Origin: Chiloscyllium plagiosum | Taxonomy: Eukaryota | Length of the DNA stretch: 64,000 nt | Direction: 5' to 3' | Assembly (NCBI RefSeq): GCF_004010195.1 | Contig: NC_057724.1 | Location: 6,948,786 to 7,012,785 of the forward strand | Notes under the pieces: model-generated | Seen by the model: only the letters and a program-made list of their open reading frames with translations | Told to the model about the DNA's origin: nothing | The model's database searches: none | Program-made: the position numbers and the translations under genes | Shown: one piece after another, positions 1 to 64,000 of the stretch | Numbering within the stretch: position 1 is the first letter of the stretch | Layout: each line of letters starts with the position of its first letter

Positions 1-23
1 CTATTGTCTATTGTCTATTGTCT
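1..23 (+). repeat. (CTATTGT)3 heptamer repeat, probably a LINE 3' tail cut by the window edge
   Basis: Three perfect CTATTGT units at the window start. Confidence 0.6.
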
Positions 24-934
24 AATTCAATACATTTTATGGTGAATACCTTCCAGAGATTTGGAACACGGGATTAGGAGCAAAAGGTCCATTCAGTTGA
101 TTAACTAATCAATTAACCCAAATCACTTTAATTACTTGTTGATTAAAGCATTCCTCTCTTTAAAAAGGCCCTTTGAAGATGTAACAGAAAACTTAAGCAA
201 AGCTAATGAAAATTATGCAAAACGATATATTTATTTCACTGGAGCTCAGTTGGTAAAAGAACTGGTATTTAACCCGACAGTCTGGGATTCAAGTCATAGT
301 CTGGGTGCAATTTTGGCCACCGCCCTGTATTTATTTCACAATCTATCTCTTAGCTCATGAATACAACTGAGCAGTAACATTTCTTCCATATCCAATATGA
401 CACAATCAACCTTCCAGATTTACCTGATTTCTTTAAATAAAAGAGAGTCGGTTTAATTACAAAGCTACTGAAACAAAAATTGATTTTTCATTTCCATGCT
501 CCTATGCCTCCTCATCCATAGCTGATTGAAGATGTCTGATAATCTTTTGAAGTGGGCACTATCTTTTACTAAGCCATGGACTGGATTGTCCAAGGAGTAG
601 GAATCTCACTTGGGTCAGTTCTTGTGGGGAGGTAACTGTTGGGACCAAGTGTCTGTTTGGTAGTGTGGGCTGGGGGTGTGTGAGGTAAATATGGGGTCAT
701 TCAGGAGTTAAACTATGTACTTAATAGTCTACTGAGTAACATTTTCATTTAATTTCATTAGAACCCTCTGATGTCTCCAATTTAAATGGCAATTTTTGGA
801 GGGTTCCAGACGTAAAGGAATGTCCACAGGAACATTCAACTTCCGAGGCCATTCCTTCAGAGAGAGCTGCAGTGGAGATTCTGCAGATTGAGTAACTGCT
901 TAATCAGTACCAATTACCCTCAAGGAATCCCTCC

Positions 935-2970
935 CAATAGCTTGGTTGCCAGGCTGTAATATCACTGTTTCTCTCATCATTACCTCTAACCTTATCCAAA
1001 TATTTCCAGTCTCTGCTCTACTCTTTGGTTACATATCATACGCACTTGTTAAGAACGATGGCCTTCCATGATTCACAAGCCTTTTGCACTTGCTTTAAAA
1101 CTTTAACCTGAAAGGCATCCTTTCTCCCTGTAGTAATTGTCGTCTTTTCATCAACTGAAGGTTGATCACTCATTACTGCTCTCTCACTTACTATGTTGAC
1201 TAATAATAAACTGAAATGGACTGTGGCCACCAACCATGTCACAATCAGTTCTTCACATGGATTCATCATTCCTGGCAAATTACTAATTTATATCTTGATT
1301 CGTCCAACAGGATTTTGTGAAGCATCTAATCTATTACCACATGATTTCTTTCACACTTTCTTTGAGTAAAGAGACTTTGGACTGTGGCCTTCATTATCAC
1401 AATGTTCATATCTTCACACATACTCCTAAATTAATCAATGACAAATGCATGGTCAGTTAGAAATTTGACTGATGGTCCCCAGTCAGGTCACTATCCATTT
1501 CACCATTACCTTGTCTGCTATTATTACATTTCTCTTTATTGTATATTATGTAGACTGACTAAATCTAGTGACCAGGTCTACTAAGTTTCAGGTTAAAACA
1601 GTTTCATCCTTATCCCTTACCTTCTCATCCATTGCTACAAGTTCTTATTAATGGGAACATTACAATGGACTGTTATGGTATCCACCTATATCTTTTATAT
1701 ATATTGCCAACCTCTTCTAGATGTTTAATGTGATTATCAGCCCTTATTCCTGCACCCTTCAGTAAGATCTACAACCTGTAAGAAGATGGATGGGCAAACT
1801 GCCAGTGTCGTTTCAAGTTAATTGGATGTCTTTTCTTTTAGAACTCCTATGCTGTGATGTCAATAACACCTGCTTACTATGTTGATTAGAGAAGTTAGGT
1901 CTTGTTAAAGGAATACAACAAGGACTGGAACTGTATAAACTGCAAATCTATTAACTTCTCAAAAACAATTGTCTTATCATGTTTCCTGCCCAGTTTCATT
2001 TAAGTGTTTTTCATTGATGGCCTGTTCAACACTAAGGGCATTTCACTGATAAAGTGCTTTACCCTAACTTTGTAACAGAGAATCACCACACGCTTAAGCG
2101 ATTAAAGCAAGTTTAAACCAATAGTAGGTACTACTCTAAATTCCTTAACTTTACTTTGGCCCTTACTATTTAAAGAATCAAAGTGATACTATAATCAAAC
2201 TACTCCACACACTGTAGATGTGCATTTGACAATAAATTTGAATGAATGTACATCTAAAATATTAAATACTGGGTGGAAGCTTCTTGTAACAAGCTCATTG
2301 TTTCTGCTTAATCAGTGTCACTATCCCCTCTTCCCAAATAATCTGTATCTTGAGTGTTTTCAGAAATCTTGTTATGCCATTTAAAACAATTCATTGCATA
2401 ACTGTGTTTTGAGTCACATCATAAGCACTTATAAGCCATTTCCCAGGGATTTCTGGGGTTCATTATTTTGTTATGGTTCCCTGTTATGCATTCTAATTGC
2501 CTAAGGCAACTCTATTAGGCATGATTTTCCTTTCACATTGATGTTTTCAACCTCTACATGTGCTCTCTGTCACACTGAATCCTCCATTTCTTCAACTAAT
2601 GTCAAGCATCCCATTTAAGTCATGAGAGCCTCTGGGGATGAATATTTTTCCAAGAATTTTTTAAAGCTTCTGAGATCTGTTCCAAATCTCTTGTTTCTTT
2701 TGGAAAGTCTGACTCTAGTTAATACTGAGAATTGACACCTTAGCACAATCCAACAATTAAAGGCAAGCACTGAATAAGGAATTTCCAAGCAGTTTTTGTT
2801 TGCAATCTTGTTTCTAGCCTGTTAAATTCCATTACATGTCCTTCTACAGAATAGCCATAATACCTTCTAAATTTAACAAACTCTAATAATAATTAAATGG
2901 ATCATCTTTCTTATTCATTTTGCCCATACGTAATGTCCACACGTTTTGTCCAGAAATAACATCCTGACAT
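935..2970 (-). mobile_element. Degraded Copia-superfamily (GalEa-like) LTR retrotransposon internal region: gag-protease-integrase
   Basis: Manual minus-strand translation with stops and frameshifts. Gag: MGKMNKKDD..FVKFRR..MEFNRL..LEIPYSVLAF.LLDCAKVS..ALKKFLG; knuckle NPRN..KCL*CDSKHSYAMNC. Protease: CTSTVCGVV*L..SLKRVVILC. Integrase: LKRHWQFAHPSS..LLKGAG, VAMD.KV..LVDLVTRFS, KFLTD..FRSMCEDMNI..KCERNHVVID, GHSPFQ, DWKYLDKVRGND. Integrase directly follows protease (Copia order). Confidence 0.75.
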
Positions 2971-5970
2971 TTTGCACTTTTTTGTTAACCAACTGTTCAA
3001 CTGATAGAGATTCAGATTTCTAGGCTTTTGACTGAAAAACCAACTTTTCACCATCCCCTAATATCAAAGTTATTTTGGATCCTAGAGACTTTCTAAGACA
3101 GATACAAGATGCCTTTCCTCAAGGATGGAGTTTATTAACTACTCGGTCTTACTTTTCTAAGAGGGTTCTTGCACACACCCGAACATTGTTATTCGCCATC
3201 ACTGAATCTCTCGTGTATTTTTTTCAACTATTAACCTCAACCAATAAATCATTCATGTTTTCCAACTGATCAATTTACATAGAAAGACCATTTGTGCAAT
3301 TTGGATCATCAAAGAGGGAGCGGGCCTAAATCAGAATGGATTTGAAGGGGATACGTAAACTCCCTTCTGAGGACCACATGGAAGGAAAATGAAAGAAGAT
3401 TTTGACCCACTTATTTATCACCTGAACCATTGGGAGCAGAGCATTTTTCACTTGAGCTATTTTCTAATTGACTTTCAGAGATGTCATTACACCCCTCTGG
3501 AGCAGGAAGGACTTGAACCCAATCCTCTGAAGACCCCTATCATTTTCCATTTTAAACAGCTCCGTTGAACGAGTACCAAGAGCCATCTTTAAAAAGGGAT
3601 GTTGGGCTCCAGGTGAAGCTGACAAGTAAGGTCACCGGTGGCCAGCAGTACTAACTGTCCTTGTATGGCCAGGGGGAGTAGGAGTTTTGCACTGAATCCT
3701 ACAAGGGAGGCTTCCAAATCATGTGATTCCCCAGGGAGTGTGTACAGCATGCAATATACCCTCAACTGTTGTCAGCAGGCAACACCACCACTGTGCGATT
3801 TTCCTTCATTTGTGACCAAAATAGATCAGATTTTAATGAGCTTTTTTCTCCCCTTCTTTCTTGGATTGTGGGTCTTTCTGGCAATTTGCTGTACATCTCT
3901 AATTCAGCTATCTTCAGAGGACAGTTAAGAACCAAGTTGCTGTGTATCTGGATTAACGTACCAGCTAGACTAGGTAAGAGGGACAGGATTTACTTTTCTG
4001 TACAAGTCATTAGTATGCACACTGAGGACAGTTTTACACTCTGGCTTTTATGAATTGAACTGAAATTCCATTGGCTGCTATAAACTTTGTTTCCAGACCA
4101 TAAACCCATGGATTGTAAATCCTATAATGCCACTTTCCCTGTATTTGCATGTCTCTTATTGCAGAAGTGATTTGATGTATCGGGATTTCTTGGTATGGAT
4201 GTAATTGTCCAGGAAGCAGGGTCAACGCCCTGAGGCATCTTTTCTGATCTTGATTTCAGCAAGGGCGGATAATGGTGTTTTCATGGAGAGGCCACAGTTT
4301 AATGGCTATGGGCTCACCTTCCCACAGTCCTCTGTCTCAAATCATGTGATGCCTATGGAAGGTACCAGCAGATAATCAGAAATTCTGTATCAGCAGGAGA
4401 GCAACTCATGTTGTCTTGAAAAATGTGAGAACCATTGTTTTTAGGTAAGGCTAAGAGTATTGGTGGTTTTATCTGGGTCTGGAAGTGTTAATACTGACGA
4501 TTGTCATAAGCATTACCTAAATGATGATATTATATGGTCTCATGGGTGGAACAGTTTAGGATCCTGAGGGAGTGAGACCAATCATCTAAATCCTTCCTAA
4601 AGTATCTGTAACAACATCTATTATATCAGTGTAATCTGTAATGAGTTGTTAATGTGAAATAAACTATAGCTTGTTAATTACAAGAGACTCTTCTAATTAG
4701 ATCAGGAAATTATTATTTTTGTCTCTACTACACAAGACAAACATTCTCTGCGGTTTCTGATATTTAAGAAAGATGGTGGCACGCAGTTTCAGCAACTCAT
4801 ATGGCATGCTGAGCTGGCATGTCAATAAAGCATTGTGGCGGTGGTGTGGGTTTGTGTTCACTGCTCATACTACAAATGGTGAGCAGTGTGGTGAGATCTT
4901 CAGACTCATCTTGAAGCCACCTGCTCAGACAGTATGACAATTAACTCGTCATTCCAGAGTCACTTGAGCAAGTTGTCCGAGGGAAGCAGGGAATTACCAA
5001 GTGCAGAATCAGACCTCAGTCATAGGTGTGGTGACCCAGGCAGTGCATTCCAGATCACCATCAACCACTGCGTGGAAGATTTTCCTCAAATCCTCTTGAA
5101 ATCTCCTGCCTTTCATTTTAATATTACACCCACTTCTTATTGACCCTTTGAATAAGGGTTAACAAAAACTCATTGGCGCCTCCTATTCCTATTTAACAGG
5201 TTCGAGCAATTGAATGGCTTCCTCCTGTTTCTCTAGAACAGGATTGAGAGGTTGAACAATCTCCTTTACGTAAAATAAAAATTCATGGATTAGGGGCATT
5301 ACTAATAAGGATGTCTTAGTTATAATTGCATAACTGCTCTTCATAAGGTGGTGGTGAGCTGCAGTCTATCCGGTGCTATTGGGAAGGGGTTCCAAGATTT
5401 TGACACAGCAACAGTGCGGAAATGCTGATATACTTTCAATTCATAATGGTATATGGCTGGGAGATGAACGTGCAAGTGCAGGTGTTTCAATACATCTGTT
5501 ATCCAGGAGGTTTGATTCACAGGTTTGGAAAGTACTGTCACAAAAATCTTGATAAGTGATTGCAGCCCATTGTGTGTCTGGTACACTTTGTTGGAGCTAT
5601 ACATCAGCGATGGAAGTGAATGTTTCCATTGATGGATGGAGTCTTGAGCAAATGGACTGCTTTGCCCTGGATAATGCTAGGTATTTTCTGAGTGTTGTTA
5701 GAGCTACAGTCACTTAAGCAAGTCAAAAATATTCCATCACACTCCCGATTTGTGCTTAATAGATAGTGGATAAGCTTTGGGGAGTCAATAGGTGAAATTA
5801 CTCAGTGCAGAACTCCCAGCCTCTGATTTGTTCTTGTAACATCACTATTTAAATGGCTGGTCTCAGTTTGGTTTCTAGGAGAAAGTGAGGACTGCAGATG
5901 CTGGAGATCAGAGCTGAAAATGTGTTGCTGGAAAAGCGCAGCAGGTCAGGCAGCATCCAGGGAACAGGAT

Positions 5971-6006
5971 AATCGACGTTTCGGGCATAAGCCCTTCTTC
6001 AGGAAT
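5971..6006 (-). ncRNA. Minimal type I hammerhead ribozyme motif (PLE family A)
   Basis: Reverse complement reads auuc-CUGAAGA-A-GGGC-UUAU-GCCC-GAAAC-GUC-gauu. Confidence 0.75.
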
Positions 6007-6162
6007 CAGCATGGAAACAGACCCTTTGGTCCAAATCATCCATACCAACCAGATATCTTAAAATAATCTCGTCCCATTTGCCAGGATTTGGCCCATATCC
6101 CTCTTAACCTTTCCCATTTATGCCCATCCAGATGCTTTTTAAAATGTTGTACTTGTACCAGC

Positions 6163-6197
6163 CTCCTGAAGAAGGGCTTATGCCCGAAACGTCGATT
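6163..6197 (+). ncRNA. Minimal type I hammerhead ribozyme motif (PLE family A)
   Basis: CUGAAGA-A-GGGC-UUAU-GCCC-GAAAC-GUC. Confidence 0.75.
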
Positions 6198-6577
6198 CTA
6201 CTGTTCCTTGGATGCTGCCTGACCTGCTGCGCTTTTCCAGCACATTTTCAGCTCAGTTTGGTTTCTCGTCAACATTAGCCCCAGAGTGTTGATAGTGGAA
6301 GATTCTTTGATGTTAAAGCCACTGAATGTTGAGGGATGATGTTTGGAAAATCTCTTGTCAGAGATGGTAATTACTTAGTACTTCAATGTTACTTGGTACT
6401 TTTCAGCGCAAACCTGGGTTTTGTCCAGGGCTATGTTGCATTTGGACATGGACTGCTTCACTGTCTAAGGAATCACAAATGCTGCTGGTTATTGCACAGT
6501 TGTGAACATCCCCACTCTGACCTTATGATGGAAGGAAACAGCTGAAGATGATTGGGCACAAGACTTTATCTTCAGGA

Positions 6578-6700
6578 CCACGGGGCTTTTGTGGTGCTGT
6601 GGTAGTGTCTCTATCTCTGGGCCAGGAGACCCAGATTAAAGTCCCACCTGTTCCAAAATTATGTAGTAATATCTCTGAGCAGGTTGATTAGGAAAACATC
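6578..6700 (+). mobile_element. tRNA-derived SINE head of a second SINE family; related copies at about 3478-3530(-), 11555-11670(-), 50255-50360(+), 60950-61080(+)
   Basis: A-box-like TGGTGCTGTGGT and a degenerate B-box; similar motif order in the other copies. Confidence 0.5.
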
Positions 6701-6750
6701 TACCTTAAGGAAGTCCTGCAGTGATTGTCTGAAATTGTGTTGATTGACAT

Positions 6751-6966
6751 GTGTGTGGAACGAGCTGCCAGAGGTAGTGATGGAGGCTGGTACAAGTGCA
6801 ACATTTTAAAAAGCATCTGGATGGGCATAAATAGGAAGGGTTAAGAGGGATATGGGCCAAATCCTGGCAAATGGGACGAGATTATTTTAAGATATCTGGT
6901 CGGCATGGATGATTTGGACCAAAGGATCTGTTTCCATGCTGTGCATCTCTACGACTCTGACTCTAT
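6751..6966 (+). mobile_element. CR1/HER1 LINE 3' end fragment
   Basis: WNELPEVV..AGT..FK.HLD coding end, 3' UTR and GACTCT-type tail. Confidence 0.85.
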
Positions 6967-7225
6967 AACCTCAACCATACCCATTTCTACTAATAATGAC
7001 TCTAACCAATGAAAAGCTTATCCCAACTCCCAATGACTTGGTTTGCTCATGTCCCTTGATAACACACTTGACCAAATGCTGCCTTGGTATCAGGAGCAGT
7101 CTCTCACCATGCCTCTTCCAGTTCAAAGTTCATATTTGGTTCAAGGCTGTTGGTATGAAGAAGCTTGATAGTTATGAATCATTGGAGCATTTAAATATTG
7201 AAGGTCTGTGTGGAAATGAATTTAT

Positions 7226-7315
7226 TGCAAGTTTGCTATACCTAGCACATAATTTCTTTAAAAGTGGTCATGCAAGTTTGCTATACCTAGCACATAATTT
7301 CTTTAAAAGTGGTCA
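7226..7315 (+). repeat. Perfect 45-bp tandem duplication
   Basis: TGCAAGTTTGCTATACCTAGCACATAATTTCTTTAAAAGTGGTCA at 7226-7270 and 7271-7315. Confidence 0.95.
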
Positions 7316-8229
7316 TTGAAGGTTCACTCCAGACATTGGAAAGATTTTTCAACAAGGTTTCCTAAAAATCATATGACTGGTGATAACTGCTTGCTTTATT
7401 GTAGACCCTGCCGGAGCTGATCGAATACGAAGTGGTTTGGAGAGCTTTTAGTTTTATCTTGTTGACTTGGAAGAAAGCTCGCTATGAACAAGCTGCCCAG
7501 CTGTTCCCGCCCAATTCTGGAAAGAAAATCCTCAACATCAGTTCAAGGTGAAACCTGTCTCTCCTTTTGAAGAGTGACTGAATAAACGTCACAAAATTAA
7601 ATTTCCTGAACAAGCTGTTTCTGTAAGACTTCAGAGACACAGTTACACTCACCAAAACATCAGAACAACAGGCTCTGGAATGTTCTGCTTAATGTTTCAA
7701 CATTTAAGAATAACCCACTAACCCCCGGTTTTATGGATATTTGGGCAATTTTCCACATTACTAGATAAATGCCAATATTGTAGCTGGTCTGGAACAGCTT
7801 GACTAGTTGCACACCAAGTTCTGGAGAAGACGCCTTTAATACTATTGCCAAAATGTTGTCGGACCCCATAGCTTTTGCAGTATCCTGTGCTTTCAGCCAT
7901 TTCATGATATCACTTTTAGAGTTAATTGATTTGGCAGACAGGAGGATGAAATGGATCGTCCACTCAATATTTTTTGACTGAATATGCTTGCAAATGCTTC
8001 AGCCTTGTCCTTGCACTGATGTGCTCGACTTCACCATTATTGAAGATGGAGATATTTGAAGACTTTTCCTCCCATTAACTGTCTAATTGTACATCAGTGT
8101 TCACAACTGAATGAGGCAAAACTGATCAGTTTGCCAATGGGTTTGCATATTCCGAAGTAACTGGCAGAATAATGGGTCAAATAGCGTCCATTCTACGGAT
8201 ACACTATTTAATGAGTATTTATTTGATGA

Positions 8230-8570
8230 GGGCAACACGGTGGCTCAGTGGTTAGCACTGCTGCCTCACAGTGCCAGGGGCCCAGGTTTGATTCCAGCCT
8301 CAGGCGACTGAATGTGTGGAGTTTGGACATTCTCCCCGTGTCTGTGTGGGTTTCCACTTAGTGCTCCGATTACCTCCCACAATCCAAAGATGTGCAGGTT
8401 AGGTGGATTGTTATGCTAAGTTGTCCCATAATATCTAGGGATATGCAGATCAGGTGGATTAGCCATGGGAAATGCAGGGTAACAGGGATGGGGGAAGGTC
8501 TAGGTGGGATGCTCTGAGGGTCATTGTGGACTCAATGGCTGACTGACTGAACACCCTAGGGATTCAATGA
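8230..8570 (+). mobile_element. HE1-type tRNA-derived SINE
   Basis: Head GGTGGCTCAGTGGTTAGCACTGCTGCCTCACAG with B-box GGTTTGATTCC; body TGTGTGGAGTTTG.ACATTCTCCCC; CR1-like tail. Confidence 0.88.
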
Positions 8571-10361
8571 TTAATGAGAAATTGAAATTCTCAACTATTT
8601 AGTAATGATATTTAAACTAGACTAGTTTTTAACAATAAGATGCAGCACTGCTAAAAGATCACGTAGTCTGATAAAAACATCTCCACATTTAGAAACTCAA
8701 AAGGCTAATAGATCCAACTTGACTACTTCCCAATCCACACCATTTATATTCTGATGCATAAACAGTTGATGGCAAAACTTCAGTTCTTTTTCACGAGACC
8801 AGAATGTTTGATGTGCAGACAGTTGGAGTAATGAAGAGTTAAATCAAACCAGCTTACCCCTGGGAGGAGCAGTGAATACACAGAGACACAGAAATTCCTA
8901 TCACTTCATAGCACAGAACAAATCTCAGAGAAGTGGATGGAAGAGACAGTTCTGTCTGCCAGCAGCTACTGGAATTTAGATAAAATACAAGGTCACCTTG
9001 AGAGAATAATTGCTGCCAATCTCCTGCTTAAGACTTGGAAGAGTGTGAGCTGTTATATATACAGCTTGACTTTAGGTAAATGCACACAGAAGATTGTCAC
9101 CTTGGTATGGCTGATGGAGGAACAAATGAAGCCCAGCATGACAAAATTTAAAGAGGGAGAGGGGAAGGAGTTTGAGGAACTGGCAACACCTAAGCATATT
9201 GTCTGAAGATGTCAGCCTGATGCCCATCCAATTTCAGGAAGACAGTCTTACCTGCATGAGAAAATGATAGAACTCCTCTATCCTTTGTTGTTACTACCAC
9301 AAAGCATTTTACTTTCACCAGTGAGGAGAAACTGAGTCTTAACTTAGCATCACATCTGAAACAAATTATATTAGGATCAGATCTCAATTGTTGATAGTCC
9401 ACATCTAGTTGATAGTCGTTAATTATCAGTATTCAATATAAATATATACAGGGATGATAAGAAATGACATCTCCTGAACTCTACAGACTCAGGTCCCAAG
9501 CCCATGTGATCAAATATGGCTCCCTACACACATGCTCAGCAGCTATTATTAAAGTTACCCCCATATTCTGCATCTCCCTCAAAGTTCACTCTTCCCCCAA
9601 ATTGTTAACATTATTAACTATTTACAGATTCTGTCCAACTCATGGGTCTGACCAGCCCCTCCAAGCCTCTTTGACTGTGAGCTCAAGCGCCCAGAGAGCT
9701 CAAGTGCTCTCTGCTCATTTCAACAACATAGAGGTGATATTTAATCCCTTATCATTTCTCTGAAAAGCAAAGTATGGAGTGGAATAGCTCCTTCATGATC
9801 TCTGACACTTATAATGGCCTTATTGTAATGGCATTGAAGACTAGTGAAGGAAAACCTGATACAAGACACAAAGCTCCAAGACCCAAACTTCCTGAAGAAG
9901 GAGCCAACAGACTGGAGTTTGAATTCTGCTTTCCCCTTGAGTGGCGACTAGTTTAACTCAAAGAAAAAGTGAATCACTTTCAGTTTCAATGAAAAATGTC
10001 ATGATTATACTGTGCATGGCAAAAGAATCATTCAACACTGTCTCCAGCAACAGACAAAAGGAAGACTGAAGATCACTCTAAAGTCAATCTGCAGATGGAG
10101 AAATGTGGGCATCACTGCTATTTCTTGGCTCAGTATGTCTCTCTCTATGAGTAATGTTCTCACTTGCCGCAATTCAACATTGCTCCTCTGCTCATAAACA
10201 ACATGTTGGCAACTTCACCTAAAAGTAGGAGTGCAATTTAAGTTCACTTTTGTTTCCATCTCTGTCTTCGAAAGGATATAACTGCTGTGATGTTGAGCTC
10301 TGCGATGAACAAAGACTTGCTTTTCCAGGGTAGTCTCCAGTGCATTTCCAGCAGCTTAGAT

Positions 10362-11013
10362 CCAAGATGGCAGAGGAGTAGAGCTCCTGAGCTGGAGCTT
10401 GTCTGCCCCGACCGCTGTTCATTCTTCTTTTCTCACTTTTGTTGCTCTCTTTTCCTTTCAGTGTTTGTTAGTTTTCTTGTTCTCTCGGCTTACCTTCTGA
10501 AGGCAGGTCAGTCGTGGAGGCGATGGCAGCGGCTGGGGGCTCAGAGCAGGGTCTTTGCCGGTTCACCATGAGGTGGTTGGTGTGTCTGGGTATTGCTCTG
10601 GCATTTGGAGGCACCATGAAAGCAGCGTCAGAGTGGAATGTTGGCAGCCTGTTGCGAAGCGGTTGGTAACCCGGGATGGTGGTCAGCGGTGAGTCGGGGG
10701 GGCAAGGGGATTGCGAGATCAAGCCCAGTGCGGGGGACAGATTGCGCCCTTGAGGGGAAAGCCCAGTGTGGTGCGACTACAGGCCCATGACTAAAGAAGG
10801 ACTGTCATTTGGAACTTTTAACATTATTTTTCATTTCCTCTTTTATGCTGATAAGAACTGTAATACTGAACTGTTATTTCTTCAGTTTTCTACTTTTTAA
10901 CCTAAGATTTTGTACCAAGGGAGCTACGATGACACCCATCAATGGCAACATTGTGAACTTGTTACTGCACTTGTTACTTGAGTATGCATCACAGTAAAAC
11001 TTAATTCTAATTC
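10362..11013 (+). mobile_element. Putative non-autonomous retroposon (CAAGATGGC start, GC-rich middle, T-rich 3' part, LINE-like tail)
   Basis: Shares blocks with 44735-45960 (GTCGTGGAGGC, GGCC.ATGACT.A.GAA.GGA, CTAAGATTTTGTACC, CTTGAGTA). Its 5' part resembles the reverse complement of 62530-62640. Confidence 0.55.
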
Positions 11014-12443
11014 TCAATGTAAAGTAAGATTGCAGTTCTCTCTCTCTCTTTCTCTCAAGAGTATCATTTGTTGATTGTAACAGAATGTTTTCCTCACAGT
11101 GATCTTCAAGTCACTGAACACTATTTCAGTGAGAGAGAGGCTTTCTTCACCATGACAACCTTTCTCTCAGGAATCATTTTCTCAATAGCACTGATGGCCT
11201 TTGCAAAGGATCTATGGAAATCTTATGTCATGTATGTGACTGCTAATATCTGGGCTTTCAGTTCAGCATCAATTTTAGATCATTAGATTTTTCTAAATAT
11301 TGTTTAATTTTAATGTATTCACACTCCAATTGATGCTTAGCTAGTCTAATGTTCTCTGCAGCTCTCGAAACCTAAATGTTGGGCCTTTGCTCTATTTTTT
11401 AAATACCCCCCTAATTATTTCCACAGCTTCGTGATGGAATTCAATTGCAGACTTCCACTGCTATTTATTAATAATTTCTTAAAATCCAATACATAATACC
11501 TGACCCAGTTTGGACCTGTATCTCCTTTTCCATGGTCACTGACTAGGCAGTTATTGAACCTATTTTTCCTAATAAACCCATTCAGAGATGTTATTACACT
11601 CCACTGGAGCAGGTGAGACGTGAACCCTGGTCCAGGGGGAGGGACTCTGCCACTGTGCCACAAGATGGCCCTTAATTTTCTTTTTTACTTAATCTATTTA
11701 TTCAATTTGCCTGGTCAGAGATATTATTACACTCCTCTGAAGGAATGGCCCACGTTGGGATCAAACCCACAATTGAGCTAACCTGCCAGTTGTTGAGTTA
11801 CCTCTCAGTGGGTTGTTTCTCAGATTTGCAGCTTTTCTTTTATGAAATGAATCACATTCATTTTCATCTTTTGCTGTATTGAAGTGTTGCGTACAATTGC
11901 TGTCTGCTTATAGAGGTTGGACACTACTCATGCTGCTCAAAGCTTTGATGCTCATGATTCTGTGGTGAAGACCTGAGCCTTATTTCATGCGTTATTGAAG
12001 ATCCCTTTCTGACCCCATGACACTTGACCTCTGAGATATTTGTGGCATCTTGCTGAGTGACCACATTGCTGAAATTCAGTTTATCTTTGTTTGTAAGCTC
12101 CAGGGCCTATAGAGGTACAGCTCCAAAATTTCACTCTCTTTCTGTTTCCTAAGTCCTATGGGCTTCTTCCAGGCTCTTACTGTTGCTATTGTTCTCTGCC
12201 TCTAGTGGATTGGTGAACTAAGCCAATAGATTTACCTCTTTGTTACCTTGTTTCACAAAACAGTGAGTCTCCTCAAAAGAGGTAACAGAGACTTCACAAT
12301 CAATGGCAGTGGAGTCAAAGGGTATAGAAAGATCAGCGGCTTCTGTTATCTGCAGTATCTTCCTGCAGTTCTATGAATGGAGCTTCTGCAATGGAGACTG
12401 ATTCATACCTCAGTGTCTTGGCAAGCTGCTGAGTGAAGAAGAT

Positions 12444-12690
12444 TCAAATATCTCCATTTAGTAAGGAACGATACTCAGGAATGATGCACAATGGACTGTT
12501 AGTCTCTAACATATGATCACAAAGTATAGCTTGCATTCGCTCTCTCACTCTGATTTGAAGATCTCCTGTGTCCTGAAGTTCAATAGAAGGAGGATGGAGA
12601 ATTCTCAACCACTGTGTGAACTCAAAAAGAATGGATCCATTTTCTCCTGTATCCAATTCGAAATTCACTTTCCTGCCATTGTCATATTAT
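12444..12690 (-). mobile_element. Ancient Gypsy-like aspartic protease remnant
   Basis: Minus strand reads NGRKVNFELDTG...PLCII..RSLL, resembling the retropepsin pattern FxxDTG...LLGRD. No RT recognised downstream. Confidence 0.4.
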
Positions 12691-12724
12691 ATGCAAGTCA
12701 GAACATCTCTCATGGGTCTGTATC

Positions 12725-13632
12725 GAGAGTCATTGAGATGTACAGCACGGAAACAGACCCTTCAGTCCAACTCTTCCGTGCCGACCAGATAGCCTAACCT
12801 AATCTAGTCCTATTTGCCAGCACTTGGCCCATATCCCTCCAAACCCTTCCTATTCATATACTCAACCAGATGTCTTTTAAATGTTGTAATTGTACCAGCC
12901 TGCTCACTTCCTCTGGCAGCTCATTCCACTCACGCACCACCCTCTGTGTGAAAAAGTTGCCCCTTAGTTCCCTTTTATATCTTTCCCCTCTCACCCTAAA
13001 TCTATGCCCTCTAGTTCTGGACTCCGCCACCCCAAGGGAAAAACCTTGTCTTTTTAACCTATCCATGCCCCTCAAGATTTTATAAACCTCTATAAGGTCA
13101 CCCCTCAGCCTCTGACCCTCCAGGGAAAACAGCCCCAGCCTATTCAGCTTCTCCCTATAGATCAAATCCTCCAATCCTGGCAACATCCTTGTAAATCTTT
13201 TCTGAACCCTTTCAAGTTTCACAACATCCTCCCAATAGAAAGGAGATCAAAACTGCATGCAATATTCCAACCAATGTCCTGTACAGCCGCAACATGACCT
13301 CCCAACACCTGTACTCAATACTCTGACCAATAAAGGAAAGTATACCAAATGCCTTTTTCACTATCCTATCCACCTGCGACTCTACTTTCAAGGAGCTATG
13401 AACCTGCACTCCAAAATCTTTTTGTTCAGCAACACTCCCTAAGACCTTACCGTTAAGTGTTCAAATCCTGCTCTGATTTGCTTTTCCAAAATGCAGCACA
13501 TCGCATTTTTCTAAATTAAACTCCATCTGCCACTCTGCAACCATTGGCCCACCTGATCAAGATCCTGTTGTAATCTGAGGTAACCCTCTTCGCTGTCCAC
13601 TACACCTCCAATTTTGGTGTCATCTGGAAACC
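12725..13632 (-). mobile_element. CR1/HER1 LINE 3' fragment
   Basis: FPDDTKIGGVVDSEE, KKAFGILSFIGQSIEY, KLERVQKRFTRMLPGL..RGDLIEVYK, plus 3' tail. Confidence 0.92.
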
Positions 13633-15536
13633 TCCTAAAACAGTACAGTGAACCAGTTATATTTTCCAAGAATTCACATTGTTTCTCAATTATCACTAAT
13701 GATTGAACGTTTATAGATGACTGTAGTCTTCTTTTTTCCTTTTTTTAATGCTGCTAATCCAGCTCTTAAATGTGGGCTTTGGCATTTCTGGCTCTGTAAT
13801 ACTATCTGAGCAAGTCCCTAACTGTTGGATCTTTAATAAGTGTGCTTTGATCCTCACCCCATTTTCTGCTGGCAGACTTACTATGTGTGTTCTTATTTCC
13901 CGTCTCTGTAACTTTTAATCTATAGTCATCTATTCTTCACTCTTGTTGATTGATTTTTGAACTTGCCCTGTTCCCAGTGTTGACTATTCTCGTGTTCTGT
14001 CATTCATTCATTCACTAGATAAGGATGTCAGCAAGGCCAGCATTTATTGCCCATCCCTAAGTGCCCTGGAGAAGATGGTAGTGAGCTGCTTTGTTGCAAC
14101 GTGTGCGGCCAGCCACAGTGCTACTCGGAAGGGAGTTCCAGGATTTTGATCCAGTGACAATGAAGGAATGGTGATATATTTCCATGTCAAGGTGGCTTGT
14201 GGCTCAGAGGGGAACTTGCAGATTGTGGTGCTCCCATGTATCTGTTTCTCTTGTTCTTCCAGCCTTTAGAGGTTGTGGGATTGGAAGGTGTTGGGAAAAG
14301 AGATTTGCTGAGTTCCTAGAGTACCTCTTGCAGATCTTTCATCGCGATGCCACTCTGCGTCAATCGTGAAGGGAGTGAATGTTGAAGATTGCAATTGAGG
14401 TGCCAATGAAGTGAGCTATTATTTCCTGAGATCCAAGGGATTCCCTCCCTATGGTCCAGTGACTAGGTCAGACTTAATGTGCTTCACCATGCATTATACT
14501 ATCACCGGACATTCACAGTCCACTTGTCTCTGATTCTGTCAGACCTGCTGCCAATTGCCTCTGTGTAGTATGATTCTATCTAGGCTTTTAATTGAAGACA
14601 ATCCACACTTATATCAGTGAACACCAACAACCATTATTAAGTCTATGTATATGAATGAGAATAAGTAAGGAAATTTTTGAAATCTTGTACACTCAAGTCT
14701 CAGTTCCATGTGATTTGTTATTATGGCATAACTCCTTATGCATCTGATCAGTAGCTCTTTTTTAGAAATACAGTTAAGACTTTACTCTGCATCAGCGCCT
14801 CTGACAATATACTCCATAAGTACTATATTGGAATATTATCTTTGTATTTTGTATTCAAGTCACCGGAATTAGACATGATTCACAATGTGCCCACTGAGAG
14901 GCCAAAAGTGCTACCAACTGAGGCACTGTTACATTTTGTGATGCATTTAAAGTGATAACGAATATTACTCAATGCTTAATCCCCTACCACTAACACCCTG
15001 GCTGACACTATTGACCAGAAACCAGCGACATAAATATTGAGGCTACTCAGTCAGAAGCTGTGAACACTATGGTGAGGACATCCTAGCTCCTCGAATCCTA
15101 TCCACTATTTACAATGTACAATCCAGAAGTGCGGTGGACCATGCCTCACTTGCATGTACAGCTCCAACAACACTCAAGAAACTCAACATCATCCAAGGCA
15201 AAGCAGTCCATTTGATTAGCATCTCATCGACCTCTGCACGGTGAAAGCAGTGTAGGCTGTTACAAAGACTTCATATTTAATCATTTTGTGGACTATGTGG
15301 AAAACAGTATTGTTTTATTTTGAAAGAGGCCATTGAAAGGACATTGGACTGATTTTATTAACAAGGCATTTCTTGACTCGGTAAGATGGTGGTAATTCTG
15401 TAGAACTGCTGTGGACAGCTCTGCCTAACAGTCAAGGCATACTAGTGTTTTTTGCCATCCCTGGCCAACTTATGTGGTGGAATTATTAGTTTAAAACCTT
15501 ACAGAACACATATTTGTTAATATTTTGGAGTGGGAA

Positions 15537-15935
15537 GGATGCCAATGGGAAAAGGAGCAAGCAAACAGCAGCAGGGAGGACGCTCCCCTGCGGCACCTGC
15601 CACACCAGACACTGCAGCAACAGCAGCCTCTCCTGACCCCCCGGGGACCTGACAGATTCACAGGAATTGGCTGCAGCGATGGAGAGACTTACCTTGAAAG
15701 TTGGGGCTGCGATTGAGGAGATCCGTTGGGAGATTCGTGCCCAGGTCCAACCTATCGCAATCATGCTGCAGAAGCATGAGCAGGAAATCCAGGGCCTTGG
15801 GGAGAGGCTGGAGGAGGTGGAGGGTCGAACTAAGGCCTCGGAAGCTGTGATGGAGTCCTCATCCAGTCGGATCCAGGTGCTGGAGCGAGAGGTGCGGGCC
15901 TTGTAAAACCATATCGATGACCTTGAAAATCGAGG
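15537..15935 (+). pseudogene. L1 ORF1 N-terminal/coiled-coil fragment
   Basis: Heptad-rich EQEIQGLGERLEEVEGR..IQVLEREVRAL*NHIDDLENRG; DLENR marks the end of the L1 ORF1 coiled coil. Confidence 0.75.
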
Positions 15936-16159
15936 ACAGGATGCCTTGTGGGCCCCCAACTATTTCTTCGCAGGCCAAGCAGGTGGTTGACTTATGCAAG
16001 GTGTTGAGGCTGGTGGATATTTGGAGATGTCTTCACCCTACCGGCAGGGGCTTCACCTTTTTTTCAAACCCACATAAATGTCACACGAGGATTGACTTCT
16101 TTCTGGCTCCCTCGGCCCTTCTGGATACGATTATGGGTTGTAAAATGGGGAATATAGCG

Positions 16160-17890
16160 ATAGAACATAGAACATAGAAGAATATAACGCAGTACAGGCC
16201 CTTTGGCCCTCGATGTTGCGCCGATCCAAGCCCACCTAACCTAAACTAGCCCACTATCCTCCATATGCCTATCCAATGCCCGCTTAAATGCACATAAAGA
16301 GGGAGAGTCCACCACTGCTACTGGCAGGGCATTCCATGAACTCACGACTCGCTGAGTAAAGAACCTACCCCTAACATCTGTCCCATACCTACTACCCCTT
16401 AATTTAAAGCTATGCCCCCTCGTAATAGCTGACTCCATACGTGGAAAAAGATTCTCACTGTCGACCCTATCTAAACCCCTAATCATCTTATACACCTCTA
16501 TCAAGTCACCCCTAAACCTTCCTTTCTCCAATGAAAACAACCCCAAGTGCCTCAACCTTTCCTCATACGATCTTNNNNNNNNNNNNNNNNNNNNNNNNNN
16601 NNNNNNNNNNNNNNNNNNNNNNNNNNNNNNNNNNNNNNNNNNNNNNNNNNNNNNNNNNNNNNNNNNACTTGGGTGGCAACTTTCAGAGATCTGTGTACAT
16701 GGACACCAAGATCCCTCTGCTCATCCACACTACCAAGTATCCGACAATTAGCCCAGTACCCATTCTTTTTGTTATTCTTCCCAAAGTGAATCACCTCGCA
16801 CTTAGCTACATTGTATTCCATCTGCCACCTTTCTGCCCAGCTCTGCAGCTTCTCTTTATCCTGCTGTAACCTGCCACATGCTTCCTCACTGTCAACAACT
16901 CCTCCGACTTTTGTGTCATCCGCAAACTTGCTCACCCAACCTTCTAACTCCTCTTCCAGGTCATTTATAAAAATGACAAACAGCAATGGTCCCAAAACAG
17001 ATCCTTGCGGAACACCGCTAGTGACGGCACTCCATGAAGAAACTTTGCCATCAACTACTACCCTCTGTCTTCTTCCATCCAGCCAATTCCTAATCCAAAC
17101 CTCCAACTCACCCTCAATGCCATATCTCCGTATTTTCTGCAGTAGCCTACCATGGGGAACCTTATCGAACGCCTTACTAAAATCCATATATACCACATCT
17201 GCCGCTTTCCCCTCATCAACCTCCTTCGTCACCTTTTCAAAGAATTCAATAAGGTTTGTGAGGCACGACCTGCCCTTCACAAAACCATGCTGACTATCCT
17301 TGATCACATTATTCCTATCCAGATGTTCATAAATCCTATGCCTTACAATTCTCTCTAAGATTTTGCCCACAACAGAAGTGTGACTCACCGGCCTATAGTT
17401 ATTAGGGTTATCCCTACTCCCCTTCTTGAACAAGGGAACCACATTTGCTCGCCTCCAATCTTCTGGCACTACTCCTGTAGACAACGAGGACATAAAAATC
17501 AAGGCCATTGGCTCTGCAATCTCCTCCCTTGCTTCCCAGAGAATCCTAGGATAATTGCCATCAGGCCCAGGTGACTTATCTATTTTCACCCTTTCCAGAA
17601 TTTCGAACACCTCTTCTCTACATACCTCAACGCCATCCATTCTGCTTAATTGTGACTCAGTATTCACATCCGCAACAATGTCCTGTTCCTGAGTGAATAC
17701 TGACGAAAATTATTCATTCAGTGTCTCCCCAATCTCTTCAGCCTCCACACGCAACTTCCCACTACTATTCTTGACTGGACCTATTCCTACCCTAGTCATT
17801 CTTTTATTCCTGACATACCTATAGAAAGCCTTAGGGTTTTCCCTAATCCTACCAACTAAGGACCTTTCATGTCCCCTCCTTGCTGCTCTT
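16160..17890 (-). mobile_element. Young 5'-truncated CR1 LINE nested in the L1
   Basis: Long open RT frame (16552-17667: KSPGPDG, NYRPVS, QHGF, YMDFSKAFD, GVPQGSVLGP, KFADDTK); CpGs retained; (TAGAACA)n reverse tail at about 16161-16180. Confidence 0.95.
16575..16666. other. Assembly gap (N run) inside the young CR1
   Basis: Run of Ns; both flanks are CR1 ORF2. Confidence 0.99.
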
Positions 17891-20800
17891 ATCTCTGATC
17901 ACGCAGCAGTATATTCGGAGGTTAAAGCCAAGAGTGAAGGGCTAGGTTTGCGGCGCTGGCATTTGGACCCTTTTCTCCTTCAGGATTCCAAATTTGTGGA
18001 ATACGTTTTGAAGGAGCTTCAGGAATTCTTGACTATCAACTCAGGCACGGCTAGTAGTCCATCTATGCTATGGGAGACTGCTAAGGCCTTTGCTAGAGGA
18101 TTAGCTATTCCCTATTCGGCCAGTTGGAAATGACAGAAGGAGGAACAGTAGCGTCTACTGCGCAGAGGCGGCACATTTTGTGCGGCCTTCGATGACTAAG
18201 CTACAACGGATCACGGCCCTTCGGGCTGCCTTGAATTCAATCCTGACACAAAACGCAAAGAAAGAACTTGCTTTTACTCAACAAAGGAAGTTCGAATATG
18301 GGGATAGGCCAGGGAACTATTTAGCCAACCTGACTAGGAAAAAGCATGCTCCCCAATCCATTACTGCAATCAGAGACAGTGCCGGGGTCCTTACATACGA
18401 TGCTAAAAAGATTAATGAGGCTTTTCGGAACTTTTACTCTGAACTGTATCGCTCTGAAGGTTGCGAAGACAGGAGGGCTAAAATGGAGACCGTTTTTAAG
18501 AACCAGGACCTCCCAGGAGTAACCTTGGAACAGGCCTCTCTCCTTATTGCTCCCTTGCCAGTTCAGGAAATACAGGAGGCAGCTGGGCAACTTTAGAGTG
18601 GGAAAGCGCCTGGCCCTGATGGTCTCCCGGGTGAGTTTTATAAGGAGTTTATAGGGATTCCTATATGCATGAATGCCTCACATCATCTTTGAGAGAAGCT
18701 AATATTTCCTTAATTCTTAAGAAGGGGAAGGTTCCTGAGGATTGTGCCTCATACAGGCCCATCTCTCTATTAAATTCAGATTTCAAAATTCTATCCAAGA
18801 TCCTGGTGCTGAGATTGGAAAGGGTGTTGCCCCATATTATTAAAGAGGACCATTCAGGCTTTATAAGGGGCTGTAGGTCATCTAATAATATTAGAAGTTT
18901 GCTGAATATGGTCCAAGTTTGTCAGCAACGATCGAATCAGGGATTGGTGATTTCCTTAGATGCAGAGAAAGCATTTGACCGGGTGGAATCACCATACTTT
19001 TTTTATGTCTCAGAACAGTTTGGGTTGGGTGGAGTCTTTACTAGGTGGGTGGAGGTTTTATATCGCCACTCTCTGGCCGTAGTCATCACCAACGGGGTGA
19101 AGTCAGGGAATTTTACGATTGTTAGGGGTAGTTGGCAAAGCTGCCCCCTCTCACCGTTGTTGTTTACGTTGGTGATAGAGCCTCTGACAGAGGCCATTCA
19201 TCAGAACATCCACATAACCGCTCCGGAAGTGGTTACATTGTACGCGGATGATGTTCTTCTGTTTTTATCGAACCCGATGACCTCCATATCCCGTTTGATA
19301 CAATGTATCAATTCATTTGGGGCTATTTCAGGATATAAGATCAACTTTGCAAAATTGGAGGCAATGCCTTTGGGGAACCTTAAGGATGTGCCAGAAGTTG
19401 AAGGTGGCCCTAAGTTCCCTTTTAAGTGGTCACGGGCAGAGTTCTGATACCTAGGCATTTTTATTACCCCCAAAGTTTGATCTGTTATTTCGGACTAACT
19501 TTGGTTATTTGCTCGACAATATTAGGCGAGATCTCCAGACATGGGAGCCTCTTCCAATTTCATGGCTGGGCCGAATATCTCTCATTAAAATGAATGCTCT
19601 TCCTCGTTTGCTTTATCCCATGCGTGTGCTCCCTATAATGTTTCCAAGGTCAACGCTGCAGAAGCTTATGGGGTGGTTTGGTTCTGTCGTCTGGCATCGT
19701 GGGCGGACCCTCATCAAACTTACTAAATTGCAGTTGCCTCAAGGAGAGGGAGAAGTTGATTTCTCAGACATCAGAAGGTATCAATTGAGTTCCCTGCTGT
19801 CCTTTGTCTGTGATTGAGTAGGTAACGATCTAAACTCAATATGGCTGGATATTGAGGCCTCCCAGGCCAAGTGCCCTCTTATTAACCTGTTGTTCATGGA
19901 TAAGATGAGGACAGTTATGGACCACTGCCGGAACCCCATTGTCATTAGTACAGTCAAGACATGGAGGGCGATGCGTCAGAGTGAGGGTTGTTTATCCAAG
20001 ACTTCGCCACTCAGTCCCATAGTTGGCATGCCAGGGTTCTGACCAGGAATGATGGACTCAGGGTTCCAACTATGGGCAGCGAGAGGAGTTTCTAGTTTGG
20101 GAGACTTGTTTGAAGGGGAGGTTATGATGTCTTTTGAGCAACTGAGCCGCAAATTCGGGTTGCCCAGCAGAGACCTTTTCCGTTTTTTTCAGGTTAGGGA
20201 TTTCATCCGGAAGAAGACTATGCTTCTCACTAAGCCTCCGATACAGAGAGGCTGTTGCTACGTTCCACAAGCACCCTTTCGGTTAGTGCCCTCTGGCCTG
20301 CTGGGTAGCAGGGCCTGGCAGGATATTAACCGGTTATGTGAGGTATGGGAGCAAGAGCTGGGAGTGGAGATCTTTTCTGAAACATGGGACAACATATGGG
20401 AGAATACTCGAAAGATCTCAATCTGTACTAGGACATGTGCTACTCAGTTAAAAGTTCTGCACAGGGCTCATCTGGCACCAAACCGTCTGGCGAAGTTTAA
20501 AAGAGGGGCATCTTCAGTGTGCCCCAAATGTAAAATAAGTGTAAGTACTCTTACCCATTGCTTCTGGACAGGCCACAGGCTCCGTGTTTATTGGAGCGCT
20601 ATGGTGGGAGAGATAGGGAGGGTTTTGAGGGCTGAAGTCAAAGTAGACCCAATATCTCTCCTCTTAGGTCTACCGAATTTACCATCTTTAGACGTGCATG
20701 GGAAGAAACTATTTAATATTCTTGCATACTGTGCACGGAAGAATATTCTGATGAATTGGGTGTCTGAGAACCCGCCGGACTTGCTGGGATGGCAGAAATT

Positions 20801-23244
20801 AATTATGGAACACATTCCCTTGTATTTTTATACAAACATGATGCACCACACAACAGACCATTTTAATAAGACATGGCAGCCCTATTTGAGTAATTTGGAA
20901 ATAGATTTGTCAGTTGTCTTAACTAGAGCGTTTGTTTAACCAGGATGGTTAGATTTGTCAAGCCCTGGGCCCTGGAGGGGGTCTCCTGAGTTAATACGGG
21001 TATATATACAATGCTTCAGTTCCTTTATTTGGGAGCTTTACGTCGGGCATAGCAGTTCTGTATTTTGTGGATTTTTTTGGTTTTTTTTTGCTTTGCTTTC
21101 TTTTTTTGGTGTTGCTTTGCACAGTGTTAGGGTTTGCTTTGCATTATAGGGTAGGTTAATAGTTAGCAGACAGTAGTTGTATTGTAATTTGTGTTTTTCT
21201 TTCTTTTTATTATACTGTTACTTGTTATTGATTTTTTTTTCAATAATTTTATATGTTGGTAAAATTAAAAAAATTTACTAATAAATATACTTACAAAAAA
21301 AAGGCATTTCTTGGTCATCATATTTCTTGTGGCAAATGTTTGTTTACCACAGACTCCTGTGGCCGTCAAGTTTCTTTGCCTGTTCTGGGTATTTGTTTGG
21401 AGTAGTTGGTGACCATTTTGCTGAAGGAACGAAGATTCCTGTTTCTCACATAAATCTTTGTTGTGTATCCAATGAGAAACGCACTTTGTTTTTGAGAGTA
21501 CATTCAGGGGTCTGATGGTTAAGATGATCAAGGGTTATGGGCAGATGGCAAGCCAACCAGGTGGTGAAACATCTCAGTCATGATTGAATGGTGGAGCAGG
21601 CTCAATGGGCTAAATAGTCTAATTCTGCTCCTGCGTCTTATGGTCTTACGGGAAATGGACTTCCCTGGCTTGGCCTGAAGTGATTGCCCACCCCTAATTG
21701 CTCTTGAGAAGATGGTGATCACTGCCTTATTGAACCATTGCAATCCTTAGGATTGGGTTCTCTTTGACCTCTTAACTGTCCTCTGGAAAGGTTCTCAGTT
21801 CTGTGTTTCTGAGGGGAAAGGCATTTTCAAAGATCTCAGAGATAGCTGTCTCTGTATGATGACGTGTCCTCATGTGACAGAATGCCAGACGGACAGTCAT
21901 CTGAACATTCCACACCTTAGCATTTTTGCCTTCAAGAACTAACTATCATTGGTCAAATGTGCTTTTCTTTTTGAAGTGAAATCTATAGAGCGAGAATTCC
22001 AATCTTCCCCTTTTCCAGGTTTGCAATTCCAAAAGGAAGCTATTTATACTTGCCTATTTCGAACTGTGTTATGTTTATACCAAATAATTTTCATTTTCAC
22101 AATAATTTCACAATCGGTTTAGAGTTTACCAAAAGAACTGATTGATGAGCTTTTCATTCTAATTCTGAGTAGAGAAAGCACACAATTGGTTGCATTCGGA
22201 ACTTATGAGACACTTAAACTTTATGTTGTGACAGATGGAATAGTGGGACTACAAGGAGATTGTGCACTCCTGCAGCTTCATGCACACCACAAGACACACC
22301 ACAGGAACTCACCAAGGCTCCTTTGACTGCACCATTCAAAACAACAGCCTCTACCAATTGGGAAGACAAGGGCAGCAGGTACATGGGAACACCATCACCT
22401 CCCCAAGCCACTCACCATCCTGACTTGGAAAGATATTATTGCTCCTTCAGTGTCGCAGAGTCAAAATCCTGAAATTCCCTGCCTAATGGTGTTCTGAGTT
22501 TACCTACAGCACATGGACTGTAACGTTTCAAGAAAGCAGCTTTTCCAGGACAATTAGCGATGTGCAATAAATGCTGGCAAAGCCAGTAATACTCACATTC
22601 CATGAACAAATAAAATATTCGGCTGTAGCTATCTCTGCCCTTCTCTTTACTTTTATACAAATGGCTATGTTCTACCATAATAATTTGTGATATATGTGAA
22701 TATCATTTCTCAGAAGGTACAGATGATTATGGAATTTGATGTCATGATTTATTAACACACTGACGCCTTAGTGGTGACAGGATTGCAATCTCTAACTATA
22801 CCTTTGGCTAATTTCCAATTTTAAATATGAACCTCTGTTCAAGAGAACAACTTTGAAACATGTCAAGCATTTCCAATATTTTTATTCACAATATGAAATA
22901 GAACAAAACAAAATCACTGAATGGTTATAGTGCATCAGAGGCCATTTGACCCATCGTGTCTGCACTGGCTGTCTGAGTAAATACAAGACAAAGACAATTT
23001 GAAATGTTACATTAAGAATTGCACCATCTTCAAAAACAATGAACAAAGGACTTGCATTTATACAGTGCCTCCATCCAATCTCAGGGTAACCCACAGTCCA
23101 TGAGGTACATTTTCATGCACAGTCACCATTATAGCAGAAATAAATTATATGCTTTATATGCTTGAAAAGAAGCAAAATCAGAAGTTGTTGGAGAAACTCA
23201 GCAGGCCTGGCAGCATTTGTGGGGAGAAAACACAAAGATACCTC

Positions 23245-23906
23245 ATACTGCAAGCTCATAGTACCTTGAATGTGGTGGATAGGATAGTGAAGAAGGGGTT
23301 TGGTATGCTTGCCTTTATTGGTCAGTGCATTGAGTACAGGAGTTGGGAGATCATGTGGCAGCTGTACAGGACATTGGTTAGGCCACTTTTGGAATATTGT
23401 GTGCAGTCCTGGTCTCCCTCCTATCAGAAGGATGTTGTGAAACTTGAAAGGGTTCCAAAAATATTTACAAGGATGTTGCCAGGGTTGGAGGATCTGAGCT
23501 ATAGGGAGAGGCTGAGGGGTGACCTTGCACAAGTTTATAACATCATGAGGGGCATGGACAGGGTAAATAAACAAGGTCTTTTCCCTGGGTGGGGGAATCC
23601 AGAACTAGAGGGCATAGATTTAGGGTGAGAGGAGAAAGATATAAATGGGACCTAAGGGACAACTTTTTCATGCAGAGGGTGATGCGTGTATGGAATGAGC
23701 TGCCAGAAGAAGTGGTGGAGGCTGGTACAATTACAGCATTTAAAAGGCATCTGGATGGATATATGAATATGAAGGGTTTAAAGGGATATGGGTCAAGTGC
23801 TGGAAAATGGGACTAGATTAGGTTAGGACATTGAGTCGGAATGGATGAGTTGGACTGAAGGGTCTATTTCTGTGCTGTACATCTGTAATGACTCTATGAC
23901 TCTATA
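23245..23906 (+). mobile_element. CR1/HER1 LINE 3' fragment
   Basis: VDRIVKKGFGMLAFIGQCIEYRSWE..LEYCVQ.WSP; tail ATGACTCTATGACTCT. Confidence 0.92.
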
Positions 23907-24010
23907 ACAATGTGACACTTCATCAGAGTCTGTATTTTTCTCCACAGAGGCTGCCAGAGCTGCTGAGTTTCCCCAGCAATTTCTGTTTTTGTTTCAGATT
24001 ACCAGCATCT

Positions 24011-24052
24011 GCAGTTCTGAGGAAGAGTCACCGGACCTGAAATGTTAACTGT
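24011..24052 (+). ncRNA. Hammerhead ribozyme motif (PLE family C) with 6-bp stem I
   Basis: gcaguu-CUGAGGA-A-GAGUC-ACCG-GACCU-GAAAU-GUU-aacugu; the flanks GCAGUU and AACUGU pair. Confidence 0.65.
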
Positions 24053-24469
24053 AATTTCTCTTTACTGATGCTACCCGACCTGCTGAGATTTTCCAGCAAT
24101 TTTCGTTTCAGATTTAGCGCAGCAGCAGTTCATTTGGTTTTTATTCTGCAGTTTTTTTGTGTTATTATACTTTCAAAGAGAGTTTACTCTGTTCAAGTGC
24201 TGGTCAGAAACATTTATAGGTGGACATTTTTGATGTAAATTACATACAACTATCATTACATCACACACAGTCTGAAATTAGAGGAAAACAGTTTGTTATT
24301 AGATCATTGCATAATAGAAATTGGACTAATTAATTGGTCCAAAACTTTGTGCCATCATTCTGATTTTAACTTTGTCCACCCCAGTCCAACACCGGCACCT
24401 CCTCATCCTGATTTTCAATGACTTGGTGCTACCTTGACTCAATATAAAACCTTGAGCTGAAAACCAGCC

Positions 24470-24740
24470 TACCTCTGCAGGAGAGCTGCACTCTTAGCAG
24501 TCCCATTTTTGGACCAGATGTTAAAACAAGGTCTCATGGGCGTAAACGTTAACAGTGCATTGACCTGAAGACAAGCATCCTGTTCTCCTTGTCAATATTC
24601 ATCTTTCAGCCAACAGCTATTGTGACTATTTATGGGAGCTTGCTGAGCTCCAACTGACTAGCAAGTTCTCCTGCTTTACAAAGAGACTTCACATTAAATA
24701 TACTTCCTTTGTTGCAATTGGGATTCGAAAATGCAATTCT
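24470..24740 (+). mobile_element. Highly diverged DeuSINE (SacSINE1/AmnSINE1-like) relic
   Basis: GAGCTGCACT..CAGATGTTAAAACAAGG..TATGGGAGCTTGCTG resembles the Deu core and 3' part as I recall them. Confidence 0.4.
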
Positions 24741-24931
24741 TTCTTTCTGATGTGGGGATATGATCACCTTCTACCACTTTCTCAATTCTGGAAGCATCTC
24801 TTAGAAATGGAGTAAACTGGTTTGTAAGACCTCTTACCATCACCTTTAATAGCCAGACCGTTCCTTTTGCATAAGCATAATTTCTTTGTATCGTGGAACC
24901 TGTTTATCTTCAGACCTTGTCAAATATATAC

Positions 24932-25537
24932 TGTTATGGACCGACCAAACCTCCTCAAAATATATTCAGAAGATAATCTAGATCCTAACTTTTTTTCATA
25001 TTTTAAAGGTGTTCCATTCCAGATGCAATTCAATTAGTCAAACTACTCCATGCTATTTTACTTTTATACTACAGTTAAAATACTGAAAGAATGAGTTGGC
25101 TTAACATTAACTCTATCAAAATGCTGTATATGTATATGTTCCAATGTAATAACATCCCATAAACACACCCTTGGTAAAGGTAAATTCAGTAAAATCGATT
25201 GTCTCACAGGCAATTCTCCAGTCCAGAAGGAAAATAATCAAAAGAAAACTCAGAGAGAGAGAGAGTAGCAAGGAGAAATCTAATGCAGTTTCCAAACCTG
25301 ACTTCAAGACCCCAGCACCTGCTACTGAGAAACTAAAACTAAAAACCCTGGTTCTGTGGGAGTTTGACCCCAACCATCCAGGTTGCTTCTATTATTCTGA
25401 CTCTTCAAAACAAAAACCAAGGCCTCACAAGTTGTTTACTTTACAAGATTCAAATAGACAGCTCAACACCTCTATCTTAAAACCTCTTTTTAAAAAAAAT
25501 AATAAAATACACCTCTTAGAGCCATTGTGTCATCACA
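24932..25537. mobile_element. Solo LTR (606 bp)
   Basis: Begins TGTTATG and ends CATCACA (imperfect inverted termini, TG...CA); 4-bp TSD ATAC at 24928-24931 and 25538-25541. Confidence 0.82.
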
Positions 25538-25989
25538 ATACATAAACCTCTGACTATTTTAAAACTGTCCACATTTCTGTAATCCTTGGCTATGACTCAC
25601 TGGATAGAGCTGAGGGAGTCACACATTGCCTGCCATGCTGCACTCAGTCTTTTGCTGGATGCTTACATTTATTGCATCCCTAAACATCAAACAAAAACAA
25701 GTATCTGCAAAAACCTTCATCTGTCATTTGACTCTGAACAGTTCAAATCCCTACCAGCCAAAATCAGGCAGTAAGAGCAAATTTAAAATGATATCTTTTC
25801 TTTCTGTACTTTTTCTTGGCTTGTAGGAGAATGCTGACCAGCCACTGGTTGAAATGGTTTGAAAAAATGCCAGGGAGCAAATTTTGAAAATGTTTATTTC
25901 AATATGAGTCGGCCAGCATCTTTACAATTCTTCTAACAACCTTCTGCTCTCACTATACCTGGAACCCAATTGTTTTCAAAGCTTCTTAG

Positions 25990-26236
25990 AATAGAATCCT
26001 ACAGTATGGAAGCAAGTCATTTGGCCCATCGAGTCTGTACCAATCCCTGGACCCTATGGTGCAATTTAGCATGGCCAATCCACCAACCTACACATCTTTG
26101 GACTGAGGGAGAAACCCGAACACCTGGAGGAAGCCCACGCAGACACAAGGAGACTGTGCAAACTCCACACAGACAGTTGCCGGAGGCTGGAATCGAACCC
26201 GGGCACCTTGTGCTGTGAGGCACCAGTGCTAACCAT
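25990..26236 (-). mobile_element. HE1-type SINE, internally deleted
   Basis: GGAATCGAACC B-box reverse and GTGCTAACCA head reverse; tail TAGAATCCTACAG. Confidence 0.85.
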
Positions 26237-27089
26237 TAAGCTCTCGGACCAGGACCATTCTTCAAATCCAGGTCACCATCATATCACTCCAGTCAGTGCT
26301 GGTAAACCCTGGCTACTTGGCTTTCCACTGTTGCATCATACAAACTATCTTCTACATATTTCCAGCCTCAAAACAGCAAAGTATAATAGTTAACTCGAGG
26401 CATCATAGATAATGTATAAAATATAATGGTAACTCACTTGCCGTTATGAAATAATGGGATGGCTTGTACGACTCAATTCCCAAAACACCAGTGAGAAAAA
26501 CAATTATGGAAAGTATTTAAATAAAAATGAACCTTGAGTCATTCTATTTTGCAATCCTGTTGTTACTCCCTCTGCCCAACAATATCAAAGCAGCATGTTC
26601 TCTGACTCAGAGCTAACAACACCACGGCAGATTGACTGGTTACATCAATAAATAGCAGTGCTGTTTTACAATCCTTAATTTAAATTTAAATGGATCAGTT
26701 ATTAGCTTCTAATTCTTATTAACAACAGAATATTTTGTAAGATAATGAGCATGGATTTGATTATCAACACAGACCATACCCAACGTTTCATGTCATTCCC
26801 TCCACAAGTCACCCCCACCTTCTCAGGGGCAATTAGAGCTGGTGACAAGTGATGGTCTTGTCAGAATTGCTCACATTCCATGAATAAATTTTTCAAAAAC
26901 TAATCTATTTCAAGAAGCAGATAAATAAACAAGAGGAGAGGTCCAGTTACCACAACATATAATAGAGGCAGTTTGACAGTGGGCACTAACTGAGTGCAAC
27001 TTCTGAAATGATACAGCACACACTCACTTCATTACACAATCCTTTTATGATCCCAAGTGTGAATGTCAACTTCTTATTACTATAGGTTA

Positions 27090-27250
27090 CTTATTACGTC
27101 AAGAAACACATTTATATGCAAAGAAAATCACAAAACTAATTTGCATGCAAAACTAAAAGCCTCAGCTGCCTAATTGTATAACTCTATTTCCAGTTCCATG
27201 TATGCTAATTTATTTATATGCAAATGAGTTAATCCCTGTGTAATGGCTGC
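27090..27250. promoter_or_regulatory. Candidate enhancer: cluster of POU/octamer and homeobox motifs
   Basis: ATTTGCAT 27139-27146, ATGCAAAT 27218-27225, ATGCTAAT 27202-27209, ATGCAAAG 27116, ATGCAAAA 27145, CRE-like TTACGTCA at about 27094, in sequence I do not recognise as a repeat. Confidence 0.4.
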
Positions 27251-27334
27251 TGAGATACAGAGAATAAAAATTGCACTCATTACTCTGCAGTCCAGCATCA
27301 GATACATCGTGTTATGGATTTCTCATTGAGTCTC

Positions 27335-27600
27335 AAAGCTCAGGGGCACAAACCACACTCCAGAGCACATAAAGACAATTGAGGGTGGGCACTAAATGTT
27401 GATCCTGCCAGGGGACACTCCAGTGCAGTGTGGGTTGGTACTGTACTATTGGAGGGGTTGCCTTTTGGATGAGATTTTAGGTTAAGCACCTTGTCTGTTC
27501 TCATGTGAGAACAGAGAAAATCCCCATTGCATTATTTTAAAGAACACAGCCCATCTCATTGGTGGTTGAGGGAGCCTGATGTACAGAAATTGGCTGCTGA
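27335..27600 (+). mobile_element. DeuSINE (SacSINE1/AmnSINE1-like) relic
   Basis: GACACTCCAGTGCAG..TACTATTGGAGGGGTTGCCTTTTGGATGAGA..ATCCCCATTGCATTATTTTAAAGAA resembles the Deu core domain. Confidence 0.55.
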
Positions 27601-28220
27601 TTTATTAGAATCACAAGATTACCGCACAGGAGAAGGTCATTTAGTCAGTTGTGTCCATGCCAACTCTGTGACAAAGCAACTCGACTATTCTCACTTCCCT
27701 GCCTATCCCCTGCAGTTCACCAAATTGATTTTTCATTTCAGGTGTTTATCTAAGCTTTCTTATTGAATCGGACTTCATCACACTCTCAGGTTGTATTTTC
27801 CTGATTCCAACCACTCACTCAATAAAAACATTTTCCTTCTGTTGGCTGTTGGTTCTTTTACCACTTACTTTAATATGAGGTGAAATGGACTGTGCTGGTG
27901 TCATTTAAATGTGTGAGGTATCAAGAAGCTCTAACAAAACTGGAGTTAATGGAAGTCACAGGATTGGAGTCATACCTAGCTCAAAGGAAGATGATTGTGG
28001 TTTTTGGAGGTAACTCACCTCAATCCCACCACTTCAAAAGCTTGGGCTCAACTATCTTCAGCAGCTTGGTCGATGACTTTCCCTCCCCCACAAAGGTAAA
28101 GGCTTCCTCAGCCCTATATCATATTCAGCAGAATTCACAAATCTCCAGATCCTAAAGCAATCCATGCCTAAATACGGCAAAACCTGGAGGTGCAAGCTTG
28201 GGCTGGTTCATAGCAAATAA

Positions 28221-28520
28221 GGAGGAGAAAGTGAGGTCTGCAGATGCTGGAGATCAAAGTTGAAACTTTATTGCTGTAACAGCACAGCAGGTCAGGCAGC
28301 ATCCAGGGAACAGGAAATTCGACGTTTCGGGCACAGGCCCTTCTTCAGGAACCGCCAAACCACAACAACCCGACGGTCGGTGGAGGAGCGTCTTATCTTC
28401 CGACTGGGAACCCTCCAACCGCAGGGGATGAACTTGGACCTCACCAGTTTCTTCATCCCCCCTCCCTGTTCCCTGGATGCTGCCTGACCTGCTGTGCTGT
28501 TCCAGCAATAAAGTTTCAAC
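28221..28520. mobile_element. Young fold-back PLE family A insertion with GIY-YIG C-terminal fragment
   Basis: 14-bp TSD TTCATAGCAAATAA at 28207-28220 and 28521-28534; inverted arms; middle encodes RRSVEERLIFRLGTLQPQGMNLD, typical of a PLE ORF end. Confidence 0.88.
28316..28352 (-). ncRNA. Minimal hammerhead ribozyme motif (PLE family A)
   Basis: Reverse complement reads uuc-CUGAAGA-A-GGGC-CUGU-GCCC-GAAAC-GUC-gaau. Confidence 0.78.
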
Positions 28521-29189
28521 TTCATAGCAAATAACATTTGTGTCGCACAAGTGCCAGGCATTTACCATTTCAAAGAAGAGAAATTCTCTAAGCTTCACTT
28601 CTCCAAAGGGAAAGGTCTTAGCTTCTCCAAACTGCCAATGTCACTGAAGCTGGAACCATTCTCAGTCAACCTGTTCTGCATTGTCTCTTCAGCCTTTACA
28701 TCTTTTCTAAACTGCAGTGCCCACCTCAAATGGTCCATTTCAAAACATTGTTTCAACTAATTCTAACTGCCACTTTCAATGATAAATGCACAATTAACCC
28801 CAGCTCTCTGTTCATGCATACCCTTTAGAATAGTACCCTTTAATTTAATTTCATTTGTCACTTATCCACCTATTCCATCAGCCCATTTGTCCCTTTGAAG
28901 TATCACTCTTACCCTCAAAATTTACAATTCTTCCAAGTGTAGTGCCACCTTCAAATTTTCAAGTCTAGATCATTAAAATATATCAAGAAAAGCAGTGATC
29001 CGTGTTTCAATCTCTGGAGAAGCCCATTTTATACCTTCCTTCCAACCAAAAGCAACAATTCACTACTATTCTCTTATTAGCTGCCATTCAACCAATCAAT
29101 GATGTTAATGTCTTTGGTTATTCCATAGACTTCAGCTTTGTTGACATCAGAAAAGTGACTACACTTCATTGACTCTAACATTTGGTTAA

Positions 29190-29318
29190 GTACATGAATA
29201 GGAAAGGTTTGGAGGGATAATGGGCCAGGAGCAGGAAGGTGGGACTAGTTTAGTTTGACTATGTTCGGCATGGACTGGATGGATCGAAGGGTCTGTTTCC
29301 GTGCTGTGTGACTCTATA
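29190..29318 (+). mobile_element. CR1 3' end fragment
   Basis: ATGAATAGGAAAGG..GAAGGGTCTGTTTCCGTGCTGT..GACTCT. Confidence 0.8.
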
Positions 29319-29766
29319 ACATTACGAGGCCATGAAGTGTGCTATCGAATTGCGAGTTCTTTCTTAAATTTGTAACTTATGCACTTTTGGACTGTGCAAG
29401 GACCTTTTTTTTATTTTGAACTGTGGACTAAAAGCAGAAAAAATGGACCTCATTTTAAACAGGGATAACAAAGTGTGCACGGAGTTTATTTGCAACTTGT
29501 AAAAAAGCAAGCAAAGTTAAGTGATGCGTATGAAACAATGTTAATTTTTTGGCACAAAGAATTTGGACAAATTGGTGCAATCTTTTGTGGGTTCACCTGA
29601 GCTCAGCATGGTAACAGCTTTCAGATTGATCCAGCTGCAGATTAATACAGACTGGATGATTGGACTGCAAATAGAAACCTCCAGGCACCAGTGATAACAG
29701 CATCTCTCTACCTGCTTTCTCTGTAAATTGCTCTGTCCCACTCTTTATCAAAAGAACAGGAAAGGC

Positions 29767-30047
29767 GACATTCCAACCTCAGGTGACATTCCAACCTCAG
29801 GTGACCAAGTGTGTGGAGTTTGCACGTTCTCCCCATGTCTACGTGGGTTTCCTCCGGGTGCTCAGGTTTCCTCCCACAGTCACAAAGGTGTGCAGGTCAG
29901 GTGAATTGGCAATGCTAAATTGCTCATTGTGTGCATTAGTCAGAGGGAGATGGGTCTGGGTGGATTGCTCTTCGGAGGGTCGGTGTGGACTTGTTGTGCC
30001 GAAGGGCCTGTTTCCACACTGTAAGGAATCTAATCTAATCTAATCTA
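29767..30047 (+). mobile_element. 5'-truncated HE1-type SINE with an 18-bp tandem duplication at its 5' junction
   Basis: GACATTCCAACCTCAGGT twice (29767-29802), SINE body, (AATCT)n tail. Confidence 0.85.
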
Positions 30048-30433
30048 AAAGAAAGAATTCCAAAATATCAAGGAAAGCAAAGACTCTGGGTCCAACCGCT
30101 CAATCAGTGAATCAAAATCTGATCATCACTTTGCAGACAACATTGTGTCATCATCGATAACAATTAAGACAATTGCTGAGAACAGATCATTCTACTTTTG
30201 TAATCTGAAATGTGATGCCGAACTATGACTTTCACTTTTGTGTCCCCATTCATACTATTGTGTCAGTCTGTCTATCCTCTGTCTTATTTGTGAACTAATG
30301 TATATTTGGGGTAAGAGACGTATAGCTTAAGTTTAATAATATTGTAATTAAAAATAGTTGACGATGGAACTCCAATGAGAACCTCAAAGTAATTAAAAGT
30401 CTGTCTTGGTCATTTTGTTAAAGTTTAAAGGTA

Positions 30434-30652
30434 CACTCAGTTCTGATATAATGCGATACTTCAATTCTCGTGCAATCTTCCGTTATAAGAAAACTGCACG
30501 ATAGCCACGCCATTTAAACTAATGAGGCTGGAACTGCGTTATAGCCAATGCAAGTAAGGAAAGTTTGCATTCTACAAATAACAGCCTAAACTCTTCAATC
30601 ACATTAAAGCCAATTTGTGTTGAAGAAACACGCATTATAGCAGAACTGACTG
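30434..30652. mobile_element. MITE of the Tc1/mariner-pogo type
   Basis: TIRs CACTCAGTTCTGATATAATGCG and CGCATTATAGCAGAACTGACTG, with TA on both sides. Confidence 0.85.
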
Positions 30653-30959
30653 TATATGATAAATAGAGTTACTTTTCCTTTTAGATTCAAATACATTTGT
30701 CACAACTTGTGGGAATACTCAGGCGTGATTATCGGCATCATCTTCTCAAACGGGTCACGACCAGCTAAAAAGGAATATCAAGTTAATTTTTAAATAATGA
30801 TATGTTAGAAACTGTCCAGGAGCAAAGACACTTCCAAGGGATCCACATACAGAAATCATGACATTCTAGATATGAGACCTAATGGAATGTTCACCATGAT
30901 CTTGAGTGGGTTGAATCATAAGAGCACTAAAAATCTGTTCCATTCAATCCTACAAATCT

Positions 30960-31275
30960 TTTAGAGTCCCTTAGAGAGTCCCTACAATGTGGAAACAGGT
31001 CATTCGGCCCAACAAGTCCACAGTAAGCCTCCAAACGGTATCCCTCCCAGACCCATCACAGCCATCGCACCTCACTTACACTTCCCTGAACACTATGAGC
31101 AATTTAGCATGGCCGATCCACTTGACGTGCTCATCTTTGGACTGTGGGAGGAAACCGGAGCACCTGGCAGACATCCTGGCAGACATCCACGCGGACATAG
31201 GGAGAATGTGCAAACTCTGCACAGATAGTCGCCCGCGGGTGGAAGAGAACCTGGGTCCCTGGCGATGTGAGGCAT
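30960..31275 (-). mobile_element. HE1-type SINE with internal 12-bp duplication (CCTGGCAGACAT twice)
   Basis: Reverse HE1 body GCAATTTAGCATGGCC..TTTGGACTGTGGGAGGAAACC. Confidence 0.85.
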
Positions 31276-33287
31276 CGATGAAGAAATTTTATCTGATCAG
31301 TTCTGGGTACCACACCATGAAAAATGTTGAGAGAAAATAAAGTTAAATGATGAGGCAGGTTGAATAGTAAGGGATGATCTAATTGAGGAGTTTGAAATGA
31401 TTCAAGCATTTAAGAGTGTAGAACATAAGAATTAGGAACAAGACTAAGTAATTCAGCTCCTGAAGGCGGTTCCATCTTTTAATTAGATAACAATGTTGAA
31501 AAGCTTATTTCTCTTGGTGGAGGTTCCTTACCCCCAGGCATTTCCTTAGCATTAGAGTTAGGCCATTTGGGTAATGTCAGGAAGCCCTTCTTCACAAGAA
31601 GACACCCAGAACCCTCCAGATAATAGTTACTGATGGGGCTCCATTGAGAATATCAAAGCACACTGACAAAGGTATTAACAGTTGCACAAACAGGGACTCT
31701 AGGCAAACTTAAGAGCCAGCTCAGAAATGACTTAATTGAACACCAGAATAGGTGTGAATGGCTGAGTAGCTCATGTTCCTATCTTCCAAACAGTTTGAAA
31801 ATTAATGACAGTGCAATAATTTTTAAAATACTGCATTTCAAGTAAAGCACAGCGTTCAGTGTGGAGTGGACATTCGAGCCAGAGAATCAGAGCGAAGACA
31901 ATTTTTCCCCTAATTGAACATGTTGGTCGTTAACATATTATAACTCTTCCGTCCAACACTAAGATTCAGTGTTGTGCTGACAGCAATTTGACTATCTCTT
32001 CCATGACCTGAATGCTAATGGCACAGCTGTCACACTGTATAATGAATCTGTTGGTCATGAACACAACGCACAGTAATGCATTCTAACTGAAACCAATTGC
32101 AGATTTTATTTAAAGACAAATTGCTGCGCTTGCTGGCATTTGAGTCCATGCAAGTTTATGGCTTCACAAGGAGCCTTGCTGAGTTTTAAATTACATTTGC
32201 TCGCTAGCTCCCTAATATTATATTTACACCTTTCTTTACGGAAAACGTGCCATTGCTGTAAAGAAAGCTCAGATGAACAAACAGATTCATTATGCTGCTG
32301 ACCATGAAATTGTTGGTGAAATGATAAACCATTTTGTCAACATTAGTTTATTTTTTAAAAAAAGAGAGTAATCTGTGGTGTGGAAGAGATAGATCTTGAC
32401 TGTTAATTCCCTGCAAATCGCTGGAGGATTTTAACCACTCAGCCCCAATAAAGCCCCAAAGCTTGCACCATGATGATGTTTGAATGGAACCACCATGATA
32501 TGTCTGGATTTATGTCCATGATGTAGATTAATGGTGCTGCAGACATAGAGCTGGTACTTCTGGTTGATGTGAATTATATGAGTTATGGATGTTGTTGTGT
32601 AAAGTAATAATGATCGGAAAGGATGGACAGACTCTGCCTCTCAGGACACAAAGGACTGTTCCTGAGAGGAGCTAACCAGAGTTTCTAGAGAGTATTTGGA
32701 GCCCATTGCCTTCTACCGATGCTGTGTTAGAGTGTTTTAGTCACTGTAATGGGAACACATTCTTGAATTGAGCCTGACATCTCACAAACAACAATGTTAG
32801 TTTTCCTCTTTCCTTTTTCATGGGTTGTAAGCATCACTGGTGTTGCCCAGCTCTAATTGCTCTTGAGTGGTTTGTTGGGGCCAGTTCAGAGGGCAGTTAC
32901 AAGTCAACCGTATTGTTCAGAGACTATAGTCACCTGTAATCTAAGATTGGGTGAGAATGAGTGATTTCCTTCTTGAAAACGGACATTAATAAATCAGATT
33001 GATTTTACAACAATTGATAATAGTTGCTAAGATTACCAACACTAACATTAAGATTTTCCTATTTTGAGTCAGTGTTTTTTTTTAAAATGAGATTCATGGC
33101 ATCCAGTCTGCCATGATTCACTGCATGTTTTGTCACTCAATCTTCCTCTCTTTATCTCATTCATGATGCGTTCAGCCTCTACAGCATACCTCATGGGCAA
33201 AGACATGTACAAGTTCTGGCAGGAACATCCAGTGTCCCAACAGTTGGCACCATATTTAAGCCCCAGTCACACTTCGTAGAAGGCCGA

Positions 33288-33597
33288 CAGTGTGGAAACA
33301 GGCCATTCAGCCCAACAAGTCCACACCAACTTTCCAGACAGTAACCCACCCAGACCCATTACCCATGACTAATGCACCTAATCCACACACCCCTGAACAC
33401 TCTGGGCAATTTAGCATGGCTAATTCAGCTAACCTGCACACGTTTGGACTGTGGGAGAAAACTGGAGCACCCGGAGGAAACACATGCAGATATGGGGAGA
33501 ACATGCAAACTCCACACAGATGGTCACCTGAGGCTGGAATCGAACCTGGGTCCCTGGCTCCGTGAGGCAGCAGTACTAACCACTGAGTCACCGTGCT
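33288..33597 (-). mobile_element. HE1-type SINE
   Basis: Complete reverse head GGAATCGAACC..GAGGCAGCAGTACTAACCACTGAGTCACCGTG. Confidence 0.9.
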
Positions 33598-34570
33598 GTC
33601 TCCCTAGAACATCTGGATAACAAGGACACCTACACCAGAGTCCTATTTATTGAGTTTAGCTCTGCCTTCAACATCATAATTCCAACAAAACTCATCTCCA
33701 AACTTCAAGACCTAGGACTCTGCTCCCCCCTCTGCATACAGTAAGGATAGGTGACAACACCTTCCGCAAAACAATCCTCAATACCAGTGCCCCACAGGCT
33801 GCTTACTCAGCTACTTACTATATTCCTTACACACTCACAACTGTGTGGCCAAATTCAGCTCTAACTCCATTTACAAGTTTGCTGATGACACCACTGTGGT
33901 TGGTTGGATCTCACACAATGACGAGACAGGAAAATGCTAAAACGTTTAAAGGCATGGTATAAAGACAACAATCTCTCCTTCAATGTCAGAAAAATGAAGG
34001 AGCTGGTCATCAACTTCAGGAAGCAGAGTGGAGGACACATCCCTGTTTGGTGTTGAGATGGAGGTAGTCAAGAGCTTCAAGTTCCTAGGAGTAAGTATCA
34101 CCAACAATCTACCCTGGTCCATCCATATCAATGCTATGGTCAAGAAAGCAAATCAATGCCTCTAGTTCTTCAGAAGGCTCAAGAAATTTGATATATCCAC
34201 AATGACTCTTACCATTTTTTTTGCTGTACCATAGAAACCATCTTATCCGGATGTGTCACAGCTTGGTATGACAACTGGTCTTCCCCAGACCACAAGAAAT
34301 TCTCGAGGGTTGTGAACACAGCCCAGGCAGTCTTCCTTCCATTGACTCCGCCTACACTTCCCACTGCCTCAGGAATGCAGCCAACGTAATCAAAGACCCC
34401 TACCACCCACTTCCATCAGACAGTGGCCTACCAAAACATTCAAGAACAATTTCTTCCCAGCCATTATCAGGCTTACAGATGGACTGCTCATATTTGCAGT
34501 TTTTGAGAAGATTTGTAGCTCAGGTTGTTGTTCAGGTTGTAAGTTTGCCTGCTGAGCTGGCACCTTAGTT

Positions 34571-34612
34571 CCCAGACGTTTCATCACCATGCTGGGTAAC
34601 ATCATCAGTGAG
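34571..34612 (-). ncRNA. Hammerhead ribozyme motif (PLE family B)
   Basis: Reverse complement reads cuca-CUGAUGA-U-GUUACC-CAGCAU-GGUGAU-GAAAC-GUC-uggg. Confidence 0.78.
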
Positions 34613-35088
34613 CCTCTGTTAAAGCGCTGTCCTGCTTTCTATTTGTATGTCTTGGTCTACCAACACACTGAATCAGCTCTTGATTAATCTAAAGGACGCT
34701 GTACCAACAATGAGTAGAACAAACATCGTATACAAAATACTCTGCAAGGACTGCAACAAACATTATATCAGACAGATGGGCAGGAAACTGGCCACTAGGA
34801 TACATGAGCACTAAAAGACACAACCAACTATCACTACTTTCCTTATACACAGACAACGAGGGACACCAGTTCGACGAGGACAATATGTAAATCTTGGGAC
34901 AGGCTAAACAAAGACATACACAGGAATTCCTGGAGGCCTGGCAGTCAAATCAGAACTCCATTAACAAAAACATTGATTTGGACCCCATTTACCAACCTCT
35001 GAGAAAAAGAACTGGAAGTGATATCACCCCACAACAGACCAAACACATAAACAGAAAGCAGGACATAACACCAATGCTTCAACAATGG

Positions 35089-35130
35089 CTCACTGATGAT
35101 GTTGCCTAGCATAGTGACGAAACATCTGAG
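35089..35130 (+). ncRNA. Hammerhead ribozyme motif (PLE family B)
   Basis: cuca-CUGAUGA-U-GUUGCC-UAGCAU-AGUGAC-GAAAC-AUC-ugag; stem I CUCA/UGAG is perfect. Confidence 0.72.
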
Positions 35131-37003
35131 AACAAACCTTCCAGCTCAGCGAGCAAATTTACAACCTGGACTGCACCTCTCTCTGCACCTTCTCTGCAGC
35201 TGTAACACTATATTCTACATTCTGTTCTGTTAACCTGATGTGCTTTTGTAAGGTATGATTTTCCTGGAAAGCAGGCAAGACAATCCTTTCAACATGTGAC
35301 AATAATAAATCAAATTCTACTACATGTCAGGAGCTGCCCAGGAGAAACCCAGGAGAGGATTCAACAGTTATGATCAGATCCCAGAAAAGCAGATTATCTC
35401 TTTTCTGCACTGACAGATCCTGGTGGGTGAAGACCCCTATCAGACCCAGTGCTGGACTGGAACAATCACTTTGGAAATGGGAAGAATGGTTCTGCCCTAT
35501 TGACAGCCAACCCAAAACCACACAAACAAGATGTGGCCAGGTTTAGTTGGGGGAAACCTAATAAGATTTGAGCAGAGGTGTCATGATTTGAAGTTGTGCA
35601 ACATGTTTTTGAGGCTTTTACATTGCCAGTGAGGCATTTTTCCAGGCAGATGATCGCACAGTCTCCACCATGAATGACTTTGTCAAAATGCATAGACAGG
35701 ATCACGAAAAGCACACAGCTTTGTCCGAGACATTTGGATTGAAGGGTGGAGTATTTCACCAACTTTGTCAGCGCTGCACTGGCTCCAACATGTAGAGAGT
35801 GGAGTTGTTGGTAACCATCATGTAGGCCTGGTCCAGCAGAGCATCTGCCTTTATACGCACACAGGCCTGTACTTCCTTTCTGTACTGAAGCAAGAGAGTG
35901 ATTAAAAAGAAAACCTCAAGCTCACAGGGAGACAGGATGGTGCAAAAAGACACCTAGGAGGAGGAGAAGCCACAGATGGCACCCCTAGGTAGGATATTCC
36001 AGAGGTACATAAACCCTCCACCTAGCTACTGCATGTGGGCATCTGTCTGTATATGGGATCGATAGCCTAAGCTAATGCCAACAAGAAAGATTTGTGGCAA
36101 TCAATCTATCAAGGACATCCCAGACACTAAAAGCGAAAATCAATACATGTCAGATGGTGATGACAATGGGCATTTGAAGATATCATTTAACCTACCACAG
36201 TGGATGATGCAGCCTTATATTAAGAAGGTTTCCCTTAAATTAGAAATGCTGGATTCAGACAAAGCTGGTTATGATTTTTAACCACTTACTGAATCCGACT
36301 ATTCACCTGAAGCCTCAGGCTTTTGAATTTGAGGGGCAGGGAGACTCCGAACAGGAGCTGCCCCCAGCCTTACTGCCCACTGTAGACATTTTCAAAGAAT
36401 GTACAAGATGAGAATCAAACTGTTAGGCTGCATCATGAATGCACCTTCTGTGAGCATTAAGTCCAGGAATGGGGCATATAATTCCAGCTATGGAAATTCA
36501 GAATACAAAGTGTGGACCCTCACTCCTGCAGGTGGCCCATTCTTTCCCAGCATTTTCTTGTATTTTAAATTATTTTCTGTTTCTGCTTTTCTGTCTCTTC
36601 TTTCTCTGTCATCTTCCTTGCCCTCCCTTTAATTCTCTTTCTCTGTCTAATTTGGCTCTAAAACATTCGATTTGGTTTCTGCTCTTTCCTTCTGATTTTC
36701 TCCCTCTCGCTTTGGTTAAGGAGACAGGTCTGAGCAACCAATGCTCAGGAGGTTTCAGATGCCCCATTGATGTTGTAACATCATTATGAAACCGCATTGG
36801 CTGCAATTTGTGGTGCAGGCATTAATGATCTCTAGGAGGAAGTCCAACCCTTAGTATTCACGGCCTGATGTTTAATCCCCACACTAACCCCACACCCCCA
36901 TCCCAAATCTAGCTCAGTGGAAACATGGGAATCAGTAATTTTTGTTTCCAGTTACAATAAGATGGAGAATAAGTGAGAGTGTTGTATCTAAACATATAAT
37001 CCA

Positions 37004-37430
37004 TCAGCACAGAAACAGAGCCCCCCTTTGGTCCAACTCATCTATGCTGATCAGATATCCTAAATTAATCTAGTCCCATTTGCCAGTAGTTGGCCCCTAT
37101 CCCTTTAAAGCCTTCCTATTCATATATCCATCCAGATGCCTTTTAAATGTTGTAATTGTACCAGCCTCTACCACTTCCTCTGGCAGCTCATTCCATACAC
37201 GCACCACCCTCTGCGTGAAAAGGCTACCACTTTGGTCCCTTTAAAATCTTTCTTCTGTCACCATAAACCTACGTCTTCTAGTTTTGGACTCCCCTATCCT
37301 GGGAAAAAGGTCCTTGGCTATTCACCCTCTCAATGCCCCTTATGATGTTATAAACTTCTATAAGATCAGCCTCTGACGCTCCAGGGAAAATAGCCCCAGC
37401 CTATTCAGCCTCTCACTAGAGCTCAAACCC
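37004..37430 (-). mobile_element. CR1/HER1 3' fragment
   Basis: Reverse of the CR1 3' UTR and coding end. Confidence 0.88.
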
Positions 37431-37884
37431 TCTATCTGACTCTATGGCTCTATATATGTGATCTATATATAGCGGAACTGAACTCATCAGTTTAAAAAAG
37501 TCAGCAGTGTAGACTGCACATCAGCAAATGCCCTTTGTGAACAGACTTCCACTCAAAACAAACATAAATGTATGAGTTAGGAATAAGGTAGGCCATTAAA
37601 CCCTTCTAGCCTGGTCTGTCTTCCTATAAGATCATGACTGACCTGATTATGGCATATTCCCATCTACCCCTGATAACCATTCACTCCCTTCCTTATCAAT
37701 GATCTAGCTACCTCTCCCTTGAGAGTATTCAAGGACTCTGGATCCACTGTGAAACTATGAGTTCTCGTCCTTTCCACCTGCAACCAGTGAAAACACCTCT
37801 TAGACACTCCTTGGGCGAGAAATTATTTAGAATCTGGTAAAATGTAATCCTGTTTCAGAGATCAAACTTATTCAACAAATTGAC

Positions 37885-38080
37885 GATTTGTGGGTGTTGG
37901 GAAATCTGAAACCGAAACAGTGATTGCTGGAGAAATTCAGCAGGTCTGTCAGCTTTGGTGGAGAAAAGGCAAAGTTCACTTTTCAGAATGGAAGTGTCAT
38001 TGGCCCTGAAATGTTGACTCCGCTGTCTCTCCACTGATGCTGCCATATCTGCTGAGTTTCTCCAGCAATATCTATTTTCA
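37885..38080. mobile_element. Palindromic PLE family C mini-element, diverged
   Basis: TTGCTGGAGAAATTCAGCAGG and CTGCTGAGTTTCTCCAGCAA are inverted arms around a decayed hammerhead (GTCATTGGCCCTGAAATGTTGAC). Confidence 0.65.
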
Positions 38081-38738
38081 TATCAAAATGATTAAGCTGC
38101 GTTCCACGAGGCTTAAGCAACAAGAGATAAAATGGCAAAATAGTGGTATCAACACTTATAATAGAGCACCCTTAGCAATATTGACAGACAATGCATGAGA
38201 TTGAACTGCACTGACAGCTGCAAAGTCATTATAAGCTTGAAAGGCAGGAGGTCAAAGGGGAGACAAGAATGAGCGAAAGCCGTTTCACATTTGTGTGCTG
38301 TCCAGCTCCTGATTAAATCTTCTCAGGTTGAGTGACGCAATTTGACAATATGTTGGTGCACAGTAAGGCTCCATTGTAAAACGAGATGACAGCTGTGTAA
38401 CTTGGCTTGTCCCCTGCACTGCTTTCCGTCAACGTCAGGCAAAGAGATTTAGTCTCATCTACGTGTTATCAGGCAGCTTCACTCTTAAGGTTTCAGCTTG
38501 ATTTGATAACATGTATTCCATGATATTATGGCTGGTTACCAAACTTACAGGGTTGTCGTGATGGCTCTAAGAACTGAAGATTATTTGTTTTTTGTAACTC
38601 AACAGAAAAATCACAGTAGCCCTGAAGAAAAATGCTGCATTGTTCCATCTCTTTAAACTCATCTATTTATTAGTTTATTAAATACGGAAGATGACTATCG
38701 AAGGGCTATTTGGCTGGGGAGATTAATTTAAACATGAG

Positions 38739-39346
38739 TGGCAGAATGGCTCAGTGGTTAACACTGCTACATCAAAGCACAGGGGACCTGGGTTCAATTC
38801 CCACCTTAGGTGACTGTCTGTGTGGAGTTAGTATGTTTTCCCTGTGTCTGCATAGGCATTCTCTGGTTCCCTTAAACCTAGGCCCTCTAGTTTTGGACTC
38901 CCTTATCATGGATAAAAGACCTTAGCTATTCAGTCCCTCATGATTTTATAAATCTCTGTAAGGTCACCCCTCAGCCTCTGATGCTGCAGGGAAAATACCC
39001 CCAACCTCTCCCGATAGCTCAAACCCTCCAGCCCCCACAACATTCTTGTAAATCTTTTCTGAACCCTTTCAAGTTTCACATCTTTCCTATAGCAGGGAAA
39101 TCAGAATTGTACACACTATTCCAAAAGTGGCCGAATCAATATCCTGTACAACTGAAACACGTCATTGCAAATCCTATACTCAATGCACTGACCAATGTAG
39201 GCAAATGTACCAAACACCTTCACTACCCTGATTACCTCTGACTTCGCTTTCAAGGAACCATTAACTTACATTTCATGCTTTTCCGAGGGTCAGTGTGGAC
39301 TCGATGGGTCAAATGGCCTGCTTCCACTCTGTAGGGATGCTATGAT
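38739..39346 (+). mobile_element. HE1-type SINE split by a minus-strand CR1 fragment (about 38868-39268)
   Basis: Head TGGCTCAGTGGTTAACAC..GGTTCAATTCC; the 3' part resumes at about 39278 (GAGGGTCAGTGTGGACTCGATGGG). Confidence 0.78.
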
Positions 39347-40754
39347 TCATTTGTGTAATGACACCTCCAGGAACACCTCCAAAAAAAGTTGGTGGTAGCA
39401 AGGCACTAGGACTTCACTATCATATTACTAACTTCCCTAATATATCGTCCTGGAAATTCCTGTTTTGGATTAAAGAGCAAACTGCCATCCACACTAATTT
39501 TATTAAATATATACAGAGAATACGACCAACAGAGAAAACTGGCAGCTCTTCTGAAAAATGGATCATCACCAGATTCCTCCAGACAACTGAAGTTAATTTT
39601 CAAATTACCATATGTTCTCTTGATTGGAAGCCAAGAATAATAATGAACTTGTTTATTCACATTACATTGGAGATTCAAATTCTAGAATAATAGTCAGCCT
39701 TTAAACCGCTTCCTTATTCAATTCCAACACTTCAATGAGTCATTAATCACTGTTCCTTTATCATCACTCAGTTAAAAACTGGAATTCCTTCACCTATGAA
39801 AGCTATTTTCACCGAATGATCTGCAGTAGTTCAAGAGGGCAGCTCAGCAGTACCTTCCCAAGGGCAATCAGGGATGGATAGCCAATGTTGGTCTTGCCAA
39901 CACTTCCCACATGCCAAAAATGGATGACCAAGAACGTTGACCATCTGATCCAAATAGAACTGTGGTTATCTGACAAGAATTTGCCACTAAAATCACCTTG
40001 TTGGAGAGGTTCAGTGGCTGCTGAGGTCCCTATAACAGTCATCTGCAGAGCCTGGTGTTTTCTCCACAGAGAGCCAGATTGTTAAAAGGCAGGTTAACAT
40101 AATCCCTTACAGATAGTTTTGCCAAGGACAACGGAAATATTTGGAGGCTTCTTAATAGATGCAGAAAAATCAGCCTTGGATTCTGGTCACCCTAACCTAA
40201 CTCCTTTCATTCAGTCCCATATAATTTATGGCAAACTCTAACCAAATGATTCAGAAGAACCTTCACATTTCTTTACTTCAAGTCTACAGCACAGAAACAG
40301 ATCATTTACTCAAATAGGTCTTTTATACTCGATACAAGCCTCCTTCCATCTCTCTTCATCCAGTGTGTTTGGACACCTCTCTGTTCCTTTCTTCCTCATA
40401 TGCTTATTCAGTTACCCCTGAAATACATATCCAAAAGCATCAGTACAGTCTAGAATGTTTGGGACCAAGTAATTTCTTATTGCAGAGATTTGGGGAGTAT
40501 TGGATAATGTTAAAGTGCATAATCTCAAGTACATGAACTGGAAAATGCTGTAGATATAAATATTTAAAATAGCCCTTTCTAAAAAGACAGTGATAAAACA
40601 TTATTAAGTCACTGTTAAAATTGTTCTATTTATCCAAATACAATATCTTTCATACTTGTGCTTCAAGAACCAGAGAGGAAAATCAAGAGAGAGAAGGAAA
40701 AACAGACTGACATCAAGAGAAAGAGAGAAATCAAGACAAAAAAGAAGAATTGAT

Positions 40755-41235
40755 AGAGTCGTTGAGTGATACATAACGGAAAAAGACCCTTTGATCCAAC
40801 CTGTCCATGCTGACCATGTTTCCCAAACTAAACTAGTCCCACTCTTTTGAGTGTGGCCCACATCCCTCTAGACCTTTCCTATTTGTGTACCTATCCAAAT
40901 ATCCTTTAAATGTTGCAACCTTACCTGCATCTACCACTTCCTCTGGCAGTTCACCCTCTGTATGAAAATGTTATCTCTTGGGTCTCTTTCAAATCTTTCC
41001 CCTCTCCTCTCACTTTAAAAATATGGCCCCAGGTTTTGAACTCACCCAGTCGAGGGAAAAGACCTTTGCTATTCCCCTCAATAAGGGTCACCCCTCAACC
41101 TCCTACGCTCCTGTGAGAAAAGACCCAGCCTATCTAGCCTCTCCTTCTAACTCAAAGCCTCCAGTCCCAGCAGCAGCAACCCAGTAAATATTTTCTGAAT
41201 CCTCTCGAATTTAATAATATCCTCCCTGTTGCAGG
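40755..41235 (-). mobile_element. CR1 3' fragment flanked by GA-rich low-complexity DNA
   Basis: Reverse CR1 3' UTR; purine-rich tracts at about 40670-40750 and 41235-41360. Confidence 0.75.
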
Positions 41236-42358
41236 GTAGACAGAGAGAGATTGAAAGAGAGAGACAGAGAAAGAAATCATGAGAATACGAGGTAAACTGA
41301 AAGATAGGAAAGCTGGAGAAGTAGACAGACAGATAGACAAAGAATATATAGAAAGAGAAATCTGTAGCTTTGTAAACTCAAGCTGCAATTTCTTGTGCCA
41401 CACATCTGCCTATCACCTTTCTGTTGTTACCCTCTGTCTGAAGCTTAGGTAAGCTCATGCATTCCTGATTTCTTCCACCAGTCAAACAGCAAGTGCATGG
41501 CTGGCTTGGAGTTACTCTGATTATTTCTGAATAAGCAGTTGCAAACTTTGCATTTCCAGACTTGGACGTTTGCTATGAGATGCTTCTAATCTTGAAAAGA
41601 AAAATCTCTTTCTTGAACATATTTAATGATTTATCTCCACAGCCTTCTGTGGTAAAGAATTCATTTTCTTCTACATCTCACTTCTAAATGGTCTATCCTA
41701 TATCCTGAGACTGTATTCCCAAGCGCGAGACTCCCCAACCATGGAAAACATCCTCTTTACATCCAGTCTATTTAGTGGTGTTAGAATTTTATACATTTCA
41801 AACCTCTCATCTTTCTAAATTCTAGTAAATATAAGCCCAATTGATCCAATCTCTCCTCATGGAGAAGTTTCACAATCCTTGGTATCAGCCAAGTGAACCT
41901 CCACTGCAATCCCTCTGTGGCAAGCATATTGTCTCTTTGGTGGAGACACCAAAATAGCACCTCAGTTTTCCGAGTGTGGTCTCACTAAGACCCTATATAA
42001 TTGCAATATGACATCCCTATTTCAGATCTCAAATCCTCTTGCAGTAAAGGCCAATAAAACCACTTGCCCTTTTAATTGCTTGTTGACTTTGCCAGTCTGC
42101 TTTCATTCTTTGGAGCACAAGGACACCCAGAACCATTTGTACAATCCACATTTCCCAATGCATCATCATTTAAACAATACTCTGCCTCATTGTTTCTTAA
42201 CTTCTTTTGTAGTATTTCTGTATTCAGTTTTTCCATTCTGTGCTTTGTGCTCTACAAACTTTCTTTGTTTTCAATTTTGCTCTTTATGCATCCTCAGTGA
42301 TTCATTTTTGATGGGTTGTTGGAGAAATATATTTACTCCTGAACTCTATTGAACATTG

Positions 42359-42430
42359 AGTTCTGAGGAAGGGTGACTGGACCCGAAACAGACCTGCTGA
42401 GATTTTCTAGCAATTTCTATTTTTTTTTTG
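42359..42430 (+). mobile_element. PLE family C fragment with hammerhead core, cleavage triplet deleted
   Basis: CTGAGGA-A-GGGT-GACTGG-ACCC-GAAAC joins directly to AGACCTGCTGAG. Confidence 0.6.
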
Positions 42431-42534
42431 GTCATTGTTTTAAGCATTTTCTCCTGTTTCTTTCTTTCTCCCCAGTTCATTATCCTTACTTCCACTTTTA
42501 TCCCACAATGATGAATTATTTCTAATCTGCTTAA

Positions 42535-42857
42535 GAATTAGAATCCCTACAGTGTGGAAATAGGCCCTTCAGCCCAAGCCCACACTGACCCTCAGAACAG
42601 TAACCCACCCAGACTCATCCCCCCCTCCCCTACATTTAGGCCTGACTAATGCACCTGACCTACACATTACTGAACACGATGGACAATTTAGCATGGTCAA
42701 TTCACCAAACTTGCACATCTTTGGACTGTGGAAGGAAACCCACACAGACACTGGGAGAGTGTGCAAATGCAACACAGACAGTTGTCCAAGACTGGAATTG
42801 AACCTGGGTTGTTAGCACTGTGAGGCAGCAGTGCTAATCACCGAGCCACCGTGCCGC
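42535..42857 (-). mobile_element. HE1-type SINE
   Basis: Reverse head and body motifs. Confidence 0.88.
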
Positions 42858-44976
42858 TACTGCTGCTGGGGCAATTTTCTTACTTAGTCTTTCTTGAACA
42901 TTATTTTTTACTCAATTACAATTAGTATTGCCAAGACTATTTGCTTCGGATGATTCCCCAACACTTGATCCATAAGGGAAAACTCTGTTTTTCTAATACT
43001 CTGAGAAAGCAAAGACTACACTTTAACATTCCCTCTCTTTGTCTGCTTTTACGACTTCATCCTAATGACAGGACCCCAAAGTACAACCTTGGAATTCATC
43101 AGTGAGATGAGAGTAGATCAGAGATGTGTCCTGATGATGCAGATAAACTGGCATGCATCTGAAACCAGTGTCTATGTGAATGGCTGCTGCCCAAGGACTG
43201 TGGCCTATCATGGTGATTTCAGGTACCTAAGATGGAGATGCAGAGCTACTGAGAAAAGCCTCATTCAATTCTCACATGATTCTCTCAAATTTCTCATCAT
43301 AACCCAAATTGCTCATTGTCCTATAATACTCTGCCCTCTGTATGTATTCTCCAGGAGACAGGCTAGGGCTCGGACACTAGAGAAAGGCAATGGCCCCAGT
43401 TTTGGATTCTCTAAGGAATTTGACACTGCCCTTTCTTCAGCATCGAAACAGTTGGGCCCATTGAATGTAATGAATTTCTGAGAAGCTGGATTTTTAGCCA
43501 TCACCTCTTGATATAAACAAAGCACAGGTGGGTGTCAAACTGATGCCAGAAGTTGGACCACCGAGGTTGAGACATAGGTTTGAGGCTTAAGAAGCAATAG
43601 TACTAAGTTTCAATTCAAATACATGGAATAATTCCTCAGCAAAATCTGGAGATCTAATGGCACTGGAAAATGATCATGAAATGTTGATGTTTAGTCTGAC
43701 AGAAGAAATCGATGCACATCCAATATAAATGTATAGGGATTTATCTTACACGTACCCATTATTATGAAGTATAATGATGACATGTTAAGTATAATATCAT
43801 GATGCTGCATTAAGAATAAGGTGGAATTTTAAGTTAATTTATATTTTGCATTTTTGTGCTGGGGACGTGGTTTAGTTTAATGTTTCAGTGTTCTTGTAGA
43901 TTGGTGCAGAGATGCGTGGAGGTCTGTTTCGTTTCCATGCATTTTAATGAGGTTCCTTAGAGGTGAACAGTTCAGTGCATTAAGCAAAAAAAAGGAAAAA
44001 AAAATGTTCTGGTGCTCAAAGGCAGGGGTCCAAGTGATGGCAGCTATACAGGCAAGGAGCCTTAGAGTCAAGGTGGTAAAGTCTTTGTACGGATATTTCT
44101 GGGATAAAAGAAGTAATGTGAATTTAAATTCTTTTCTGGTGTCTGTAATGAAATCTTTCCAATCTTGCATTGCTTAATGTAAATATAAGTTCTCCTCCTT
44201 TAATAATTGATTGATTCTTTGATTCACTGGCAGCCTCTTGCAAATTTGTTCAATAACTGACGTCTATAATTAACACAGAACAAAGTTAGGATCTAGTAAG
44301 CCTGATCCGACTCTAGGATCTGTCTTATACTGTTTAATATTAGACAAGGTCATACAGACGTGATTGAGTAGAGTGAACTGGAAGCAGATAGAATCTCTTA
44401 CTAAATGCTGAGAGAAAGCAGTTGTAACTGAAGAGTTCTTATACAAAGACCCATGGATTCCAGCAGCAATACTATGGGAACAAAAGAAAATTGAACCCAC
44501 AACATACAACAAAATAGAAAGAAATCTTGAAAAGATGAAGTTGAAACAGTCATGAGGCTGAGAACTTTGCAGCTTATTCATCGAGTTGAGGGAGCTGAAG
44601 ATTTTTGAAAACTGAGGTATTTTTCTCTTATGATAGTTCTTCTGCTACTTATTCAGCTGCAACATCCAGCAGGGGATTTACAACCAATGAAATTGTTTCA
44701 GAGTTTTTTCAATGCTTTTCCACTTATCTTCTGGAGAGAGAGCTCAGTCGTGGAGGCAACAGCAGCAATGGAGCATGGCAGTGGCTGTGTACCCACGCGA
44801 GCCACTGGTTTGCGAGTTATTGGGGAAGCAGCTGGCACAATTTAGCCTAGTGTGCGTGAAAGCGTGCCCAGTGTGGGGAAGAGTGAGCCCACATAGGGAA
44901 AGCCCCAACATCTGCAGGCCAATGACTTAAGAAAGGATTATATTAGAGTCATGGTCATAGAGTTGCAGAGTCATAG

Positions 44977-45661
44977 GACAGCACTTTGGCTCAAAGGTGA
45001 GCACTGCTGCCTCACAGCACCAGGGACCAGGGTTCGATTCCAGCCTTGGGCAACTGTCTGTGTGGAGTTTGCACATTCTACCAGTGTCTGTGTGGGTTTC
45101 TGTCCAAAGATGTGCAAGCTAGGTGAATTGGCCTTGATAAATTGCCCATAGCATTCAAGGACTTTTAACTTCGTTGTATTAGTCAGGGGAAATGTAGGGG
45201 AATGTGTCTGAGTAGATTAGATTAGATTGTAGATTACATTACAGTGTGGAAACAGGCCCTTCGGCCCAACAAGTCCACACCGACCCGCCGAAGCGAAACC
45301 CACCCATACCCCTAGCCCTACCCCTACCCCTACCCCTACCCCTACATTTACCCCTTACCTAACACTACGGGCAATTTAGAATGGCCAATTCACCTGGCCC
45401 TGCACATCTTTGGACTGTGGGAGGAAACCAGAGCACCCGGAGGAAACCCGCGCAGACACGGGGAGAACGTGCAAACTCCGCACAGTCAGTCGCCTGAGGC
45501 GGGAATTGAACCCGGGTCTTTGGCGCTGTGAGGCAGCAGTGCTAACCACCATGCTGCCCAGAGGTTCAGAGGTTCAGTATAGACTTCTTCAGAGTATTCT
45601 TCAGAGGTTCAGTATAGACTTATTGGGCAAAAATGGCCCATTTACATGCTGTAGGGATTCT
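44977..45661 (+). mobile_element. HE1-type SINE interrupted by a younger antisense HE1
   Basis: Head at 44977 (B-box GGTTCGATTCC); 3' part resumes at about 45560 with short local duplications. Confidence 0.8.
45213..45559 (-). mobile_element. Young HE1-type SINE (CpG-rich) with internal (CCCTAC)n
   Basis: Near-consensus sequence with many CpGs; reverse tail (TAGAT)n. Confidence 0.9.
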
Positions 45662-46703
45662 CGGATAAAACATGGAAACAGACCATTTCGTCCAACCAGT
45701 CGATGCTGAACATAATCCCAAACTAAACTAAACATAGTCCCGCCTGCGTGAATTCTAACTTTATTTTCTTATTTTTCTACTTTATACTGAAAAATACCAT
45801 AGTGATGAACTTTTTAAGTTATTTCTTTATTTTTCTATTTTTGTATCTAAGATTTTGTACCTTGGCACTTTTGTACTTAAGATGGCCCCTGGAAAAGCGA
45901 CTTTATCCATTTCTCACTGTGTCCCTATACTTGAGTACATATTACAATAAATGCAATTTCTCATTTTTAACCCGCTGAGTGAAAGCGTGCACCCAAACTT
46001 TACTGAAATTAAGAACTGGAAAGGTATAGGAAACTGAGTAACATTTGAGTTAGTGTGGATTTATTTTTGCCAACATTTACTTGTACAAATTCAAAAGTCA
46101 CCGGAGAACTTGCTTCGCAAAAGTGAAGCCTAGAGCTTTGAAAAATAACTGGCAGAGATTGAATTTGAACTTTTCAAAACACTTGTATCAGTTTTCTTAA
46201 AAAAAAAGGAACTGAAAAAACAAATCAAATTAATGTCACGTTTCCCTGACTGCTTCTTTCAAATGAGATTTGGCAGCAAACATCAAAAATTGAACCACAC
46301 TTTCAAGACAGATTTACAAAATTGATGATAAATAAGCCATTCAGAAGATTGAAAAAATAGCAAAAGTATTTGAGGTGCATGCAGTTTAAAATTGAGTTGG
46401 TTCTTCTTTTGATTGGGAAAGTTTTTCAACAGAATTGTGAAAAAGAACATGTTTCAATTACATACAGTTTTCTTCATGCTTTGCAAACGTTAACCCTTTT
46501 TGCAGGTAGATAATTATTCTAACTCACCACACAGTATCCACTGTATATTCCAACAAGTACATTTGAGTATCATTCAATTTTGAATTCCTAAACTTACAGA
46601 TGTGATTGGACAGATTATTGCATTGCAGCCTTGTTTAGAGCCATCATGTACCAAATTAGTGTTGCTTTTTTAACTGTGATCATGGTTTCCAATTCCATGT
46701 TAA

Positions 46704-46782
46704 TACTGATGAAGGGTCACTGGATCTAAAATGTTGACACCGCTTTCTCTCCACAGACCTGCTAAGTTCCTCCAGTGATTTC
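46704..46782 (+). mobile_element. PLE family C fragment with decayed hammerhead
   Basis: CTGATGA-A-GGGTC-ACTG-GATCT-AAAAT-GTT (G12 mutated), followed by TTTCTCTCCACAGACCTGCT. Confidence 0.55.
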
Positions 46783-46933
46783 TTAACCATTCAGATCATT
46801 TGTTATCTCTATGAGACAAGTATTTATGAACAGCAGATATGGATGATACCGCTAAAAGAATTAGAGGTGCTTTCTTCTGATGTGAAACCATCGCTTAAAG
46901 TCTCAGAGTTTCTGAATTTTTGAATTGATGAAA

Positions 46934-47936
46934 TGAGACCAGTGACCAGTGGTGTGCCACAAGGATCAGTGCTGGGTCCATTGCTTTCTGTCATTTATAT
47001 AAATGCTTTGGATGTCAATATGGCAGGAATGGTTAGTACGTTTGCAGATGACACCAAAATTGGAGGTGGAATGGACAGTGAAGAAGATTACCGCAGAGTA
47101 CAGCGGGACATTGATCAGGTGGGCAAATAGGCTGAGGAGTGGCAGATGGAGTTTAATTTAGAGAAATATGAGGTGTTGCATTTTGGAAAGTAAATCAGGG
47201 CAGGACTTATACAATTAATGGTAAGGTCCTGGTGAGTGTTGCTGAACAAAGAAACCTTCAGGTTCACATCCTTGAAAGTAAGTCGCAGGTAGATAGGATA
47301 GTCAAGAAGGCATTTGGTACGCTTGCCTCTATTGGTCAATGCATTGAGTACAGGAGTTAGGAGGTCACGTTGCAGCTGAACAGGACATTAGTTAGACCAC
47401 TATTGGAATACTGCGAACAATTCTGGTCTCCCGGCTATAGAAAAGATGTGGTGAAACTTGAGGGGGGTTCAGAAAAGATTTACAAGGGTATTACCAGGGT
47501 TGGAGGCTTTGAGCTACAGGGAGATGCTGAACAGGCTGGGGCTATTTTTCCTGGAGGATGATAGGTAACATTTTATAGAAGTTTATAGAGGGGCATGTAT
47601 AGGGTGAATAGTCAAGGTCTTTTTCCTAGGGTAGGGGAGTCCAAAACTACAGGGCATAGGTTTAAGGTGAGAGGGGAAAAATTTAGAAGGTACCCAAGGG
47701 GGAACTATTTCACGCAGAAGGTGGTGAATGTATGAAACAAGCTTCCAGAGGAGGTGGGGGAGGCTGGCATAATTACAACATTTAAAAGTCATCTGCATGG
47801 GTACTTGAATAGGAAGGGTTTAGAGAGATATGGGCTAAATGCTGGCAAATGGGACTAGATTAATGCAGAATATCTGGTCGGCCTGGATGAGTTGAACCTA
47901 AGGGTCTGATTCCATGCTGTACATCTCTATGACTCT
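46934..47936 (+). mobile_element. CR1/HER1 LINE 3' fragment (about 1 kb)
   Basis: RPVTSGVPQGSVLGPLL..FADDTK through the 3' tail. Confidence 0.92.
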
Positions 47937-48593
47937 GTATTGAAATGAAATATTATTTCAATTACTCAAAGTGAAATTTACCTGAAGTTTAAGGAGTCAT
48001 TAATGTTATCACTTATTTTTAAAAAATCTTATCGAAAATACAGTCTAGGTGTTTCCAGAATATGAAAAAGGAAATTTGTTTTGCGAATTTAACAGTACTT
48101 TTTAATATGGGATAATCTTGAAATCCAAAAAGAAACATCAAGTATCATTGAATGTCACCAAAATTACAGTAATGCCAGGACTCAAATAGGAATGCTTGAT
48201 TTGTCTTAAAGATAACATGAAAATACTTTATCACAATAATATTTATTGAGGGTTCTTGAATTAGACAGCTTGTTAGCTGTCTCTTGTATGAACACACCAA
48301 CAAGGAACAACACATCAAGACTTCTCCACCATTCTGATCTGATTTAATCTCAAATCTACATTCCTACATATTTCCAATTATCTTTCAATCCCTTGATAAT
48401 CAATAATTTATTGGAATGTATTGAATTTATGGAACTAGAAACTATTATCACTGTTAAAAAAAATCAACACTAGTCATCCATTGTGGTTCTGACTAAGACC
48501 CCAGAGGGCCAATCTGTCCAATCATATTTGTAAATTCAGAAACTTAAAATTGAATGATGTCCAATGCATGTTTAGACATGCATTTAAGAAGCA

Positions 48594-49072
48594 TAGAATC
48601 CCTACAGTATGGAAACAGGCCATTTGGCCCAACAAGTCCACACTGACCTTCCAAAGATTAACCCACCCAGACCCATTCCACTATGCTATTACTCTACATT
48701 TCCCCTGACTAATGCACCTAACCTCCACATCTCTGAACACTATGGGCAATTTGGCATGGCCAATTCACCAAATCCACACATCTTTGAATTGTGGAAGGAA
48801 ACCGACACAGAGATGGGGAGAATGTGCCATCTCCACACAGACAGTCTCCCAAGGCTGGAATTGAACCCAGGTCCCTAGTGCCATCTCTGAACACTATGGG
48901 CAATTTGGCATGGCTAATTCACCAAATCCACACATCTTTGAATTATGGAAGGAAACCGACACAGAGATGGGGAGAATGTGCCATCTCCACACAGACAGTC
49001 TCCCAAGGCTGGAATTGAACCCAGGTCCCTAGTGCAGTGAGGCAGCAGTGCTAACCACTGAGCCACCATGCC
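48594..49072 (-). mobile_element. HE1-type SINE with internal 154-bp tandem duplication
   Basis: Units 48728-48881 and 48882-49035 differ at 2 positions by my reading. Confidence 0.9.
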
Positions 49073-49182
49073 ATCCCATTTTGCAAGGTAAACTTTTAAA
49101 AAACTACTTGCAGAAAGTGTTAATTCCACTGTTTATTTGAAAGGGATGAAGAAAACTACATACAATTCCATTTTTTTTTACA

Positions 49183-49563
49183 TAGAGTCACAGCATGGAA
49201 ACAGACCTTTCAGTCCAGCCAGCCCTTGCTGACCATAATTCTAAATGAAACTAGCCCCACCTGCCTGTGCCTGGCCCACATCCCTCCAAACATTTCTTAT
49301 TCATGTACTTGACTAAATGACTTTTAAATATTGTAATAGTACCCACATCCACCACTTCCTCAGGAAGCTCATTCCACACACAAACCACCCTCTGTGTAAA
49401 TAAATTGCTCCATTTGCCTTTTTAAAATCTTCCTCCTCTCGTCCTAAAAATATGCCCTCTATTTTGAAATCCCCAACCCTAGGGAAAAGACACTTCCCGG
49501 TCACCTTATCTATACCCTTCATGATTTTATAAACCTCTATAAGGTCACCCTTTGACTTCCTAC
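49183..49563 (-). mobile_element. CR1 3' fragment
   Basis: Reverse CR1 tail and coding end. Confidence 0.85.
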
Positions 49564-49596
49564 ATAATTCTTAAAATGGTGGAGAATGGAAAATCA

Positions 49597-49751
49597 TGTC
49601 ATCGAATGGGAATTGAAGTAACTCATCTTCATTGTAGATCACTGGAATACTTCAACTCACACTGCTTCACTATCTAGTTAAAATAAAAGCACAGATGCAA
49701 TAAGCTGGCAGTTTTCCTTTGGAGAATATACATTTTGTATTCTATGAACCT
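49597..49751. repeat. Copy 1 of a locally duplicated ~155-bp block (copy 2 at 51450-51605)
   Basis: Direct repeat sharing AACTCATCTTCATTGTAGATCA and TTCACTATCTAGTTAAAATAAAAGCAC exactly; roughly 80-85% identical overall by eye. Confidence 0.9.
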
Positions 49752-50504
49752 TTAAAGACACTGAATTTCACAGTCTGGCTAAAAGTCAAAATGTCACGAT
49801 TCTACAGGGGCTGATAAGGAAATATTTTCAGACAGACAATCATTGATCTTTTGAAAAGGTAACTTCAAAGCTAAGAAGGCTCACATTAAATGGAACATGC
49901 TATTGGGATATTGTTGTGAGTGTGCAGGAGTGATTTGTTCCGCGTGAAGTAACTAAAATGCAGGAGTGTACAGACATATATCCCAGACATAGACTGTTAC
50001 TTGCCAACCAGAACAACATGAAATGATTGATGTATCCTGCTGAGAAAGAAAATATTTTCAATGATCACTGCACCGGCAGATACTCCATAGAGAAAGTCAA
50101 TTTAAGACAATCAAGGTGGTGGCCATCAGAGAGAGCAAAACTAAAATAAAGAGAAGTGGTTTGGCTTATTTGAATGCTAGGGAGAAATACACAGTCTAAT
50201 TCATGAGCAGAAATCTCACCTGAATCTTTTAAGGGGATGGAGAAAACTAAACAGTGAAGGGCAGTGGTAACATCCCTGTCCCTGGATTGGGAAGTCTAGG
50301 TTCAAGTGCACTACAAGTGTATAATAACAGGTCTCAACAGGTAGATTAGAAAAATAGGTTAGAATTTTAAAAACAAAGTTCAATGAAATCGGGTTGTATT
50401 TAAACCCAAGGAAATGGTGCAAGGAATGATAACGGCATAACAGAATCACACAGACGTTAAAACATGGACGGAGGTTAAGTGCAGGGTGAGCAGCAGCATG
50501 AGTA

Positions 50505-51144
50505 CAGGCCATTCTGCTATAACGCGACAGTTGGACAAACGGGCAGGAAGCTAACCACCAGGATACATGAGCACCAACTAGCCACCAAAAGACATGACCA
50601 ACTATCCATACACACAGACAAAAAGGGACACCAGTTCAACCGGGATAATACATCCATCCTGGGACAGGCCAAACAAAGACACGGGTGGGAATCCCTAGCG
50701 GCCTGGCATTCAAATAGGAACTTCATTAACAAACATATAGATATGGACCCCATTTACCAATCTCGCAGAAACAGAACTGGAAATGATATCACCCACCACA
50801 ACAGACTAAGACACATAAATAGCAAATGGGACAGAACACCAGCTCTTCACTGGATACTCACTGATAATGTTACCTGCTTGGTGAGGAAACATCTGAGAAC
50901 AAATCTACCAGCTCAGCGAGCAACCTGATCCATGAGCTGAGCAACAAATCTTCTCTAAAATCGTGACTGTTGTGTTCCTCTACAACCTTGCCTTACAGAA
51001 ATCTGCGCTAGGGAAGATTGCTAATAAAAAATTGCTATACCTGTTTCATAGAAAGTTCACATTATCCAAACAACGCCCACAATTCGTCAATTGTGTTATA
51101 GCCAATTCACGCTGATAAAACGCATGTTATAGCACAATGGCCCA
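50505..51144. mobile_element. TA-flanked MITE related to 30434-30652, containing a PLE insertion
   Basis: TA-CAGGCCATTCTGCTATAACGCG on the left and CATGTTATAGCACAATGGCCCA-TA on the right. Confidence 0.72.
50534..50961 (+). mobile_element. 5'-truncated PLE family B (GIY-YIG C-terminal half and pLTR with decayed hammerhead at 50857-50897)
   Basis: GQTGRKLTTRIHEHQLATKRHDQLS..ILGQAKQRH; ctca-CTGATAA..GAAAC-ATC-tgag; approximate TSD CGCGACAGTTG/CGTGACTGTTG. Confidence 0.85.
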
Positions 51145-51449
51145 TAGCATCTTAATTCCATGTGCTTAATATCCCGTTGTTATCTCTTTGAGGGTCAGTT
51201 AACTGAGCTGGCCTGTAATGATACCAACAGCATAGATTCAATTCCTACTTCGGTTGAGGTTATTGTGAAAGACTCCCCTCAATCTGTCCTGCCACCTGAC
51301 AATTGCTGACCCTCAACTTAATCCACCATCAGTTATCTTTCTCTAATGAGCAAGCAGCCCTGTGGTTTGGTATGATTATGGCAACTTTGCCTTTATTATC
51401 TCTTTGTCTATCTCTCTAACCCTCTCCTGGGTCAGCTGCAATCACAAGC

Positions 51450-51605
51450 TGTCATCAGATGGGAACTGGAGGAACTCATCTTCATTGTAGATCATTAGAA
51501 TATATCAACTCACATTGTTTCACTATCTAGTTAAAATAAAAGCACGGATGTGATAAGTTGGCAGCTTTCCCTCGGAAGGTAAACATTTTATATTCTATGG
51601 ATCCT
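51450..51605. repeat. Copy 2 of the duplicated ~155-bp block
   Basis: Direct repeat of 49597-49751. Confidence 0.9.
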
Positions 51606-52119
51606 CTCACACAAAGAAAATCTCTGCTTTCTGTTCAAAATTTCCTAAATTATATCTTTGGCCTCTGACCTCTCTTCCTAGACTCTGCTGAATGCCTCCT
51701 CTATTGTGCACTCAGGCCCCACTGTACAAATCTCACATGGTCACCAATGACGGAAGTGGAGACTGTTGCCCACCATCGCTCCCGCTACATGTTTGAAACC
51801 CAACAGTGTGCCGTTCCCAAAAGGTGCAAAGCAGGAGCCGCCCTTCAGAGTGTGGCCAATCACAAGGAAATGTTTGGCAAAGATATGTGGCATTCCACTT
51901 CACTGGCAGGGAGCATGTAGACGGGCATGTGGATAGAAAGACTGTCAAGAGACCTTGCCACTCAATACCATCCAGCTAGTCTGAAGTTGCCATTAGTGCA
52001 GTGTCCACGGTCAAGAGAAAGGTTAATGATCTCTGTGAGGGTAAGTGCCACCATCTACTCTCAGCCACCTCACTCCATCTCTCTGCTACTGCACCCATCT
52101 CCCATCGAGACTGACACAC

Positions 52120-52335
52120 TTCGTCAACAAAAACAGTCCGCTGAAGAAGCTTAGCAGGTTTGACAGCATGTGTGGAGGGAAAAAAAAGAGTTGACGCATC
52201 AAGTCCAGTGACCCTTCAGGACTCACAATGTTAACCCTGCTTTCTCTCTGTACAGATGCTGCCAGATCTGCTGAGTTTCTCCAGCGCTCTCTCTTTTTGT
52301 TTCGGATTGCCAGCATCCACTGTACTTTGTGCATA
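52120..52335. mobile_element. Palindromic PLE family C mini-element, diverged
   Basis: AGCAGGTTTGACAGCAT and ATGCTGCCAGATCTGCT are inverted arms around a reverse hammerhead stem (GTCCAGTGACCCTTC). Confidence 0.6.
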
Positions 52336-52821
52336 TTGTTTTGCTCTTCTATTGCATGCAGCTTTCTCCCTTACTGCTCTTACTCAAGTCATCTCCCCCC
52401 CCAACTTCCAGCACAAAGTAGGAGTCCCCTTCCGCTCTCTGTGCTTCCTGCTCATTTACCTGGGACACCCAACCACTTTCATTAGTCCTCCTCTATCACT
52501 AACAGCCCTTCTAGCCACTTTCATCTTAGTTAATCCCACCCCCACTTGGTCCCACAAAGCAGCCCATAACAGAGCTGAAAGGACCAAGACACAAGTTGCT
52601 TGTGGCTAATATTCATCGCCACAGTCTACATTTAAAATTCTCAATCCCTTTGATACTAGTTTCAGATAGATCTTGGTCAATAATAAATGCAGCGATCAGG
52701 TAGGATTTCCTGCCCAGCAAATTAAGGAAGCCATTCGGGCAGACAAGATTGTTCTGGGAGCCATTACTATCATGCTTCATTCCAGAAATGGTTGTCTCTC
52801 TCTCTCTCGGTCTCAGTGCCC

Positions 52822-53180
52822 ACAAAATAGAGAAACAGGAGGCTGGAAGAACACAGCAAGCCAGGCAACATCAGGAGGTGGAGATGTCAACATTTCAGGT
52901 GTAACCCTTCTTCAGGGACTGGAGGTGGGTATGAGGGCATCTGTAGGTAGAGGAGGTGGTGGGGGGGGGGGAGCAGGGTGGCAAGGTGAGGATAGGTGAA
53001 GACAGGTCGAGGGTATGACCTGGTTGGTCAATGGGAGGAATGAATCCAGTTGGTAGCTGAAGGGAGGGTTGATCAGAGGAATGGAAGGAATGGGAAGGGG
53101 CTGGGAAAGGAGTCGGGGGATGGGGAGGAGGTTATTTGAAATTGGGCAACTCAATGTTGAGTCCACCGGGCTGTAGGCCT
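52822..53180 (-). mobile_element. PLE 3' end with hammerhead at 52886-52918
   Basis: Reverse complement reads CUGAAGA-A-GGGU-UAC-ACCU-GAAAU-GUU. The minus strand near 53175 reads LQPGGLNIE, a PLE ORF end. Confidence 0.75.
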
Positions 53181-54780
53181 ACAGAGCTGCTCCTAAACTC
53201 AAGTCCCCCAATATTTGGAAAGAAGACCAAACATTGAGCACACAAACAGGTCTGAAAATTAGGTCCAAAAATATTTCTGTAAATCCTAATTTGTTTATAA
53301 ATTAACTTATCAATTTAGACACTGCGTCTTTATGGAATCGTTACCTTTGATTATAAGATAAATGACACTGAATATACTGAACTAGCAACATGGGAGCATT
53401 TTATGTTTTCCCTTTTATTCAGTACAATTGATTGCTTCACATTGTTTATTATCTTTCATTCTATATTTTCCATTCTCAGTGTAATTTAATCAGCTTCTCT
53501 TTTACCAAGGGTTTTACTACAATTCTTTGATCAATCCGAAAACCATCAGTTCACCATCTCCTATCTCCCCTGGGTTTAGTGAAGTAATGATCTGCTTTGC
53601 AAAACCAAAGTTAAGTGCACAGTAAAAAAAAATTTCCAAAATTGGCACAATATTCATAGCTAACCTTTCAGCCAATGAACCCTCCATATCTTGGCATTCT
53701 TCCAATTCTGACCCGCTGTGCCTTGGCAATTCCCTCTGCCCCATTACTGATGCCCATGCATGCTTTGGCACCATCTTTTTATCCTCACCTCTTGGCCTCT
53801 CAAGACATTCTTTCAAACATATTTCTATTAGCCAAGCTCTTGGTTAGTTGTCCGAATACTCTTTATTGGCTCGGTATCAAATTTGCTTCATAACAGTCAT
53901 TTGAAGTGCCTTTGGACATTTTACTTCCTGAAAGGCACTGTACAAATGCAACATGTTGTTGTTGTTATGTAACCTAGCTGGATTAGGGGCAGGAGTAAGC
54001 CATTCCGCCCATGCTATGCCACTTAATAAGATCTCATTGCGCCCTCAATGTTCCCCCTTTTATTCCCACAATGACTGAGCCTCTACACTCGCTTGGCTAG
54101 ACAATTCGACCATCCTTTCAGTGAAGAAATTCCTCTTCATCTCAATCCTCTTATTCTGTGGTTGTGTCTCTCATTCTTGACCCTACTTCCCCCTCCTCAA
54201 TCCTGGGGAAACATCACTCCTGCATCTACCCTGTAAAGCTCTGTAACCCATTCAAAGTCAAATTCCAGCAGCCCCCGTGTTGGCGCACATGTCACTGTAA
54301 TGTTTCACAGGGTTGGAATCTTCCCAGCGCTGGTTAAGCTGGGTGCTGGCAAGACAGTTGTGAAAATGGGGTAAGATGGACTGAAAGGCTCCAATTAAGT
54401 TTCGAACAGCACGATGGGAATCTCATCAGCAAGAGGCCACAGCTGAACTGCAGAAGTTCTGGCCCATATTTGACATGGTGCTGTGATGAAATTTCATTTC
54501 CAGAAACGAAAAAGGAACAGAGAGGAAGCCAACAGTAATTCGTCTCCATCATTTCCTACCAGATATCAGTGTCATGGCCAACAATGCTACACTCCACAGT
54601 GGTCTGCTCTCCCCTCCGACTGGAATCTGGTGTCAGTGACATTCTGGTCAGGCTTGTCGTGCCTGATATAACCAAGCTGTAATTCCTTCTTCCTTGTACC
54701 ATCATCCTCTTCTTCAGAAGATGCTCCTGCTCCCCCCCCCCACTTCCTCAGCATCCAGCACATCACTTCGCTACCTACTT

Positions 54781-55010
54781 CAATTATACAGAGCATGGCA
54801 CACCAGGATGATGGGGCACACTCTGTCCAGTTTATATTGGAGGGCTCCCCTCCTTCCAAACCAGTCCAAGCAGCGGAACCATATCTTCAGCAACCCCTTT
54901 GCTGTACCACGGCCTGTGTTGGGGCATGGGTGCCAATAAACCTGCTCTCTGCATCAGCAGGGGGGTTGTTCAATAGTATAATGAGCTATGGTTGCTGTGG
55001 GTAGCCCCAG
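54781..55010 (-). pseudogene. PIF/Harbinger DDE transposase C-terminal fossil
   Basis: With frameshifts: GYPQQP*LIILLNNP..DAESRFIGTHAPTQAVVQQ..GLLKIWFRCLD..GALQYKLDRVCPIILVCHALYN, then acidic SSEEEDD. This matches the HARBI1-family pattern LLK.RFRCLD.SGGALQY. Confidence 0.75.
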
Positions 55011-55994
55011 AAACCAGGAACACGAGAGTGGTTCTGGATGGAGTTATGGCTGCTGCCAGAGTAGACGCCTGCAGTGCTAACCCACCCTCTCAACCTTACA
55101 CCCACCTTCCTCAAACACTCACCCTCACATTCATTCCACAAATACACTCATTACACTTACGTTACCCAAACCTGTGTGGCCCACACAGTATCCTTCGAAG
55201 ATGGATCGAACAATGGTTCCCACTTCAGCCAGCACTGGTCATTTGGACCAGCGTCGCTGCTAACCTCCCATGATGCTCAGGTTCCATTTACAAGTGCCAA
55301 CTGTGTGTAGCAAATTGCCTTTTACCAGCATCTGATCCTCAGCTTGAATGTATTTGAAACGGACAGTACTTGTAAATGGAATGGGGTTGAGCTTTGCAAA
55401 GGGCTGCTTCATGTTTTAATCAATGCCATGTGGTTACATGGATCTCATGCTGTTGGCCATCAAACTGGCTCTGACTCCACCCATGCTGGGTGATGTTCCA
55501 CTCACTTTCTAGTAGCATTTCACCTCCAGATAGCAGAAATGCTGATCACACTGGACACGACCAGCAGCGGGCCCCAACTGGTTGCCCAATATCTTCCAGA
55601 TTCTACGTATACCTCCCACCCAGATTACCTCAGACCACCTCGACAACCCATTTCCCCAATGTTTCTGATGCAGAGGCATGCCTCTGTTTCCCTCTCCGAG
55701 CCTCCTAAACCTCAGCATTGCTCTTTAATGAGGCCCACCATATTCCTCCAAGCTATCCCTCGGAAGGCCATTGCCAATAATCCCCACATTCCTATAGCCT
55801 GTCACACTCTCCAATACTTTTCCACAGAAATATTGGAGAGAGGAGCAGGAGTAGGCCATTCAGCCCCACGAGCCTGCTTCACCACCCAATACAAATCATG
55901 GCTGATCTTGCAACTCGGCAGCCAGTTCCCACTTTCTCCCCCATACCCTTTGATCCCTTTAGCTCTAAGAACTATATCTCAGTTTTTATAGATA

Positions 55995-56485
55995 CACTAT
56001 AGAAAGCATCCTATCTGGATGCCTCACAGATTGGTAATGGCAACTGCTCTGCCTGAGACCAAAAGAAATTACAGAGTTGTGAATGCAGTCCAGTCCATCA
56101 AAAAACAAACAGATTTCCATGCATTGGTTCCATCTACACAATCCTCAGGAAAGCGGCCAACGTAATCAAAGACCCCTCCCACCCCAGTAATATCTTCTTC
56201 CACCCTCTTGCATTGGGCAGAAGATAAAAGAGTTTGAAAACATGTACCAACAGATTTAAGAACAACTTCTTCCCTGATGTTATCAGACATATGGACGGAC
56301 CTCTCATATACTAGAGTTGACCTTTCTCTGTACCTTCTCTGTAGCTGTAACACTATACTCTGCATGCTGTTCTAGTACCCTGATGTACTTGTGGAAGACA
56401 TGATTTGTCTGGTTAGCACACAAAACAATACTTTTCACTGTGTCTCAGAACATGTGACAACAATAAATCAAATCAAATCAAAATC
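55995..56485 (+). mobile_element. Rex1/Babar-type LINE 3' fragment
   Basis: Homologous to 34225-34490 and 35175-35315; tail AATAAATCAAATCAAATCAA. Confidence 0.8.
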
Positions 56486-56546
56486 CTTCAAGGATGTTGG
56501 AATCATTTGCAGGGTAGTGAAATCTCAAGCCTTTCACATAGATGAG

Positions 56547-56688
56547 GAGAAAGTGAGGTCTGCAGATGCTGGAGATCAAAGTTGAAACTTTATTGCTGGA
56601 ACAGCACAGCAGGTCAGGCAGCATCCAGGGAACAGGAGATTCGACGTTTCGGGCACAGGCCCTTCTTCAGGAAGGGCCTGTGCCCGAA
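56547..56688. mobile_element. Young minimal fold-back PLE family A insertion with hammerhead (56640-56672, minus)
   Basis: TSD ACATAGATGAG at 56536-56546 and 56689-56699. Perfect 20-bp inverted repeat at 56646-56665 and 56671-56690. The left arm differs from 28224-28352 at 2 positions. Confidence 0.88.
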
Positions 56689-57217
56689 ACATAGATGAGC
56701 CAACAGCTACTCAGTACAACCACTGAAAGGCTTTTCAGTATGTCGGCTTCAGTAATTAATGATTCTGCTCTCAGCTTGTTGACTCTGATGAATTCCACAG
56801 AGCTGGGAAAATTCATGTGGTGTTGGTCAGCCTGGGCTGTCGGTGCTAATTCCTCCAATTCTTTCCATTCATTCCTAGGATGTGGGTGTTGCTGGCTGAG
56901 CCAGTATTCATTTACTCATTTCCAAAGTTCCATTGTTTTTTACACACCAGGGCTTGAAACATTTCTGTGAAAGAATGCTTCAGCATCAGTGTGTCACCCA
57001 TGCTGGTTACAGATATTTTTCAATCAACTTGTTAACTTCTCAAGGTAACTGGGGTGTGAGGAATTAATGACAGCCCTGCCAACAACACCCCCATCCCAGA
57101 AATGATTGCTTTCAAGGTAATGTTCTTGCTTTTGAGTCTCCGTGGATACATGAGAGAGAAGGAATAGCAGGATATAGAAGGGAGCAGAGTGGGAAGAGGT
57201 AAGAGAGTCCCTTCAGT

Positions 57218-57490
57218 GAGAAAGCAGGTCATTCAGCCCATCGAGTCCACACCGACCCTCTGAAGGGCATCCTACCCCCACCCCCATCCACACCCACCCC
57301 ATCCTTGTAACCCCACATTTCCCACGGTTAATTCACCTAGGCTGTACGTCCCTGGACACCACAGACAATTTAGCATGGCCAATCCATCTAACCTGCACAT
57401 CTTTGAGCTGTGGGAGGAAGCTGGAGCACCCAGAGGTAACCCACACAGGCAAAGGGAGAACATGCAAACGCCACACGGACAGTCACCGCT
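57218..57490 (-). mobile_element. HE1-type SINE lacking its head
   Basis: Reverse body motifs. Confidence 0.8.
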
Positions 57491-58267
57491 GAGCCAGTGT
57501 GCTGTCAGTGGAGTGGTAGACATTTACTTGAAGTATAAACACTATTAGGGACTATCTGGAGTCAATGTTTGTGCACTGCAGATTCTAGATAATTTTATGT
57601 AATGTATGCAAGCCTCATACAACATTTAAATCAATATTCCCACTGATGGGCCTATATCTCAGGTTGCTGATGGGAATCGATCTCAGTGTTCTAATTTAAG
57701 ATTTAGTCTCTAACCAGGTGCCAGCACAAAGAATAGACCTTTCCAAACCTCAGACTTTCTGAGCAATCTCTCAACAGTTCACAAACTACTAGAAGCCACA
57801 AACCAATTGCAGTCTATAGATAGCTCTTGGCAGCAATACCAGAAGGTCCTGTATTGTCGATTGTACTGATGCAGTTAGTCAGAATTATCCTGCTTTATCA
57901 GATCTGGGACCCAAGCTTCCTTTATGTATTTAGGGAGAAATGTTGATATAAAGGCTTTCCCTGAAAATAATCCAAAAACAATTTTCAATGATGGATAAAT
58001 GTTGAATACCCAAGCAGAGCCTGTTTGCAGGAAACAAAAATACTTCATTCTAATTCAAGTTAGAATTCATTGAACTTTCAGTTGACCTGAAAAGTAGGTC
58101 GACATAAGTAGTTTTGACAATGAATTACCTTTAATATGTATCATCATTAATTACACTTCAAGCAAAATTTGCATTTAAAGAGGAGATTATTTTCCATTTA
58201 AGCACTTTGCAAACCCCATCATTGTGGAAACTGAGTACCTCTATGTCTTGACTTTCAGCTAAGCCAG

Positions 58268-58435
58268 CGCTGGGGACTTGCATTTGATTCCACCCTCGGG
58301 CAACTGTCTGTGTGGAGTTTGCACATTCTCCCCATGTCTGTGCGGGTTTCCTCTGGGTGGTCCAGATTCCTCCCACAACCCAAAGATATGCAGGTTAGGT
58401 GGATTAGCCATGGGAAATGGAGGGCTAAAGGAATG
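58268..58435 (+). mobile_element. HE1-type SINE fragment
   Basis: TGTGTGGAGTTTGCACATTCTCCCC..AAAGATATGCAGGTTAGG. Confidence 0.8.
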
Positions 58436-58440
58436 GGATA

Positions 58441-59135
58441 GGAGATCAGAGTCAAAGAGGGCGGTGCTGGAAAAGCACATTTGGTCAGGCAGCATCTGAG
58501 GAGCAGGAGAATTGACATTTCGGGTATAAGCCCCTCATCAGGAATGGGGCGGGGGGAGGCGGAGAGATAAATGGGGTGAGGTAGCTGGGAAGGTGATAGG
58601 TAGATGCAGGCAGAGGGTGATAGTGAGAAGTCAGAGGGGAGGGTGGAGCAGATAGATGTGAAGGAAGATGGACAGGTAGGACAGTTCAAGAACACGGTGC
58701 CAAGTTGGAGGGTTGGATCTGGGATGACGTGGGGGTCGGGAGTTGAGGAAATTGGTGAAGTCAATGTTGATGCTGTGTGGTTGGAGGGTCCCAAGGTGGA
58801 AGATGAGGTGTTCTTCCTTCAGGCGTCAGGTGGCTGAGATTTGGCAGTGGACGAGGCCCAGGACTTGGATGTCCTTGACGGAGTGGGAGGGGAAGTCGAA
58901 GTGGTTGGCCACAGAGCGGTGGGGTTGTTTGGTGCATGTGTTCCAGAGATGTTCCCTGAAGCATTCTGTGAGTTGGCGTCCTGTCTCTCCAGAGAAGACC
59001 ACATTGAGAGCAATGGATACATTAAATGGGGCATTTGGATCTCCGTGTGGAGTTGGTCACCAGAGATGGAAACAGAGAGTTCCAGAAAGAAGAGGGAAGT
59101 GTCCAAAAGGTCCAGGTGAACTTGAGGTCAGGGTG
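58441..59135 (-). mobile_element. PLE family A 3' portion (GIY-YIG remnant, pLTR, hammerhead at 58511-58545)
   Basis: Minus strand reads EEHLIFHLGTLQPHSINIDF; reverse complement auuc-CUGAUGA-G-GGGC-UUAU-ACCC-GAAAU-GUC-aau. Confidence 0.82.
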
Positions 59136-59274
59136 GAATGTGTTCTATCCATGGCCCTTATGATTTTACAAACCTCTATAAGATTACCCCTCAGCCAAGG
59201 GAAAATAGCCCCAGCCTACTCAGCTTCTCCCTTTAACTCAAATCCTCCAACCCTTGTGAAGGAGACTTTGGAGT

Positions 59275-59945
59275 GCAGGTTCATAGCTCCTTGAAAGTAG
59301 ATTCATAGGTAGATAGGATAGTGAAGATGGCATTTGGTCTGCTTACCTTTATTGGTCAAAGTATAGAGTACAAGAGTTAGGAGCTCATGTTGAGGGTGTA
59401 CTGGACATTGGTTAGGCCACTTTTGGAAAATTGTGTGCAATTCTGGTTTCCTTCCTATCAGAAGGATGTTGTGAAAGTTGGGAAGGTTCAGAAAAGATTT
59501 ACAAGGATGTTGTCAGGGTTGGAGGATTTGAGCTATACAGAGAGGCTGAATAGGCCGGGGCTGTTTTCCCTGGAGCGTCAGAGGCTGAGGAGTGACCTCA
59601 TAGAGGTTTATAAAATCATGAGGGGCATGGATATGGTAAATAGACAAAGATTTTTCCCTGGGGTGGGGAAGTCCAGAACTAGAGGGCATAGATTTAGGGT
59701 GAGAGAGGAAAGATATAAAAGGGACCTAAGGGGCAACATGTTCACTCAGAGGGTGGTACGTGTATGGAATGAGGTGCCAGAGGAAGTGGCGGAGGCTGGC
59801 ACAATTGCAACATTTAAAAGGCATCTGGATGGGTATATGAATAGGAAGGGTTTGGAGAGTAGATTAGGTTGGAATATCTGGTTGGCATGGATGAGTTGAA
59901 CCGAAGGGTCTGTTTCCGTGCTGTACATCTCTATGATTCTGTGAT
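59275..59945 (+). mobile_element. CR1/HER1 LINE 3' fragment, preceded by a short antisense CR1 piece (59143-59255)
   Basis: ORF 59387-59899 reads LVRPLLENCVQFW..RFTRML..DLIEVYK..WNEVPEEV. Confidence 0.92.
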
Positions 59946-61196
59946 GCATTTAAGATATTTATATTGTTCCATTAAATTTTCAAGAATAAGTAAAATCTGA
60001 ATGAGTGAGACTCCACAGCTGTTAAATTCTATTTTCAGTACCAGAGGGGTTGAATAGTTTATCACAGGATTGAAAAGGTAGTTACTCTGGAAGAGCAAAA
60101 CGCAAACTTTCTCTGGTGAATTTAAAACACTGATTCTGTAAATTTGAAGATCACCTCTCCTCACATGGCAATGTTCAAGCAAAAGAAGCAAAGCATTCCA
60201 AATAACAGCTTCCTCATTTATGCGTCTCGCTCCACATGTGCCTTCACTTGAAGCTGCTGTCAAATTGACATGTTAATAACAGGGAGTATGCTTGATTAAT
60301 TTTCACCATTAATTTTACTGCAAAAGCCCGGTCAATACATGTCCAAGTCAGGAGAGTGCATGATTTGGACCAGAATTTGGAGGTTATACTGTTCAGGATT
60401 TGGTGGCATGGAAAAGAAGATTGGCAAGGTGTTTTAATCTTATTCCTTGATGATAAATTTTCAGACAATAATTAATAAATTAATCATACATTTCCCTGAC
60501 TAGAAACAGTTCTTTCTGACCAGTCCTGTTATTGTGAAATGTATAACCTTGAATTAATAATCAACTGATCCAAACATTCAATTAAAATCATTCTTTTTTT
60601 AAACCGCCAGGAAATTAATTATAGTAATTATAACAGAATTATGAATTTCTCATTTGTATGGAATTGCATTGAAAGTAAAATACATCTTAATCCAGCAATC
60701 TTTTTAATTCTGCAGGGAAATATGGGCTGGACTGAGTTTCCTAACTATGTGTATCTCAGGTTCAAAGTTCCCAACAGCAGAGGGATACTCGAGTCTTTGC
60801 CCCATGGAGTGGATTGATGATTTTTCTTTGAGGAATATTCAACAAGGATAGAAGACCAAGTACTAGGACTAATTAAACGCATTATTGGGACATAATCTGG
60901 CAGCTTGTCATGAGGCACAAGGTTTAAAGATATGTGCAGAGTATGGTTGGAGGCTCCATGGTTTTGTGATGCAGTGGTAGCATTCTTACTTTTGAGCAAG
61001 AAGTCCTGGGTTCAAATCCCACACCATCTCTTGCTGGCCATATTAACCCTGTTTGTAATGTGACCAGACGTGAAGACCACCGGACTGCAAACCTTTCCAA
61101 TACACCCAATGGCAGACTGTAAGAGCCATGAGTGCTTCCTGGTCCGCCATCCCACACAAGGCAATGGAAAATGAGTGCGGACTAATCCGCTGGCAA

Positions 61197-61325
61197 GAGA
61201 AAGTGAGGACTGCAGATGCTGGAGCTCAGAGTCGAGAGCGTGGCGCTGGAAAAGCGCAGCAGGTCAGGCAGCATCCGAGGAGCAAGAGGATTGACATTAC
61301 GGGTATAAACCCTTCATCAGGGAAT
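61197..61325 (-). mobile_element. PLE family A 3' end with mutated hammerhead
   Basis: GAGAAAGTGAGGACTGCAGATGCTGG start; reverse complement CUGAUGA-A-GGGU-UUAU-ACCC-GUAAU-GUC. Confidence 0.8.
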
Positions 61326-62189
61326 CATTGGCAGCCAGGAGCAGAATCCTTGTGCATAGTTAAGGCTGACACGGTTAGATTCTTGATGAGTTGGGAATCA
61401 AAGGTTCTGGGGAAAGTTAATAGGAGTAATGGTGGATCTGCCACAATCCAACTGAATGACGGAGCAGACTCCGGGGGCTAATGGCCTACCTCTTTTCTTG
61501 TTTGTTATGACCTTACAGTCTAAGTCATTGGCCCAGCCCTGGGAAATGTACATGCGAGAAAGAGTAGCCTTCACAAGGAGCGTTTGCCCCACAGAAACAG
61601 TGACACTTCCCTGTAGGCTGCTCATCCAAGGAGAGACATTCTGTTTCCAGCAGACCAGAGGAAGGGGTCTGCAAGCAGAATGTAGGAGGCTATCTGGGAT
61701 AGTCGGCAACTGAGCAGCAGTACTACAAGAACCTGGATCCTGGAAAGGTGAGGATCAAGTCGAGTGGAAGTACTGTATGCATGAAAAGTGAGGCCTGATG
61801 AAACACTAGGCATGAACAACCAGTCCTGAGCTAGTGCATGACCTACCTTTTCACCTCCACTGCCTCACCAGACCCAACCAATACTTAAGTCACCACTTTC
61901 CGGGTGCCATCTTTCACCACTGGGCCAATTCTTCTCCATTACGCCCACGTCGAACCCACCAATGTCAGTCAAAGTCGCATCTTTCACTGCTGAGCCCATC
62001 CCAAATGTTGCTGTGATGCCCATCCACCACTGCTTCACTGTCGCCAGCAACAGACCCAACGAACTGATCCTCAAGCACCATCCTTCACCACTGGGCCTGC
62101 CTTGCCGACGACACCTCCACCGGTGTAGCAGCCACCGATTCTGATGCCAGGTCCCATGTTTGCCCTAGGAAAGGAGGGGCTCAGTCGCT

Positions 62190-62530
62190 GAGTCCACTCA
62201 ACTCTATACTGGACTCCCTCGACTCCATGCTGGGTCCACTTGACTCTGCACTGGACCCACTCAGCTCTGCACTGGGCCCACTCGGCTCCCCGCTGGGCCC
62301 ACTCGGCTCCGCACTGGGCCCACTCGGCTCCGCACTGGGCCCACTCGGCTCCCCGCTGGGCCCACTCGGCTCCGCACTGGGCCCACTCGGCTCCACGCTG
62401 GGCCCACTTGGCTCTGCACTGGGCCCACTCGGCTCCCTGCTGGGTTCACCTGAGTCCATGTTAGGCCAACGTAACTCTGCCCTGGGTCCACACAACTCCG
62501 CACTGGGCCCACTGGACTCTGTGCTGGGCT
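62190..62530. repeat. 21-bp GC-rich minisatellite (consensus CTGGGCCCACTCGGCTCCGCA), about 16 units including degenerate edges
   Basis: Directly visible; translates to PSAEPSG (minus) and LGPLGSA (plus) heptad repeats. Confidence 0.92.
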
Positions 62531-64000
62531 TGCTCACCTCCGACAAGGCCATCTGAGCTTGGGACCAAAGGTAAGTAAAAAGAAAAATAAAGTAGTTGGA
62601 GCGGACGAACCCCAGCTCAGAATTTAGGAAGCGATCTTGTCAAAACACTTAAAATGATTAAGAAACTCAATGACGTAAAGAGAGAGAATCTAATGGTGGA
62701 GACAGCCATCCCACAAATGGCACTAAAAGCAGGAGGAGAGGGACAAACCCACCCTTCAGCAGTGAATGGGACCCAGGGACATCTCTTGCTAGTGGCAATT
62801 AGCTTTCCCAACACAGCCATCCGTAAGAAAGAGAGCTTCCCTCCCTTAGAACTAAGCACCAACCAGCAAGTGGGCATATCAGCAGTCCCAACAGTACCAC
62901 TGGGAGACAAGGCCACTACTGGTACTGCAACTGGTGGAAGAGCACCATATCAATGGAATGTGCTCTCACAAGTAGGCACGTGGGGTCTGGGACAATCAGC
63001 CAACCCCCGTGCTGTGGGGCTGTTGCAGGTGTAGATGGGTTGCTAAGGCAGATCCTGCCATTGACTCAAGGAAACCAATGTCTATAAATGGATTGCCCCT
63101 CTGTGGACCAAAGAGTGCCCAGATAGGAATCTCTCCCCGCTTCTACTCAAAGCCTGCTGGGATCACTGCCATGCCTCACCAGGAATTCTCCGCACGCAGA
63201 GGAGTGCTGACCATTGGCAAGGCGGCATGGCAGGAGGACAACAAGCCTGGGCGCTACCAACTTGGCCATCTTTCCTCGCCATTTTACAGACGCCACTGCC
63301 AGTCAACCTGTTGGTGGGAAAATCCTATCCCTATTTCTCTCACGGTGAGCAGAATTAGAGCTGACCCCAAAAGGGAGCTTCCGGAATCTCAAAGAAGCTT
63401 TTTATTGTGTAGGAAAATGGAGCAGATCAGCCCTGGTATGGCTGCTTGGGGTTTGCAGACTTGTGAGAATGAATACCTACAACTCTCCCTACATTTCTCT
63501 TCAAACTTGGGAGTCGCTGGACAATTGGAATGGATTTGGGAGTACAAACACAGTGAGACATTTTTGGAGCGGACCGAGAAGTTAATTTGATGTGGAAGGG
63601 GATAGAGTTAAGGATGGATTTTTTTTTTTGGTGGAAAAGAGCTGAACAGGTTGGTTAGGGAAGATGACCAGAGAAGAGAGAATCATTCCCAATGTCAGCC
63701 AGTGTGGATAGCACGGAGGAAATCTGACTGGTCAGCAGCTCGGTGAAACCCAACCCTATTAAATACATAAATCATACACATTCAGCAGCCAGCCGTTCCT
63801 CGAGAACGTTAAAAGGGCATTTTATTTTGCTATGATCAGATTTGCTGAACAGAAAACCACTGTGCAAATGGAGAATTTAATGAGAATAAACAGTGTATGA
63901 GCTGCAAATCTTACAGCAGCATGATGTTTAATAAAGGTCAGTTATGACGAAGATTGGCAAAGCAATGATTATAAAAGATTAATTATGTTAATTAGATATC

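Follow-up and report, generated by a model that had tools for sequence, protein, structure and literature searches.

At positions 5862-6941 of the window (the 64,000-nucleotide stretch of Chiloscyllium plagiosum DNA analysed here), a fold-back insertion of a Penelope-like element carries between its two arms an inverted 160-bp copy of a CR1-type sequence that is still present 515 bp away. We confirmed that this observation is real. The locus is one of a class of local captures in the genome, and it is this class, not the single locus, that gives the finding its value. Comparison of the sequences suggests that the middle was probably copied from the neighbouring CR1 copy while the element was inserting.

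The unit is bounded by two copies of a target-site duplication (TSD), CTCAGTTTGGTTTCT, at 5862-5876 and 6252-6266, which are identical at 15/15 positions; the duplication may be 16-17 bp long if the allele of related species is used. The long arm (5877-6006, minus strand) is a copy of the Penelope pLTR running from the inferred RNA 5' end through a 'tail' of ~35 nt (5877-5910), which the arm-arm comparison places in this arm only. It is followed by the templated insertion (6007-6166, minus strand) and by the short arm (6164-6254, plus strand), an inverted pLTR copy without the tail whose final three bases overlap the TSD. The arms are 94-96% complementary, and each corresponds to a short pLTR that extends from just upstream of a hammerhead core to an RT start site. 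Minimal hammerhead motifs were read from the sequence at 5971-6006 on the minus strand (CUGAAGA core, 4-bp stem II, GAAACGUC; predicted cleavage between 5975 and 5974) and at 6164-6197 on the plus strand (predicted cleavage between 6193 and 6194). The donor segment (6782-6941, plus strand) has been kept in place within an old LINE 3' fragment (6751-6969, plus strand; 72-83% identical to other window copies), which we take to be of CR1 type. The same 3' end as in this fragment follows RT ORFs bearing a KFADDTK motif, and the 3' junction of the fragment is also found in organism C. The locus is a dead, probably neutral fossil.

An earlier note on this DNA had described the arm-middle-arm order between 15-bp TSDs, the inverted copying of 6782-6941 with about six mismatches, variants shared by middle and donor and lacking in three other CR1 copies, and a TCC microhomology at the right junction, and each of these descriptions held. 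Alignment of the middle with the reverse complement of the donor gave six mismatches (96% identity), all of them transitions, with changes falling on both copies, and the TCC (6164-6166) belongs both to the proximal end of the donor and to the short arm. Middle and donor have in common a 2-bp deletion, an extra T, CTCG and GGATT, which are absent from the five other CR1 copies in the window (68-82% identical to the middle) and from three of the closest genomic copies. In the genome search, where 40 of 4,716 candidates were scored, the best match was the donor at 96%, followed by one at 89%, and no second copy of the composite was seen; its recurrence at other loci had been named as evidence against the reading. 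Single contigs of the related species, organisms B and C, join 5877 to 6268, providing the empty site that the earlier note had suggested looking for, and locus-specific contigs of organism A carry the middle's own alleles. One contig of 53 bp, taken from a second study, extends over the right junction, falling short of the 31-letter bridging rule. No listed record spans the whole unit, and the raw reads, shallow and swamped by repeats, left the junctions unbridged. This gap, together with the fraction of candidates scored, is what could be said for an assembly artefact or for a young CR1 subfamily matching by chance. Such a reading has next to no probability and is largely refuted by the six transitions distributed over both copies, the common private indels, the middle-specific contigs from two studies, the empty site in relatives and 45 further loci with local donors.

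We identified the element through a related locus, L193, whose pLTR is 89% identical to the window arm over 76 nt and which contains a 448-aa frame with RT-like motifs (GxxMG and HIDD, read by eye). The frame matched the Pfam GIY-YIG model at E=1.7e-4, just under the curated cutoff; the fragment gave no match to RVT_1, and a search of the PDB found no relative of the protein. The linkage of a pLTR to an ORF with an RT plus a GIY-YIG domain at its C terminus suggests that the window element is an EN+ Penelope-like element, and from the domain order we take it to be of Poseidon type. The 82 clean events show the inverted pLTR copy, the 30-40 bp one-sided tail and the TSD of this group. Their architecture is uniform, with median arms of 126 and 89 nt, a median length difference of 37.5 nt and a TSD of 14-17 bp in 69/82. 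This stereotyped arrangement agrees with in vitro work on Poseidon, in which both strands are nicked and the RT starts at two sites (PMC11167929). A scan of 34 of the window's 93 ORFs yielded one LINE RT and otherwise no domain of a host gene.

The earlier note had proposed that fold-back insertions be scanned across the genome for nearby donors of their non-Penelope middles. Loci were picked by eye from listings, with flanks still unseen, using a search pattern that selected for intact arms, and a clean fold-back with >=50 non-Penelope bases in its middle was treated as a testable event (n=55). The scan was positive: a local donor was present for 46/55 middles, compared with 32/5,335 null pairs. 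Donors are retained in the genome, and the captured middles (51-284 nt, median 135) are 91-100% identical to them. Three of the 46 donors lie at the TSD or <=21 bp from it; the other 43 lie 151-2,393 bp away (median 454), and 39/44 fall at 150-1,000 bp, on both flanks. The 43 distant-donor events divide into 22 inverted and 21 direct copies, and into 22 on the long-arm side and 21 on the short-arm side. Donor distances are peaked and light-tailed, and were described better by a gamma or lognormal distribution (AIC 642) than by an exponential (649) or looping (658) model; neither a uniform law nor looping of the pure s^-1.5 form fitted as well. No nucleosome periodicity was seen in these distances (best p 0.35). 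Shorter inserts of 20-60 nt come from the same distances in 8/21 cases examined.

Captures make up ~0.5-1% of roughly 10,000 fold-backs, and a rate near 1% fits the absence of captures among 39 fold-back pairs in an unselected 1.02 Mb survey. Beyond the similarity usual among repeats, none of the 55 middles recurred at another tested locus. Four clean events (L043, L044, L115 and L161, the last with a middle just partly non-Penelope) had no close donor within ~15 kb, and for L115 no distant donor was found among 40 scored of 8,737 genome candidates. One candidate, L099, proved to be a false event, its middle being single-copy native DNA and its 'TSD' lying inside the element.

The time of copying was assessed from non-CpG divergence, which was 70/2,860 (2.4%) between arms and 113/5,979 (1.9%) between middle and donor (Fisher p=0.09, paired Wilcoxon p=0.70); the two divergences correlate (rho 0.33, p=0.03). 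The lack of a difference is consistent with copying at insertion, while the slightly greater divergence of the arms leaves room for some later events. An AAT terminus was kept in 75/164 arm ends and was followed by C in 40/74 non-G cases (p=5e-7 vs an assumed 27%), indicating that arm ends are often intact beside filler. Long inverted repeats are fragile, and a fold-back could have formed first, with its palindromic centre later breaking or stalling a fork and being repaired by a switch to a nearby DNA template. This fragility and the small excess of arm divergence are in keeping with later repair, which we nevertheless hold to be improbable, as the age difference is not significant, the ages correlate, and arm ends often keep the AAT or AATC that breakage and resection should erode, in a sample whose search pattern selected intact arms.

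We lean towards a fold-back whose central join holds DNA copied, here from 515 bp away, by host repair-type, DNA-templated synthesis during insertion. This account builds on the TSD, the long and short arms, the empty site of the relatives, a donor still present nearby and the recurrence of this anatomy at dozens of loci. The element endonuclease would nick both strands ~15 bp apart, and both 3' ends would prime reverse transcription of a short pLTR RNA from two start sites ~37 nt apart, giving the long and the short arm. Both cDNAs would extend as far as the 5' end of the RNA, a short way upstream of the hammerhead core, and many would gain a C opposite the cap. Because the two ends are identical in sequence, full annealing is not possible, and microhomology-mediated end joining would link them, in many cases with short fillers templated by the arms; such arm-derived fillers were common when a listing of unselected fold-backs was read by eye. 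In ~1% of events a cDNA end would prime, on 0-4 nt of microhomology, on DNA 150-2,400 bp off, using either strand of either flank in an intact duplex or the sister chromatid, and 50-280 nt would be copied before release and joining to the other end. The product would be a dead local inverted or direct repeat and not a mobile ribozyme cassette.

End joining by polymerase theta depends on POLQ and leaves templated fillers and microhomology at junctions. At the window locus the right junction has 3 bp of microhomology, and across the class a raw count gave microhomology of >=2 bp in 11 proximal and 12 distal cases among 46, with many fillers present. The proximal junction showed no excess of microhomology (17 vs 26 events, p=0.22), and flush junctions numbered 15 vs 24 of 44 (p=0.09). 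Snap-back in cis on resected tails was rejected as the sole route, given the even orientation and the lack of a proximal microhomology excess; the pieces in L096, an event that carries DNA from both flanks, sit on strands that resection would remove, which also counts against it. Against repair-type synthesis stand the length of the inserts (100-280 nt) and their origin hundreds of bases away, both large for polymerase-theta fillers, and the four clean events without a close donor. The copying enzyme may be the Penelope RT or a repair polymerase.

If the Penelope RT itself jumped from the RNA 5' end to nearby DNA and copied it before the ends were joined, nearly the same sequences would be predicted. 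We consider such a jump unlikely, though of some weight. Captures begin at or adjoining the inferred RNA 5' end, where a jump is expected, a tethered RT would account for the locality, and the R2 RT jumps between templates in vitro, according to the available text of that report (PMC11371274). On the other hand, template switching is not mentioned in the in vitro Poseidon paper (PMC11167929), and many junctions contain iterative arm-derived fillers of the end-joining kind. A still less probable route is the ligation of a single-stranded flank fragment or flap, or an Okazaki-size piece, between the cDNA ends, with the donor then refilled. It would yield all four geometries, the observed lengths of 51-284 nt and the peaked, light-tailed distances, middles without a donor could be moved pieces, and flap capture has been inferred for L1 in the part of the study available (PMC11702581). 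However, the donor is retained in 46/55 events, the 20-60 nt inserts from the same distances leave no sharp fragment-size peak, and L096 would require pieces of both strand classes.

Capture through RNA, either by an RT switch to a nascent host transcript or by uptake of the segment as a ribozyme-bounded RNA, has very little probability. The two solid pieces of L096 lie on the same strand, and the SINE and CR1 middles without donors could derive from RNA. Long nascent RNAs would not, however, confine donors to 150-1,000 bp on both sides (39/44), the hammerheads are on opposite strands with arms that cross the cleavage site, and no middle recurs at another tested locus. The suggestion of the earlier note that RT or repair machinery had switched to a local template is upheld as to copying from the neighbouring CR1 and not as to nascent RNA, the least likely of the templates.

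The further suggestion, that sequence had been captured between two self-cleaving ribozymes, was not borne out. With hammerheads on opposite strands, no transcript has both in sense, and since both arms run past the predicted cleavage site, reaching ~30 nt 5' of it, the RNAs that were copied had not been cleaved. Stem I of the right arm is cut to 2 bp by the captured DNA, as read from the sequence. Insertion by a Poseidon protein in vitro does not require hammerhead cleavage (PMC11167929), and the predicted ribozymes likely play no part in capture. Both arms contain a CUGANGA ... GAAA ... UH core, stem II, an unpaired base before stem II and a palindromic vestigial stem III, in agreement with the min-HHR description in the available text of PMC4209133, and copies vary mostly in loop II. 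The Rfam hammerhead models gave no match at the gathering score or at E up to 10; the only matches, to generic hairpin miRNA models, were far under the cutoff and were set aside. A modelled monomer folded without stems I and III (z about 0), and self-cleavage, if it occurs as predicted, is expected to need a dimer or help from a protein. Retrozymes are defined by two direct-orientation hammerheads on one strand bounding a re-copied unit; here the motifs are on opposite strands, and neither the scored matches nor the 55 middles include a second composite. The 160-bp inverted repeat could in principle form dsRNA.

Nearby genomic DNA is also copied into L1 insertions during integration. The available text of two reports gives 22 templated insertions vs 3,598 truncated solo L1s, a rate similar to ours, with templates that are shorter than ~250 bp and typically lie <=15 bp from the site, and proposes an SDSA-like switch (bioRxiv 10.1101/2024.08.27.596794; PMC11702581). 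Like these, the Penelope events place non-element sequence of 51-284 nt from a retained local donor inside the TSDs. They differ in the distance of the donors (151-2,393 bp in 43/46), in the position of the copy at the join of two overlapping inverted cDNAs, and in being germline where the L1 events are somatic. In Adineta vaga, unrelated host DNA lies between solo pLTRs inside TSDs, with head-to-head inverted pLTRs and a tail; as far as the available text goes, its donors were not traced to the neighbourhood and it was read as mobilised in trans via pLTR-bearing RNA (Arkhipova et al. 2013, PMC3846280), whereas the shark donors are local, retained and apparently copied as DNA. EN+ Penelope/Poseidon elements have the inverted 5'-truncated copy and a tail of 30-40 bp; their min-HHRs form pairs on opposite strands, separated by 100-700 bp, and they nick both strands and start reverse transcription at two sites. 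Local templated middles, the extra C and the sharp 5' stop go unmentioned in the available portions of those papers (PMC8557442; PMC4209133; PMC11167929). In R2 PRINT 'snap-back', the 3' end of a full-length cDNA primes extra synthesis before the junction forms, with itself or, more rarely, target DNA close by as the template (PMC11371274, from the text available). That system has one cDNA, a fixed rDNA site and, by definition, opposite-strand copies, in contrast to the two cDNAs and equally common direct and inverted copies of Penelope. The distant donors and the population-wide test appear new relative to the L1 and rotifer cases.

How Penelope integration finishes and how inverted structures arise have been stated to be open questions (PMC11167929 and the available text of PMC8557442). 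With these captures, the central join stands out as two free ends prone to repair, and host sequence between pLTRs gains a DNA-based alternative explanation. Only tentatively do we suggest that the identical cDNA ends of a two-ended intermediate search chromatin 0.15-2.5 kb off and copy it as DNA. If this is true, host sequence between pLTRs would reflect DNA-templated copying at the join and not RNA transduction, perhaps extending to puzzling intron-retaining gene copies, and the thousands of fold-backs would form a natural archive of end repair in the germline, with a characteristic reach of ~450 bp. For the in vitro system the captures themselves predict a rate of ~1%, copying from 150-2,400 bp away without strand bias, and the extra C. 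A second Penelope-like family gave 1,158 fold-back matches, and among 15 of its loci examined at +/-1.5 kb a local match was present in one, L258, as a partial match of 33 bp.

The fold-back in the window is flanked as a whole by a 15-bp direct repeat (5862-5876 and 6252-6266), within which lie a long arm on the minus strand (5877-6006), a 160-bp middle (6007-6166) and a short arm on the plus strand (6164-6254). This composite, which the earlier note had described with about six mismatches between the middle and a nearby donor, was borne out by alignment: the middle matches the CR1 fragment at 6782-6941 in reverse complement, with 6 mismatches, all transitions. Substitutions since copying, judged against other copies, were assigned to both middle and donor, some on each, which is the pattern expected for two real copies diverging separately. 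Variants claimed to be private to the pair (a 2-bp deletion, an extra T and several substitutions) were indeed missing from 8 other aligned copies, and the identity of other window CR1 copies to the middle was 68-82%. A search of the genome (G000, 3.56 Gb, where the window is C15:6948786-7012785) also returned the proposed donor as the best match, at 96% compared to 89% for the next, among the 40 scored of 4,716 candidates. The window observation is real, and the locus by itself is an ordinary fossil.

The empty site sought in relatives was found. Single contigs from run X5 (organism B) and from runs X6 and X11 (organism C) joined 5877 directly to 6268, indicating that the whole unit is missing in these related species. 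Organism C carries the 3' junction of the donor CR1, and the donor therefore predates the insertion. Contigs from organism A were identical to 6028-6093 and 6137-6189 and bore middle-specific alleles; the latter, from a separate study, extends over the right junction by fewer than 31 letters to either side, and no record among those listed covered the entire unit. An exact 45-bp tandem duplication lies at 7226-7315, and since alignment of the organism B and C contigs ends inside it, at 7271, it is probably lineage-specific.

Across three length bins, the search for fold-backs with both arms ending near the hammerhead core matched 37, 62 and 79 sites, of which 37, 50 and 50 were listed. We analysed 115 events, 98 with ~10 kb of context, picked by eye for middles of non-Penelope appearance before their flanks were seen, and 17 with ~3 kb. 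Setting aside 33 events with no clean TSD or arm pair left 82 clean events, 55 of them testable, with 10 kb of context and a middle containing 50 or more non-Penelope bases. A local donor, defined by at least 90% identity covering at least half of the non-Penelope bases in the middle, was present in 46 of the 55, compared to 32 of 5,335 null pairs of a middle with another locus, a positive result for the genome-wide scan that the earlier note proposed. Three of the 46 donors abut the TSD or come very close to it. For the remaining 43 the distance is 151-2,393 bp, with a median of 454; 22 of these copies are inverted and 21 direct, and the donor is on the side of the long arm in 22 and of the short arm in 21. 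Copied middles were 51-284 nt long, and short middles were alike, with local matches of 20-60 nt, ~170-2,400 bp away, in 8 of 21 examined. The 54 observed cases put the capture rate at no less than 0.5% of fold-backs; allowing for loci that were unlisted or filtered out, we estimate that it may be ~1%. An unselected survey of 1.02 Mb yielded 0 captures in 39 fold-back pairs.

Among the nine negatives, L048 had a local donor at 88%, the captured local copy in L155 was interrupted by a SINE, itself intact, that probably inserted afterwards, and the middle of L114 was partly local. L099 was a false event. No close donor was found within ~15 kb for L043, L044, L115 or L161; the follow-up covered all of the negatives but L152. 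The clean fold-backs L044, L115, L043 and L237 have SINE, CR1 or unique middles of 165-476 bp with no close donor in the context examined, possibly from moved or distant templates. At L055, L066, L068, L073, L105, L110, L135 and L242 the middle repeats TSD-adjacent flank, often with an additional arm, and would reflect either templating from adjacent DNA, as in L1, or more than one insertion at the same site. ORF-derived middles recur with an identical 171-bp span (G000 C1:30900858, C1:36379209, C1:96614843, C2:39033422, C2:39034552, C3:53687491 and C3:78653429), which points to a hotspot for junctions or to a composite that was itself re-copied; no re-copied composite of captured middles was found among scored genome matches or the 55 testable middles.

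The window arms are members of an endonuclease-bearing Penelope-like family. Another locus in the genome, L193, contains a 448-aa frame in which RT-like motifs are accompanied by a GIY-YIG match that falls just short of the cutoff (E 1.7e-4), and the adjoining pLTR shares 89% identity with the window arm over 76 nt. Fold-backs are an ordinary product of this family, with 10,178 exact-word matches at gaps up to 458 nt (nested matches may count twice). Clean events had TSDs of mostly 14-17 bp and median arms of 126 and 89 nt, in agreement with Poseidon protein in vitro, where both strands are nicked and extended and two RNA start sites bound the 'tail' (PMC11167929). In 39 of 43 events the two arms carried an identical loop-II variant, indicating one source for both. 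Two further TSD-bounded fold-backs of the family occur at 28211-28533 and 56534-56707; one of the two is minimal, and in the other the middle is the 3' end of an ORF. A second hammerhead-bearing family (L244-L258) also forms fold-backs (1,158 matches, 70-300 nt gaps), and a few of its middles look non-element.

Arms very frequently end at ATTCC, immediately 5' of the hammerhead core, a sequence which we take to resemble an initiator. Of the 74 cases across clean events in which the base after an AAT arm end was not G, 40 had C (the search pattern left out G). From these two features we infer a putative transcription start and copied cap; the excess of C suggests a capped short pLTR transcript that would start just upstream of the core and be copied uncleaved. 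L1 copies the cap G, on which our literature search gave no report.

Both window arms contain the minimal hammerhead core of PLE pLTRs, as given in PMC4209133, which reports hammerhead pairs on opposite strands, 100-700 bp apart; an Rfam search did not recognise the motif. The suggestion of capture between two self-cleaving ribozymes failed. In the window fold-back each strand bears one of the two motifs, the predicted cleavage site was copied into both cDNAs, stem I of the right-hand motif is shortened by the captured DNA, and Penelope insertion in vitro does not need hammerhead cleavage (PMC11167929), so that the ribozymes are likely passengers.

Outside CpG sites, the arms differ from each other by 2.4% and the middle from its donor by 1.9%; these two values correlate and are not significantly different. 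Such equal, correlated divergence, together with intact arm ends, favours copying of the middle at the time of insertion, and to this extent the earlier note stands; its choice between reverse transcriptase and repair machinery is hard to settle by sequence. Since the sequences of the two cDNAs are the same, full pairing between them is impossible, and the central join of their ends would have to be made by end joining. Short arm-derived fillers were frequent in unselected joins (read by eye). The window locus, an inverted copy with TCC at its proximal end, agrees with cis snap-back on resected tails. However, the population of events does not support this as the only route, and at L096 (4700-5200) the middle comes from both flanks (+1.8 kb, -0.85 kb and a weak 20-bp piece), all inverted and in crossed order. 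The even geometry is best matched by priming on an intact duplex or sister chromatid, on which a cDNA end would be extended. The donor distance distribution is peaked, and not exponential, uniform or s^-1.5; no periodicity was found in it. Synthesis of the middle by a host polymerase has a slightly better than even chance, a jump of the Penelope RT onto nearby DNA is unlikely, and supply of the middle by flap capture is quite improbable; sequence alone separates the three poorly.

Templated insertion is already known; what appears new is distant, unbiased donors at a two-cDNA join. For L1, 22 templated insertions of <250 bp are described whose templates typically lie no more than 15 bp from the insertion point (bioRxiv 2024.08.27.596794), and three others (PMC11702581), in apparent contrast to the distant Penelope donors; Supplementary Fig. 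4d and Fig. S10 bear on this distinctness. R2 cDNA ends snap back onto themselves or nearby rDNA (PMC11371274). Unrelated sequence between solo pLTRs within TSDs was reported by Arkhipova et al. 2013 (PMC3846280), in the available part of which local donors were not traced, whereas here they were. A literature search, with most subscription papers outside its reach, returned no Penelope-specific report of local templated middles. The class offers a useful way into a step of Penelope integration that is still open.

Middle and donor form a 160-bp inverted repeat, 615 nt apart, whose predicted fold beats pairing of the arms; dsRNA from it is hypothetical. No host domain was found in the 34 of 93 window ORFs scanned. 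Elsewhere in the window, a run of 92 N bases lies at 16575-16666 and a LINE reverse-transcriptase fragment (Pfam RVT_1, E 9e-31) at 18644-19444.

Follow-up and report, generated by a model that had tools for sequence, protein, structure and literature searches.

Does the window, by which we mean the whole 64-kb stretch of DNA analysed here, hold ribozymes that cut host transcripts, or remnants of ribozymes that no longer act? The first-pass annotation had claimed at least 12 hammerhead motifs from three families, and we found all 13 listed sites (quoted numbers mark the low end of each motif, 0–6 nt off). The three families were borne out by their mutually unrelated tails, a family-specific tail of 75–125 nt lying 3′ of each motif. 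The descriptor used for the scan was strict, requiring CUGANGA, a single extra base, at least three pairs in stem II, GAAA, a self-pairing 15.2/16.2 dinucleotide and UH, and 7 of the 13 sites passed it; a mean of 0.13 matches was expected from 30 third-order Markov simulations. The minimal hammerheads stand far above chance, yet roughly every second site on the list holds a broken copy: six sites (61293–61320, 50861, 46706, 24017, 42363 and 35093) failed, each as stated in its line below. An Rfam scan with E up to 1 found no hammerhead family in the window. The features are as follows, with the strand in brackets where there is one.

5862..6266: whole head-to-head family A insertion with a 15-bp target-site duplication (5862–5876 and 6252–6266).
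5878..6006 (−): family A pLTR end (hammerhead and ~100-nt tail), left arm of the head-to-head insertion; motif C3–N17 at 6002–5975 complete, ACGU.
6007..6163: 157-bp spacer between the family A arms, an inverted 96% copy of 6785–6941.
6164..6253 (+): right arm of the head-to-head insertion, a family A pLTR end with motif 6166–6193 complete, ACGU.
23929..24111 (+): family C, a tail-only piece and then motif 24017–24046, AUGU; the second pair of stem II is mismatched.
28207..28534 (−): family A insertion; motif 28321–28348 complete, ACGU; tail 28223–28320; inverted tail arm 28465–28522; 14-bp target-site duplication.
34504..34653 (−): family B motif 34575–34608 complete, ACGU, in a pLTR end that forms the left arm of a head-to-head pair.
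34654..35167 (+): family B right arm, a decayed GIY-YIG domain and then motif 35093–35126; core intact, tetramer ACAU unable to self-pair.
42363..42416 (+): family C copy in which the NUH region and the start of the tail are deleted; its core and 4-pair stem II remain intact.
46706..46790 (+): family C copy; G12 changed to A.
50479..50970 (+): family B copy; GIY-YIG-like reading frame 50479–50928 (no Pfam match) and motif 50861–50893 with G8 changed.
52831..53115 (−): older family-A-like copy with an ORF-end remnant (LQPGGLNIE-like); motif 52889–52915, AUGU, 1-pair stem I.
56536..56699 (−): family A fold-back mini-insertion; motif 56643–56670 complete, ACGU; own stem II inverted ahead of the motif; 11-bp target-site duplication.
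58447..58841 (−): family A copy with a decayed GIY-YIG C-terminus (LKEEHLIFHLGTLQPHSINIDF) upstream; motif 58514–58541, AUGU; stem I lost by CpG decay.
61197..61321 (−): family A copy with a broken core; motif 61293–61320, A13 changed.

The very large genomic load that had been proposed was confirmed. In the whole genome (3.56 Gb), 206,984 core matches were found against 403 reversed-pattern controls, and one 28-mer had 33,157 exact copies against 0 in controls. Together with the excess of strict matches in the window, these counts refute a chance origin, to which we assign practically no probability, although the core has only ~14 fixed bases and a one-mismatch descriptor gave about 1 match per simulated window. 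The proposed density of about one motif per 5 kb holds only when broken copies are counted (a 1.02-Mb sample has 335 tails, or one in every 3 kb); strict motifs occur once per 11.1 kb (92 in 1.02 Mb) and exact core patterns once per 17 kb genome-wide. The number of motifs, at least 206,984, is more than 20 times the highest count in the accessible text of the founding paper (Cervera and De la Pena 2014, PMC4209133), which gives ~9,000 for Xenopus tropicalis and ~4,000 for coelacanth, with the reservation that the descriptors differ. That text names no cartilaginous fish, and among the listings of our literature search none reported a count of such size for a cartilaginous fish.

The core CUGANGA...GAAA...NUH was complete in type I order in the same 7 window sites and in the 92 strict motifs of the 1.02-Mb sample. 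Stem II began with G in 91 of these 92 and was closed by C or a CpG-decay U; the extra base between A9 and 10.1 is built into the descriptor. Stem I, which the descriptor does not require, had at least two pairs in 76 of 92. The first-pass annotation had described helix III as a palindrome only, which would need a dimer, and the palindrome at 15.2–16.2 was confirmed: ACGU is perfect in five of the 13 window sites (those marked complete above) and weakened to AUGU in two (52889–52915 and 58514–58541, both minus strand). Among the 92 strict motifs the dinucleotide was CG in 59, GC in 18 and wobble or other in 15. Pairing at these positions is demanded by the descriptor, but the switch from CG to GC between families is not imposed, and helix III covaries, with CG in families A, B and C and GC in 18 of 18 matches of family D, which lies outside the window. 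Stems I and II also covary between families. Four families with unrelated tails have the hammerhead core in common, which, together with this covariation, speaks for selection on the core in master elements.

The assignment to Penelope-like elements (PLEs) as minimal type I hammerheads was upheld for families A and B by GIY-YIG ORF ends just upstream, a placement already described in 2014. At L225, a family A copy is preceded by an RT thumb, a CxxC linker and GIY-YIG. For family B, a copy stands behind a frame with RT and GIY-YIG (L027; Pfam RVT_1, E 1.8e-8). The latter frame (L027:2787–3962) has no linker, although the copy appears internally deleted there. Family B may belong to the Penelope/Poseidon clade, a label that comes partly from motif likeness. 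No ORF was seen upstream of the three window copies of family C, whose tail resembles that of family A by eye. The Zn-finger-like linker between RT and GIY-YIG in family A, with a CKTC motif ahead of GIY-YIG, resembles that of Neptune-clade PLEs as described in the available part of Craig et al. 2021 (PMC8557442); this clade call comes from one frameshifted copy, at L225. Family B resembles Penelope/Poseidon PLEs, including Anolis PAc (Frangieh et al. 2024, PMC11167929, accessible text), in its position behind RT and GIY-YIG, in the tail behind the hammerhead and in showing no sign of a cut-RNA template. Pfam searches of nine window frames gave two LINE-type RVT_1 matches only and none for the GIY-YIG fragments, so the latter were assigned by motif. 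Across 264 kb, masking and ORF listing revealed no clear exon among the frames listed. Target-site duplications are present at young copies.

We conclude with fairly high confidence that the motifs are minimal type I hammerheads, carried in the shortened terminal repeats of two or more kinds of PLE, and that once inserted they are likely inert. This type of repeat has been known since 2014, so the identification is correct but not new. Shared with the min-HHR pLTRs in the accessible text of PMC4209133 are the type I core, the extra base between 9 and 10.1, the G10.1–C11.1 pair, the short helix I and the palindromic 15.2–16.2, as well as the prevalence of single motifs from truncated elements with some opposite-strand pairs 100–700 bp apart. 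Helix II has 4–5 pairs in families A, C and D, unlike the 7–8 pairs of Schistosoma given there.

The 5′ ends of the copies indicate which RNA was copied. Among 291 family A copies, 121 begin at −9 to +2, 74 further upstream and 96 further in, and 11 begin within 2 nt of the cut site; the count leaves out A5, which has no upstream reference, and copies adjoining an assembly gap. In families A and D the ends cluster just ahead of the core with a sharp peak at −4/−3, and 3′ ends favour ~+85–95 and +124. Family B differs from A and D in lacking the peak (3 of 54 copies in the peak region) and in its reach far upstream (41 of 54). Because the ends accumulate immediately ahead of the core rather than at the site of cleavage, the template RNA copied by the elements was likely uncut. 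A small bump at +28/+29 (10 of 291) was considered as a trace of cut RNA and rejected: genome-wide, boundary patterns numbered 2,768 at −4, 526 at the cut site and 634 two bases behind it, the last two having the same expected pattern share. The position of the ends at the ribozyme front supports, from genome data, the in vitro finding that uncut RNA of the Anolis Poseidon element served as template (PMC11167929, accessible text). The hammerhead of that element cleaved only when its protein was added (same paper).

From the in vitro work on the Anolis element, we infer that a dimeric RT-endonuclease would nick both DNA strands and that priming would occur in the tail, ~100 nt behind the ribozyme, on uncut RNA. 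Judging from the 5′ peak, copying may often end by run-off where helix I begins, at the 5′ end of the RNA, which would yield very many 90–130-nt stubs and fold-back pairs. Selection would maintain the core in master elements only, where two terminal repeats per transcript, or help from the element's protein, could allow pairing of the palindromic helix III and cleavage. Stubs within host transcripts would usually be partnerless, would often be trapped as hairpins with their own inverted arms, and would lose G12 and the palindrome through CpG decay.

The sharp 5′ peak and the favoured 3′ ends could also be explained if the short copies came from separate, non-autonomous SINE-like masters that start at helix I, rather than from run-off of full elements. 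Such an origin is unlikely, given that identical tail variants are also seen attached to long stretches of upstream repeat and ORF sequence, that many family A copies reach further upstream (74) or start further in (96), and that arm junctions vary from copy to copy.

The first-pass annotation had proposed that the motif load could cut host transcripts. This was not supported: core bases showed no excess conservation over flanks, an outcome that the annotation itself had named as refuting, antisense bias was non-significant and dimer partners were nearly absent. Across copies, core bases were no more conserved than flanks once base type, CpG state and subfamily were matched. Of 245 copies of family A, 51 carried a changed G12, which does not differ from the 272 changes among 1,259 CpG cells elsewhere (p 0.86). 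At core positions outside CpG, matched for base, changes numbered 62 against 71 expected in family A and 18 against 17.7 expected in family B. Before base matching, family A cores were changed at 3.4% and tails at 4.8% (p 0.006). Pooled family D had shown fewer core changes than expected (42 against 59.9, P 0.009), an excess of conservation that was gone once subfamilies were split and gaps omitted (18 against 17.2; 11 against 5.4). Copies were retrieved through their tails, which biases these comparisons toward conserved tails, and A8 and A9 were omitted from the column counts (different register). In inserted copies the catalytic G12 decays like any CpG, and the copies decay neutrally. No purifying selection on the core was detected at inserted loci, a family-wide result that a few selected loci would escape.

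A dimer requires a partner. None of 92 random strict motifs had a same-strand strict motif within 1 kb, whereas 59 had an opposite-strand copy; within 5 kb, 30 of the 92 had a same-strand strict neighbour. About half of the copies stand head to head (130 head-to-head against 17 tail-to-tail pairs). For introns we used eight spectrin-gene intervals, delimited through Pfam matches to exons, which contain 42 intact motifs. The antisense bias looked for in intact intronic motifs was not significant (17 sense, 25 antisense, p 0.28), at modest power: a sample of this size would miss a weak bias. Control repeats gave sense:antisense counts of 28:38 (CR1-type) and 33:49 (SINE-type). Solo copies of all kinds leaned to antisense (23:41, p 0.033), a lean due to broken copies (16:33) and not to intact ones (7:9). 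Three same-strand pairs occurred among the 42 motifs, two being separate insertions and one spanning an assembly gap. By local folding, stem II had P ≤0.01 in four of the five ACGU window copies. We did not use homodimer minimum-energy folds, because they do not model the double hammerhead.

It has to be asked whether sense-strand intronic motifs nonetheless find neighbours to pair with, in cis or in trans, so that host pre-mRNA is cleaved often enough to matter. The size of the genome-wide load, the 17 intact sense-strand motifs in the spectrin-gene intervals, the same-strand neighbours within 5 kb, two sense-strand family A motifs separated by 992 nt in one interval and the presence of family sequence in poly(A) RNA reads would all favour such an effect, and PLE hammerheads have been reported to cut as dimers (PMC6765202, accessible text). 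We nevertheless consider it highly improbable: G12 and the core decay neutrally, an antisense bias specific to intact motifs is absent, and the duplex energy is only −1.7 kcal/mol for ACGU and +2.6 for AUGU. Reads of either direction run through the cut site and show no pile of ends there, which weighs little, as the library was a fragmented poly(A) library of one sample and hides ends. In accessible text, min-HHRs are described as having low or no activity (PMC4209133) and 1 of 9 Xenopus dimers as cutting (10.64898/2026.07.22.740005).

The stubs might instead be silent in most cells and cut when the element's protein is made, in germline or embryo, and acts as a chaperone for their fold. The protein dependence of the Anolis hammerhead and the retention in stubs of the tail, thought to be the binding place of the element's protein, fit this, as does 28321–28348, the best-folding copy in the window (stem II P 0.69, stem I of 5 pairs). 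Such conditional activity is very unlikely, as there was neither a selection signal against sense-strand intact copies nor an excess of copy ends at the cut site; from the latter, cut RNA would rarely be template even in protein-bearing cells. That a minority of sense-strand intronic copies, partnered or folded by protein, cuts host pre-mRNA is quite unlikely. If true, the effect of a ribozyme load on long introns could be studied in this genome as a natural experiment.

RECK-type intronic hammerheads of amniotes are reportedly ultraconserved. As in these domesticated ribozymes (RECK and others, PMC6155905, accessible text), the core may lie inside host genes here; unlike those single conserved loci, the motifs belong to repeat copies, lack a helix III of their own and show no purifying selection. 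Like the non-LTR retrozymes in the available text of Li et al. 2026 (10.64898/2026.07.22.740005), whose survey includes one chondrichthyan genome, the copies are non-coding, pLTR-derived and type I, with evenly spread monomers, but retrozymes are defined by tandem ribozyme-bearing units and the window copies are solo or inverted. We found no tandem units of complete hammerheads, judged by the lack of same-strand partners within 1 kb among the 92 random strict motifs. With its many young copies, the genome is suited to tests of the hammerhead's role in these elements. The source of the spacer at 6007..6163, at 6785–6941, is presumably a CR1/L2-type LINE end; the next best match to the spacer in 1.76 Mb of sample was 85%.

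Every CUGANGA word on both strands of the window was passed to a strict minimal-hammerhead descriptor (one extra base, stem II of at least three pairs, GAAA, self-pairing 15.2/16.2, UH). Seven of the 13 hammerheads listed in the first-pass annotation passed, against a mean of 0.13 in 30 Markov simulations of the window; with one core mismatch tolerated, 10 matches were found versus a mean of 1.0 (15 simulations). The other six are defective: a base of the core is altered, stem II is broken, the cut-site triplet (NUH) is deleted or the tetramer cannot pair with itself. The perfect palindrome ACGU is kept at 5/13 sites and has decayed at its CpG to AUGU at 2/13. The proposed division into three families was borne out: the tails of A and B are unrelated, and C is distinct in both stem II and tail. 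Families A and B showed every tested feature of the minimal hammerheads of Penelope-like elements (PLEs). An Rfam scan of the window detected none of the hammerhead sites. Further family C remnants, absent from the original list, lie at 37990-38073, 52227-52285 and 23929-23984.

Across the 3.56-Gb genome, one family A 28-mer has 33,157 exact copies, 99,670 family A cores have a GGG/CCC stem, a 25-nt tail word occurs 115,713 times and one narrow family B pattern gave 1,639 matches. A family-free core pattern, which fixes stem II pairing at the first pair only, matched 206,984 times (reversed controls: 403), whereas the founding paper gives ~9,000 motifs for Xenopus and 4,000 for coelacanth (PMC4209133). 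A sample of 17 blocks (1.02 Mb non-gap; the window plus 100 kb in either direction, and sixteen 50-kb blocks at round coordinates) yielded 335 tail copies, and 92 motifs there passed the strict descriptor. It also includes a fourth group, family D, which is not in the window and has the palindrome AGCU in 18/18 strict matches. These (L076 in the C10 block and 17 others) have stem I CAC/GUG and the cut triplet CUA.

Decayed GIY-YIG C-termini lie immediately upstream of family A copies 58541 and 52915 and family B copies 35093 and 50861. Outside the window, an element in genome piece L225 with an RT thumb, CKTC linker and GIY-YIG domain is terminated by a family A motif, and a 392-residue frame in L027 with RT and GIY-YIG motifs (Pfam RVT_1 match) has a family B motif at its end. 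For family C, no ORF association was established among window copies. The carriers fit Neptune-type and Penelope/Poseidon-type elements; these clade names are based on the linker described in PMC8557442 and on motifs taken to be characteristic of the clades, rather than on a tree. Young copies in the window carry an inverted arm and target-site duplications (15, 14 and 11 bp). At L225:3100-4600, a family A element of 1.4 kb whose core is complete lies on the sense strand of an intron, ~0.6 kb behind a spectrin-like exon; family C pieces and an inverted arm surround it. Upstream of L060:8019 and L048:6547, a pyrimidine tract with an AG, resembling a splice acceptor, lies 17-28 nt ahead of the core in long family A copies; the Drosophila element has an intron end at helix I (PMC4209133). 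No joint matching this site was found in the reads of one poly(A) single-cell run.

Between families the core is invariant and the tails are divergent, with covariation in helix III and in stems I and II: the master elements have been under selection. The inserted copies have not. The first-pass annotation had proposed conservation of core over flanks as a check, and among copies we found no excess. In family A (300 copies from 1.76 Mb), CpG-sited G12 was altered in 51/245 copies versus 272/1,259 other CpG cells (p 0.86). Non-CpG cells were altered in 62/1,837 core versus 540/11,201 tail positions (raw p 0.006); the core is A-rich, and after base matching 71 core changes were expected (P 0.15). 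Family B had 18 changes versus 17.7 expected. Pooled family D subfamilies gave 42 versus 59.9 (P 0.009), a deficit that disappeared on splitting by subfamily (substitutions only: 18 versus 17.2 and 11 versus 5.4). Because copies were detected by their tails, those whose tails are conserved are favoured, which makes the test somewhat conservative.

Dimer cleavage requires two motifs on one strand. No strict same-strand partner was found within 1 kb for any of 92 random strict motifs (0/92); the count rose to 21 at 3 kb and to 30 at 5 kb. An opposite-strand copy lay within 1 kb of 59/92. Among opposite-strand pairs of one family, 130 were arranged head to head and 17 tail to tail; the gap was at most 10 nt in 94/135 such pairs. 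In computed local folds, stem II probability was at most 0.01 in four of five perfect window copies, blocked by the inverted arm in three and by a different local helix in one; copy 28348 reached 0.69. For the four-base duplex of helix III, the computed energy is -1.7 kcal/mol with ACGU and +2.6 with AUGU. According to PMC4209133, PLE minimal hammerheads show no activity as monomers and low activity as dimers, and in another study one of nine Xenopus dimers cut (10.64898/2026.07.22.740005). Retrozymes require tandem units, a layout that these copies lack. In a spectrin-gene interval, piece L210 (gC41 block) has two complete family A motifs on the sense strand, 992 nt apart (gene-sense 92262 and 93254) and separated by an inverted arm; the pair is a candidate natural dimer.

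Orientation was counted in eight intervals (738 kb) bounded by same-strand spectrin-repeat exon matches. The antisense bias anticipated for intact intronic motifs was not significant (17 sense versus 25 antisense, p 0.28; 17 versus 21 among those with stem I). The corresponding counts were 61 and 75 for broken copies, 28 and 38 for the CR1-type control and 33 and 49 for the SINE-type control. Within the modest power of this comparison, intact motifs are thus avoided no more than the other repeats. Solo copies of every kind tilt antisense (23 versus 41, p 0.033), owing to the broken ones (16/33; intact 7/9). In the poly(A) run, 2,475 reads on a family A copy, mostly derived from other copies, span the cut site both ways (mean depth 607 and 447). 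No site where many molecules start or stop was seen on that copy, a weak result from one sample and a fragmented library. With no partners within 1 kb, neutral copy decay and no intact-specific antisense bias, the suggested load of ribozymes cutting host transcripts was not borne out. These hammerheads are a very abundant set within the known PLE minimal hammerheads, likely inert once inserted.

Among 291 family A 5' ends, 121 fell at -9 to +2 from C3 and 74 lay upstream of that range. Another 57 were internal to the core or stem II, 11 came no more than 2 nt from the cut site, and 28 were past it. Family D had 36/78 ends in the same peak and no end at the cut site, whereas the peak was absent from family B (3/54). 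Genome-wide boundary patterns gave 2,768 matches at -4, 526 at the cut site and 634 at the position two bases further on; the -4 pattern catches ~1/4 of random flanks and the others ~3/8 each, and as they fix differing bases the -4 to cut-site ratio is rough. A cut template would put ends at the cut site, and no pile is seen there, so the copied RNA was likely uncut. According to PMC11167929, the Anolis element is primed internally, behind the hammerhead; both nicked strands are extended, the template is uncut, and the ribozyme needs the protein in order to cut. By analogy, we infer the same route for these elements: cDNA would be primed within the tail and run off at an RNA start placed presumptively at the front of helix I, and two cDNAs would be joined head to head. 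Two hammerhead arms are separated by the spacer 6007-6163, which matches 6785-6941, ~520 bp beyond the insertion, in inverted orientation at 96%; the element likely copied nearby host DNA during insertion. Spacers matched their own 5-kb flanks at ≥93% in 4/28 tested, some of which may be element copies.

The window also holds other repeats, of which the tRNA-like stretch is probably a SINE head.

Other repeats in the window
15486-20939, + strand: decayed LINE with ORF1-like and RT frames (RVT_1 at 18644-19444)
16241-17709, - strand: frame of a CR1/L2-type RT interrupting the decayed LINE
62123-62563: tandem repeat with a 21-bp unit; several frames are open on each strand
60960-61029, + strand: tRNA-like stretch (Rfam 26.3 bits, under the gathering score)
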